Part shown: positions 1 through 64,000 of the stretch, piece after piece
Layout: every line of letters starts with the position of its first letter
Numbering within the stretch: position 1 is the first letter of the stretch
Source: Haliotis rubra
Taxonomy: Eukaryota
Assembly: GCF_003918875.1 (NCBI RefSeq)
Contig: NW_025767134.1
Span: forward strand, 744,001-808,000
Length of the DNA: 64,000 bases
Reading direction: 5' to 3'
Position numbers and translations under genes: made by a program
Notes under the pieces: generated by a model
Told to the model about the DNA's origin: nothing
Seen by the model: the letters and a program-made list of their open reading frames with translations, nothing else
Database searches by the model: none

Positions 1-275
1 AGATAGACAGACAACTGACCCAGACATAGACGACAGACACACATACATACAGACCAGACAAATAGACGACACACACACACACACACAGACACAGATAGAC
101 ACACACGACAGACAACCATACAGACGACACCCAGACAGACAAACAGACGAGATAGACAGACAGACATACGACACACAGACAACCATACAGACGACACCCA
201 GACAAACAGACGACACACATACATACTAGTACATACACACACATACAGATAGACAAACAGACATACGACACACAG
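1..275. repeat. Degenerate (CAGA/CA/GACA)n simple repeat
   Basis: Low-complexity run of agac/acac/cagac units at the window start. Confidence 0.85.
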
Positions 276-599
276 GCAAGAGTGAGTCAGATCGCTGACT
301 TTGTATGCCGTCGATTCGGCGCCTGACTCTGCAGAGCCTGATTTAGAATCATGGAAGGGAGTTAACCTCTAAAATCGGAGAGATTGTAAGGCCAATTTGC
401 ACATACATGCAAGTGCATGAAAAGTTTCTTTGGCACTTTTAAAAGACAAACAGTTTCTTTTTTAAAAACATGTTTATTACTGTTAGAGGCCATTATACAA
501 ATTGTATTGGAAGGTATTTATATATTCAACATAAATTCATGATTTATAGTTACAAAAATACATGAATTACATTGTCACCACTGAACAACAGATAACTAA

Positions 600-812
600 A
601 CTCGTGAAGATCCAGGATAGAATTGGTCTTCAGTAACCCATGCTTGTTGTAAGAGGCGACTAACGGAATCGGGTGGTCAGGCTCACTGATATGGTAAACA
701 CATGTCTTCTTGTCCCATTTGCGTAGACTGGTGCTCATGCTGTTGATCACTGGATTGTCTGATCCAGACTCAATTTCTTACATATCGCCGATTACTAACA
801 CTAAACTACAAA
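600..812 (+). mobile_element. SINE family 2 copy (core cccatgcttgttgtaagaggcgactaacgg)
   Basis: Same sequence recurs at 33172-33418, 36150-36385 and 36690-36808, with degenerate copies near 13950-14120 and 27805-27910. Confidence 0.75.
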
Positions 813-1266
813 CTTGTTGTTTTCTTCTGCATCTTCGTGTCGTTTTTCCAAGTGGCAACAGTATGTAACACATCAGAAATTATTAAACATCACTGTACAA
901 AACAGGGAAAGCACATATGGCCAGAGATCAATATCCATGTATCTTTATACATTCAGTACATGTAACACGCAAATGCTTTGCCAATAAACATTTCTGTGTC
1001 CATTTCCTTTCATACATAAACAGATAAATAATAAAGTATAACAAATGAATTACTATATACACATTGTCATAATATGAACGACCTTCTGTCAAATGGAACC
1101 TAATTAAGTCATATGCTACCCTATTTTGAAAGTGTTATATGGGAATCGTCCTCAGTTCAGTTGCCAATCCAAACTGTCAGAAATGTGTGAAAACGGCCCC
1201 ATACCACTGCACCATCGACAAGATGTTCTACCCAGATGTACACTCTCTATCGAGTTGAATGGAGTG

Positions 1267-1800
1267 TTAAACCGACGTATCCATCCATGTGTCCATATCT
1301 ACATCTATAGAACAGGACTTCAGCGATCTGTGAAGGCGGGGCGGGGTGGTTTCACTGATGATCGCATACTCTTCAAGAGGAGGTGACGGGCTTACTGGCA
1401 GATAGCTGGTCCTGCGGTGTAACTGCGAGTTCCACAGGTTCTGGTACACGGGGTCATTCTTCACCAGACTAGCGTTAGACCTGAAGTAAAAAATAGAGGT
1501 ACTGATGATTGTATGTGGGACATTCGTATAATTAACAAGCACTAATTCAATACAAAACACATGTATGCTTAATGTGACATTAGGGACCGATCATGATGTA
1601 TGGCTAGCGGTGAGTGGGTGGTGATGATGATTGTTATGGATAAGTGTGTACAATGCGAATGACCACCCTAAAAATCATGTACAAAGTGACACACACACAC
1701 ACATACACACACACAACTGTTGTCATGTCATGTGCTAAATCTATGCCCCATAAGTTTTAAGCGAAAATCTTAAATATTCACATGTACGAAATTGCTGATA

Positions 1801-1845
<45 letters not shown>

Positions 1846-4800
1846 CTCGCCCACCCCCACCTTATCCCCCTCAGTACATGTTTTTGATGACTCCCTACCT
1901 CCCCAAAACATCATTTTCAGCATCGTCGGGTGTAATTTGCAACTATGTATTCAACTTCAAGTATATATACCTGCTATTGCCTTTTCTCTGTCGCCAACAG
2001 TCCCCACATAGGACTGCTATTGGTTCTTGGTAGCGTTGTGAACTCCCTGCTATTTCCAGGGCACTCATTAGTGCCTTGTATATGAACGCATACTGCTCCT
2101 GAAGATATCAAACATGGATTTTATTCGTGTAATGTTGTCATTAGCGATTTATTGTTTCAGGCAAAATATATTTTCTTGATATTTGGTTGTCATAATATCG
2201 GTATAATGTAAATTCCATGATAAACGAATGTGTTCCATGCAAATATATATTACATCTTGTATTAAACTGGTGTATTCAGTTTGTTTTGTTCTACATTTAC
2301 AATAATAGTCGAATGTTGATAGATGTCATATGCTTGTTTCAAATCCCCCTCCACATGGGTGGACATTTGCTATTGTATTTATGTATAACAGATTCATATT
2401 TACTTTGCATTCATATTTATAAACTGGTGACCTACTAGCTGTAACAACGGAAACATGCATGTCCTTTAAATGTCACTCACTTTCACTTTCACTGACCCCA
2501 GGGTCAAATAAACGTGTCTGGCTTATCTGGGTTCGATGGCCAAAAGAACACTTCGATTTGTAAACAAAAGGTCTTGTCAGAAAGATATCGCTGACAAAAA
2601 TAGAAGGATATAATATGCATGATGGCACATGAAGCTCTGATAAACTGAACTGAAATTGAACTCACTTGTGTCTGAACCATTTTCATCCTCTGTTGGCGGA
2701 GGTTCTGTACACAGGTGTAAATACATACTCGGCCCTCTTCCCTGGCCTGGTCAAGTAGATAATCCAAGGCAATGAAGGTTCCCGTGCGTCCAATGCCAGC
2801 GCTGAGAAATGTGATGCAGTGAAACTTACGATTATTCTTTAAAAGGGAAAATGCAGTTTCATGGCGAACACATGTAAATGTATACATGATGCGTCTTCCG
2901 GACCACTGATGCAAACCTGGCTAACGTGGACGGTACTCCTACAGAATACCGGATACCTACCAGCCATATTGTTTAGTGTCACGTCACCCTAACCCTAATC
3001 CTAACCCTAACCCTAACCCTAACCCTAAACCTTACCCTAACCCTAAGTAAACTCGTGTGCTTTCAAAGATGACGGAATGTATCCGGTATTCTATAGTCTT
3101 ACCAACCTGGACAATCCACTGAGAAAGGTATTGTCCCGATTAACGAGGTAAACTTTGTACCAGCGTCATGAAATGTGCTAGCAGGATAGTAGTATGTGCA
3201 TTTCAGTAACCACATAGAATTAAAGCTTTATAAATAATATGATGGACATGTATAACGTATTCTTCGTTAACTGTTTATTAATTATATGGTATTTCAATTT
3301 CACTAAATTATTACATTACATTTTCATTACATTCATTGCTTGCGTTAACATTATACATTCCTCACTGTGTTCGTTCTGTTCATTTTACCGGCGAAATTAT
3401 CTACGTTGAAAACGTATACTGAGTGAATATGTTTGACATCTCATGCTTTTAAATCAAATATTCAGTCTGCGTAATGGAAATTTTCGACGATTTTGACCCT
3501 GGCATCGTTTTTGTATTTTTGAATGCATTTACTGTCACTGTATTTTCGCACACGGAGACTGAAATGCCATGATTCTGAAACTGAAACAAAAAATTGCCGT
3601 GAGAAATTCTTCCTTATGAAGTGTATGCACACAGTACCTGCAGTGTATTAACAAAGGTCCAGATGAATCTGTTTTTGTGTCCTTGACAACCCTGTGGAAA
3701 TCTAGAATTGCAGTTGTCTCCCCTGGAACACCGTGGTCAGGCCAGGAGGTAAAATGAAACTGGCGGATTAATCTGTGGTCAGAGTGTTCCTGAAAAAAAC
3801 ACGCACAAAAAACTGCAGATCAAAACACATGGTACCTTATGTTCGTTTATAAATTTATTTAAATTTAGCACAAGTTGCCCTTCTAAAAACACCAAGCAGG
3901 TTACATAAATAGAAGCATACTTATACACTGAATATCATACGCCAATAAATTTCGATTGTTTGACTAGTTGTCGTAAAACAATTATTGCAATTGGTTCGCG
4001 AGCGAGAATATGTATGTGAGAATACAATTGCCAGCGAATGTAATCTGACGACAGAAATGTACTCATACCTTCCAAACCGCTAGTTTCCGGAGAGTATAAT
4101 TTTTATACACCTTTTCCTCAACACACTGAACGTACACCTTGCCATAGGTTGAGAAATCGGAGCTGCAGAAAGGCCAGTACATCTCACACTTCACCTAAGT
4201 GTAACATAGTTCAACACATATTAGCTCAAATATATGTTGTGTAGTATTCATTCCCCACCTGACATATTACGTTTGTATGAATATCTTTATAGAGTGTCAG
4301 TTCAGCACCGGTATTTAGTAGATATTTTTGGCATACTGTTAAATGTTTATTGCTCTACATGAATGTGTTACCTTCCTTGCTTCAACAAGGTTAGTTAGCA
4401 TGACAATCTTGGTGGTGTTCAGCTGCCATATCATCCTCCAGAAGTCCGCTACGACTTCTACTGAGGGTCCTGTAACACAGAAATAGAAGCATATACAGCA
4501 GGCAAATTAAATTGGCTTCGCTTTTGTTTTGGTAATGGATGATTCAATTTGTAATTTAATTTTGTGTTTCCTTTTACCTTACAAGTATGTATTTTATTTC
4601 AAAGAACTCCAATGCTGAAACTTGAAACGCAGTGCTTATTAAACGGCGTTTGAGGTAATGAATGCATCGTTATGGTTGCACTAAATATGGCAACCTATTT
4701 GCATGTATAGAGACTGTCTTGCATCTACGTAATTGTATTTTTACAGTATCTATCAATGTTATTCAGTATATCAAGGAGTAGTGGGAGATAATTCAGTTGG

Positions 4801-7800
4801 TTTATGACCCTTTGAACTTACCTTGGGCTGCCACGTACTGGATGTGCTCTTTGTACCCCTGGAATATAGCAATAACATTCTATGCACACGGAAATAATCA
4901 TCATTGAAAGTAATTTAGTAATGCAATTTCCAGTGTTTTCAATGGTGTGATACGTAGCTAGGGGAAATCATGAAATTTCAAAACCAGTGCGTTCGTACAT
5001 ATTTATGGAAACGTATCTCTCAAGCAGGTACAAAAATACTAAAGTCAATTTTATATATCATGTAACATCAATATGACCAAAAGTATATGATTATTAAATG
5101 CCAAACGAAAACGCATTTCATGTTTATTCAAAGGATTAAGTGGTGCGTATACTTACATCGATGAATGAGGCATTGATGTAATCACTTTCACTCTTGTCGT
5201 CAATCTCGAGGGACACTCGCGTTGCGTCATCTGCAAATATATTAAAACAGGGCGATCCAAAAATTCACTAATTTAAAAATATGAGCTTGGCCTTTAACTG
5301 CTTGGATGTAATAAGTGTACAAACGACTACCACAGGTCAGAGCATATATTTCTTTTTAAATACGTAATTAAGGTTGTTATTACTTTCAGAAATAAAGTAA
5401 ATACAAGGATATGAAAATGCAAAACAATAATGATAGACCTAATACACTAAACTAAGTGATACTAATCCACAGCATAGCCACAAATTTAGGGTAGTGACCG
5501 TATGTTAACGTACATGGCAATACATCTCTGTATCTATTCTTCGTGACGTTGTCATCCAGAGAGCCATATTTTGCATTTTCGATGTCAGGACAAGACAGCC
5601 TCTGGAAAAAACAGTTTAGAAAATATATGATCTGATAACAGAAGGCGAAATGAACACATGCATGAACATGAGAACATATTGTCAATTATGTTTTTAAACA
5701 TTGTTACTATCTCACCTGGAACTCGTCTATTATCTGCACGGATGACCCCTCACCTATCAGATCCTCACATAGGATCACCCGTTGCAGGTCATCATCTGTG
5801 AAGCATTGACAACTCATAATACTCAATCAATTGATCACCTCATAAATTGTATTGTATACATTTTACAATTTTATTTTATTCTATTTTTTTTTTTTTTTTT
5901 TATTTATGCATTGTGAGTATCTTTAAGAATACATCTTCAAAAGGGCATAGAAAGAATGTATATGTTTGAAGGGAATATGTGATAATTGAAATAAAGATAT
6001 AAAAATGCTCTAATACAGTCTGTTAAATACATACGCCACACATTTAAATACATACCTTGACATGAAGCTGTGAACATTTCTTGTGATGATGAAGGGTTCT
6101 GTTGGAAATCATAAGGCTTCAGATCATTGTTATTTAGTGAATTCATTTCGCATGTCATCTCTTTGTCTTGGGACTTATTCAGTCTTCTCTTTTTTCTCCT
6201 AAAATGTAAAATACAGTCACATATTACTTAAAAGCTTTACAATAACATATCGTTTAAAAGGTCTCTCAAATGGTAAACAGTTTCCTCAGAAATACCATAT
6301 TCAGTTGCTGAACTGCAATTATTGTACTCAATGTTATATTCTAATACTTTAACGCGTGACACATTATGTTTCCATCCATTGTTAAGAAATCAACATATTT
6401 CATATTAGTACATGTGTAATACAACACTTACTTCTTCCACAAAAACGCCATCAGAGAGAGAAACGATGCAGCTACAACCACCGCAAGCATCACACTTCCG
6501 ATCCATATCAGTAACGAAGTATGACCTTCAAAATAATTCAATCTTGTTTGTCACAGGACTACGCAATAAACAGACGACCTAAAAGACATTTCTTGGAACA
6601 CAAACAAATACATGCAAATGACAAAATTGTCAAGGTATTCATAAATATACACCTCGTCAAAAGTATCGCACCACCCATTTGAAAGTCAAAGTAGAAATAT
6701 AATGTTCGGGTTTTTGTTATACTCCACGTACATATGTAATATTCGACACCATCCGTCATCATAATATCACAAACACATCCTGTTCCGAGCTGCACGTGCA
6801 TGCTTGCCTTAAGCATGCATGTTCCGGGGGTCAGTTTGCTATAAATGCAGTACACACATAGCCTCCTTTTGGCGTATGTTATGTTGGCAGACGCAGCTAA
6901 AATTTGATTGTAGGCATAAATTTTGATTAAAAAAGCTTGATTTGGACCAACCAGTGAAATGCCCAACGACGTCCACCCTTCACAAATCGGCACCGCAATG
7001 CCCGTTTAGCCTGGTGCCAAGCACGTGTTAGCTGGAACCTGAGGACATGGAGAAGGATCCACTGGTCCGAAGAAAGCCGATTTTTGCTGCAACATACAGA
7101 CGGGAGGGCACGAGTTTGGAGGCAGCGAGGCACAGCATATGATCAGCTGAAGTTCCAATTTGGGGTGGATCCGCCATGGTGTGGTGGTATTGTTCCTATC
7201 ACTGTAAACTTGACCTCATCGCAGTTCCCGAGGCATTGAATGGAGAGAGGTACCAGAACTTGAAACTGGACGGTGCTGTAGTGCCTCACTTCAATAACCA
7301 TGCCCTCGCCACTTCATGGTCGATAATGCCAGACCACATCGTGCTCGAGCTGTTGTTGAGCATCTCGAACACACCACCATTGAGACACCATGGCCAGCCA
7401 GAAGTCGAGACATGAATCCTATTGAGTATTTGTGGGACATTTTGGGACGTAGAGTGAGAGCAAGGGATCCTCCAGTTCAGAACCTTCAGTAATTGCCCCA
7501 TGCATTGCATGATGAGTGGCAGCAGATCCCCCAACTGAGAATCAGACGTCTGGTGGCCAGCATGAGACGGCGTGTAGAAAATGTTATCCAAGTGCGAGGC
7601 GGTTACACCAGATACTGAGTTAGCCAGTCATTGTGGACCTTACTAGTGTGTTCGACATTATTAAATTGTGAACTGTGATGTGTGTCTGTTGTAACGACAC
7701 CGGCAGCCATACTTATTTCACCTTATTTTACGGCGATTTGAGTGAACTTCAGTTTGCTACAACGAAACCTTCAATAATTGTTCAACTTCGGTCTTGTGTT

Positions 7801-9484
7801 GTCAATTTTCTGACTGAACGCTCACATGAGGCCATCTAAACAGTTTAATGTGCTTTTCTAAGCACCATTTTTATAAGGTTGTAGATCCAGTTTTACTTAG
7901 AGAAAAAATGTGGGTGGTGCGATATTTATTGACGAGGGGCATATGTGGTTAGATTATTTATTTATACTCTATAGGGCAAATAACATTTGTAAGTAGAGAA
8001 CAAGTACACATATATATGCTGCTGACTGCTGGTTCTACATACTGCAGTGATGTTAGATAAAGGGGGGTAGGTAACAGGGGTTCTCATTTTTCAATACATC
8101 ATGACAGTATCGTTAAATCTTATTGATCGTGTGAAATGGTATTTCGACTTTGTGTAATATAACGCCCCCCTTAACCTGACAACCCTCACTCACTCCGTAA
8201 ATGATATTGAACCACCACATTTCAATTTCCATAGAGACAGAAGCTCACACCTGAATGTACATCACACTTGTCCCCTGTGTACCCCGGCTCACAGCTGCCA
8301 CACTCCCCTGTGTCTCTATTCACATCCACCTGTACAGTGTGAGGGACAAGGTGTTCTACAGTGTGGACCGTAATACTGGGGATTCTGACACGATCCTGTA
8401 CAACCATCACCATAACGTTCACACTGTGTACAGGCTGTAGGACAGTTCACGCCACAGTTATCTCCCTTCTTGCCGGCCACACATCCCTCTGTACACACAA
8501 CACGGGTGTTGTCCATCTGACAGCGAGAGTTGAGACAGGTGTCTGGACAGTCATGTTGACACTGTATACCATAGAACCTGGAGTCCAGACACTGGAGACA
8601 CTCTCCAGATGACGTCACATTGACACAACGAGGTAGACACACACCGTCAACACAGGTCACGTTGTTTACCGCCACAGTTGGTGCAGTTTATTGCATGGCA
8701 TGACTCTTTAAGCATATAAGGAAAATAATCATTAAAGATGGCACATAAATCAAACAAAGACGTGGGTTTGCACCTGTATGGGTAGAAATGTATCCCCATT
8801 TGTCTCGGGTATTTTTCAATTGACGCTACTAAATTAATGTCTTGCAAAAATAGATGCATTTCAAAGCATTGTGAACATATAATATACTGTACACGGATGA
8901 ATCTGAAAACTACTAAAAAATACACAAGCCTTTGTTTTCTTCACATATGTCGCAGTATTCCCCTCTGTACCCCGGCTCACAGCTGCCACACTCCCCTGTG
9001 TCTTTATCACATCCACCTGTACAGTTGGGGGGACAGGTAACATCACACTTGTCCCCTCTGTACCCCGGCTCACAGCTGCCACACTCCCCTGTGATCCTAT
9101 TACATCCACCTGTACAGATGGAGGGACAAGGTGTTGTACAGTTCTGACCGTAATACTGGGGATTCTGACACGGTCCTGTACAACCATCACCATAACGTTC
9201 ACACTGTGTACAGGCTGTAGGACAGTTCACTCCACAGTTATCTCCCTTCTTGCCGGCCACACATCCCTCTGTACACACAACACGGGTGTTGTTCATCTGA
9301 CAGCGAGAGTTGAGACAGGTGTCTGGACAGTCATGTTGACACTGTTTACCATAGAACCTGGAGTCCAGACACTGGAGACACTCTCCAGATGACGTCACAT
9401 TGACACAGCGAGGTAGACACACACCGTCAACACAGGTCACGTTGTTACCTTCACAGTTGTTACAAGGTGTGCTTGTAGAAGAAA
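1267..9484 (-). CDS. Gene A: receptor-type protein tyrosine phosphatase with EGF-like ectodomain, TM and single PTP domain
   Basis: Phase-consistent GT-AG exons (minus strand): 9484-8945 (EGF), [8705-8251 second EGF exon, frameshifted], 6525-6432 ([28 protein letters not shown]), 6198-6056, 5795-5716, 5601-5514 (KNRYRDVLP), 5230-5157 (DYINASFID), 4858-4822 (YVAAQG), 4469-4372 ([15 protein letters not shown]), 4194-4069 (KCEMYWP), 3789-3638 (WPDHGVP..IHCS), 2801-2666 (AGIGRTG..MVQTQ), 2098-1971 (EQYAFIY), 1480-1267 (tail, stop). All classical PTP motifs are present. Confidence 0.93.
1801..1843. repeat. (CA)n microsatellite in last intron of gene A
   Basis: About 20 CA units. Confidence 0.95.
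2932..3097. mobile_element. Small inverted-repeat element containing (CCCTAA)n; Helentron/HINE-like non-autonomous element (inferred)
   Basis: tacagaataccggatac (~2940-2956) and gtatccggtattctata (~3079-3095) are inverted copies flanking about 10 CCCTAA units (2987-3046). Confidence 0.55.
6650..7939 (+). mobile_element. Tc1/mariner DNA transposon, internally deleted and decayed, in an intron of gene A
   Basis: TIRs cacctcgtcaaaagtatcgcaccaccca (after TA at 6648-6649) and tgggtggtgcgatatttattgacgagggg. Broken transposase: [47 protein letters not shown]. Confidence 0.9.
8251..8705 (-). pseudogene. Second EGF exon of gene A carrying two +1 frameshifts
   Basis: Near-copy of 8945-9484 with AG/GT ends. 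It reads GGTAAACAAC instead of GGTAACAAC (~8665) and TGTGAATAGAGAC (~8320, premature TAG). Length is 455 = 453+2. Confidence 0.75.
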
Positions 9485-10080
9485 CTGTTGAATGGAAAAT
9501 ATAATATTGTATGCCATCTGTTCAATGTACAAATTAAACATCTGTAATATTGCCATAGTGTTCACGATTTCTGAACATGAAACATTCAGAGAGGAATGGA
9601 AGTGCTCCACAGACTAGCATATTTCTTTCGCCCAGGACAATGTTTGTTTAGTTTTTGTGAGATTCACTAAATTAATTAGTAGACAAAATTATCCTGTTTG
9701 TATGGATAAGTATCGTGCTGAGCAGCATTAAGGTCGGTGGAAGACAATCGTTCATCCTGAATGGCAATATTTGACAGACGTTGGTGATGACTCCAGTCTC
9801 AAATATATTTTCCAACCTTATAGATGTAGATAAAAGAGTATCTGCATGATATTCTGTATCGAACGGGGAAACGTATCATATCACACACCATGAATAAAAC
9901 TTACATATGTTAGAGCATGGGTTATAATTTTGGATGGGATGCAACTCAAAAATGTACTATAATCTGTAAATTTACTAAGAAAGTGTAATCCCTGATATAC
10001 CATATGTTACATTTGACCACTGTCTAAATGGCATTGTGTATTCATAAATAACAAGTTTATAAATAACGAAAACCTCTTAC

Positions 10081-10163
10081 CGTTCAGGAAAAACAGAGGT
10101 AGAAAGACGATGGGTTGTCCAGTAATGGCATCGTGGATTACGTGCGTCCATTGTGAAGTTGTT
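10081..10163 (-). CDS. Candidate leader (signal-peptide) exon of gene A
   Basis: ttttgcag acceptor and G|gtaaga phase-1 donor. Encodes hydrophobic GQPIVFLPLFFLN, joining in frame to (V)SSTSTPC. No in-frame ATG inside the exon, so the start codon is uncertain. Confidence 0.45.
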
Positions 10164-10749
10164 CTGCAAAACAAGGATAGCGACGAGATTAGTGACATTG
10201 GGTGATATATCAACATAGAATCTTGCTTTTATATATCATTTGTTATTCCAAATGTTTTGAATGTGTGTTGCCCAAAGAAACAGGATATCATTAACATTTA
10301 CTATGTATCGCAAGGATTTGAAGTTTACTTATNNNNNNNNNNNNNNNNNNNNNNNNNNNNNNNNNNNNNNNNNNNNNNNNNNNNNNNNNNNNNNNNNNNN
10401 NNNNNNNNNNNNNNNNNNNNNNNNNNNNNNNNNNNNNNNNNNNNNNNNNNNNNNNNNNNNNNNNNNNNNNNNNNNNNNNNNNNNNNNTGTCACATTTGTG
10501 TAAGTTAAACTGTGATATGCAGTTTGAACAACTGCAAAGTAAATACTTAAAACATCTATAGCATAATTATAGTTCACAATACGGTATTTCAGCGTAAAGC
10601 TATATATGTTGCTTATAGCTTAAGGACCGATGTGTAATGTATAATGCTTAAGAAGGAGTTCGAACCCTGTACACAAAACATCCGGTTTATGAAGTAAGAC
10701 AAAATTGAATAATTGAGTTATCGAGTTTATTTATTTTATTGCTATTTAT

Positions 10750-10945
10750 TATAGGACATTTATATAGTGCACCTATCCAGGCAACTAGTGCATGATCAAG
10801 GCGCTGGTATTTTTTCCCTCGATCACTGGATGTCAATCTCAACGGCAGATCGTATTATCAATCTCAACTCCCAGGGGAGTATACAGCTCTTGCAGCCACT
10901 AGGCGCACTGAGTTATTGTGGCGTTCTCATCCTAACGAGGTAGGA
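10750..10945 (-). mobile_element. 3' fragment of composite SINE family 3
   Basis: Reverse complement matches 60990-61135 (gtgcgcctagtggctgcaagag..gggagttgagattgataat). Confidence 0.7.
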
Positions 10946-11859
10946 TCATTGTTCCTTAACACTAGCCCTTTCCCAATTTTTGAATGAAATATACAAACAA
11001 ATTTGATGAATTACATTTTTAGAATTTGGTGATATGTCGTATATAGAAACACATAGTTAAAACAAACTCCAAGGGACATGAAATTTATAGAGGAAAAAAC
11101 GTTGTCTTACATCAACCTGGGTGATCATCAGAAAATGTTGTGTTCATGATATGATACATGCCATACAGAATACATCATTTAATGTCATATCTTTAACTGA
11201 CAAATCACAAGGCGTATTTTCACCCGGTACACTAGATGTGTCACGTAGCAATACGAACCATACTCTTGACATACAATTTAACAACATCTATTCCTGGGTA
11301 TGGCTAAGCTCTTATAACGTAACCTATTATATTTGCTACAATATTGGAACCAAAGTAAACTTACTTTTAGCTCTCCCCAGTGTATATGCTGTATAGCAGT
11401 CCTGTCCTAAATACTGACGTGAATACAGACGCGGCTCGCCAGGGTAGTTTCAGCTTCCTCCTTGACTCAACTATCCTGACTTTAGCCTCCTACATATTAT
11501 TCGAATATTCATTTACTAAAGGTTTGGTTAACAAAGGTGCGCCTAGAAGTATTTAAGTTATTTTTATAATTCATATAAATTACCTATATATTATTTTAAT
11601 ATATATGAACACCATGTACATGGATGCACAGCCTATCTAAACTTGGCACTTTAACTGAATCCCACAATGGTAGTCGTGTGTGCATTGTTATGAAAATAGC
11701 TGTGTACCATACTGCTACCAACTAGGTTACAATACAGACGATGAAAAATTGATTGCGGCAAAGTTTGATTTGGAACATATTGACGTTCTTTGACCCCCAC
11801 CCCAAACAACGCTCTGCTCTGCTCTGCTCTGCCACACCTGCTCTGCTCTGCCACACCTG

Positions 11860-12043
11860 TTTTCAGTCGAATCTGGCATGTCTGTGGGCCCATCGTAAAC
11901 GGTTCCTGATGGTCTCTGATGAAAGTTGCAGTGACAAATCTGTTGCAGAGATGACGTGTCCTGATTTGTACGTCATCAATATGTGACGTCGCACGCACAG
12001 CCTCAGGCCTTGAGCGATCTGGGTCCTCTGTGTATTGTTTGAC
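11860..12043 (-). mobile_element. Tc1 transposase N-terminal (HTH) fragment, cut by N gap
   Basis: RATSHIDDVQIRTRHLCNRFVTAT and SETIRNRLR..HAR match the Tc1 DNA-binding region. Confidence 0.65.
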
Positions 12044-12569
12044 NNNNNNNNNNNNNNNNNNNNNNNNNNNNNNNNNNNNNNNNNNNNNNNNNNNNNNNNN
12101 NNNNNNNNNNNNNNNNNNNNNNNNNNNNNNNNNNNNNNNNNNNNNNNNNNNNNNNNNNNNNNNNNNNNNNNNNNNNNNNNNNNNNNNNNNNNNNNNNNNN
12201 NNNNNNNNNNNNNNNNNNNGGGTGTCATGTTTCTAGCATTGTTGGTTTCATACTATGGTATGGTAAAACTAGTGAAAATATTTGAGAACAGTTAACTTTC
12301 ATACCCTAAAACCGATTGTTTTCCAATTCTTCCTCTCCAGCTAAACATAAATTGATTGGGTGTATGTAAGTCAGTGTGATATTCAAGGTTTATTCAGAGT
12401 CTTCTGTCTGTATAGCAATATTTCCCATTGCTGTCCTCATATAAAATACGCAGAAACCCAGTTATTCCAAAACCAATACACCCGGAAACCAATACTGAAC
12501 GATGAGTCAACTCCTATGTTAAACATAGGTTACAGTGACATATTGAGCCAACCCTGACTGATATTTATT

Positions 12570-12760
12570 TGTCTGTCTCACAGTCCCTGAACCATATCAT
12601 TTTTCCAACAGCCTAGCCTTCCCTGCAATGCTTAAGCCCTAAATGAAGCAAGTCTAGATTTCTCCAGGTTCAGGATCTCCCTGGGGCTCCTTTTCAATTT
12701 AAATGGGTTTATTTGTTACAATCAAACTTATATATACTCAGAGAATAAGCGTTAGTCTAG
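12570..12760 (-). repeat. Unclassified interspersed repeat, homologous to the 22274-22463 insertion
   Basis: Reverse complement aligns over ~190 bp (aaattgaaaaggagccccagggaga..gaaatctagacttgct..ggttcagggactgtgagacagac). Confidence 0.75.
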
Positions 12761-15026
12761 TATTTATTCAGAGCCGAATTACAGAAACCTAGATACTTCC
12801 ACGGTCAGTCCATCACATGAGCAAGAGAGGCAGACAGCCTGGTATTATGTTAGATATACATATACCAGTATGAGGATGAATCACATCGTTTTCACTTAAA
12901 TCTGCTTCATTTCGTACTGTTGGAATTTGATATTACCCACAACAGTGTATTGTAAATATGAACACATGGGGAAGATGATTGAAACAAACAATGATTCTAA
13001 AACAAATAACCACCATGCTGTTTCTTTATCATGCTTAAGAAAAGAAGAAAGTATTTGATAAACAATGCTTAACATTAGGTATTGTTACTGCCAAACTGTT
13101 GATGCGGTTTACGCCTTCATGCTAAATAAACTTACATTAAAAGTGGATTGATATGTTTACAAGTATATAATGCCTTATCATTTCTACTGATTCTTTTTTC
13201 TCAACCCAGACCATAGGCAGCTCGCAGTCAGCATGACAGTTTCAGTTTCCTCCTTGCCTCAACGATCCTGACCTGACGTTAGCCTCCTACACTACATATT
13301 ATTCGGAATATTCATTAAAAAGGTGCGCCTAGTAGCATTAAACCTATGCAATATTTCAGTGTATATGAACACATTTATATACTCAGCCAATATATAAACG
13401 AACACAAAAAGATTCGACACTTGTTAAATTCTATTGTTTCTACACCGATTACCTGTTCTATCTATCTTAAAGATTCCAAGAAATGTATGTTCCTAACATA
13501 CTAGTCATCCTTTTAAAGATGTGAAATTTTGCCAAAACCCAGAAGAACTACATTTTTCCCCTTATTTTAATGTCTAACAAATTTCATAAATGAGGCTAAC
13601 CAATTATTTTCGATGATTGATCGGTAGTAAATGAACCAAAGATGAGATTTTAACCACCCCAAAACTACATGAACGCATTATACATCAGCCAATGTATAAA
13701 CTTGACACTTGTTATATTCTATTGTTTACCGATTACCTGTTCATTTGTTCGTCTGTCTGTCTGTCAGTCTGTCTGTCTGTCTGATGTAAACGTACACAGG
13801 AAGATAACATGTAAACATCAACTTGTAAGGTGAAGATTTGAATTAATATAATCCTGGATGTTCGGTTCGGGCTACATCGAGTATTTACCTGCCTAGATGA
13901 TTGGCCACGTGGAAATCGGTGATGGATACACAATACATAATTGTGAGAGATATCTACGCTTGTGGTTAAAGTCAACCAATAGGATTGCATGGTCAGGCTC
14001 GCTAAATTTGTTGAACTAAATTGATCTATGCTGGTGATATCAATCATTGGATTTTCTGACCCAGATTCGAGAGTTTACAGATAGAATGTTTTCTGAGTGT
14101 GGTGGGTAAACAGCAAACTAACACATGATTTCAGAAACATATTTCACCATATCAAACTGTTAAAACATATTAAAATAAACTCCAAATGGTGTTTGTAATT
14201 TCTATTTCCTTACATATAAAAACATACAATTATTGTAAACGTCCCTGTAATAGATTTCAGTTTCGCCTTCGTGATGTTTCTTGGGAATGTAAAAAATGCC
14301 GGTTTCACAGAGAGAGCAAGCAGGACACTCGTCACGTGTTCTAGAATACACTGAATATAACATGGCCATATATGGTCATAAATAATGATAAAAGTAGTGA
14401 ATAGATGAAACTCGCAGTCAAAAGTAACCATCTGCCCCACTGAATGGAAACACGAAATTAGTAAAGGGGCCTAACGTCCTAACTGTATTTACATACAACA
14501 GGACTTAATATGTGCTTGAGTAATATGGTACAAATTGCCTTTGAAAATGCGTTTGCTCAGTGGATTGTGATTTATTGATGCATTGCATGATCTGGACCTC
14601 AAGTTATTTGAAACCACAATACTGATTCCGGCATTCAAAATGTTTCGATGTTAAAGCAACACTTTTCACTTTGTTCCATGAATTTTGTTTTTACTTATTA
14701 TAACATAGAATGTGATGAAAACAGTGTCGAAATCGCAAAATGTATTTCATGTGTACATCTGTACATTTCTAAACTAACCGCGGTGGTATTGTTTGAAATG
14801 TATTTTGTACTTATAATTGCGACAAAAGGCCCTGGGTCACAATGCAGTGATGTCCAATGTGTAAGGTTTCCATGACACATTCAACGATATTGTTGCTCTG
14901 AATTATATGTACATTGAATACAGCTTCCGACCAAGATGTCGGGTTTAAAATGAATTACATCCAACTTTAATTTCATAGGCTTTGAGATTGAACCCTGATG
15001 TCAAAACGCCACGCTTAATAAGCCTT

Positions 15027-15243
15027 CAGTGAGTGAGTGAGTGAGTGAGTGAATAATGGTTTTACGCCGCTTTTAGCAATATGAGTGAATAATGGTTTTA
15101 CGCCGCTTTTAGCAATATTTCAGCTGCATCATGACGGGGGACACCAGAAATGGGCTTCACACATTGTACCCATGTGGGGAATCGATCCCGGGTCTTCAGC
15201 GTGACGAGCGGACGCTTTAACCACTAGGCCACCCCACCGTCCC
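15027..15243 (-). mobile_element. tRNA-derived SINE family 1, full length
   Basis: A/B-box-like head, (ACTC)n tail, 11-bp TSD taataagcctt (15016-15026 / 15244-15254), and an internal duplication of the 3' end. Confidence 0.9.
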
Positions 15244-15689
15244 TAATAAGCCTTGAAGTTAATAGTATTCACCACATAAAGGTGATTGAATCTATTTTTT
15301 TCGGGACCAGTTTCGATGAAGTTCCAAGAAATAGTAATAACACTATCCTGGAAACAAATAACAGTCACCACCCTTTACAGTCCGGTTGTCGTTCGAACTA
15401 AATAATCACATTTAAATGTTTGTTAAGTTAATCCATTGTACCACAGACGTTACACATACGTTACCTATCAGCCATTACTCGAACTTTCCACATGGACTCT
15501 TTCACTTCAACATATCGAGATACCGGATGGCAAGTGTACAAAGTCCATTATATATCTATTTAAAAAGATATTTTTCCTTATCAAAAAAACATTATGCAGA
15601 CATACTTGCTTACTTGGAAGTTTTATTTTTAAGACGTGGCTACAGATCGATAGGCAGAATACAATAGACGTTTCTTCCGCGATGACTGA

Positions 15690-17716
15690 TTAAACTGGAG
15701 AATCTCGGGATGTTTCTACAACTGCTGCTGTGATATACTTCACATGGACATTCGTCACATCACACGTTTGTCCAAATAAAGTTACTGAATCTAAACTTGA
15801 CTCATTTTCTGTGTTTCTGTATTTTGCAAAAAGAAACTCAGATTCACTGTCCGAATGCGACCTTTGAACAGTTGTTTCGTCTGGTTTGTTTGGCTTCCCA
15901 AGGTCACAAGAAGCTGCTCGCCGTGCACTACAGGGAGTACTCCCAACCGGCCTCAACAAGATCTTGCAGTGTCCAGTTTTATCTTCGGTAGTTTTCCTGT
16001 GCTTCTCGTACGTACTTCTTGCCATCACGTCATTGTTCGGAGCCTGTTGTAAGATTCTTCCCCGGTTATCTTCTAAGGCGCCGGTTTCGTCCATGGCAGA
16101 TGTCCTTGCCTCTGTAGCTGAGTCTATGTCTTCATCCTGGATCTCCCAGTACTTGTTGTACACAGTAGACCCGCTGTATCCGCCACCATCTACATCACGT
16201 CCTCTTGCAGATCTTCTCTCAAAAAGTCGTCTCCAGTTCCATATAGGCCTGAAAAAGCAAGTCCAGCACTTAAACAGGAAATGAAGATTAAATCTTTTTC
16301 ATTATTAATTATTTTTATTATCATGTTTCTAATTACTGCCAACTGTACCTTTGATTGAGTCTGATAAGCTTTGAACATCGATTGTACAATATTAATGCAA
16401 ATGTTCCGAACAGAAGTGTTCCAAAGACAGCACACACAAGCTTTAGGGTCTCATTTGATTCTTTTTGCACATTCGGAATGGAGGTTGAACCTGAAAGAAA
16501 ACAATCAAGGACATATTTGAATTCCATATTAATACTTCTGTATAGTGAGTGGTTGTGTGAGTATGGAGCCCTTAAACAAGATAATAATTCGAGTCATATG
16601 AGGGTTAACTGCGAGGAAAACCATGTTTTAGACAGCCACTTAAAACCAACGAGCTTGAGCATGGCGCTAACACATTGAGAAACATAATCTGGACGCATTG
16701 GGACTTGAACCCGGGATCATAGGTTTCTGGATTACCCAATGGGCGCAACTCTCCCCAGCGAATTGCGGCGCTTTATATGATTAGACGATTGGGCCATCCG
16801 TTCCCATTATACTGTCTCTCTGAAGTCTCTCTGCTTCACACGGGTACACTGTATGAAGCCCATTTCTGGTGTCCCCCCACCGTGATATTGCTGGAATATT
16901 GCTTAAAGCGGCGTAAAACAAAACTCACTCACTCACTCACTGAAGTCTCTCTGAAGTCAAGAAGTTACATAAACTACAGTGTCTTTATTCTTCTTTACTT
17001 TCCAGATTGATTGTACTACATTAGCAACTGAGACAACTAGCAGGATCCTTATCCAATTATAACTGGAACAATATTTTTATAATAGACACCTGTTGATGGG
17101 GTAAGTACATCCTTGCATGCCTGGCACACCTTACACGGTTGTGTTGGTGTACTGCAGCTGTCACAGTGGAGCGGGCATCCATGTTGACAGTTTACACCAT
17201 AATAGATTCCGTCAGAGCAGAGCTGTTTACATCCCTCTGTATTGGCACAATTCACACACAGCGGACATTTTACACCACAGTAGTCGCCCCTCCAACCAGT
17301 CCGACAACCGTTACACGTGCCCGACTGTCTATCACAGCCATTAATGCAGTTTGCTGGACATTTGTGACAGTTCTTTCCATAAAAGTTGTATTTGCATTGA
17401 CCAAAACAGGTACCATTGTAACGGAAACAGTTCAGGCAGCCTATTGGACAATCCACTCCACAATTATCTCCCTTCTTGCCTGCTACACAGCCATCTTTAC
17501 ACACGACACGGGTGTTGGTAACCTGACAGCGAGAGTTGAGACAGGTGTCTGGACAGTCGTTCTGGCACTGTGTTCCATAGAACCTGGAGTCCTGACACTG
17601 GTCACACTCACCTGATGACGTCACCGAAACACATCGAGGTAGACACAAGCCCTTAACACAACTCACGTTGTTGCCGCCACAGTCAGAGCAAGACGTCCCG
17701 AACGGATATGGTGTAC
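15690..17716 (-). CDS. Gene B: EGF-repeat type-I receptor with YWEI/CDL tail (most divergent tail)
   Basis: Exons 17716-17090 (EGF, 627 bp, phase 1-1), 16490-16349 (TM LVCAVFGTLLFGTFALILY), 16248-15690 (YNKYWEIQDEDIDS ... DSVTLFGQTCDVTNVHVKYIT). Leader exon not found. Confidence 0.85.
16835..16941 (+). mobile_element. SINE family 1, 3' half
   Basis: gaagcccatttctggtgtcccc..gctggaatattgct..gcggcgtaaaac(actc)n. Confidence 0.8.
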
Positions 17717-19094
17717 CTGAACAAACAATAGCATGACGAAATCAAACAGAAAATATAACTGTGTAATATCGCAAAAACCGGAAAGCCAAAGAAAATGACG
17801 ACTGTGCAAATCTAATAGGATAGTCTTATGGTTTCTCCTGTAAATCGGTCATGATAGGTAAAACAATTTCTCCATAATGCAAATAGCAACAGTGACTTAT
17901 GAAACAGGTCATACAGTAAACTAAGGATGGAAACGTAAGTGGCCTGGATGAAAACTGGTAAAATGAACTCCCCTATTGCCGAGGTGTTAAATTAGTCAAT
18001 AATTTATTTGCATATTTGTTACTGGTTCGAATCCGGATTTCAACCTAACGATGATCTGTATCTTGCAAACCGAACTACAGATGCGTGACTGAAGGACGTC
18101 AAACTTCAGCTTCTAATTAACACTGATCGGGACCCCCATGTTATTACTGTCATAGTTTTGACTTTATACACCGTTTGTAAGGGCTAGGTGACTTTACATA
18201 CCTTGATGCGTAGCAACAATGAAGACCAATACCGTTTGTAGCATGCTGCGTACATTGACGTAACGTTTAGCGATGCCACGGGTCAGACCCTTTCGGTTTG
18301 TCATGTCTGTAATAAACAAAATATCTTTTTCTGGAAGTTGCATGAGAAAACCGATATAGGTCATCTTACAGCTCCACTTTACTCGCATCGTTCAGGAGGA
18401 GATAACATGCACCCAGCTTTACCTTTAGGTATTCAATCGTAACAGCGTGTTCTCATTGTCTCCGGGTTTCTTATTTCACTAGAAAAAACAAAACACAGAT
18501 ACAAGGAAATTAAATCTACACAAAATGTTATTTTCACAAATGGTGTCGATTTCCTTCAAGAAGTGTGCCGTGTTTGTTAATTAGATATAGATGTCAGCAA
18601 AAGTCCTTCAAAAAGAATGCATGCCTGATAAGGGTTGATTTAATTGATTATGTTTCAGAAAATATTTATATAAAGTACACATTATGTCATCTGTATACCA
18701 TAACCATGTGAGTAACAGGCAGTTTTCAGAATAAGTTATGCGACAAAATATCAGCTATTTGGGTATGGTGATATACGTAAATGAACGACCTACCATACAC
18801 CTTCATCTGCAGTCACACAGGCCACATCCGGAGCTGCCACCATATCACCCCACGGTCACGGTCAGAACCGCATTGTTTAAACAAAACAGGAGGCAGGGGG
18901 CGACCAGTCTTCGACGTCGCCGGAAGTCACTAGATATGCATTGGTATCTAAGGTCGTCCAGGATCCTGCAATTGTTGGTTCGAATCCAGTAACTTAATTA
19001 TGACCCTTGGCTTGTCATCACAATACAATAGTCCAGGGATGGCATCGAAGTGTTACACATATAAGTGGTCTAACATCTGAGTCATTCACCAACA

Positions 19095-19240
19095 CTAGTA
19101 AGTTAGGGTTTACCCAGCTTTTAGCAATATACCAGCAATATCACGCAGGGGACACCAGAAGTTGGCTTCTCACATTGCACCCATGTGGGGAATAGAACCC
19201 GGGCCTTTGGCGTGATGAGCGAACACTTTATCCGCCCTTT
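19095..19240 (-). mobile_element. SINE family 1, degenerate copy
   Basis: cttttagcaatat..ggggacaccagaa..cacattgcacccatgtggggaatagaacccggg. Confidence 0.7.
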
Positions 19241-20745
19241 TCCCAACACTAAGCTAACACAATGTGATGTTTAATCCCAAACTGGCTGCCATTTGAGATA
19301 TCGCTTGGGGAGTATGTGCAACATCTCCTATGAGATATAGCTACAATATAACTGTATCACAAGGTTTTCTACGCCATTGTGATGTCAAAGGTTACCATGA
19401 CGTCAGAATCAAATTACATCACTGGTTTCTCTGCTAATGAAACTGGTCATCTGTTCATATACGCTCAATTGTTTGTACAACCTGACAAGGTGGGCAGAAT
19501 TGTTCTGGAGGTGAAATAGATTCCCACCGTGTGTATTTTTATGTCCAATAAAGGAACCTATGAGTTCAGGGCTTTATCTACTCATGTCTATGTATTTGAG
19601 ATCAGTGGCCACGATGGTGAGATTCTCTGCATACCTAAGCAGTGTTAAACTTAATGTGTTAAACCTTACTCACACGATGCATCACTTCAGTAGCACAGAT
19701 GCAGTGTTTACAAACCATTGGCGCTGTATTACATAATTGCCATTTCCAAACATTTTGAAGAGAATAATACATATAATATACATGATAATTCAAAACAGGC
19801 AAAGAGATTCAGGACTTTCCACACCCATAAGAAACCTCTACTAAAAGCAGAGTCGAATGTACAATTGTGATTGTACCATGATCATCTGTTTCAGCAGTAT
19901 TACAGCTGTACGACGTTGTTCCTAAACAAATCGACTCTGGACCAGATAATCCAGTGATTGTCGCCATGTGATACGACGTCAGAGCATGTGCTTATGAATC
20001 AATATAAAATATAGGTGTTCGAGAACAGGTGAGCTTATACTGCCCCACCGGTGGCACCCGTCATAAGTATATGTATCAATGAGAAATCTCTGCTAAAATC
20101 ATGAAACTATACTACATGGCGACTTCTTTGTCCATAAACGCATTAGCTTATTGTAACGTGTGTTTTTTGTAAGCATTTAAACCCAACTTAAACTGCAGGT
20201 CAAATCACTGAAAATCTTCCTCGTTCGCCACCTTTCACAACGGAAACTCAAAGTCAACCCTTGAAATAATTAAACATGACTAAACGTTGATAGGGCTATG
20301 TGTTTTCAGAACGTCCACAGAGTGTGTCACGTGACATAACCGTTACTCACTGACCTCCGGAAGTGAAACCTCACATTGACGGGGCTTGCATGACAACACG
20401 TCTCATTTCCGCTGTCTCAAACACGCTTATCTCAAACAGCACTTTTATCCCAGCAGTTTTTAATTTATAACACATTAGCAACTAAAATCATGTAGTTATT
20501 TGTTTTGCATTATTCAATAGTTCAGTAAAAGATACTGTTTGTAACATTGTTTATGTGTTTCAGTTTAATCCTGATAAATCACGGAGAGTCTTATTTACGT
20601 CAAAAATGTCATGTGCAGGATGTCAACATAAGAAGGCGCAGTATGTATGAATTGAATGAACATTTGTTTCTGTTCCTTATTTCAATTAACAAATTTCTCA
20701 AAATAAAGTATTTGTTTCATTTTGTACGGTATTGTACACATTGTG

Positions 20746-21175
20746 TCATTTCAATGACTGTGGCAGAAGGGAGATAACCATTTCAGTATAACTGTCTCTT
20801 GCCGAACCTCCAACAGCAAAGTTTACATGCAAACAGTATTGCAGAAGTAACTGTTATACATCGTATCATTTCAATGACTGTGGTGCAAGGGAGATAACCA
20901 GTTCAGAATGCCTGTCTCTTGTCGGACCTCCGACAGCAAAGAGAATTTACATGCAAACAGTATTGGAGGAGTAACTGTTATACATCGAATCATTTCCATA
21001 ACTGTGGTGCAAGGGAGATAACCAGTTCAGAATGCCTGTCTCTTGCCGGACCTCCGACAGCAAAGAGAATTTACATGCAAACAGTATTGGAGGAGTAACT
21101 GTTATACATCGAATCATTTCCATAACTGTGGTGTAAGGGAGATAACCAGTTCAGAATGACTGTCTCTTGGTGGAC
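20746..21175. repeat. Tandem repeat, ~120-123 bp unit, about 3.5 copies
   Basis: Repeated tcattt..actgtggtgcaagggagataaccagttcagaatg..tttacatgcaaacagtattg..gtaactgttatacatcg. Confidence 0.9.
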
Positions 21176-22009
21176 TGCACATAGTGTTGTTTACACACAC
21201 TACTTGACAGATAACAGTAAACATTATTGGTTGGTATAAAGCAGTACATTAGAAGATTGGTTAAACAGCTACTTCCCTTTTCGTGCTGAGTACGTTAATA
21301 GGGGCCGTAATCAATGTCACCCCCACCACGCCCCTCATCTCGATTCATACTCATGACGCACACGAACATACCAACGGACATGTGGTCCAATGAAAATCAT
21401 TTTACAGAAAATCATTTCACTTTTTGGATTAGGAATAATTGTTTTGCACAAAGGACATAATAACTTTTTTTGAAGATACCAGACGTAAATTCTACCTTAA
21501 ACAAACTTTTACTGTCACGATCTTACATGCCTTCCTAGATCTTTATATACCAATATGGCCCAGAGCCATAAATTAACAATAGCGGTTTTAGTATATGTTG
21601 GTGATCTACATCAACGACATTTTGTGTTATACTGTATTATCATCCATCTTTTATGGGTAGTTGATCTTATCTACACGGTTTTTAATATATTTCTCATTAT
21701 ATACTGAATATCATTGAAAACGCACCACCTGTAAATTTTGAAATATGGTAATAGGATTGTTTTGAGAGTGAAAATGAACGTTGGAAATGTTGTTAATAAC
21801 ATAAAAGACAATAAATAATGCTGTACAGTAAAGAACGGATTGCCCGAACACATCATAGAAAACATCACATGACAACAACAAAATTAATGCACAACACACA
21901 TGAAAAGCACAAATTGCATGCGTAAAACATGCTGATTAGGGGTATAAATGACCGTCGGCAAAAACGTTCTCATTTTAGTTGTACCTCCGCAAGTAAAGTT
22001 TATTTTGCA

Positions 22010-23246
22010 ATGCCAAGATTGTCACCAGAGGAACGAGAACGGGCGTTGGGCATGTTGCAGGTTGGCCCTGATCAAGCAGATCAAGCAATGATCAAGCAGG
22101 ATCATTGCCAGACGATTTGGTTGCCATCATTCCACCATCATAAGACTTGCCAACTGGTACCAACAAACAGGAACCACCAGGGACCGCCAACGTCCTGGCC
22201 AGGCACGGGTCACCACCACTCGCCAAGATCGAGACATTGTTCGGCGCCATATTCGGGATCGTACGTTGCCGGCAAAACTAATGCTTAGTCTCTGAATATA
22301 TATAATTTTGATAGTAACAAACAAGCCCATGTAAATTGAAAAGGAGCCCCAGGGAGACCAGAGCCTGAGGAAATCTAGACTTGCTTTATTTAGGGCTTTA
22401 GCACTGCAGAGAGGGCTTGGCAGTGGGGAAAATAATGTGGTTCAGGGACTGTGAGACAGACTAGTTGCCGGCTGCCAGAACCGCAAACGCTGTCCAAGGC
22501 CGACGTGGTTTGATCAGTGCTTCCACCGTGCGGCAGGATTACGGTGTCGACGCCCTTTTGTTGGACCCATCCTGACTGATAGACATCGCGGTGAACGCCA
22601 ACGATGAGCTGAACAGCATCGTTTGTGGTTGTTACGACGTTGGCATGCTGTTGTGTTCTCCGACGAGTCACGTTTTCACTTGCGAAAAGCTGACGGGCAT
22701 CTACGGGTATGGCGTCGACGGGTAGAACGTTACCATCAGGACTGTGTTGTGCAAACAGATCGGTGGGGTGGAGACAGCATTATGGTGTGTGTGTGTGTGT
22801 GTGGGGTTTGTTGGGTCAGTTATCATCACAAAACCGCTCTGGTAGTTTGTCGTGGCAGAGTGAATGCCCTTTACTACCGTGACACCATTCTTCAGAACAA
22901 CGTCGTTCCCTTCTTTAACCAACATCAAGATCGGCACACATTCCAGCAGGACAATGCTCGAGCGCACACTGCACGTGTTGCAACACAGTTTCTGGCAAAC
23001 AACAACATTCCTCTACTTCCATGACCTGCATTGTCACCGGATTTGTCTCCCATTGAACACGTGTGGGATTACATCGGCCAACGCCTCTCACGTCGCCCAC
23101 AGATCAACAACCTTGGGGAACTTGAGAATGCCTTGCACCAAGAGTGGAATGCATTGCCTCAAAACACTTTTCAGAGACTTATCAGTTTAATGAGGAGACG
23201 TTGCACAGCTTGTGTTGCTGCCAACGGTGGTCATACACGTTACTGA
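22010..23246 (+). mobile_element. Tc1-family transposase pseudogene (DD34E type)
   Basis: MPRLSPEERERALGML, FSDESRF, FQQDNARAHTA, SPDLSPIEHVW, NGGHTRY*. Disrupted by frameshifts, a stop, a (GT)n expansion and a nested insertion. Confidence 0.92.
22274..22463 (+). mobile_element. ~190-bp element nested inside the Tc1 transposase
   Basis: 9-bp TSD gttgccggc (22265-22273 / 22464-22472); second copy at 12570-12760. Confidence 0.8.
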
Positions 23247-24406
23247 CTTTCCAATTTGACTCCATCTTTCTTTCATGGTCAGCTGAATTAAAAAATAATT
23301 CTGAGACAATTCAAAGGTCGATGTTGTGGGCAACAATCGTGAGTCTGTGACCTGGAATATGTAACCTTCAGACTAATAATTAGTTCATCTGTAACATATC
23401 ATATTAGTTAATAAGTGGAATATACTGATGACATCTATCTCTAGTCTGTTTTGTGTTACTTGTGTTTACAGAAATAACAAAATAAACGATGTGAAACGAA
23501 GGCATTTAGTGTCAGACTGCCTGACGCTCGGCATAAAAGGGATAAAACAAGGAACTATCCCTACAGTGTACAACATTGGAGTGAGATGGTCGTGTGCAAC
23601 TGCGGCATGCTACATGTGTTATATAGTGTGTATGTAAGCAACATGAAACCGGTATTATTGGAGACTAATACAAGGAGACAGACACTTACACGTGTGCACG
23701 CTCGTCGCTACACACACGACGTCACGCGCTTCACCTCATCACCGTTGTATGATTCCAACTGAATCTTAAGACTATGTACTTCAACCCCACCGCACCGAAG
23801 CGCCACAAAAATCGTCGCACCTTCGTTTCTTTCGGTACGTACACATGTACAAATGTGAGGGGTGTATCGTCTGAGATAATTATAACCCCATGTTTGCAAA
23901 ACATGCTCCATTATTTACACAAGGTGTCTGCAATGTCCTTGACAACCTGTGTGAGTAAAACTACACGGAAACGACAACTGAAGCTGTGATCATTTTATTT
24001 ACATATCATCCTCCGCGTTACTTTATAGAACACTAGTTACATGCGACATAGGATTCTCAACAAAAGCCTGGTAGTTTCAGTATTGTTTTTGAAGGCAACT
24101 TCCCCAATGTATTAACAATGGACGTGTAATAGATATCTAACAACACACCAGAGTCCTTAAACATAAAATAGATACATAAACATTAGCGTCCATTACAGGA
24201 AGACTTCTGGAACATGCAATGAAAACAAACCGTTAAATTGATGATGATGTGAAAGGGTGTAAATAGCTGTAACGATATTGAAATTTATAGTTAATGTACA
24301 ATAGCCTGGCTACAATTACAAAAGTATGTAACACAAACAAAACACACTGTTGAGACAGTATTGGTGTTGGGAGAGCATGCCCATTGCATTAGTATTGTAG
24401 CATATA

Positions 24407-27400
24407 CTAACATCCACTTTCTGTATCAGTTTTGTCAGGAGAAAGATAACTGACATTCACACTAGCTAAGTCACAGTTTTGTTCAATGAATATTATCGAA
24501 TCAGTCTTTTGGATCAATTGCATGTCTGATGGTAAGAAGTCATCGGAAATGTCAGAACTCGTCAGAGAACCTTTCCCAGAGGCAGATGACCGTGGAATCA
24601 ACGCGTTATCTTCGTGTATTACTGGATAGTCCACACCACCAGTTGCCTCTTCTGGTTTACCCATCACACGTTCGTAACCTTCATACACACAATCAGAACG
24701 TACGTCTTGATGGCGGAGGTTGGGAGAACCCCCATTGTTGTGCTGGGTTGGGCGTCGGCTGGCTACGTCTTGCGGTGTTTCGTACGGGTGTTTTACGGTA
24801 GGCCGTTTTACAGACTGATCGGAATCCAAGTCATTGTCATATATTTCCCAGTACTTCTTGGTCCAGTAGTCACCGTCGCTCTGTCTTGTCCCATTGGAAC
24901 TGTGTCGCTGATTCTCATAGCGCAGAGATGATGAGAAGATCGCTCTGCAACACAATGCCGTTGTTTTATCAGTACAGAAAACTACGGTCATACGCAGCTC
25001 GACTAAAATGTACAACAAGTTGGCAGCAAGCTCGTTATAAGACTATTCGGTAGTTCACTGTATATCTTTCAGGCCAACAATAAATAAAACACTGCTAATG
25101 CAAATTAAAACCAAAGACGTCACCGAAAATTATTTACTACATATGTCGTTATCGATACTTTATCATTCTGACCATGATGTGAGACCTTAATTCCCATCCA
25201 CAAAAAACGTAATACGCATCAAAAGATCAATATTTCATATTGCTAGTAATACTGGCAGATGGATTAAATAATTCGAGATTTACCTTTCTCGATTTAGTTT
25301 CATGTGCCTTATCCCTGCAAATGCTCCACACATTAGCGCCATGGCAGCCAGCAGACCACATATAATCTTGAGTGTGAGATGAGCATCTTCTGGAAAATAC
25401 AGAATGTGAATGTGCACTTCACGAGGTGGCTAGTTCATTAATCTGGGGAAACAAATACACCTGTAATCTCCTATCTCATTACATTATGGAATTAATTCTT
25501 CTTAGACGGAGGGGCGGTGGGGTAGTCTAGTGGTTAAAGCGTTGGCTCGTCACGCCGAAGACCCGGGTTCGAATCCCCACATGGGTACAATGTGTGAAGC
25601 CCATTTCTGGTGTCCCCCGCCGTGATATTGCTGGAATATTGCTAAAAGCGGCGTAATACCAAACTGAGTCAGTCTTCTTAGACGGTACAATCATATACTA
25701 CGGCCATTCATCGTTATATCGAGCTTTGGTGTGTCGATCTAAAAGCTTGGTCTATTTCTTCCTTAATCACCATTTCCGGGTGTGTCGAATGTCGGATAAC
25801 TCGAAGTATTCACCTAGGTCCCTTTAACTTTGACGCAACGGTTTTTGACAGTTTGGCATTTTCAAGCAGACACGAATGGTATTCATTTTGATAACAAATA
25901 ATAATAGTAAGAATAAACAGTTAAAGACGACAGCGGTATAAAACTGCAAAACGACATACCTAGCATCTGAGCTGCCATACTTACCTGTGTTTTTGTCCAT
26001 ACATGGCGTGGTGTGGCAGTCTGTACCAGTGCACTTTGTGCAGAGTTCGTGGCAGTAGGTTCTCTTGTAGTGAGACGCACAGTTGAGACAAATCCCCGTT
26101 TCTTTGTTGCATCCATCACATCCTACAGGGCATGGTGCTGAACAGTCCTCTCCATAATGGTCATCGTGTGGACAAGGTCCGATACACACATCACCATAAC
26201 GCTGACACAGTGAACAGTTTGATGGACAGGTTCCATTGCAGTAGTCTCCCCTGTAACCTGCTATACAGTTGACACACTTCCCTGTGCGGCTGTCACAGCC
26301 TCCAGTGCAGTAGTCTGGGCATGGAAACTGGCAGGAGAGGCCATAGTACTGGGAGTCTGAACACTGGCCTATACATGCAACTCCGTAACGTTCACAGTGG
26401 GTACATGTAGGGGGACAGAGGGCATTGCAGTACTTGCCCCTCACACCTGACCGGCATCTGCTGCACTCCTCCATGTCTTCAACACATCCCCCTGGGGACA
26501 GAGCACAGTGTAATAATGAAGGTCTATGGATCAGTGTGCACTCCATTTACATGGTTGTTTGTGAGGCTGGAAGGCTACTGGTCACAATTACCATAATATT
26601 CTGCCGGGTTCCAATTCATACTGCTTAGAAACCATTTAAAATCAATTATATGTAATAATATACGATAGAAACAATATTTACTCCACGAACACTTTATGTA
26701 TGACGACAGTTTAATGCAATATACGATTTGAAATAAATAAGAATACTATTATATCATTTCACAAATTGGTTCATTCAGTGACTAATTAATAACGTTAATT
26801 TGAAATTGGAAGATCATAATAATTCGAGGAGTAAACATATACTACAATCAACGGCAGAGTAATTTCAAAGATTGCATAAATGTGACCGGAAGCGAAACGG
26901 TTTTGTTGTATCTGATCCTGAAAATTACAAATAAACTGTCGAAATCACTGATGCCCAGACACCTGTTATTAAAATTCACTTTCCTTTCTCACAATGGTGG
27001 TTTGTCGTCTTGTAATATCAGTGATTTCGACTTGTTATCGTTTCTTTTGAGCGTTAGTTTAGTTTGCCATCTTATTTACCTGATGTACATAGTCCGGACT
27101 GGCATGTGGCATTGCAGAACGTCCCTCTTTTACCTCGCTCACAGCTGTAGCAATACCCGGTGTCTTTCTCACATCCACCCACACAGCTGATGGGGCAGTG
27201 TTCCTTACAGTACTTTCCCCTGTGTCCTTCCTCGCAACTGTCACACTCCCCAGTTTCCTTATCACATCCCTCTCTACAGTTGGAGGGACATGACTTCCGA
27301 CAGTTGAGTCCATAGTAGTGGGGATTGGAACACGGTCCTACACAACCATCACCGTAACGTTCACACTCTGTACAACCTGATGGGCAGGCTATTACACAGT

Positions 27401-27645
27401 TATCTCCCTTCTTGCCAGCCACACAACCCTCTGTACACGCAACGCGAGAGTTATTCACCCGACAACGAGAGTTTTTACATGTATCTGGACACCTGTTTTC
27501 ACACTGTTCGCCATAAAACCTGGAATCTCGACACTGCAGACACTCTCCAGATGACGTCAGGTTGAGGCAGCGGGTAGACACGCACCGTCAACGCAGGTGG
27601 AGTTGTTTCCGTCGCAGATGGTGCAGGCATCCCTTGAAGAAGTAG
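24407..27645 (-). CDS. Gene C: EGF-repeat receptor with YWEI/CDL tail; 1-bp deletion in first EGF exon (pseudogene or assembly error)
   Basis: Exons 27645-27080 (566 bp; CTACCCGC instead of CTACCCCGC near 27572), 26491-25985 (EGF), 25389-25284 (TM IICGLLAAMALMCGAFAGI), 24944-24407 (DYWTKKYWEIYDNDLDS ... LIQKTDSIIFIEQNCDLASVNVSYLSPDK). Confidence 0.85.
25510..25672 (+). mobile_element. tRNA-derived SINE family 1, full length
   Basis: ggggcggtggggtagtctagtggttaaagcg..gggttcgaatcccc head; 13-bp TSD tcttcttagacgg (25497-25509 / 25673-25685). Confidence 0.92.
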
Positions 27646-30600
27646 CTGCATTCAAGAATAATACAGGAAAATCAAGAATGCAATACAGGTGTAGCTGTTT
27701 ATATTTATAATATTCGTTCTTAAGTTTGTATATCAGATACACGCCACCTTAAAGAAAAGACACATTTCGGAGACTAAAAGTATTGAAACATTTCTTTCAA
27801 GGCTCGTTTGTTTGTTTGTTTGATTGTTTGTGTACCACCACAATCAGCAATATCCCAGCTACATGGCAGTGGTCTGTAAATACTCGAGTCTGGACCACAC
27901 AATCCAGTAATTATCTACAGCCATTAGAACTAGATGCCGGGCATCATACTGGATGGAAACGGATCCAAAGATTTGCCAAAGGGATACAGGTTACTGCAAG
28001 AGGGTCTTTATCTTGATGTTAAATATCTCCCAACCGCATATTGATATATGTGATTGTTTAAATATTTTAGACTTGAGATGGTCAGTTTGGAATCTTTAAA
28101 TGCTGAAGTATTTTACAACCAACCTCAGAGGTATATGTAGTTAACTGTTCACATTTGATGTTGTTTGATAATATTAATAAAGGATCAAAGCCCGCTCCTT
28201 AGCTCACTCACTCTCACCTACCAGTAAGAACATACGCAACAAAATGCAACAAAGACTGTGCAAGGTTTACCCTTTAACAATGCGAAAATCAGTCACAAAC
28301 CTGTTTTCAAAAGAATAAACAAGCCGAACGTCACCAAAATCGAAATCCCGTGACGGGATTGTTCAAAGGGGAATACTGGAACGCGCCGAACCCTCATGTC
28401 TCTGGCTGCACTGCGCTGAAACACAGGAGGACCGGATATATGTATAAACTAACTCAAATAATATCCTGTGAGAGTCTTGTACATTCACTGTAGGTTTATA
28501 CATTGCTGATAACTCTCGTAACAAGTGGTTACGAAAGTACTGATACAGTTGAACCCATTTAATGAGGACAAAATTGTCGCCGTGCAGACATCCGGGTTAG
28601 TGATTCTCCGGATAAAACACATCATGGAGTAATGTCCCTTTGTACACGTGAAAGTATTAAACGTCACATGCAGGGTTTCAGGATTGCATGGTCAATAAGT
28701 CAATGTACATAATAAATAACCACAATTTATAAACATATATATTCTCTGTACATGTAAAACTTCAAGTTTCGCAATATTTCTTCGTTTTCTCAATCCCTCT
28801 TGCCTGTGGCAAATCTTTTGGTCGGCATTACTGTTAATTTTATGAGATTTGCATGGAGTGGAAATATGTCCAATTCAGTGGATACTCTCAGGAAAATGCT
28901 TCTGTTTTTTTCAAACTGAATCAATAGTTTTACTCTAAACTTTACGATATATATAACGACTGACCTCCAGTAAGCTCACCGCCCATCAGGTTCACCAGGC
29001 TCCACGTTGGACAGAAACTGAAAGGTCAAAGTGTATGAACCAACCGTCTCAACACCAGCTCCCCACAGGCTCAACTTACACTGTCTTTCTTCCAGTAATT
29101 ATTCTTAAATTAGAGATGCATGTCTTGAATTGAGGTGAATTTGTTATTGTGTTTCATTGTCCGTATGTGTGGGTTTGTGTTTTTATTCTGTATTCATCGA
29201 GTACCGAATAGCATACGCATCACTATATAATAGATTCCATAGTCCATAGTCTATATTGAAAATAGGAAGTCACAGTATTGTCAACTGCCAACTTACATGG
29301 TCTGTGGGTGATTACTAATTTGGCAATTTACAACATCATCAGGTAGTTCCGGTCCCATATGAATAACATAACGAAAGGGTGATATCATATTTGTAACATA
29401 TTTACCGTTTAGATACTGGCAGTGAAATTATTGACAAGGTACATATGAATTAATATTACTGACATCCAAACATTGAGTTACGTCATGAGAATAAACCCTT
29501 ATGCTAAAAAGCTATTTACCATCTATACTTCATTTGAGTTGGACGAATAGTAAACGGAGATGGTAATGTTAATGTAATATGAAAAATGATGAAACTGAGG
29601 CAACTTCATCATATATGCGTCACCGTGGCACATATGTTTACCATTCAACTCTATTCCTCACACATGGAGAACCCAGTGGCAGAAGCTCTGGCACGACACG
29701 AAGACGAGAGTTGGATGTCATACATGAGTTCAACGTGAAGTCCATTTTCTCCATAACGTTTTCATCCACTTACTTACTGACACATACATCGGCCTAGGGT
29801 ACTGTGACAACATTTATTGAAAGGGTGAAACACTCACCTACCTTTGAGGACACAAGCAATCTTGTTAAGGATTGTTTCTGCACAAATGAACGTGTGACTC
29901 CACTGTCCTTGACACAGCATATGACATAGTTTATGTGGGTTTACGGAAGAACATCATACGTTGTAATCTTGGGTTTGCAGTTTTGCAGAATAACATTAAC
30001 CAAACGAATCGTATCATTAAATTAATGGAAGTGATCTGCCATTGTCTTACATTAACACTAACATCAACCGTGGCATATAGCTTCTTGGCACAACTTTGTT
30101 TTGCTTAAACAAGATACATTAATAAATTGCCATCACAGCTGATCTTAGAATTCCTTTAATTACGAACCATACAAACAGAAGAGTTCACATAAGTAACACC
30201 TATACGAAATCACACTGTGCTTATTTAAATTCAAATGACAAGTTCGTGTGTGTTGGAACTGTGTAAGTATGTATGGTAGAGGACACGTCACGTGACAAGG
30301 TCATGATAAACATTTCCTTATAGTCATGATAAATGTTCAAAAAATGTCTGAAGGTGTTTCGCTGCACATTTATTATTGTTTGCACCGAGAACTAAATGAT
30401 TTGATGACAACTATTCTCACCCATGTGAGGTTTAAACTTTTGATGATAATTTTGATACATTTGATAACAAACGACACGTTGGGCCGTGATACATAATTAC
30501 AACATAATAACAACATAATTACTGGTCAATAGGATTTTAAGCATGTAGTTCTTCTGGGAGAGCTGATGGGCTGTGCTCATTACATGTCATGGGGGTGCCA

Positions 30601-31477
30601 CTACTCAGATGATTAATCCCTAATTAATCCCTGTAGTTAATTCGGGATGTAGCTCAAATGGGATGTAGTTCTTATGGGAGTAAACCGATAACTTACAACT
30701 TTCACAGGAGTACACACATTCCATGGTCTAGATTATCAGTTGTCCTACGACTAGGCGCCTGACTCTGAGGATGAAGGTTAATGTACTAGAATCTGTACTT
30801 TACTTAGAAAGTGTAATCCCAGATATAACATGTGTTAAACGACACTGTGGTAAGAGCGTCTATAATTTGCTATTCAGCATCAGGGATCGATTCTGTTGAT
30901 CAAATTAGATATCAAAGCAGACAATGTTGATAATTCGAACACAGTTCCTGGACAGGGTTTCACTGCAATAATTTCCTCAGCTCAAAACATAAAGTAAATA
31001 TGATTACTAGGAAATATATAAGTGACCCTGACCTCACGAAACTGTTTACAAAGCAACTCTTTATATAATAAATGTGTATGTGTATAAGTGACATTTATCA
31101 AAGAAGCTGTGGGTTAGGTTTCAGGTTCTTGTGCCTGTTGTGTGTCCACGAGAAAATCCTAAAAGAAATACCTATGATAGTATTCATGCATTTGGCAATA
31201 AGTCAGTTAGCTTGTATAGTTAGGTAATGTTCTCAGTGAATATAAACGTAGACTCAAAACAACCCATACCGATTGGCATGGAGTGCCGCAAAATAAATTA
31301 TAATCAACATGCGCAATGTTCTTGTAGTTCGCAAACAACAAGTAAACAATTTTACATTAGACGTTCATACTTATGCATGCATGTATATGTGTGTGTGTGT
31401 GCGTGCATGCGTTCGCGTGTGTATATATATATTGTAGACATGAATTACTATTAACCGTTATACAAACTACCCACAAT

Positions 31478-31656
31478 AGGGGCGGTGAGGTAGTCTAGTG
31501 GTTTAAGCGTTCGCTCGTCATGCTGAAGACCCGGTATCGATTCCCAACATGGGTACAATGTGTGAAGCCCATTTCTGGTGTTCCGCGCAGTGATATTGCT
31601 GGGCTATTGCTAACATCGGCGTAAAACCATGCTCACCCACTCACTCACTCACTCAC
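31478..31656 (+). mobile_element. tRNA-derived SINE family 1
   Basis: Same head and body, (ACTC)n tail, short TSD cacaata. Confidence 0.88.
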
Positions 31657-32157
31657 AATAACGAAAGTTACGCCTGAACATTCAATTTCTGTACTGTCGG
31701 GAATTTACTTATATGCGCTTATGACACCTTACGCTCTAGGACGCTAGTGACACTCAGGCTATGTATGTTCATAACAAAAGTGTTTCAGTGACAGAAGTCC
31801 AACATTTATTCAGAGACATAGATAATATATGCATGATAACAACATATGTTTAGTTGTGTATATATACAGTGGCTTGCATTAAGTGATACTTCATATTAGA
31901 AAACAACGACACAGGGAGAGGTTTGTTTCTCATCTTATTTACAAGGCGGAAGAAAATAACGAAACAGCTTTTCTATAAAATATATCATCTGTACAATATA
32001 TTAGAATATTTAGCTAGAAACAGTTGAAATATATCTCTACTTTGTTTGTAACCAGGATGAACCACCAGAATTACAAAACATGGATACAATTTTCTTTGGA
32101 CTTTAGTTGTTAAATCATTGTTTATTCAATAACATAATCACCAAGCTTTATATATCA

Positions 32158-34927
32158 TTACTTAGTCATGTTGTCAGACTGAATGGCAACTTTTCCGGGT
32201 GTGAGATATCGCACATACACTTGTGACAAGTCGCAGTTTCGCTCTATTGATACGATTGAATTGGTCTTCCTGACCAATCGTTGTGTGTTAGTGGATAAGC
32301 AGCTAAGACTGATATTACACCTATCATGGACCAGTTTCTTCCTTGATTCAAACAAGTCCGAAAGTGAGGAAGACTTCCACAAAAAAGGATGGTGAACTTC
32401 TCTACCATCAGATGCATTGTCAGGTTCATCGTCTTCTGTCAGGTTCGCCTTTGGATTCATGTCCAGTCCACCATGCTTGAAACAGGAGTCACGAGTTTCC
32501 TTTACCCAGTTGGATCTTGTTTCAGACTGCATGACCAGTGGGACAGAGGGAGGAGGTTGTTGAGCAGTGGACATTTCCTTCCTTATGACGTCATTTTCAT
32601 TAACATTGGTCACTGTGTGTCCATTGAGAGACAAAATGCTTACATACGAATTGATATCTGTGTCTTTATCGTGTATTTCCCAGTAGTTCTGTGCCCAATA
32701 ATCACGGCCATCGCGGTTGGTACCATTCCTCTCGTTCACTGTGGATTTGGTGGTCTTTCTGTAAAATACACACACTTGTACACTTAGAATCGTGATATAA
32801 CAATAGGCATTATCCGTCTTTAGATCTTCTATTTTACGTAATTGTCAATTATCATTAGACGTTGGTATGAATATAGATTGATAATATATACATAGGTAAA
32901 ATATTTGAAATAAATGTTTTAACCGTCTCTATTTGACATAAATCGTTACCTTTTTCGGCATTGGGCCTTTCGTCTTGCAAGATTGACCACAACACATGTT
33001 GATCCAATAAGTACAACCACGCCCAGAATTCCTGCAATAACCTGTAGCGTGTGGTATGTGTATCCTGGATAAAGATCAAAACACATGATGGACAAATATG
33101 TTAGTTTATATAAGAGTAATGGTAAATCTTGTATAAAAAGTAAATGTTAGGGTAGCTCTTTTTTAGTTAAAGAACCCGTGAAGATTCGGGTTAGATTGGC
33201 CTTCAGTTACCCATGCTTGTTGTAAGAGGCGACTAACGGGATCGGATGGTTAGGCTCACTGACTTGGTTAACACGTGTCTTCGTATCCTAATTGCGTACA
33301 TCGATGTTCATGATGTTGATCACTGGATTCTCTGGTCCAGACTCGATTATTTACAGACCGCCGCCATATAGCTGGAATATTGCTGAGTGCGGCGTTAAAC
33401 CACAATCAATCAATCAATCTTGAGTCAAAGGGAGAGGCAGATGCATTTCATACGTTCACAACGCAAAATTGGAAATATGAAACCAAGTCGGTTATTGTTT
33501 CCTTGTTTTATAACCAGCTGATCTGAAATTGGATCAGCTGTGACTATAAATGGAATGTTCAAATAATTATGATAAGCATATGATAATCATAAAGCTGGTG
33601 ATGTGTTCAATACATATTACTATACTTTACAGTCTGAATGATCTAGTAATACATTTTACCGTTATATATATAATAAAATAAACTACTTACGTGTCCCACA
33701 GGTGTGTTGTGACAGTTGTCGCCTATACAGTGGAAGCAGTGTCCGTCACAGTAGAGGAACTGAGGCCCGCATCTGAGACACATCTCTTCACTACTGACAG
33801 ATGAATAAAACACATTCATTAAATTTATAGACGATCTATAGATGTACACGTTTATAAGTTAAAAGTCGCCTTAGGTGGCGTATTCTTTATAAATTTATTT
33901 TATATATGATCCCTTGTAGAATGAATGCTGCGCCCTTGATCAACTGTTTAATATGTTCGTCAATGCTATTCAAAAGAAGTATAATTTAAATGAGTAAAAG
34001 ATACATATAATCTATACAGTACCTTCCTATGTGATCAGAGTCACATCTGTCACACTCCCCTGTTTCTTTGTCACACCCATCTGTACATATGGAAGGACAT
34101 TTCGTCCTACACATGGGACCGTGAAACCGAGGATTCTGACATGGACCCACGCAGTCAACACCAAAACGTTCACACTGTGTACAGGCAGCATCACAGTTCA
34201 CTCCACAGTTATCTCCCTTCTTGCCGGCCACACATCCCTCTGCACACGCAACACGGGTGTTGTTTATCTGACAGCGAGAGTTGAGACAGGTGTCTGGACA
34301 GTCATGTTCACAGTGTTTACCATAGAAGCTGGAGTCCAGACACTGGAGACACTGTCCCGATGACGTCACGCTGACACAACGAGGTAGACACACACCGTCA
34401 ACACAGGTCACGTTGTTACCGTCACAGTTGGTGCAAGGTGTATTCGAAGAAATAGCTAGTGCTGCAGTGAGACCCAAATCTATATTCAGACTCAAGCCCA
34501 AACAATGTTAAACAGTCCATGCATTTATACGCATTTAAACGATTCCTTCAGTTCAGCAGAAGACAAGAGCTCTAAAGGTTTGTAAATTCGATATGTATTC
34601 ATATTGGGTTTTCTGTCACATTTCAGTAAACAGATTCCCTGCAAAATATGCAATAAATAATAAAAATCTCACTACACATAAACCACTTTAAAACTTCAAT
34701 GATGTCTCCAGAATTTCAGGATATTTTCCTGCATTGTATCCCACAGCAAACAACACACACAATCGCGGTGTTTTACTACCATGTGTCCATACATTGTAGA
34801 AACATATACCCTGTTTGGAGTTTTCGATAATACCAAAGCAATTAACCAGACGAGCATACCCGATTTACTATGTTGCAACAAAATACATACCTGTTTCGAA
34901 AAGCAGCAACTTCGCTAGAACCAGCAT
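32158..34927 (-). CDS. Gene D: EGF-repeat receptor with YWEI/CDL tail; probable 1-bp deletion before the TM exon
   Basis: Leader 34927-34891 (MLVLAKLLLFET), EGF 34461-34005, small Cys exon 33793-33691 (ends phase 0 as written; one extra base at ~33700 would give TPCG and phase 1), TM 33064-32950 (VIAGILGVVVLIGSTCVVVNL), tail 32758-32158 (DYWAQNYWEIHDKD ... LVRKTNSIVSIERNCDLSQVYVRYLTPGK). Confidence 0.8.
33172..33418 (+). mobile_element. SINE family 2 copy
   Basis: cccatgcttgttgtaagaggcgactaacggg core, gctggaatattgctgagtgcggcgttaaac end, (CAAT)n tail. Confidence 0.85.
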
Positions 34928-36149
34928 GACTGACGTGAACCTTGTCTCACAACTATTTTGTGACACGGGCGGGCCTTCAGTATCATGAAACTAATGACAG
35001 GGAAGTTTCAATGTTAATACAATTAATTACGAGTTTGGCAGTCCAGATTTACTACCGAACAGTATGTGTTGATATTTTGTGTACCTATGAATGTTCAGCA
35101 TACATTGACCTTCCTGAATTTTGTGTTCACATTAACAATCATATTCTTATATTCATGATACATATACCTGCATGTCTGTAGGTTTTTGTGGGGCAAACAA
35201 TAATTAGTATTCAACCTATGTGATAATACTATTTGAAGCTTTTTTCAATAAATTTACTCAAAACCCAGCACCGAAAACAAGCACATACAAAAAACAAAAT
35301 CAAGTAGCAATTCATGTATTGTGAATTCAGCATCATGTTGTAGGAACAATATTCCCCACACCTGACCTCATTACGTAAATCAAGGACATACATGCATGTA
35401 TGCATGTCAGTTCTATTCAGACGCTTCTCAGTTTACACTACCATCATGAGCATACATTGTACAACAAAACAAATACTAGCTTCCGGTTATTCGGTTAAAT
35501 GCTATGTCCTGTTTTGTGTGTTATTACACTTTTGGAAATGTATCGCGACTGTTTGATGAGGAATATATATCGACATTTGTGTGCATATGATGCTTTTATC
35601 TATTTCCGAAATTCTTTATGTAAACAATATAAATACATTTATTACAAAATCGCATGTCGCATGATTTAACTACAAGGAAACTGTAACTGAAAAAGAAACA
35701 CAGAAATGATTATGTCCTGAAGCTATTGTTTTAAATTATTCAACAAAAGCCAAAGGACAATGATCGTTTTTCAATGTCGATGTATTTTGTTTTAAACCAA
35801 AACTTATCCATTGTACCCCTGTGTCAGCTGTATGTGAAATCTGTACAGGAATGAAACTACATCTCTGCTACTGGTGTGTTACGGTGAATATTGGTACATA
35901 AAATTAGATAATGAATTATTGTAATAATTGATGCTCTTTTTTGTGTAGATATCATGTTCAAAGCGTACATTTTCGCCACGGTTAATTGATTTCTGTGCCC
36001 CCGATTTTCCTCCCGTGTTTCTTGACGTCTGTACAAGCCAAGCTGCCTGTGAACATTACTAGTAACGTTATAATCTCATCCTACCTATACGTATTATACC
36101 TATTTAATGCCAACTGACACCACTTTAATGCCAACTGATACCACTTCAA

Positions 36150-36385
36150 TGAAAATCAGGGTTAGAATTCAGCAACCCATACTTAGCGACTAACAGGATG
36201 GGGTGGTCTCTCTCGCTGACACGGTTGGCACATGTAATTGTATACATGTACCAACAATTATTGTGTAGGTCGATGCTCAGGTTGTTGATCACTGGATTGT
36301 CTGGTCCCAGCTCGATTATTTACAGACCGCTGCCATACAGTTGGAATACTGCTGAGTGCGGCGTTAAACAACAAACAAACCAAAC
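36150..36385 (+). mobile_element. SINE family 2 copy
   Basis: Aligns to 33172-33418, with an (AAAC)n tail. Confidence 0.8.
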
Positions 36386-36689
36386 ATCAGAATGGTTAAG
36401 TGTGGGACTGGGGGAAACCCTAGAAACCCCCTAGAATCCAGCGGCTCAGTACGGTTCATTACAAATGTCATAGTTCTTGCTCCTCAACTTCAGTGTTCTG
36501 AGAGAAAAGGTTTCTTGATTATTTTGTAAGCTCACCATGAACTAGAATCTCTATTTTACTTGAAAAGTGCAATATTAGGTATAACACGTGCTATATTTTA
36601 GACACTGATGCCAAGATTCTATCCAAACACACTGTATTGTACATTGGCTGAGCACATAACATTATGCTAATGGTTAATATTACATAGCA

Positions 36690-36808
36690 CATGATGCTGT
36701 TGTTCACTGGATTGTCTCGTCTAGACTCGATTATTTACAGACCGCCGCCATATAGCTGGAATAGTGCTGAGTGCGGTGTAAAACTAAACACACTCACTCA
36801 CTCACCCA
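36690..36808 (+). mobile_element. SINE family 2, 3' fragment
   Basis: cactggattgtct..agactcgattatttacagaccgccgccatatagctggaat. Confidence 0.8.
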
Positions 36809-37006
36809 CAGCACATGAAGTGCTGGCTCAGGTCAGAGATCTCTCCATCCATGGAATACATGATAATAGAAGGGTTGAAAATTACATCAAAATGAACAAA
36901 ACGAGGATGTGATTACATTTTTATTTTCTACTCTATATGTGTACATTCCAATCGTTTTTCTGTACATTGTAAAAGATAAAGGGCAATGATTTACATGCCA
37001 GATGAT

Positions 37007-40000
37007 TTAAGTTTGGGACTTTGGCGTGAGGTATTTGACGCTGACTTTTGACAAGTCGCAGTTTTTCTCAATGAAGAGAACTGAATCAGTCTTTTCAATC
37101 AACCTTTTTGTGTCGAGTGACATCTGACAATAATCAATATCAGTTTCACTTTTAGCTGAGGCAAGAATTGAATCGTCCCCATTATTCAGTACTGAAGACT
37201 CAGTAAAAGGGAACAAGCCATCATCATTATCATCGTGGTACTTCACAGTTGGACGTGCTTCACAAAACGAAGCAGACATATCTAATCCCGCCCCAGTGTC
37301 AGACCCATGACATGTTTCAGTATTGGGAGTCCCTGGATCAGGGTTTACGTTTTGGTCCTCTATTGTATTGGATTCATGCTGTTCCTGTTCCGATTCTGCT
37401 GTTCTCCCAGCAGCCGTGTCTGCTGTAGCAACTGAACATGAACTACGCGCAGAAGGACGAGATGCTTGTTCTGCACGTTGATCGGAGTTGACATCCTGTT
37501 CATTTATTTCCCAGTATCTGTGAGTCCAGTAATCGCCACAGTTGCATCGACGTGTTGTGTCAGTTCGGCAGGAGGCAGGAACCTGACTGGCAAAGACAAA
37601 CACAGAATGTATTTACTACTAGTTTCCTACTCTTGTATCACAAATGGCTGATAAACACATTGAAAGAATTTATATAAAGCTTCGATGACACATGCCTAAT
37701 GATAAACCTATACCAATCGCGACTGAATACTTGACAATATACCATAATGTATATTCAATTCTAGCTTATCATCTGCATTGAAATCTGAGAAAGGCTAGAT
37801 AATCCAAAGAAGGACACGGAAATCACCATGTTAAGGTATAGAGTATGTGGTACAATTGAATTGTGTTAATTGACACGCCGTTGCAAAGAGGTATATACGT
37901 TTACCAATCTGACTACATATCTGCTATACTTACCTACTGCGGCATCGATAACGCTTCATCAGCACTGATACAGCTGCAGCCAAACCTAGCAGCACCACCA
38001 CAACCAGCACGCCGCTGACGATTTTCGTGGTCAGCCTCGGGTCACCTATAACGACATGCATACATGATAACACAAAAGTAAACGTTTAGCAAAGATTTAC
38101 TAATAAATTGAAAACATAGAACAAAACTTTGATGCGTTCATAAAACTTTTCATATTATTTAGAAAGTTGCTATCGCATTAATTTGATTGAGCAGACAAAA
38201 CATTGAACGTGCCCTTACATAATTACCAATTAACTCATGACTAGAAAGCATAACAATGTTCCAGCCGCTTTTATACAGGAATTCAGATGTCTTATCTCAT
38301 TTACAAGTAATTTTATTGCCGGTTATACGTTCATCATATGACCGAAACTAAATTATGTACTCAGAAAACATTTCTGAGGAAAACAAAACTAGTATAAACA
38401 AGGTATGTTTGCCTTGATTACACGCTCCATCCTCACAACGAAGCTTGCAGTATCTTCCTCTGTAACCAGGTTTACAGTTGATGCAGTCGCCTGTCAGTCT
38501 GTAACAGCCACCAATGCAGTTGACTGGACAGTCACGGTGGCAGGCTTCCCCATAGGACCTGCGATCTGTACATGGCTCCACGCAATCATCAGCTAAACGC
38601 TTACACTCTGTGCAGTTTACTGGACAGGAAATATTACAAAATGTGCCTCTATATCCGGGCACACAACTATCACACACCCCTGTTAATTTACCACAAACCT
38701 CTCTGCAGTTAGATGGACACGAGTGATTACAATATTGACCGTAATTCCAGATATTTAGACATCGTCCTATACACTTATTCCCATGGCGTTCGCATGCTGT
38801 ACATAAGGCAGGGCAGTTAATGTTACAGTACTTCCCACGGTACCCTGTCTGGCATGTGTCACAGTGCTCCCCACTGTACCAGGGTTTGCAGCTGTGACAC
38901 ACGCCTGTGTTCTGGTCACACCCATCTCTACACCCAGAGGGGCATACTTCGGTGCAGCTGTTTCCCATGTAACCCTCAGAACAGGTGTTGCATCGCCCTG
39001 TGCTTTTATTGCAACCATTCTTGCAGTCCTCGGGACATGTTGTTTCACATTTGGGACCAAAATACCCAGGGTTCAAACATGGACCTATGCATTCATCCCC
39101 AAAGCAGTGTGTACAAGATGGCGGGCAGTCTACACCACAGTTGTCTCCCCTCTTCCCAGTCACACACCCCTCTGTACAAACGACACGTGAATTGTTCATC
39201 TGACAGCGAGAGTTGCGACATGTGTCTGGACAGACATGTTCACACTGAACACCATGAAATCGGATGTCACGACACATAAGACACTCTCCAGATGACGTCA
39301 CGTTGACACAGCGAGGCACACAGACACCGTCGGCACAGGTCACGTTGTTGCTGTTACAGGCGGAGCACGGTGAAGGACCTTGGACAACAGTGATAAATAC
39401 TGACGCTTTGCATTATGAATGAATAGGTTCTGCTGGTATTGTTGAAACATGTTTGAGCTCAGTATAATAACAATGACTACAAATTGCCAAAGATAGTACC
39501 ATAATCTGATTAAGTAATCTCGTATTTTACCATTTTAAAATTATATGTATATGTTCCTTTCTGTTCAGTAGTAATCATTGTTTACTTGTAGTATTCATGA
39601 TATTTTTCTTCGTTCATCATAACATATTTGAGTTGAGAACAAACCTGTTACAATGGGTACCATGCATATAGCCGCCATCACACAGAACACCGGGGGTCGC
39701 AATACCAGAAAGAAAGGCACCATATTCCTACATGGAAATACAGTAATACACATCATGAAGTAACAGAACCATCTATGGTCGTGATATATCAAGCAATAAT
39801 GACACAATGATCATTTGTTCCAATACTGGTTTGCGTGGATTACGTTTACTATACCAAAGCTCGTTGGTTTCCAAACAAACCTATAGTATTATAGTATTTG
39901 TTACCTCTATTCAAAAACAACTGTCCTGATCACATACGAGGATGCGAATATCAACAGCAATCAGACGTGTTGCTTTTACAATTGTATTTGTAACTTGAAT

Positions 40001-40332
40001 GCAATACATTGAATATACAAGCCCTCATGATGATGATTATTATTATGAGCATAACTTAAAATTACCTTTATGAATCCGATGTGTCCGACAGTTTTCAACT
40101 AGTTACCTCCACAAGTGGGCAGTCGTCTTCTTAACAAACTAGTTGCATGTTACATGTCCTCCTTCAAACCAACAAAACAAACATTATGAGGAAACGGTAA
40201 CTGCAGCCAATATCACTGATTGTTATGAAAGGCGTGTCTTCGTTTAAATAGACACGTACTTAATCTTGAGGAATCCCTGGAGCCCCGAGATGTATGTTGA
40301 CTACCTGCATAGCAAGCACACATATGACTCAT
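37007..40332 (-). CDS. Gene E: EGF-repeat receptor with longest single EGF exon and YWEI/CDL tail
   Basis: Leader 40332-40305 (MSHMCACYA, continuing ASVFITVVQG), EGF 39405-38413 (993 bp; donor would be GC, CAAG|gcaaac), TM 38045-37934 (IVSGVLVVVVLLGLAAAVSVLM), tail 37586-37007 (DYWTHRYWEINEQDVNS ... LIEKTDSVLFIEKNCDLSKVSVKYLTPK). Confidence 0.85.
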
Positions 40333-41755
40333 CGGAGCTGCGTTATATTCCCCGTCATCCACGAGTATTTGACCTTCATTGCAAGGAAATTTGAACTATA
40401 ATTTACATCGTGACTAATGATGTTATATACTGAACCAAAACAGAAACTTCATACTTGGAGAACTTAATTATATTGAAATGAGTAGTACAAGGTAGTACAA
40501 GGTAAATATGACGAATATTATAATGCCAGATCCAATCTGACGCATCTGACCATTTCAACTATGGAGAACCACGCGGGGTGCATGCAGCGCAGCACGTTTG
40601 CGGAGTCACGTGAACACAAATTCATGTACCTAAAATTATTATGGGGAACATTAAACGGTACTGAACAAGTGACAGTACAGATGGCTAGTCCCTGTGAAAT
40701 CAAAATGTCACCCATCGTGCTACTGTTGTCTATGGATGAGGCACCAAGGGCAACTTCATGCCTAATCCTGTTCAGTGTACGCTCATTACATCCATACACC
40801 ACACTGATCCACAAACTTTGTTCTATATGTGTATGTTCGAGACATAAAGTAACACATGTGAAGTCTATTTGATATAGTATATCTCATGTTCTACGAATGT
40901 AAATGTCATCCTGGCAATAATTAATTGTAATTGTAATTGTAATTGTAATTAATCTTTCAAGCTAGATCAGGAAATTGGATGACTAAGTTGTCTACAGGAT
41001 CACAATTCACTGTCCAGAGTTGCTTCCCTTGCCCACTCCGGAAACCTTTGATCATGAGTTCGAATCTTGTTCGTCACTTTAGATCTTAAACCCACACTGG
41101 GTTTACAAGCCATGATATGGCTGGGAAAATGTTAAACCCTACTCACGTACTCATTCACTCAAGTAGATAAAAATACATTTATATTATAAAAACAACAAAT
41201 GTTGGAATATTAATACTGCGCTGCTTTGTTTACATGCTACTTTCGAACCTCTAGATTTGAAGTTAATCGCCCAAACTCTTCACCATGACGTCATATGATA
41301 GACTAAGTTTGGTAAAGACTGAAATTCATGTATATGTATGTTTCACGGGTTTTCATTTTCCTCGTAGATGTGAAGGTACGTGTAAGTTGTCATGTGTGCA
41401 TGTTAAAAAAACTACATGTGAAAACAACTGTGACATTGCTTCGTAACAGCTCAAAAGGAACCTTATTGCGCCTATAAATATGAGAATGAAATTAGGTTTG
41501 TCTCGAACATATACGCGCGACAAAGGGCTATTTTTGGAAGTGTTTCGAAATATATATTGCATACCCACAATTTAAGATCAAGGAATGGAGAAATTAATCT
41601 ATGTTGTTATTTGAAGATCCCATATTCAGTACACCTCACATATGAAAATACATACCAGCATATCACAAAGAAAGCTTTATTGTGGAATATGGATATACAC
41701 AGAACAAGCACTTTTTTTAACAACTAAAATGGTTTCATGGACATTTTTTCACCAA

Positions 41756-55050: not shown

Positions 55051-56172
55051 AGACAGACATATTTATTTGTATATGTGGCCTTGAGGCCAATAGTACATGT
55101 GTACAATAATAGCAGTGCATTTATGCGCAACCTGTAAATACGCGAGTTATAGGAACATAAATAAATCCATAAACACCCATTCACAATTTACATTTTTTCT
55201 CTCAACATAAGTATGTGGTACAACACAAGGGCTAGCTTAAACAACAAGTCAATGTTTTCTGTGCGAAGTAGCATACAGAATTTATGTCTCGACGGTTGGT
55301 TATAGAAAAAATAAGGCAAATATGTTTCTCTTATTTTCTAAATATTTCGGGCATACAAGTAATACATGGTACTCATCTTCTTGCGATAAATTGCAGAATG
55401 GACATTGGATATCTATTGCATTTGAAGTTTTGGCAAATCGCGCCGCTTGGACTTTGAAGTTGTAAGCGTTACATCTAAATTTAGTAAGCGTACGCTTAAG
55501 TTGTGGTGATTTAATCTTTGAAAGGTAAATTTCTGTATTAATACAATATTTATATTCTGAATAAAAGTTGACACAGGTTGACGACGTTATTTCATTATAC
55601 CAGTCCTGTTGATAAATGTCTTTGCATCTCTGCTTGAATAATTTGATGAAATATTGTGTATTACTTACATTTTGGGCGATCCATACATTTCCAAAGCCAT
55701 GACTAAAAATAATAGTTCTAACGAATGAAACCCAATTAATATCTCCGGTATCATCTAGTGTTTTAAGCATCTTGAATATCGTGAAATTGGTTGTCTCATC
55801 AATCTTAGCCAATATGCAATAACCCGACATCGGGCGTTAATAAACAGTGGAAAACGTCCACATTCAGCTAAAATAACCTTATTCGCAGTTCTGTAGCCAA
55901 CACGCAACAAGAACTTACAGAACTTTGAATGTACCTTTTCAATATTCTTGTTTATGTTAATGCCCCATATTTCAGAGCCGTACAACAGAATTGGTTGAAT
56001 TTTTCCATCAAACAGTTTAAATGATGCATGGATCGGTAATTCTTTATATTTGCATATGAATTTCTTTATGACATGTAGGGCTCGTTCAGCTTGCATAGAT
56101 AATGTTTCACAGGCTCTGGAGAATATATTTCTACACGAAAATATAATACCTAAATATTTGTAATATGACACC
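55051..56172 (-). mobile_element. 5'-truncated non-LTR retrotransposon (LINE ORF2 C-terminus; RTE-X-like by motif, inferred)
   Basis: YKYLGIIF..LFDGKIQPILLYGSEIWG..AECGRFPL and Zn-knuckle CPFC..EDEYHVLLVCPKY, with one frameshift. 14-bp TSD acacatgtgaagtc (55037-55050 / 56173-56186); empty site at ~40852-40865. Confidence 0.92.
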
Positions 56173-57096
56173 ACACATGTGAAGTCTATTTGATATAGTA
56201 TATCTCATGTTCTACGAATGTAAATGTTATCCCGGCAATAATTACTTGCAATTGTAATTGTAATTATATTTAATCTTTCAAGCTAGATCAGGAGATTGGA
56301 TGACCAAGTTGTCTACGGGATCACAATTCACTGTCCAGAGTTGCTTCCCTTGCCCACTCCGTGACCTTTGATCACGAGTTCGAATCTTGTTCGTCACTTC
56401 AGACTTTAAACCCACACTGGGCTTACAAGCCATGATATAGCTGGGAAAATGTTAAACCCTACTCACGTGCTCATTCACTCAAGTAGATGAAAGTACATTT
56501 ATGTTATAAAAACAACAAATGTTGGAATATTATTACTGCGCTGCTTTGTTTACATGCTACTTTCCAACCTCTAGATGTGAGGTTATTTCCCTAAACTCTT
56601 CACCATGATGTCATATGATAGTGTGGTAAAGACTGAAATGCATGTATATATATGTTTCACGGGTTTTCATTTTCTTGTAGATGTGAAGGTAAGTGTAAGC
56701 TGTCATGTGTGCATGTAAAAATTCTACATGTTGAAACAACTGTGACATTGCCTCGTAACAGCTCAAAAGGAACCTTATTTTGCCTATAAATAGGAAAATG
56801 AAATTAGGTTTGTCTCGAACAGTTACGCGCGGCAAATGGATATTTTCGGAAGTGTTTCTGATTATAACAGAAATATATCTTACATACTCACAATCTGAGA
56901 TCAAGGAATTGAGAAATTAATCTCTGTTGCTATTTGAAGATCCCATATTCAATCCACCTCACATATGAAAATACATACCAGCATATCACAAATTCGGTGT
57001 ATGAAAACGAAAGCTTTATTGTGCAATATGGATATACACAGAACAAGCACTATTTTTTGAACAACTAAAATGGTTTCATGGACATTTTTTCACCAA

Positions 57097-59596
57097 TTAC
57101 AATGTATTTGAAGCGGTGTTGACTTTGTCAGGTGTAAGATATTTCACATTGACACTTGCTAAATCAAGATGTTGTTCTATAGCTATTATAGAATCCGTCT
57201 TTCTAATGAGATTCTCAATACGCTGTTGAACTGGATTGTCGATGACTCCATCCCCTTCCTGATAAGTCTGTAGATCGGAGTTACTGACAGTCAAACCTAT
57301 TATGTTCCTCTCTGATGCATCATCTACCTCACTGTCCACCACGTCCACCTCTGGCGTTTCTGCAACAAGCGGTTCATAAGTCGAATCATGTCCACATTGA
57401 TGGACCAAAGCCACGTGATCTGCCGATGACATTGCACCATCAAACCTTGGAACTGATGTTCTGACTTTTACATTGTCCAAGGGGATATCCTTGTTTTGGA
57501 CAGGGCGTCTATTGGGTATCTGAGGCACAGGTAAGTTGTTACAGTCAGATTCAGATCCCAAATCCTTATCGTGGATGTCCCAGTACTTGTGTGCCCAGTA
57601 CTCACTACCATCACTCTGTCCCAGATCCTGAGGACTGGGAAATGGTTCCCTTCTGTGAAGAAAAGGACTGTTTAGTTCATGTTAAATTGAATATACACAT
57701 GTATATATATTGAACATATAGCTGTATCTATATAAAATGTTGTTATTTCAAGCATACCACATAGCATTTGAAATATGTGTAAACAGATTCAATTCTCAAA
57801 TTTCAGATTTACATTATATTTGTGTCTGCATATGAGGAAACAAGAATCTGTGACTAGGGAAGTTCTCTGCACTATTTTTTCCTATATGATTCTGCTGGTA
57901 CATGAACATTCTCACCTATTCTGACATTTGCTCTTGCGTCTGGTTAGAATGACCACAGCTAAGGTTGTTCCAAGCGTCACAAGCACTGCCAGTACTCCAG
58001 CTGTCACTTTCAGGGTCAATATAGTGTTACCTGCAGTGAAAAACATGCATCGTAAATGATGGTTGGAGCGAAAAGCCTAGAGGTTGAAGTTTTCATTCGT
58101 CATGCAGAAAGTCCAGTTTCGAATTCCCCAAACCGACACAACGTCTTTGCAAATTACGCTGTGCTCTTCCTCTAATATTGCTAAAAGCGACGTGCTAAAA
58201 GCGTCCGATGTATTTTTTACTCTTTAAAGGAAAGGTTCAATATTGTTCTCATCGTATGCCTAACCTTTGAAACAGGAACACTTTGTAAATAGTATATTGT
58301 ACATCATGTCAGACTCATCTATATTAACACACTCATCAATATTAACAAAGATACTATATAGTGGACAGTGGCAGTAATATTTCAAATAGGTTCAGGCCGT
58401 TGTATTTTTATATGCATTAATTTATCTTGCTACATATTAGGCTAATACTTTTACAGATACCTTCATATCATATGTCTTATGAACATGTCTGATATTTGGT
58501 AGAAGCTCGTGTGTACAAGTCACCTGAGTCACAGGCACCTCTTTGACAGAGACCGTCCGTACACCTCGTGTATCCATCGGCACAGAGAATACATCTCCCC
58601 GTGGTCTTGTCGCATCCAGCACAACTTGCAGGGCATTGTATTGAGCAGAAAGGACCGTAGTACTGGCTGTCTGGACATGATCCTATACATTGCCCACTAT
58701 GTTGTTCACACTGAGTACAGTTGGAGGGGCACGTTTCATTACAGTACGTCCCCGTGTAACCTGCCACGCAGCTACCACAGTCACCCTTGTCTTTATCACA
58801 TACATCTTGGCAGTAAGGAGAACAGGCAATATTACAGTACATTCCCCTGTTGCCTTCCACACATCTGTCACAGTACTCCCCACTGTAACCCTCAACGCAA
58901 CTTCTGCATTTGCCCGTGGCTTTCTTACAACCATCCAAACAGTTATCAGGACATGGGGTTTCACATTGTGAACCGTAATACTGGTCGTTTTGACATGATC
59001 CAATACAAGCATCTCCTGTTTGTTCACATCTTGTGCAAGATGAAGGACACAGAGATGCACAATTTTCCTTTCTTACCATCCACACATCCATCTGAACAAA
59101 CGGTACGGGTGTTGTTCATCTGACAGCGAGAGTTGAGACAGGTGTCTGGACAGTCATGTTCACACTGTTTACCGTAGAACCTGGAGTCCAGACACTGGAG
59201 ACACTCTCCAGATGACGTTAAATGGACGCAGCGTAGTAGACACACGCCATTGTCACAGGTAACGTTGTTACCGTTACACTCGTTACACGGCGTTGTTGAT
59301 GATGCAACTGCAGTTACAGTGAAAACATATTTACAAAAGAGAATAATCTTAGTACTAAAGGAAACACATCGTACAGCATAATGGCACAGTATAATTGAAT
59401 AAAACTGTTTGGAATGTACTTACTGCTATAAATAAAAACTTCATGATAAACTATTTCACAAAATTATCGAGTGATTGAGCGATCATGTTCTGGTGGTATG
59501 CGAAACTCTATTTGTTTACCAACCTGCTGGGGTACATGACAGCAGGATTACAAGTGTTGACATCAGGACTACCCAGAATGTCGTGCTTTTCTGCAT
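57097..59596 (-). pseudogene. Gene F': duplicate of F with 2-bp deletion in the EGF exon
   Basis: Leader 59596-59524, EGF 59307-58524 (784 bp; AAAGGAAAATTGT vs AAAGGAGAAAATTGT in F, ~59066), TM 58030-57916, tail 57652-57097. Confidence 0.85.
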
Positions 59597-60670
59597 CTTT
59601 CCCTTCAATAAAATGAATAATGAGGTCTGTATTAACTGAAACGTCAAGATTCCAATAATGCCAAACACTTACAAATTAAATAGACATGTCACTTCACGTG
59701 ATAGACAGAAGAGAGAGATCAGATTATGACTGTTAATGCCCTTCAAGATATGTAAAATATATGTACGCTGAATCTTTCATTTTCTTGCAAAATTGAATTT
59801 ATTGTCTTCAATAAGATTGTGTCTGATGTCACACTGATCATATTTTGATACCCTTTTGTAAGAATAAAAGTTGTTATTTATATATTTTTATATGTATGTT
59901 ATTCAAAAAGTTTGTGAATATAAACCTAAGTATTTGTTTAAAACGACAATTCCAAATTAATTCTTACTCCCTCATCAGGTGAAATGAATATTTACGTAAG
60001 GGTATTTTGACGCCTTTGCATAGTCCTATTAATATCACAAATCAGACAGGTTATTTCACATGATGGTTGTGAACTCAAAAACAGTAACAATTGAGGTCAT
60101 TTATTCAGGTAATTTGTACTTAAATGTTTTTCATACAAACACGGTGTCTCCCTTGTCTGTCCGAGATGGAGGCTAGATATATCATAACCACATGGATAAT
60201 AGGCTACATCGAAACGAGTTTCATTTGAAACTAAAATACTTCCTGCTTTCAGTGCAAAGTCCAGAGCTGTATTGCTCAGGTGCCGTATATTAGAGGTGTT
60301 AGTGAGTGAGTTGTCGATAATGAGTGAGGACACGAGTATGTTTTAATACCACTCCCAGCAATATCAAGTAGGCTCATCAGAAACGGATTTCCTATTATGT
60401 CTGTATGGGGAATCGAACCCGCACCTTCGGAAGGTGACGAACCAGGTCTTTACCCACTAAGCTACCCAAACGCCCTTTGTGGGCGATAGAATTTAAGAAT
60501 GAATTTATATGATAAAGTGGATATCACGGTTGTGTGTTTTGGTGTGTTTGATATCACTCTTGTGGAATAAACACTGTGTGTTAAGTGACCAGAGGTGTTA
60601 GATATATACACCGTATTCTGAAATAACTGCAGCAATCGGACTTCTATATATACGTGTATGTCGAGTGACG

Positions 60671-61145
60671 TGGGGCGTGGTGGGCGAGCTGGCTAAAGCG
60701 TCAGGCTAGTGTTCCAACGTGACGGTGACGGGATCGAGCCCACCTGTGAGCGGTGGTAAAAACCTTGGAGTCAACTTTGTGTGCAGACTCTCTCAGTGTT
60801 GTAACAACCCCTAGTGTACAGTGCACAACCCTGTGCACTTAAAAGAACCCACGAATCCGTTGGTATATGACCAGATGATGGCCACATGAATACGTGCAAA
60901 CACCTAGTGGCGGGTACAGCAACGTGCAGTAAACTTGGACAAAGTACTGTGACTAAATGTGTCCCAGTCCACCCAGTTGTGAATGGGTACCTCGTAAGGA
61001 TTGGAAAGCCACACTAACTCGGTGCGCCTAGTGGCTGCAAGAGTTGTATGCTCCCCGGGGAGTTGAGATTGATAATTCGGCGTGCCGTTGGGATTGACAT
61101 CCAGCTGAGCTGGATATCGGCGCTATACAAATGTATGTCTGTATG
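60671..61145 (+). mobile_element. Composite tRNA-derived SINE family 3, near full length
   Basis: tRNA-like head, internal aactttgtgtgcagactctc and gtccacccagttgtgaatgggtacc blocks, gcgctatacaaatg end followed by a simple-repeat tail. Confidence 0.8.
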
Positions 61146-61316
61146 TCTGNNNNNNNNNNNNNNNNNNNNNNNNNNNNNNNNNNNNNNNNNNNNNNNNNNN
61201 NNNNNNNNNNNNNNNNNNNNNNNNNNNNNNNNNNNNNNNNNNNNNNNNNNNNNNNNNNNNNNNNNNNNNNNNNNNNNNNNNNNNNNNNNNNNNNNNNNNN
61301 NNNNNNNNNNNNNNNN

Positions 61317-61391
61317 ATGTCTGTATGTATGTCTGTATGTATGTCTGTATGTATGTATGTATGTATGTATGTATGTATGTATGTATGTATG

Positions 61392-61420
<29 letters not shown>
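61317..61420. repeat. (TATG)n microsatellite
   Basis: About 25 tatg/tctg units next to an N gap. Confidence 0.95.
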
Positions 61421-61422
<2 letters not shown>

Positions 61423-61758
61423 TACGTGTACAAATATTTGAAATTGAATGAATTATTGTACAGAACAACAAACAGTGCATACATAGTGTATGCAAATCTC
61501 CACAGACCGGGATCTGTGTATCCAAGCCAGCCGGTGTAGGTCGGGGTGTAAAGCTTGCTTCTTTTCAACAAGGAAGTTAAATAGTTACACCTCATTTGAA
61601 ACCAATAGGATCTCTGCAATACTCTGTATAATGAAGCTGATATTTTTCTGATATTTTTCTCTTTTTTTCAAAATAAAAAACAATAACAATGTTCGTTTTA
61701 GCAATGTATAATGTGTGATACATGTAGTGAAAGTATGGTTGGGGTTTTATTTAACTGT

Positions 61759-62156
61759 GATATATAGAGAATCTCACCCAAGTGTCTTCCGATATCAATT
61801 ATATCAACACGAGTTGATAAAGTTAGAAATATCCGAGGCTTGCCGAGTATATTTTTACTCTTATCAACGAGTGTTGATATATTTGATATCAGAAGGCACG
61901 AGTTTGAGATTCTATTTATCATCCAAAATCACTCTTCGCTAATTTTCAATGAAAAATGTACATCTCTGAACATGTTACTGCCATTAGACTTGCAGTGCAG
62001 CGATGTCATAGCATTGTGACGTCATCAAGTACACGACGTCAAAGCATTGTCAGGGCATTGTACAAAATCTACTGTCAAAACGATATCTCCTAGGAGATAT
62101 CGTTTGATCTCACACAAGCGATATCTCCTGTGGAACACAGTTTTGGATGATAAATC
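61759..62156. mobile_element. Hairpin non-autonomous DNA element, complete copy
   Basis: Terminal palindrome 61762-61915 plus atttatcatccaaaa / ttttggatgataaat inverted repeats. Confidence 0.65.
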
Positions 62157-62499
62157 AGATTATTCCTTTTATGCACGTTATCAATATGTGATTATTGCTT
62201 TCGTAGTAGAAGTGAATTTCAACGAAGGCTGGTCAAACATAATAAAACCTCATGAGACATGTCAACATGTTTGCTGCAGCCACACTCTATTATATCACGA
62301 TCCATCATATCTATGACATTGGCATTCGCAAACATGTCAGTAAGCATTACATGTTTATTGCCATTTATATACTCTCCCCAGAATGAAACGCATATAGGAA
62401 TTTCAACTGTATTTTTATGTTTATTTTGAAACATCTTGTAGGCTTTATGAGTCAATGAAATATAGCGAAATTGCACACTGGGAATGCACACTTATCCGT

Positions 62500-63561
62500 C
62501 TTTGACACCAACTCGAGGAAAGTTAGTTTGAGTGTCACATGGAGACTTGTGGTGGCGCTGAAGTCAATACCTCATGTGAAAACAGTGGGCATCCCCCAGA
62601 ACTGCACGGCATTGCCTCGGCATCGAACGAATAAATCTCAGAATCTCGTGTTGCCCTATCGCAGCTCACTCTGTAGTGCCTGTGCGAGTTGCTGAAGTGT
62701 CTGGGGCTGAGGGTTACGGCGTCGCACCCGTCTGTCCAGGGCATCCCACAGATGTTCGATCGGGTTTAAGTCCGGTGATCTTGAGGGCCAGGGAAGTCTC
62801 TAGTGTGACGTGCTGTGTGGGGCCTGGCATTGTCCTGTTGAAACAACTCCCTCTAGCCATCAATGATTGGAAGGAGGTGTGGGCGTAGGATTTCGTCACA
62901 GTACCGTTGAGCTGTCAGGTTGGCCTGAATCATCACCTCTCCATCATCAAATCACTTCTCCTAGGGCAGGTGATATCTGCCCACATCAAAACACTTTCCC
63001 GGCCGAATCTGTCCACCTGGGGATCCCAATCGTCGGCAAAACGTTCACGTCGACGTCTGTATAACCGCATTCTTCCATCGCGTCGTTCCAATAGAAATCG
63101 TGATTCATCACTGAACTAGATTCTACGCCAATTCGGTAGGTTCCAGGCCTGAACGTTGGTGCACCATTGAACTTGATGTCGACGATGTTGCACAGGGCCA
63201 AAATAAGGTCTTCTGGCACGTAAACCAACCTCTCTCAACCTGTTCCTGACGGTCTGTGCAGAAAGCCTCCTCAATCCGGGTATTTGTCGAGCGGTACTGG
63301 TCGCCGTAGCTGTTCGATGACTCAGGTGAGGTACCCGGATGTAGCGATCCCCCTAACTTTCACGTGCATTACATGTCAATTGTGTATTCTGTGACACTAC
63401 ACACCGAAATTGAAAATCATGCTGTTAAATACGGGCATTTTACGATGGTGCGTTTTATAGCAATTATAAACAGAGCAAACCCTTTTGTAAAATGAATCAT
63501 GTTTTAATTCATTGCTGCATGAAATTGCTATTTTCATGATGCGTTTCTTTTTGGGGAGAGT
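62500..63561 (-). mobile_element. Decayed Tc1/mariner transposon
   Basis: TIR-like end tgcgtttctttttggggagag followed by TA. Minus-strand peptides SAQTVRNRLRE, FSDESRFLLERRDGR and FQQDNARPHTAR, with stops and frameshifts. Confidence 0.85.
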
Positions 63562-64000
63562 ATATATTGATTTCATTAAGCCAGAATGTCCTTTAGCTCT
63601 ACTTACTGTGTGTCATATATACATGTTCGCAGTGAAACAGGTTATACCCAAACATACCAAACTGCTAAATTCTATAGTCAACACCACTAGCGTTATATTA
63701 AGGGTTACCGTTAAGGGTTATACGCTTATTGATAGCAACACACATATTCAAGAGGTATATGCAAGATANNNNNNNNNNNNNNNNNNNNNNNNNNNNNNNN
63801 NNNNNNNNNNNNNNNNNNNNNNNNNNNNNNNNNNNNNNNNNNNNNNNNNNNNNNNNNNNNNNNNNNNNNNNNNNNNNNNNNNNNNNNNNNNNNNNNNNNN
63901 NNNNNNNNNNNNNNNNNNNNNNNNNNNNNNNNNNNNNNNNNNNNNNNNNNNAGTTCAAAATTCGGATAAAGTAAAAAGTGAAGGTACAAATTATGTGGCA

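Follow-up and report, generated by a model that had tools for sequence, protein, structure and literature searches.

The window that we analysed, 64,000 nucleotides of the Haliotis rubra scaffold QXJH01000449.1, carries eight genes (A to H) that are all located on the minus strand, from the ATG of A at 59596 to the stop of H at 1267. These genes share one build, in which a leader is followed by a phase-1 EGF cassette and then by a transmembrane (TM) exon, which was located in 8/8 genes with an acceptor in phase 1 and a donor in phase 2, gene H included. The cytoplasmic end is a single-exon tail in A to G (7 genes) and a tyrosine phosphatase (PTP) in H (1 gene). An N-terminal Cys module of 118 residues was recovered in 8/8 genes with HMM scores of 140-218 bits. 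The seven tail exons begin in phase 2 and are alignable, with two conserved blocks, and the PTP domain of H is single, intact and encoded by ten exons. The original prediction of eight co-oriented genes with a shared leader/EGF/TM plan, a common N-terminal Cys module, seven single-exon tails with two Tyr-bearing blocks (7/7 align) and one intact PTP was therefore borne out. The EGF repeats are not distributed one per exon; the cassettes are large phase-1 exons, one to three per gene, with several EGF repeats each and 27-61 Cys, in which CxxGxxGxxC patterns are present. The RefSeq models agree with this splice plan fully for D and G and partly for E and A, and RefSeq has no model for B, C or F. 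Five N runs are found in the region 1267-59596, none of them inside a mapped exon, including those at 10333-10487 (182 bases upstream of the ATG of H), 12044-12219 (intergenic, between H and G) and 45585-48365 (between the leader of C and the stop of B). The order B-C-D in the gap-free H. asinina sequence is the same as on the H. rubra scaffold.

Gene A (57097..59596, minus strand, as are all genes below) is of the tail type and is a recent copy of C, to which it is 97.3% identical across 2.5 kb, introns included. It consists of a leader (~59520-59596), an EGF cassette (~58524-59312) that a 2-base deletion near 59067 puts out of frame, a TM exon (57916-58030) and a tail (57097-57652); RefSeq P0002 covers only the TM and tail part. 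The segmental duplication giving gene A (53309..62133) comprises 53309-60945 and 61513-62133, which match 38158-45584 and 46944-47553, with copies 86-97% identical. It includes a fragment of the EGF exon of D with its intron, lying upstream of B, and an additional insert at ~55050-56170, whose open reading frames (55300-56174) gave no reverse-transcriptase or other credible match in Pfam. Gene B (49790..52632) is also of the tail type, with a TM exon at 50551-50656 and a tail exon at 49790-50303. Its EGF exon is open from 52632 to a donor at 51654 and is a fused double cassette, in which N-module 1 is followed by a partial N-module 2; a search with the H. asinina leader did not reveal a leader exon. 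Gene C (41756..44230), a tail-type gene that is intact as read, has its leader at 44153-44230, EGF cassette at ~43150-43940, TM exon at 42556-42670 and tail at 41756-42311, and is orthologous to H. asinina P0053 (identity of 87% in the ectodomain and 73% in the tail). Gene D (37007..39723), of the same type and intact, contains a leader (39643-39723), a single EGF exon (38411-39376), a TM exon (37936-38043) and a tail (37007-37588). RefSeq P0027 (578 aa) maps exactly onto D, its orthologues are P0004 and P0051, and it is transcribed, with a quarter of its sampled words present in RNA-type runs.

The tail-type gene E (32158..34927) has a leader (34892-34927), an EGF exon (34025-34462), an extra Cys exon (33691-33795), a TM exon (32951-33064) and a tail (32158-32760) with an ITAM-like YWEI-x9-YVSI. 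Its extra Cys exon ends in phase 0 and its TM exon requires phase 1, and in the corresponding RefSeq model, P0015, the TM exon is out of frame, with a stop at 238 aa. In gene F (24407..27702), also of the tail type, the leader and the start of the N-module occupy 27572-27702 and the remainder of EGF exon 1 occupies 27075-27572, followed by EGF exon 2 (~25986-26498), the TM exon (25283-25390) and the tail (24407-24946). A frameshift is located near 27572 and the ATG is absent at the start position of the H. asinina orthologue; the orthologues P0006, P0019 and P0047 are intact. Gene G (15690..18388) is intact and has the most diverged of the tails (leader 18200-18388, EGF 17088-17714, TM 16348-16488, tail 15690-16247), and RefSeq P0012 (504 aa, three isoforms) maps exactly onto it.

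The 5' part of gene H (8916..10151, minus strand) contains a leader (10086-10151), whose ATG is not in frame with its hydrophobic core and which has an indel of one base at a CCC run, and a first EGF cassette, H-up (~8916-9476), with an intact open frame and a phase-1 donor. RNA contigs over H-up span 8950-9460, at least one of them being from a paralogue. The second EGF cassette, H-down (8249..8690, minus strand), carries two insertions of one base each when compared with H-up and B, and RNA shows its donor at 8249 spliced to the TM exon. The 3' part (1267..6523, minus strand) starts with the TM exon (6431-6523), which is followed by cytoplasmic exons at 6056-6197, 5716-5795, 5514-5601, 5156-5230, 4821-4857, 4369-4468, 4069-4191, 3640-3789, 2666-2803, 1970-2098 and 1267-1479. 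Two N-module cassettes in tandem are thus present in gene H and likewise in its orthologues, which are compact (7.3 and 8.5 kb) and of which one isoform is without the second cassette. GT-AG joints were found in RNA contigs for seven introns of H, including 6523|8249 between the TM exon and the EGF cassette; the other six are in the TM/phosphatase part. The H orthologue P0037 matched Pfam PF00102 at positions 1-233 of 234 (E 8e-82), and a single exon of H from the window matched this family on its own at E 1e-13. All catalytic motifs are present in H, namely KNRY, the WPD loop with its Asp, HCxxGxxR(S/T) and the Q loop (QTQEQY), and there is one PF00102 stretch, with merely 110 residues beyond the Q loop. 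As judged from its sequence, H is a classical (class I Cys-based) PTP that should be catalytically competent by motif; it is transcribed, and the best RNA runs of D are from different samples than those of H. The C-tail of H contains VYQNL and EEYAII, with EYQNL in the H. asinina orthologue, EYQRL in that of H. rufescens and YENV or YENI in eight PTP paralogues; natural WPA variants, which are without the catalytic acid, occur among the phosphatase paralogues. The current RefSeq model for the phosphatase gene, P0032, is wrong. We rejected it as a chimera, as it joins a B cassette (52194-51652) to the TM exon of H over 45 kb, with a gene range of 122 kb that nests eight genes.

Neither the seven tails nor the C-tail of the PTP belong to any Pfam family, and a search with a tail profile against 1.84 billion proteins, by way of representatives, resulted in 11 matches, all in four Haliotis species. 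The ENA protein P0008 (3555 aa), which resembles the profile in 31 short stretches, was taken to be a repeat artefact and not counted, and the ESM Atlas look-alikes of the tail of F (scores of at most 0.75, low recognition) were generic receptor-tail/adaptor clusters and were likewise discarded. As far as its sequence tells, the tail forms a new family of Haliotis EGF-receptor tails, in agreement with its earlier description as a non-catalytic module with conserved tyrosines from no described family. It is encoded by a single exon, is ~180 residues long and is carried by about twenty abalone receptors. The family was defined by a membrane-proximal Y[WSY][EDV]I and by a C-terminal (K/R)T(D/N/S)SI(I/V)xIE..(C)D(L)..V.V.Y(L/I)(T/S)(P/T), which were found in 7/7 tails of the window and in 26 tails from four species, the C-terminal block being only partly kept in G and the P0060 type. 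When the 26 tails were aligned, Y, I and Y were invariant, placing an invariant YxxI near the membrane and a Y[LI][TS][PT] after a C-terminal helix, and the first tyrosine of the tail block was not invariant. AlphaFold2 predicted these aligned tails to be disordered, with a mean pLDDT of 53, a pTM of 0.20 and no fold, and the C-terminal helix at a pLDDT of 72-79. A YxxΦ is present in 26/26 tails, ~30-40 residues from the membrane, and the YxxI could equally serve as an endocytosis signal. NPxY was found in 0/26 tails, and the seven tails of the window are also without ITIM and hemITAM. An ITIM pattern is present in 4/26 tails at sites that are not conserved, and ITAM-like spacing (YxxI-x9-YxxI) in 3/26, which are the orthologues of gene E only. 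The TM sequences inspected contained no charged residue.

The locus was described in the original prediction as a rapidly evolving recognition locus, and one-to-one conservation across species had been named beforehand as an outcome speaking against this. Genes C, D, E, F and G were found to be one-to-one orthologues across species, with diverged ectodomains. H. asinina has its genes in the same order, B-C-D...G-H, and the G-H adjacency is also found in H. rufescens; the description of rapid evolution was therefore not supported. Within the tail genes, comparison of orthologues showed the ectodomain to be more conserved than the tail. The finding that clustered tail-type and PTP-type genes have an ectodomain family in common was upheld by the N-module HMM and by an ectodomain search of four Haliotis species, which identified ~20 PTP-type and ~22 tail-type proteins, with two further EGF-PTP genes on the H. 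rubra scaffold. Downstream of H there are PTP genes in H. asinina and a Y_phosphatase gene in H. rubra. The count of one phosphatase to seven tails is thus correct inside the window and fails beyond it; the 1:7 ratio is an effect of the window edge, because the phosphatase block continues past it.

The EGF cassettes of B and H are 95-97% identical at the DNA level, and this likeness is confined to the exon, whereas identity between the H cassette and its orthologues amounts to only 92%. A likeness limited to the exon and greater than that between orthologues suggests that the B and H cassettes are under concerted evolution, as in paired receptors, an inference that rests on one 350-base module. 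In AU tests on DNA, the orthology clades were rejected for H (p 0.003 to 0.006) and marginally for B (p 0.043), and the protein-level AU test for the orthology of B did not reach significance (p 0.21). In H. asinina, the pairing of B and H is found in the tree (95/91) and is absent from raw identity. By contrast, the N-modules of A, C, D, E, F and G are 72-88% identical to that of H at the DNA level and have other repeat layouts. Therefore, the idea of a paired-receptor system fits the B/H pair at best and does not extend to the other six tail genes.

We consider it probable, although by no means certain, that the window is one block of a larger locus of exon-shuffled EGF receptors, which end in either a tail or a PTP and in which the cassettes of the B/H type are homogenised. 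Exon shuffling would have put the genes together out of exchangeable modules: a leader in phase 1, at least one EGF cassette in phase 1-1 that begins with the Cys module of 118 residues, and a TM exon in phase 1-2. To these, either the disordered single-exon tail of ~180 residues or a ten-exon, single-domain classical PTP would be added. The tail genes of the locus would then end within the window with A to G, the final seven, and H would open a block of phosphatase genes that extends past the low end of the window. Most of the tail genes, C to G, would be old, stable genes with ectodomains of their own, A would be a recent copy of C, and B would form a 'core' group with the phosphatase genes, whose cassettes may be homogenised within the species through gene conversion limited to the exon or through transfer of cassettes. 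It would be because of this that B and H present a nearly identical outer face on different inner parts. The ectodomains presumably bind a ligand, and the tail may work through its YxxI and C-terminal Y[LI][TS][PT] as phosphotyrosine docking or sorting signals, while H would be a catalytically active phosphatase that is R3-like and has a YxN-hydrophobic motif in its C-tail. The matching ectodomains of B and H could then tune one response in opposite directions. It is doubtful, but worth stating, that B, H and the other core genes are paired receptors of a new build, in which an EGF-cassette ectodomain kept identical by gene conversion is combined either with a phosphotyrosine docking tail specific to abalones or with an enzyme as the inhibitory arm. 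If so, the inhibitory arm would be the phosphatase itself and not an ITIM that recruits one, and the WPA phosphatase paralogues would act as built-in substrate traps or decoys.

It is less than likely, yet worth serious consideration, that the tail genes are endocytic or scavenger receptors, with YxxI as a YxxΦ clathrin-adaptor signal, the C-terminal block as a trafficking or scaffold motif, and the phosphatases as separate neighbours whose cassettes are shared through descent and exon shuffling. The YxxΦ in all of the tails at a similar distance from the membrane, the variable first tyrosine of the block, and disorder like that of sorting-receptor tails are consistent with this, as are the Atlas look-alikes, which are receptor tails and adaptors but all below trust level. 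The SCARF-, MEGF10- or CED-1-like names given by RefSeq agree as well; however, they are derived from the ectodomain by EGF similarity alone, and EMI and NPxY were not found. Moreover, the likeness of the B and H cassettes within the species and the invariant C-terminal tyrosine beside Pro/Thr would be left unexplained. We regard it as unlikely that the locus as a whole works as a true system of paired receptors, in which the tails become tyrosine-phosphorylated when ligand is bound and co-clustered phosphatases with the same ligands dephosphorylate the tails or their partners. A shared ectodomain family in clustered genes, homogenised B/H cassettes, invariant tail tyrosines, ITAM-like spacing in the orthologues of E and a PTP competent by motif would all be expected of such a system, and the WPA variants hint at substrate binding without catalysis. 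However, six of the seven tail genes have only the lower N-module identity to H noted above, with different layouts, and are stable one-to-one orthologues, and the absence of ITIM, NPxY and hemITAM from the tails and of charged residues from the inspected TM sequences argues against it.

Two further explanations were considered. The original prediction had several copies disabled, and small frame-breaking indels are indeed present in A, E, F and H, but these may be errors of the draft assembly; when the missing leader is counted along with small indels, the same may apply to A, E, F and H and perhaps also to B, five genes in all. Alternatively, several of the genes with such lesions (H in its leader and second cassette, A, E and F) may be dead in H. 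rubra. That the array as a whole is largely decaying or mis-assembled, with A as a haplotype copy, E, F and H as pseudogenes and little present function in H. rubra, is very unlikely in our opinion. The indels (three of them in H), the five N runs and the missing RefSeq models for B, C and F point in this direction. On the other hand, in H. rubra each of the ten PTP exons, like every tail exon (7/7) and every TM exon, has an open frame and is conserved, H and D are transcribed, and the orthologues are intact in three chromosome-level assemblies. Furthermore, A and C differ by 2.7-5% and by large indels, beyond what is expected for alleles, and the lesions are indels of 1-2 bases, two of them in short homopolymer runs. 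We give hardly any credence to long-range alternative splicing of the protocadherin/UGT1 kind, in which upstream EGF cassettes of several genes would be spliced onto the TM and phosphatase exons of H. Such splicing would account for P0032 and for a 671-aa product in H. asinina that runs from the start of the H orthologue into the next PTP gene, and all junctions are in phase 1 and hence compatible. Nevertheless, the sole RNA contig crossing the TM acceptor of H joins the local cassette at 8249, the H orthologues are compact, and misplaced RNA evidence can explain P0032, given that the B exon is 95% identical to the H cassettes. The frameshifts in H-down would also give an annotation pipeline a reason to avoid that cassette.

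Vertebrate paired receptors (KIR, LILR, SIRP, PILR and Siglec pairs) are clustered and have like ectodomains on unlike cytoplasmic parts, with gene conversion maintaining the similarity of the exons for the ectodomain. They have an Ig or lectin fold; the inhibitory member recruits SHP phosphatases via ITIMs, and the activating member relies on a charged residue in its TM segment together with an ITAM adaptor. Only B and H resemble them, in having near-identical cassettes on different cytoplasmic parts, whereas in abalone the phosphatase is built into the receptor and most tail genes are without a phosphatase partner. To our knowledge, molluscs have no antibody-type immunity and have expanded surface receptor families instead. 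The abalone locus offers a defined, testable case for receptor signalling in molluscs, with an orphan tail bearing two tyrosine motifs, adjacent phosphatases with the same ectodomain, and one tail/phosphatase pair that is kept alike.

The closest published analogue is the MEGF-phosphatase cluster SudRes1 of Biomphalaria sudanica, in which receptor-like tyrosine phosphatases with MEGF and galactose-binding domains are clustered with other MEGF-domain genes and which was tied to parasite resistance by GWAS (PMC12297450). Both are gastropod loci with many paralogous single-pass multiple-EGF genes, PTP-ended genes beside MEGF genes without a PTP, and paralogous segments from recent duplication. 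They differ in that the SudRes1 phosphatases are described as having a galactose-binding domain and tandem PTP domains, compared with a single PTP and no lectin domain in abalone, and term searches of the paper found mention of neither a shared non-catalytic tail family nor homogenisation of cassettes between PTP and non-PTP genes (PMC12297450). The tail profile search of 1.84 billion proteins gave no sequence link from SudRes1 to the abalone tail. Because this comparable cluster has been tied to parasite resistance (PMC12297450), it is reasonable to consider the abalone locus as a candidate in studies of disease resistance in this farmed animal.

The abalone genes are also similar to MEGF10/Draper/CED-1, PEAR1 and SCARF1/2, receptors that cross the membrane once and combine numerous Cys-rich EGF-like repeats with a long tyrosine-bearing tail. 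Unlike MEGF10/Draper/CED-1, they have no NPxY and a tail confined to Haliotis, and no EMI domain was matched at E up to 0.05 in eight full-length abalone proteins. EGF_laminin matches were borderline, reaching the Pfam cut-off at best (E 1e-4 to 5e-3), and EGF_TEN was weak. A C-terminal YxN-hydrophobic motif is a feature of R3 receptor PTPs (PTPRJ, PTPRB, PTPRO, PTPRH and Drosophila Ptp10D), with which H shares both this motif, as VYQNL in H and YENV/YENI in many paralogues, and a single catalytic domain. In contrast to the R3 enzymes, the ectodomain of H is made of EGF cassettes and not of fibronectin III, with no FN3 match. Membership in R3 by sequence was not supported, since the domain is no closer to R3 structures (225-229 bits) than to D1 domains of PTPRT, PTPRM, PTPRK or PTPRA (240-253 bits). 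The PTP paralogues carry RefSeq names of the 10D-, H-, eta- and PTPRQ-like kind.

All eight genes lie on the minus strand, with the tail-type genes A, B, C, D, E, F and G followed by the phosphatase-type gene H from high to low coordinates, and mapping of their exons revealed a modular build. A short leader ending in phase 1 was located for A, C, D, E, G and H, the leader of F is fused to the following exon, and no leader exon was found for B. Each gene has one to three large Cys-rich exons (cassettes) with several EGF-like repeats in each, and the first cassette begins with a 118-residue Cys module (N-module), which scored 140-218 bits against a single HMM in all eight genes. The transmembrane (TM) exon has an acceptor in phase 1 and a donor in phase 2 in every gene and is followed either by one terminal tail exon, entered in phase 2, or by ten phosphatase exons. 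The common exon plan of the original prediction was thus borne out by the mapped leader, EGF, TM and tail or phosphatase exons, and the array of tail and phosphatase receptors is real, as confirmed by the mapped exons, the common N-module and the RNA joints. The number of Cys residues per ectodomain ranges from 27 to 61, and therefore EGF repeat number does differ among genes, as had been proposed, but the repeats are grouped in cassettes instead of being encoded one per exon. The RefSeq models P0027 of D (578 aa) and P0012 of G (504 aa, three isoforms) coincide exactly with the mapped exons, and those of E and A do so in part. Seven N runs are present in the window, five of them within the cluster span (10333-10487, 182 bases upstream of the ATG of H; 12044-12219, between H and G; and three at 45585-48365, between the C leader and the B stop). 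No mapped exon contains an N run, and the order B-C-D is identical on the gap-free H. asinina chromosome.

Gene H encodes one classical PTP domain with [17 protein letters not shown] and a Q loop. In sequence this domain does not resemble R3 enzymes more than it does the D1 domains of other receptors; what H has in common with R3 enzymes is the presence of a single PTP domain and a C-terminal motif of the YxN-hydrophobic type, VYQNL in H and YENV or YENI in eight of its paralogues. In four EGF-phosphatase paralogues (P0039, P0046, P0048 and P0054), WPA replaces WPD while HCSAGVGRTG is retained, so that the catalytic acid is missing. The change from WPD to WPA is made in the laboratory to obtain substrate traps, and from their sequences these paralogues may be natural pseudo-phosphatases.

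Splicing across the whole cluster is the explanation suggested by the RefSeq protein P0032 (810 aa, LOC124289762), which connects the TM exon of H to the EGF exon of gene B, 45 kb away, and whose gene range of 122 kb has eight other genes nested in it (window 1267-52194 and beyond), with a first exon approximately 60 kb past the high end of the window. However, contigs from four small RNA-type runs, placed on 4350-10330, contain seven GT-AG joints on the minus strand (4468|4821, 4857|5156, 5230|5514, 5601|5716, 5795|6056, 6197|6431 and 6523|8249). These joints connect the phosphatase exons of H to its TM exon, which is in turn spliced to the second of the EGF cassettes that belong to H itself. 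In addition, the H orthologues P0037 of H. asinina and P0028 of H. rufescens, which are 86% and 77% identical, respectively, to H across the TM and cytoplasmic part, are compact, with genes of 7.3 and 8.5 kb. Because the RNA contigs and the compact orthologues contradict P0032, we concluded that it is a mis-model of H, probably caused by the 95% identity of the B exon to the H cassettes together with the frameshifts in the second H cassette. H is a transcribed phosphatase gene that is intact by its PTP motifs and has an EGF cassette of its own. D is also transcribed, since its sequence words are present in RNA-type runs that differ from those used for H but belong to the same study. In H. asinina, a product of 671 aa is annotated (CM074532.1 region L002, 10001-27282) that begins where the H orthologue begins and continues into the phosphatase gene that follows; it represents either read-through or splicing across genes, or else one more mis-model. 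Isoforms of the H. asinina orthologue (P0037/P0056) differ in whether they include the second EGF cassette, indicating that phase 1-1 cassettes serve as skippable exons.

A largely decayed array is another rival reading, and the original prediction held that several copies are disabled. Small lesions do occur in four genes: a 2-base deletion near 59067 in A; a frameshift near 27572 in F, which has no ATG where the H. asinina gene starts; in H, a leader with an indel of 1 base at a CCC run and a second cassette with two single-base insertions; and, in E, a small Cys exon that ends in phase 0 where the TM exon requires phase 1, as a result of which the RefSeq E model stops at 238 aa. However, the reading frame is open throughout the tail exons, the TM exons and the ten PTP exons. 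The lesions are all indels of 1-2 bases in a draft assembly with gaps, the orthologous genes are intact, and transcripts of H are present. The lesions could result either from assembly error or from real decay, and the claim of disabled copies holds only in so far as these small indels are genuine.

The locus extends beyond the window. A search with the ectodomain returned 45 proteins, approximately 20 with a PTP domain and approximately 22 with the tail; all strong matches were from Haliotis, and the others were weak MEGF matches in scallop, snail and oyster. Two further EGF-phosphatase genes, P0046 and P0059, are located on the same H. rubra scaffold (QXJH01000449.1, 927,956 bp, assembly GCA_003918875.1), and H is followed by one Y_phosphatase gene in H. 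rubra and by two in H. asinina. The window thus includes the junction at which a block of tail genes gives way to a block of phosphatase genes. One phosphatase against seven tails is thus correct within the window, but as a ratio it is set by where the window ends. In the N-module tree, C/A, D, E, F and G each grouped with orthologues from other species with high support, G adjoins H in both H. asinina and H. rufescens, and the repeat layout of D and F is fixed between species. For C/A, D, E, F and G, ectodomains are 72-88% identical between species, whereas tails are 56-78% identical. Most tail genes therefore have stable orthology, and the proposal of a rapidly evolving recognition locus is not supported, one-to-one orthologues and conserved gene order being the very outcome named beforehand as contrary to it. 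The exception is A, a copy of C within a segmental duplication of approximately 8-9 kb (53309-62133 versus 38158-47553, 86-97% identity) that also includes a fragment of the D EGF exon and intron. The duplication carries an extra insert at approximately 55050-56170 with two ORFs, for which Pfam gave no credible match.

The seven tails align in two conserved blocks, and Pfam contained no family for them. When a profile of the seven tails was searched against 1.84 billion representative proteins, 11 matches were obtained, ten of which are RefSeq proteins of H. rubra, H. asinina, H. rufescens and H. cracherodii named from their EGF part only (MEGF10/11/6-, SCARF1/2-, CED-1- or PEAR1-like, or uncharacterised); the eleventh, a repeat-like ENA protein, was set aside. 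In this profile search the tail was thus restricted to Haliotis. Few residues are invariant when 26 tails of four species are compared: a membrane-proximal motif, Y-x-[E/D/V]-I, keeps its Tyr and Ile, and a C-terminal motif, Y-[L/I]-[T/S]-[P/T], keeps its Tyr, while the Ser and Glu of a TDSIIFIE block are nearly invariant. AlphaFold2 on this alignment gave a mean pLDDT of 53 and a pTM of 0.20, and the sole confident element was a helix on the C-terminal block (pLDDT 72-79); on this basis the tail is predicted to be a disordered region with short motifs and not a hidden domain. Neither the NPxY nor the hemITAM pattern occurred in any of the 26 tails, and the ITIM pattern occurred in four, at unconserved sites. 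An ITAM-like YxxI-x9-YxxI is confined to gene E (YWEI-x9-YVSI, window 32640-32700) and its orthologues P0005 and P0057, three species in all, and is absent from the other tail genes.

The closest relationship between the two gene types was found for B and H. The N-modules of B and all phosphatase genes form one very similar, unresolved group, and the second module of B clusters with the second cassette of the H. asinina phosphatase (98/94). The first H cassette is 97.1% identical in DNA to the first B module, 96% to the second H cassette and 95% to the second B module, but its identity to the H orthologues in H. asinina and H. rufescens is only 92%; the likeness ends near the exon borders, and the introns are unalignable. 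In the DNA tree, B and H modules cluster by species (support 82/77 in H. rubra and 95/91 in H. asinina), as do the two H. rufescens cassettes (91/93). The AU test rejected monophyly of the three H orthologues (p 0.003) and of the H. rubra and H. asinina H genes (p 0.006), and rejected marginally that of the two B orthologues (p 0.043). The B and H cassettes are therefore homogenised. The B exon looks like the two H cassettes fused without an intron, and we read the pattern as gene conversion or cassette transfer limited to the exon, with a tail gene and a phosphatase gene that lie 42 kb from each other as the partners. Paired receptors have the same pattern of cassette homogenisation, but in the abalone locus it involves only one tail gene of seven; a paired-receptor system, proposed for the whole locus, may hold for B and H only. 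The ectodomains would bind ligands, the tail would signal or sort via its tyrosines, and B and H could act oppositely on one ligand. Alternatively, the tail genes could encode endocytic receptors with unrelated phosphatase neighbours: the YxxΦ pattern is present in all 26 tails, and the conserved tyrosines would suit clathrin-adaptor sorting and phosphotyrosine docking equally well. This alternative would leave the likeness of the B and H cassettes within a species unexplained.

Our literature search found no paper on the abalone EGF-receptor family, in line with the original prediction that the combination is not a recognised family. The closest precedent in the literature is the SudRes1 locus of Biomphalaria sudanica (PMC12297450), which has been linked to schistosome resistance and in which MEGF/galactose-binding receptor phosphatases are clustered with other MEGF genes. 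Unlike SudRes1 as described there, the abalone locus is without a lectin domain and has a single PTP domain, a common orphan tail, and cassette homogenisation across two gene types.

Tc1/mariner-type DDE_3 transposase remnants were observed on the plus strand at 7316-7492 (E 5e-8), in the H intron between the EGF cassette and the TM exon, and at 22623-23024 (E 1.5e-3), between F and G. A (CA)n/(TG)n microsatellite occupies 1744-1910 in the intron preceding the last exon of H. Finally, 36 bases at 10005-10040 were covered at high depth in RNA contigs (61 in run X1) whose flanks of approximately 250 bases on both sides differ from the window, and this segment is a short repeat common to an abundant transcript from elsewhere.

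What the first reader, a model, noticed from the sequence alone, without database searches (positions are those of the whole stretch)
15690..57652. Unrecognised bipartite cytoplasmic signature (YWxxxYWEIxDxD ... LIxKTDSIxxIExNCDLxxVxVxYLTP) conserved across all non-PTP members
Seen in sequence, block 1 / block 2. B: YNKYWEIQDEDI / DSVTLFGQTCDVTNVHVKYITA. C: DYWTKKYWEIYDNDL / LIQKTDSIIFIEQNCDLASVNVSYLSP. D: DYWAQNYWEIHDKDT / LVRKTNSIVSIERNCDLSQVYVRYLTP. E: DYWTHRYWEINEQDV / LIEKTDSVLFIEKNCDLSKVSVKYLTP. F and F': YWAHKYWDIHDKDL / LIRKTDSIIAIEQHLDLASVNVKYLTP. G: DYWTHKYWEIHDRDI / LIKKTDSIIFIEQNCDLSNVTATYLCP. The ~90-130 aa linker between the blocks is unalignable and polar. Two constrained islands in one otherwise free exon imply purifying selection on binding surfaces. 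Inference: the blocks either co-fold into a small split domain or dock two partners; the terminal YxxP fits Crk/Nck/Abl-type SH2 preference. It is not a canonical ITAM or ITIM.
Basis: seen in the sequence. Interest (0 to 1): 0.85.

Follow-up and report, generated by a model that had tools for sequence, protein, structure and literature searches.

The report
Two-tyrosine tail motif of abalone receptors
A cluster of abalone-only cell-surface receptor genes has two short, strongly conserved motifs, each centred on a tyrosine, in an otherwise fast-evolving and disordered intracellular tail. They are most likely docking sites for signalling or sorting proteins, and sister genes in the same cluster carry a tyrosine phosphatase instead of this tail.

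Summary
The window is Haliotis rubra (blacklip abalone). Seven minus-strand tandem genes (B, C, D, E, F, G, F') encode type I receptors rich in EGF repeats. In each, the last exon encodes the whole cytoplasmic tail, and both blocks are present.

- **Selection:** over six ortholog pairs the blocks have dN/dS 0.15 (CI 0.09-0.24) and the linker 0.58 (0.47-0.72). dS is the same in both, so the constraint acts on the protein.
- **Known domains:** the tails gave no Pfam, PDB-sequence or ESM Atlas match. An exhaustive profile search of 1.84 billion proteins found only Haliotis proteins.
- **Invariant residues:** across 28 tails only the two tyrosines are (near-)invariant. They sit in Y-W-E-I plus an acidic/Ser cluster, and in V-x-V-x-Y-(L/I/V)-x-(P/T/A).
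the YxxP reading holds in 19 of 28 tails. ITAM, ITIM and NPxY are absent.
- **Fold:** two AlphaFold runs gave no compact fold (pTM 0.21-0.23). Each block also degenerates on its own in some lineages. Two separate docking motifs in a disordered tail fit better than a split domain.
- **Expression:** spliced RNA contigs show that D and E are transcribed.
- **Context:** the ligand-side head exon of the phosphatase gene A is nearly identical to those of tail genes G and D (dS 0.02-0.10), which suggests a paired-receptor arrangement.

Another first-stage note on this same stretch also proposed paired receptors.

The parts
15690..16250 (-). Gene B last exon (cytoplasmic tail, stop included). Block 1 at 16128-16166, block 2 at 15726-15806 (degenerate). 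Tyr codons 16149-16151 and 15735-15737.
   Evidence: identical to the RefSeq model P0005
24407..24946 (-). Gene C last exon (tail). Block 1 at 24830-24868, block 2 at 24437-24517. Tyr codons 24851-24853 and 24446-24448.
   Evidence: H. rufescens orthologue P0006/L001
32158..32760 (-). Gene D last exon (tail). Block 1 at 32662-32700, block 2 at 32197-32277. Tyr codons 32683-32685 and 32206-32208.
   Evidence: RNA contigs cover 32259-32760 and one ends at 32760
37007..37588 (-). Gene E last exon (tail). Block 1 at 37493-37531, block 2 at 37022-37102. Tyr codons 37514-37516 and 37031-37033.
   Evidence: spliced RNA contigs in four runs join 37586 to 37934
37934..38047 (-). Gene E transmembrane exon, joined by splicing to the tail exon (the intron 37587-37933 reads GT..AG on the minus strand).
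41756..42310 (-). Gene F last exon (tail). Block 1 at 42221-42259, block 2 at 41789-41869.
49790..50302 (-). Gene G last exon (tail). Block 1 at 50180-50218, block 2 at 49814-49894.
   Evidence: AlphaFold model of this tail
57097..57651 (-). Gene F' last exon (tail). Block 1 at 57562-57600, block 2 at 57130-57210. F' is a recent copy of F.
   Evidence: RefSeq model P0001
32949..33146 (-). Open stretch holding the gene D transmembrane exon (approximate). The equivalents are F 42555-42716, G 50550-50672, F' 57915-58076, C about 25270-25400 and B about 16351-16476.
2507..9521 (-). Gene A, the phosphatase member. EGF head exons at 8319-9521, TM exon near 6517, juxtamembrane exon at 5940-6227, PTP exons including 3538-3819 and 2507-2920. 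It has neither block.
   Evidence: product P0027 has one complete PF00102 domain, E 2e-82
52061..52593 (-). Gene G head (N-terminal ectodomain) exon segment, 95.5% identical in DNA to gene A 8968-9500.
33989..34507 (-). Gene D head exon; dS 0.08 to gene A and 0.10 to gene G over the first 80 codons.

Best explanation
The signature is real and acts at the protein level.

Shown:
- Seven tandem Haliotis-specific type I receptors have an EGF-repeat ectodomain, one TM helix and a cytoplasmic tail of 170-200 residues encoded by the last exon.
- The tail is predicted to be mostly disordered and evolves fast, apart from two constrained islands, each built around a (near-)invariant tyrosine.
- Island 1 lies 30-60 residues from the membrane. 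It reads (D-Y-W-x-x-K)-Y-W-E-I followed by an acidic/serine cluster (x-D-x-D-x-x-S-D/E).
- Island 2 lies at the C-terminus. It is a helix-prone L-I-x-K-T-D-S-I-I-F-I-E-Q-N-C-D-L followed by V-x-V-x-Y-(L/I/V)-x-(P/T/A), 7-16 residues from the end.

Inferred:
- The islands are two separate linear docking motifs that fold on binding, not halves of one domain.
- Most probably both tyrosines are phosphorylated by a Src-type kinase after ligand-driven clustering.
- They would then recruit SH2/PTB proteins: Y-x-E-I resembles the Src-family optimum pYEEI, and Y-(L/I/V)-x-P resembles PLC-gamma/Crk-type sites.
- Single-domain receptor phosphatases encoded in the same array carry a near-identical, gene-converted ligand-binding head. 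They would be brought to the same ligand and oppose this phosphorylation.
For: - **Anatomy:** blocks, TM exons and acceptor sites; RefSeq models agree with the splicing.
- **Expression:** spliced RNA contigs join the E TM exon to its tail exon in four runs and cover the D tail.
- **Selection:** pooled omega 0.15 for blocks and 0.58 for linker, with equal dS. Synonymous sites of the blocks are saturated between paralogues.
- **Tyrosines:** in the 28-tail alignment they are the best-conserved columns (28/28 and 27/28). In three tails they are the only tyrosines.
- **Disorder and no common fold:**
- **Independent decay of the blocks:** P0053/P0051 keep block 1 but lose the helix part of block 2. 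The P0009/P0034 lineage loses the first half of block 1 but keeps block 2.
- **Phosphatase context:** gene A has a complete classical PTP domain. About 20 PTP paralogues share the same N-terminal module, which (a search that can only see close relatives) found only in Haliotis.
- **Shared head:** A-G head exon dS 0.02, A-D 0.08, D-G 0.10, against an orthologue dS of about 0.45. PTP and tail types are interleaved in the head tree.
Against: - No phosphorylation, kinase or binding partner is shown. The motif-to-SH2 assignments rest on textbook vertebrate specificities.
- W at +1 of Y-W-E-I and the T/A variants at +3 of the terminal motif do not match any optimal SH2 motif.
- Y-x-x-I plus an acidic/Ser cluster equally fits a clathrin-adaptor sorting signal.
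- AlphaFold used shallow, single-genus alignments. It cannot exclude a fold that forms only in a dimer or with a partner.
- I could not inspect inter-block contacts in the models.
- RNA evidence comes from one study and from contigs only.
- The head tree is poorly resolved: 14 of 22 inner branches are open.
Confidence: 0.55

Rival explanations
1. Trafficking signals rather than phosphotyrosine signalling. Block 1 is a YxxPhi endocytic motif (bound by the AP-2 mu2 subunit) with a CK2-type acidic/serine cluster, as in furin-like sorting signals. Block 2 is a C-terminal sorting or retention element. The receptors would be endocytic scavenger-type receptors.
For: - Y-x-x-(I/L) is present in 27 of 28 tails and is followed by a D-x-D...S-(D/E) cluster.
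- The ectodomain is of the multi-EGF, scavenger-receptor-like kind.
- The motif sits well away from the membrane in a disordered tail.
Against: - The terminal Y-(L/I/V)-x-(P/T/A) is not a YxxPhi motif, yet it holds the only fully invariant residue.
- The co-clustered, head-sharing tyrosine phosphatases are unexplained by a pure sorting role.
- The two readings are not exclusive: one tyrosine can serve both, as in CTLA-4.
Confidence: 0.25
2. The two blocks co-fold, alone or in a receptor dimer, into a small split domain, with the linker looping out.
For: - Both blocks are retained together in most lineages.
- Block 2 holds runs of beta-branched hydrophobic residues typical of buried structure.
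- AlphaFold gives both blocks higher confidence (65-79) than the rest of the tail.
Against: - pTM is 0.21-0.23 and there is no sheet or packed core. Block 1 has no secondary structure.
- Linker length varies from about 60 to 135 residues.
- Each block degenerates without the other in some lineages.
- 40 residues is marginal for an autonomous fold.
Confidence: 0.1
3. The islands are not protein-function constraints. They would reflect a nucleotide-level element (splicing enhancer, antisense transcript, regulatory DNA), recent gene conversion, or an assembly artefact.
For: - Gene conversion does occur in this array, in the head exons.
- F and F' are recent copies.
Against: - dS in the blocks equals dS in the linker, and only dN is depressed.
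- Block synonymous sites are saturated between paralogues.
- The same blocks occur in independent assemblies of four species.
- No gap touches a tail exon.
Confidence: 0.02

Closest known systems
CED-1 / Draper / MEGF10 / Jedi-1 (PEAR1) engulfment receptors
   Same: These are type I receptors with many EGF/laminin-type EGF repeats, one TM helix and a disordered tail that signals through short tyrosine motifs (NPxY for PTB adaptors; YxxL or an ITAM for SH2 kinases). RefSeq names the abalone genes after them.
   Different: - No EMI domain is detected.
- NPxY is absent in 0 of 28 tails and there is no conserved ITAM spacing.
- The two motifs here are different sequences 60-135 residues apart.
- The tail is known only in Haliotis.
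The abalone genes work in a similar way but are not shown to be members.
Vertebrate paired immune receptors (KIR, SIRP, PILR, Ly49 and similar)
   Same: Both are tandem clusters in which near-identical ligand-binding heads, kept alike by gene conversion, are joined to opposite signalling tails. Here the heads of A (PTP), G and D have dS 0.02-0.10 while their tails are unrelated.
   Different: - The opposing arm here would be a catalytic receptor phosphatase itself, not an ITIM that recruits SHP phosphatases.
- The heads are EGF repeats, not Ig or lectin domains.
- Opposite signalling and a shared ligand are not shown.
Biomphalaria sudanica SudRes1 cluster of MEGF-domain receptor phosphatases and other MEGF genes (PMC12297450)
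   Same: It is a gastropod gene cluster that mixes receptor-like PTPs carrying multi-EGF ectodomains with paralogous MEGF genes lacking a PTP. The cluster shows presence/absence variation and is proposed to act in pathogen recognition.
   Different: - Those RPTPs also have a galactose-binding domain and tandem PTP domains. Gene A here has one PTP domain and no such domain detected.
- The bipartite tail was not found outside Haliotis by the profile search.
Scavenger receptors class F (SCARF1/SREC-I, SCARF2)
   Same: They have EGF-repeat ectodomains, a single TM helix and a long low-complexity cytoplasmic tail. RefSeq uses the name for several members.
   Different: SREC tails are Ser/Pro-rich and have no equivalent of the two blocks (from general knowledge). 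The only sequence link is the weak EGF_laminin signal.

Membership tests
Any curated protein domain (Pfam-A) | Tail scores above threshold against a Pfam model | tested here: not met
   Six tail exons and six full-length proteins gave no tail hit at E<=1. A PDB-sequence profile search gave 0 hits at E<=10.
ITAM | YxxL/I, 6-12 residues, YxxL/I | tested here: not met
   The pattern occurs in 3 of 28 tails and not at conserved columns. The two conserved tyrosines are about 80-150 residues apart.
ITIM / ITSM | (S/I/V/L)xYxx(I/V/L) or TxYxx(V/I) at the conserved tyrosines | tested here: not met
   ITIM pattern in 4 of 28 tails and ITSM in 2 of 28. Block 1 has H/K/R/N/T at -2. The terminal motif has P/T/A at +3.
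CED-1/Draper/MEGF10 family | NPxY motif in the tail | tested here: not met
   0 of 28 tails
CED-1/Draper/MEGF10 family | N-terminal EMI domain before the EGF repeats | tested here: not met
   No EMI hit at E<=1 in six full-length proteins; only weak EGF_laminin. Pfam may miss a divergent EMI.
Crk/Nck/Abl-type SH2 site | Y-x-x-P at the conserved C-terminal tyrosine | tested here: inconclusive
   Pro at +3 in 19 of 28 tails and T or A in nine. Binding cannot be tested with these tools.
Src-family-type SH2 site / YxxPhi sorting signal | Y-x-(E/D)-I or Y-x-x-bulky hydrophobic at the conserved proximal tyrosine | tested here: met
   Y-(W/S/Y)-(E/D/V)-I in 27 of 28 tails; F-F-D-M in P0040. Only the sequence pattern is met; phosphorylation and binding were not tested.
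Short linear motifs in a disordered region | Short constrained islands inside a low-confidence, fast-evolving region | tested here: met
   Islands of 13 and 27 residues. Linker pLDDT is below 50. Omega is 0.15 for the islands and 0.58 for the linker.
Classical receptor protein tyrosine phosphatase (gene A) | Complete PTP domain with the C(X)5R signature | tested here: met
   PF00102 at E 2e-82 over positions 1-233 of 234. The HC(X)5R(S/T) pattern is present in all PTP paralogues.
Paired receptors | Near-identical ligand-binding domains on genes with different signalling tails in one cluster | tested here: met
   A (PTP) vs G: 96.7% DNA identity and dS 0.02 over 80 codons. The similarity is limited to the exon.
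Paired receptors | The two tails give opposite signals on the same ligand | not testable with these tools
   Needs ligand identification and signalling assays.

The most novel reading that the evidence does not exclude
This would be an invertebrate paired-receptor system with a new wiring. The activating arm is a family of EGF-repeat receptors that signal through a genus-specific two-tyrosine tail. The inhibitory arm is a set of receptor tyrosine phosphatases. Gene conversion keeps their ligand-binding heads the same as those of the tail receptors, so that both arms see the same (possibly pathogen-derived) ligand and set a phosphotyrosine threshold directly.
Probability: 0.25. Interest if true: 0.75.

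Novelty: new variant of a known kind. Interest (0 to 1): 0.5.

Why it matters
- **For annotation:** abalone genome annotations name these genes after MEGF10, CED-1, PEAR1 or SREC, yet their tails lack the motifs that define those receptors. They carry a distinct, strongly selected pair of tyrosine motifs instead. This gives a concrete handle (two tyrosines, two peptides) for finding the signalling partners of a large, clustered, fast-evolving receptor family in a farmed mollusc that suffers from infectious disease.
- **For immune biology:** head exons shared with receptor phosphatases would, if function follows, show that the paired activating/inhibitory receptor logic arose independently in molluscs, with the phosphatase built into the receptor.
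- **For a published locus:** it also gives a mechanistic frame for the similar MEGF-RPTP cluster linked to schistosome resistance in Biomphalaria (PMC12297450).

Tried and rejected
- **Known-domain searches, all empty:** Pfam on tails and full-length proteins gave nothing for the tail. The PDB-sequence profile search gave nothing. The ESM Atlas feature search gave no usable hit or a best score of 0.77, in the range that shuffled sequences reach.
- **Word-index homology search with a tail exon alone:** no hit. This was expected, because only proteins of similar length are candidates.
- **P0008, a 3555-residue hit of the profile search with 31 matched stretches:** it is a translated tandem repeat that happens to contain E-K-T-N-S-I-V. 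Rejected as spurious.
- **H. asinina DNA for more ortholog pairs:** not on record. H. rufescens and H. cracherodii were used instead.
- **Structure searches:** not run, because both models had pTM of only 0.21-0.23 and matches would be meaningless.
- **Literature on abalone MEGF/SREC/RPTP families:** nothing specific.
- **Dileucine, Grb2 (YxN), p85 (YxxM) and hemITAM patterns:** not conserved.
- **Mobile-element ORFs:** one gave a sub-threshold DDE_3 match (22608-23021). The ORFs of the insertion near F' gave nothing convincing.
- **Caveat on range:** the first profile, built from 7 sequences, did not return the divergent members P0053, P0051 and P0040 among its hits. Still more divergent relatives outside Haliotis could have been missed. 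Unannotated vetigastropod genomes were not searchable here.

Full report
**What is there.** The window is Haliotis rubra. Proteins encoded in it are identical to RefSeq models on a 927,956-bp scaffold. On the minus strand lies a tandem array, in order of transcription: F' (57.1-59.4 kb), G (49.8-52.6), F (41.8-44.0), E (37.0-39.4), D (32.2-34.5), C (24.4-27.6), B (15.7-17.7) and A (2.5-9.5).

Each gene has one or more large exons of Cys-rich EGF/laminin-EGF-like repeats, with only a weak EGF_laminin signal in Pfam. A small exon encodes a single transmembrane helix. A last exon encodes the whole cytoplasmic part.

In A that part is a juxtamembrane stretch plus one complete classical PTP domain (PF00102, E 2e-82). 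The acceptor sites before the tail exons are canonical.

**Gaps.** The three N runs named by the scan's program (45585-45794, 47766-47986, 47994-48365) lie between gene F and gene G. Nothing in this report is read across them, and I made no attempt to fill them. They may hide the first exon of F. The F/F' duplicated segment aligns right up to 45584.

**Is it more than chance?** I fetched the orthologous loci of H. rufescens (L001-L003) and H. cracherodii (L004) and aligned the tail exons codon by codon.

| Region | dN | dS | omega | 95% CI |
|---|---|---|---|---|
| Blocks | 0.067 | 0.448 | 0.15 | 0.09-0.24 |
| Linker | 0.283 | 0.491 | 0.58 | 0.47-0.72 |

- Blocks reached the linker omega in none of 2000 bootstraps.
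- The non-synonymous difference is highly significant (Fisher p = 4e-22) and the synonymous one is not (p = 0.76).
- Every single pair shows the same direction: 0.06-0.24 for blocks against 0.46-0.93 for linker.
- The recent copies F and F' show 0 non-synonymous changes in the blocks and 7 in the linker.
- Between paralogues in the window the synonymous sites of the blocks are saturated (pS 0.62-0.98), while amino-acid identity is 60-75% among C-G.

The constraint is therefore on the protein, it is old, and it is not made by gene conversion.

**Expression.** Contigs of four runs from one study join the E transmembrane exon (38047-37934) to the tail exon at 37586. The skipped piece reads GT..AG on the minus strand. 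The contigs also cover the D tail exon up to its acceptor at 32760. Because the contigs are spliced, these runs contain RNA.

Their variants relative to the window fall mostly in the linker. In E, 13 of 16 lie outside the blocks and 8 of those are non-synonymous. The three in block 2 are two synonymous changes and one V-to-F seen in a single run.

**How wide is the family?** A profile of the seven tails was scored against 1.84 billion representative proteins. It returned 11 hits. Ten are Haliotis proteins (rubra, rufescens, cracherodii, asinina). The eleventh is a translated satellite repeat and is spurious.

A search with the N-terminal ectodomain module also found only Haliotis proteins. About 20 have a PTP domain and about 15 have no Pfam domain in the cytoplasmic part. 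Most of the latter carry the blocks.

Aligning 28 tails from at least 11 paralogue lineages shows what is really conserved:
- The terminal tyrosine (28/28) and the block 1 tyrosine (27/28; Phe in the most divergent member).
- Then Ile at +3 of block 1, and the Ser and Glu of T-D-S-I-I-F-I-E.

In three tails these two are the only tyrosines.

P0053/P0051 keep block 1 but retain only V-R-Y-L-T-T of block 2. The P0009/P0015/P0034 lineage has lost the D-Y-W half of block 1 but keeps block 2 fully. P0040 has both in degenerate form. The two islands therefore evolve as separable modules.

**Known motifs and domains.** The tails gave no Pfam, PDB-sequence or Atlas match. Conserved ITAM, ITIM, ITSM, NPxY, YxN, YxxM and hemITAM patterns are absent. 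YxxP at the terminal tyrosine holds in 19 of 28 tails. Y-x-x-(I/L) at the proximal tyrosine holds in 27 of 28.

**Fold.** AlphaFold2 was run on the G tail (17-sequence alignment) and on the shortest tail, P0034 (28 sequences).

| Model | Mean pLDDT | pTM |
|---|---|---|
| G tail | 53 | 0.23 |
| P0034 tail | 56 | 0.21 |

In both, the linker has pLDDT below 50. There is one helix over L-I-x-K-T-D-S-I-I-F-I-E-Q-N (pLDDT 63-79), and block 1 has moderate confidence without secondary structure. Nothing suggests a compact split domain. The alignments are shallow, however, and I could not inspect contacts.

**Context that bears on mechanism.**
- Over the first 80 codons of the head exon, A (PTP) vs G gives dS 0.02, A vs D gives 0.08 and D vs G gives 0.10. 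Orthologues between species give about 0.45, and the tails of the same genes are saturated.
- The A-G similarity (95.5% over 533 bp) stops at the exon borders.
- In a tree of the head module from four species, PTP and tail genes are interleaved: 6 changes, not clearly fewer than shuffled labels. The tree is poorly resolved.

Gene conversion or exon exchange thus keeps the heads of phosphatase genes and tail genes alike while the cytoplasmic parts stay distinct.

**Most likely mechanism.** Shown: there are two constrained, tyrosine-centred islands in a disordered, expressed tail, and head-sharing receptor phosphatases sit in the same array.

Inferred from textbook specificities of SH2 domains and adaptors: the islands are two independent docking motifs. 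Y-W-E-I plus the acidic/serine cluster resembles the Src-family pYEEI optimum and also a YxxPhi/acidic-cluster sorting signal. The C-terminal helix plus V-x-V-x-Y-(L/I/V)-x-(P/T/A) resembles PLC-gamma- or Crk-type sites only loosely. I favour phosphotyrosine docking opposed in trans by the RPTP paralogues (about 0.55). The sorting-signal reading is the main rival (about 0.25), and the two are not exclusive. The split-domain reading is about 0.1.

**Comparison with what is known.** The receptors work like CED-1/Draper/MEGF10/Jedi-1, with EGF repeats and tyrosine motifs in a disordered tail. They fail that family's tested defining features: no NPxY, no EMI detected and no ITAM.

The cluster architecture resembles vertebrate paired receptors and the Biomphalaria SudRes1 MEGF-RPTP cluster. 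I found no paper describing this abalone family or its tail.

A first-stage note on this same stretch (s1-352081) also proposes a paired-receptor system.

**Verdict.** This is a real, previously undescribed, genus-restricted pair of cytoplasmic motifs, best classed as a new variant of a known kind (tyrosine-based docking motifs of multi-EGF receptors). Interest is moderate. It would rise if the paired arrangement with receptor phosphatases is functional.

Noticed in passing
window 8968-9500 vs 52061-52593; also 33989-34507: The N-terminal ectodomain (head) exons of the phosphatase gene A and tail genes G and D are nearly identical: A-G is 95.5% identical in DNA with dS 0.02, A-D has dS 0.08 and D-G has dS 0.10. 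Their cytoplasmic exons are unrelated or saturated. This indicates recent gene conversion or exon exchange limited to the exon.
   Followed up: partly
window 39554-45584 vs 53683-60945: This is a segmental duplication carrying F and F' at 86-95% identity. The F' copy has a 1.1-kb insertion at 55050-56173 holding two ORFs of unclear type. The F copy runs right up to the assembly gap at 45585. H. rufescens shows no F' copy within 10 kb upstream of its G orthologue.
   Followed up: partly
window about 59027-59115: The EGF exon of F' changes reading frame within an A-rich run (G-K-K-G-E-N in F). RefSeq accordingly models only a 228-residue product that starts in the TM exon. This is either a young pseudogene or a homopolymer error in the assembly.
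   Followed up: no
window 8259-8680 vs 9040-9459; 51664-52041 vs 52061-52593: The head module is duplicated internally within gene A (95.8% identity) and within gene G.
   Followed up: no
window 33101-33500, 36101-36500, 36701-36900; also 16784-16928, 25530-25697: Short interspersed repeats lie in introns and intergenic DNA of the array. Their summed contig depth in the RNA runs is in the thousands, against 3-7 for the receptor exons. Copies in B, C and D share a translated word (A-L-S-N-I-P-A-I-S).
   Followed up: no
window 22608-23021 (+), 6958-7412 (+): These ORF remnants look like Tc1/mariner-type transposase. Only a sub-threshold DDE_3 match (E 0.0017) was obtained for 22608-23021, and none for 6958-7412.
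   Followed up: partly
protein P0008 (ENA metagenome contig, 61.4 kb): This 3555-residue predicted 'protein' is a translated tandem repeat. It scored E 3e-19 against the tail profile through 31 weak repeats of E-K-T-N-S-I-V. It is a reminder that summed repeat hits can look significant.
   Followed up: yes
window 1-368: TG/CA-rich low-complexity DNA at the window start gives long spurious ORFs on the minus strand.
   Followed up: no
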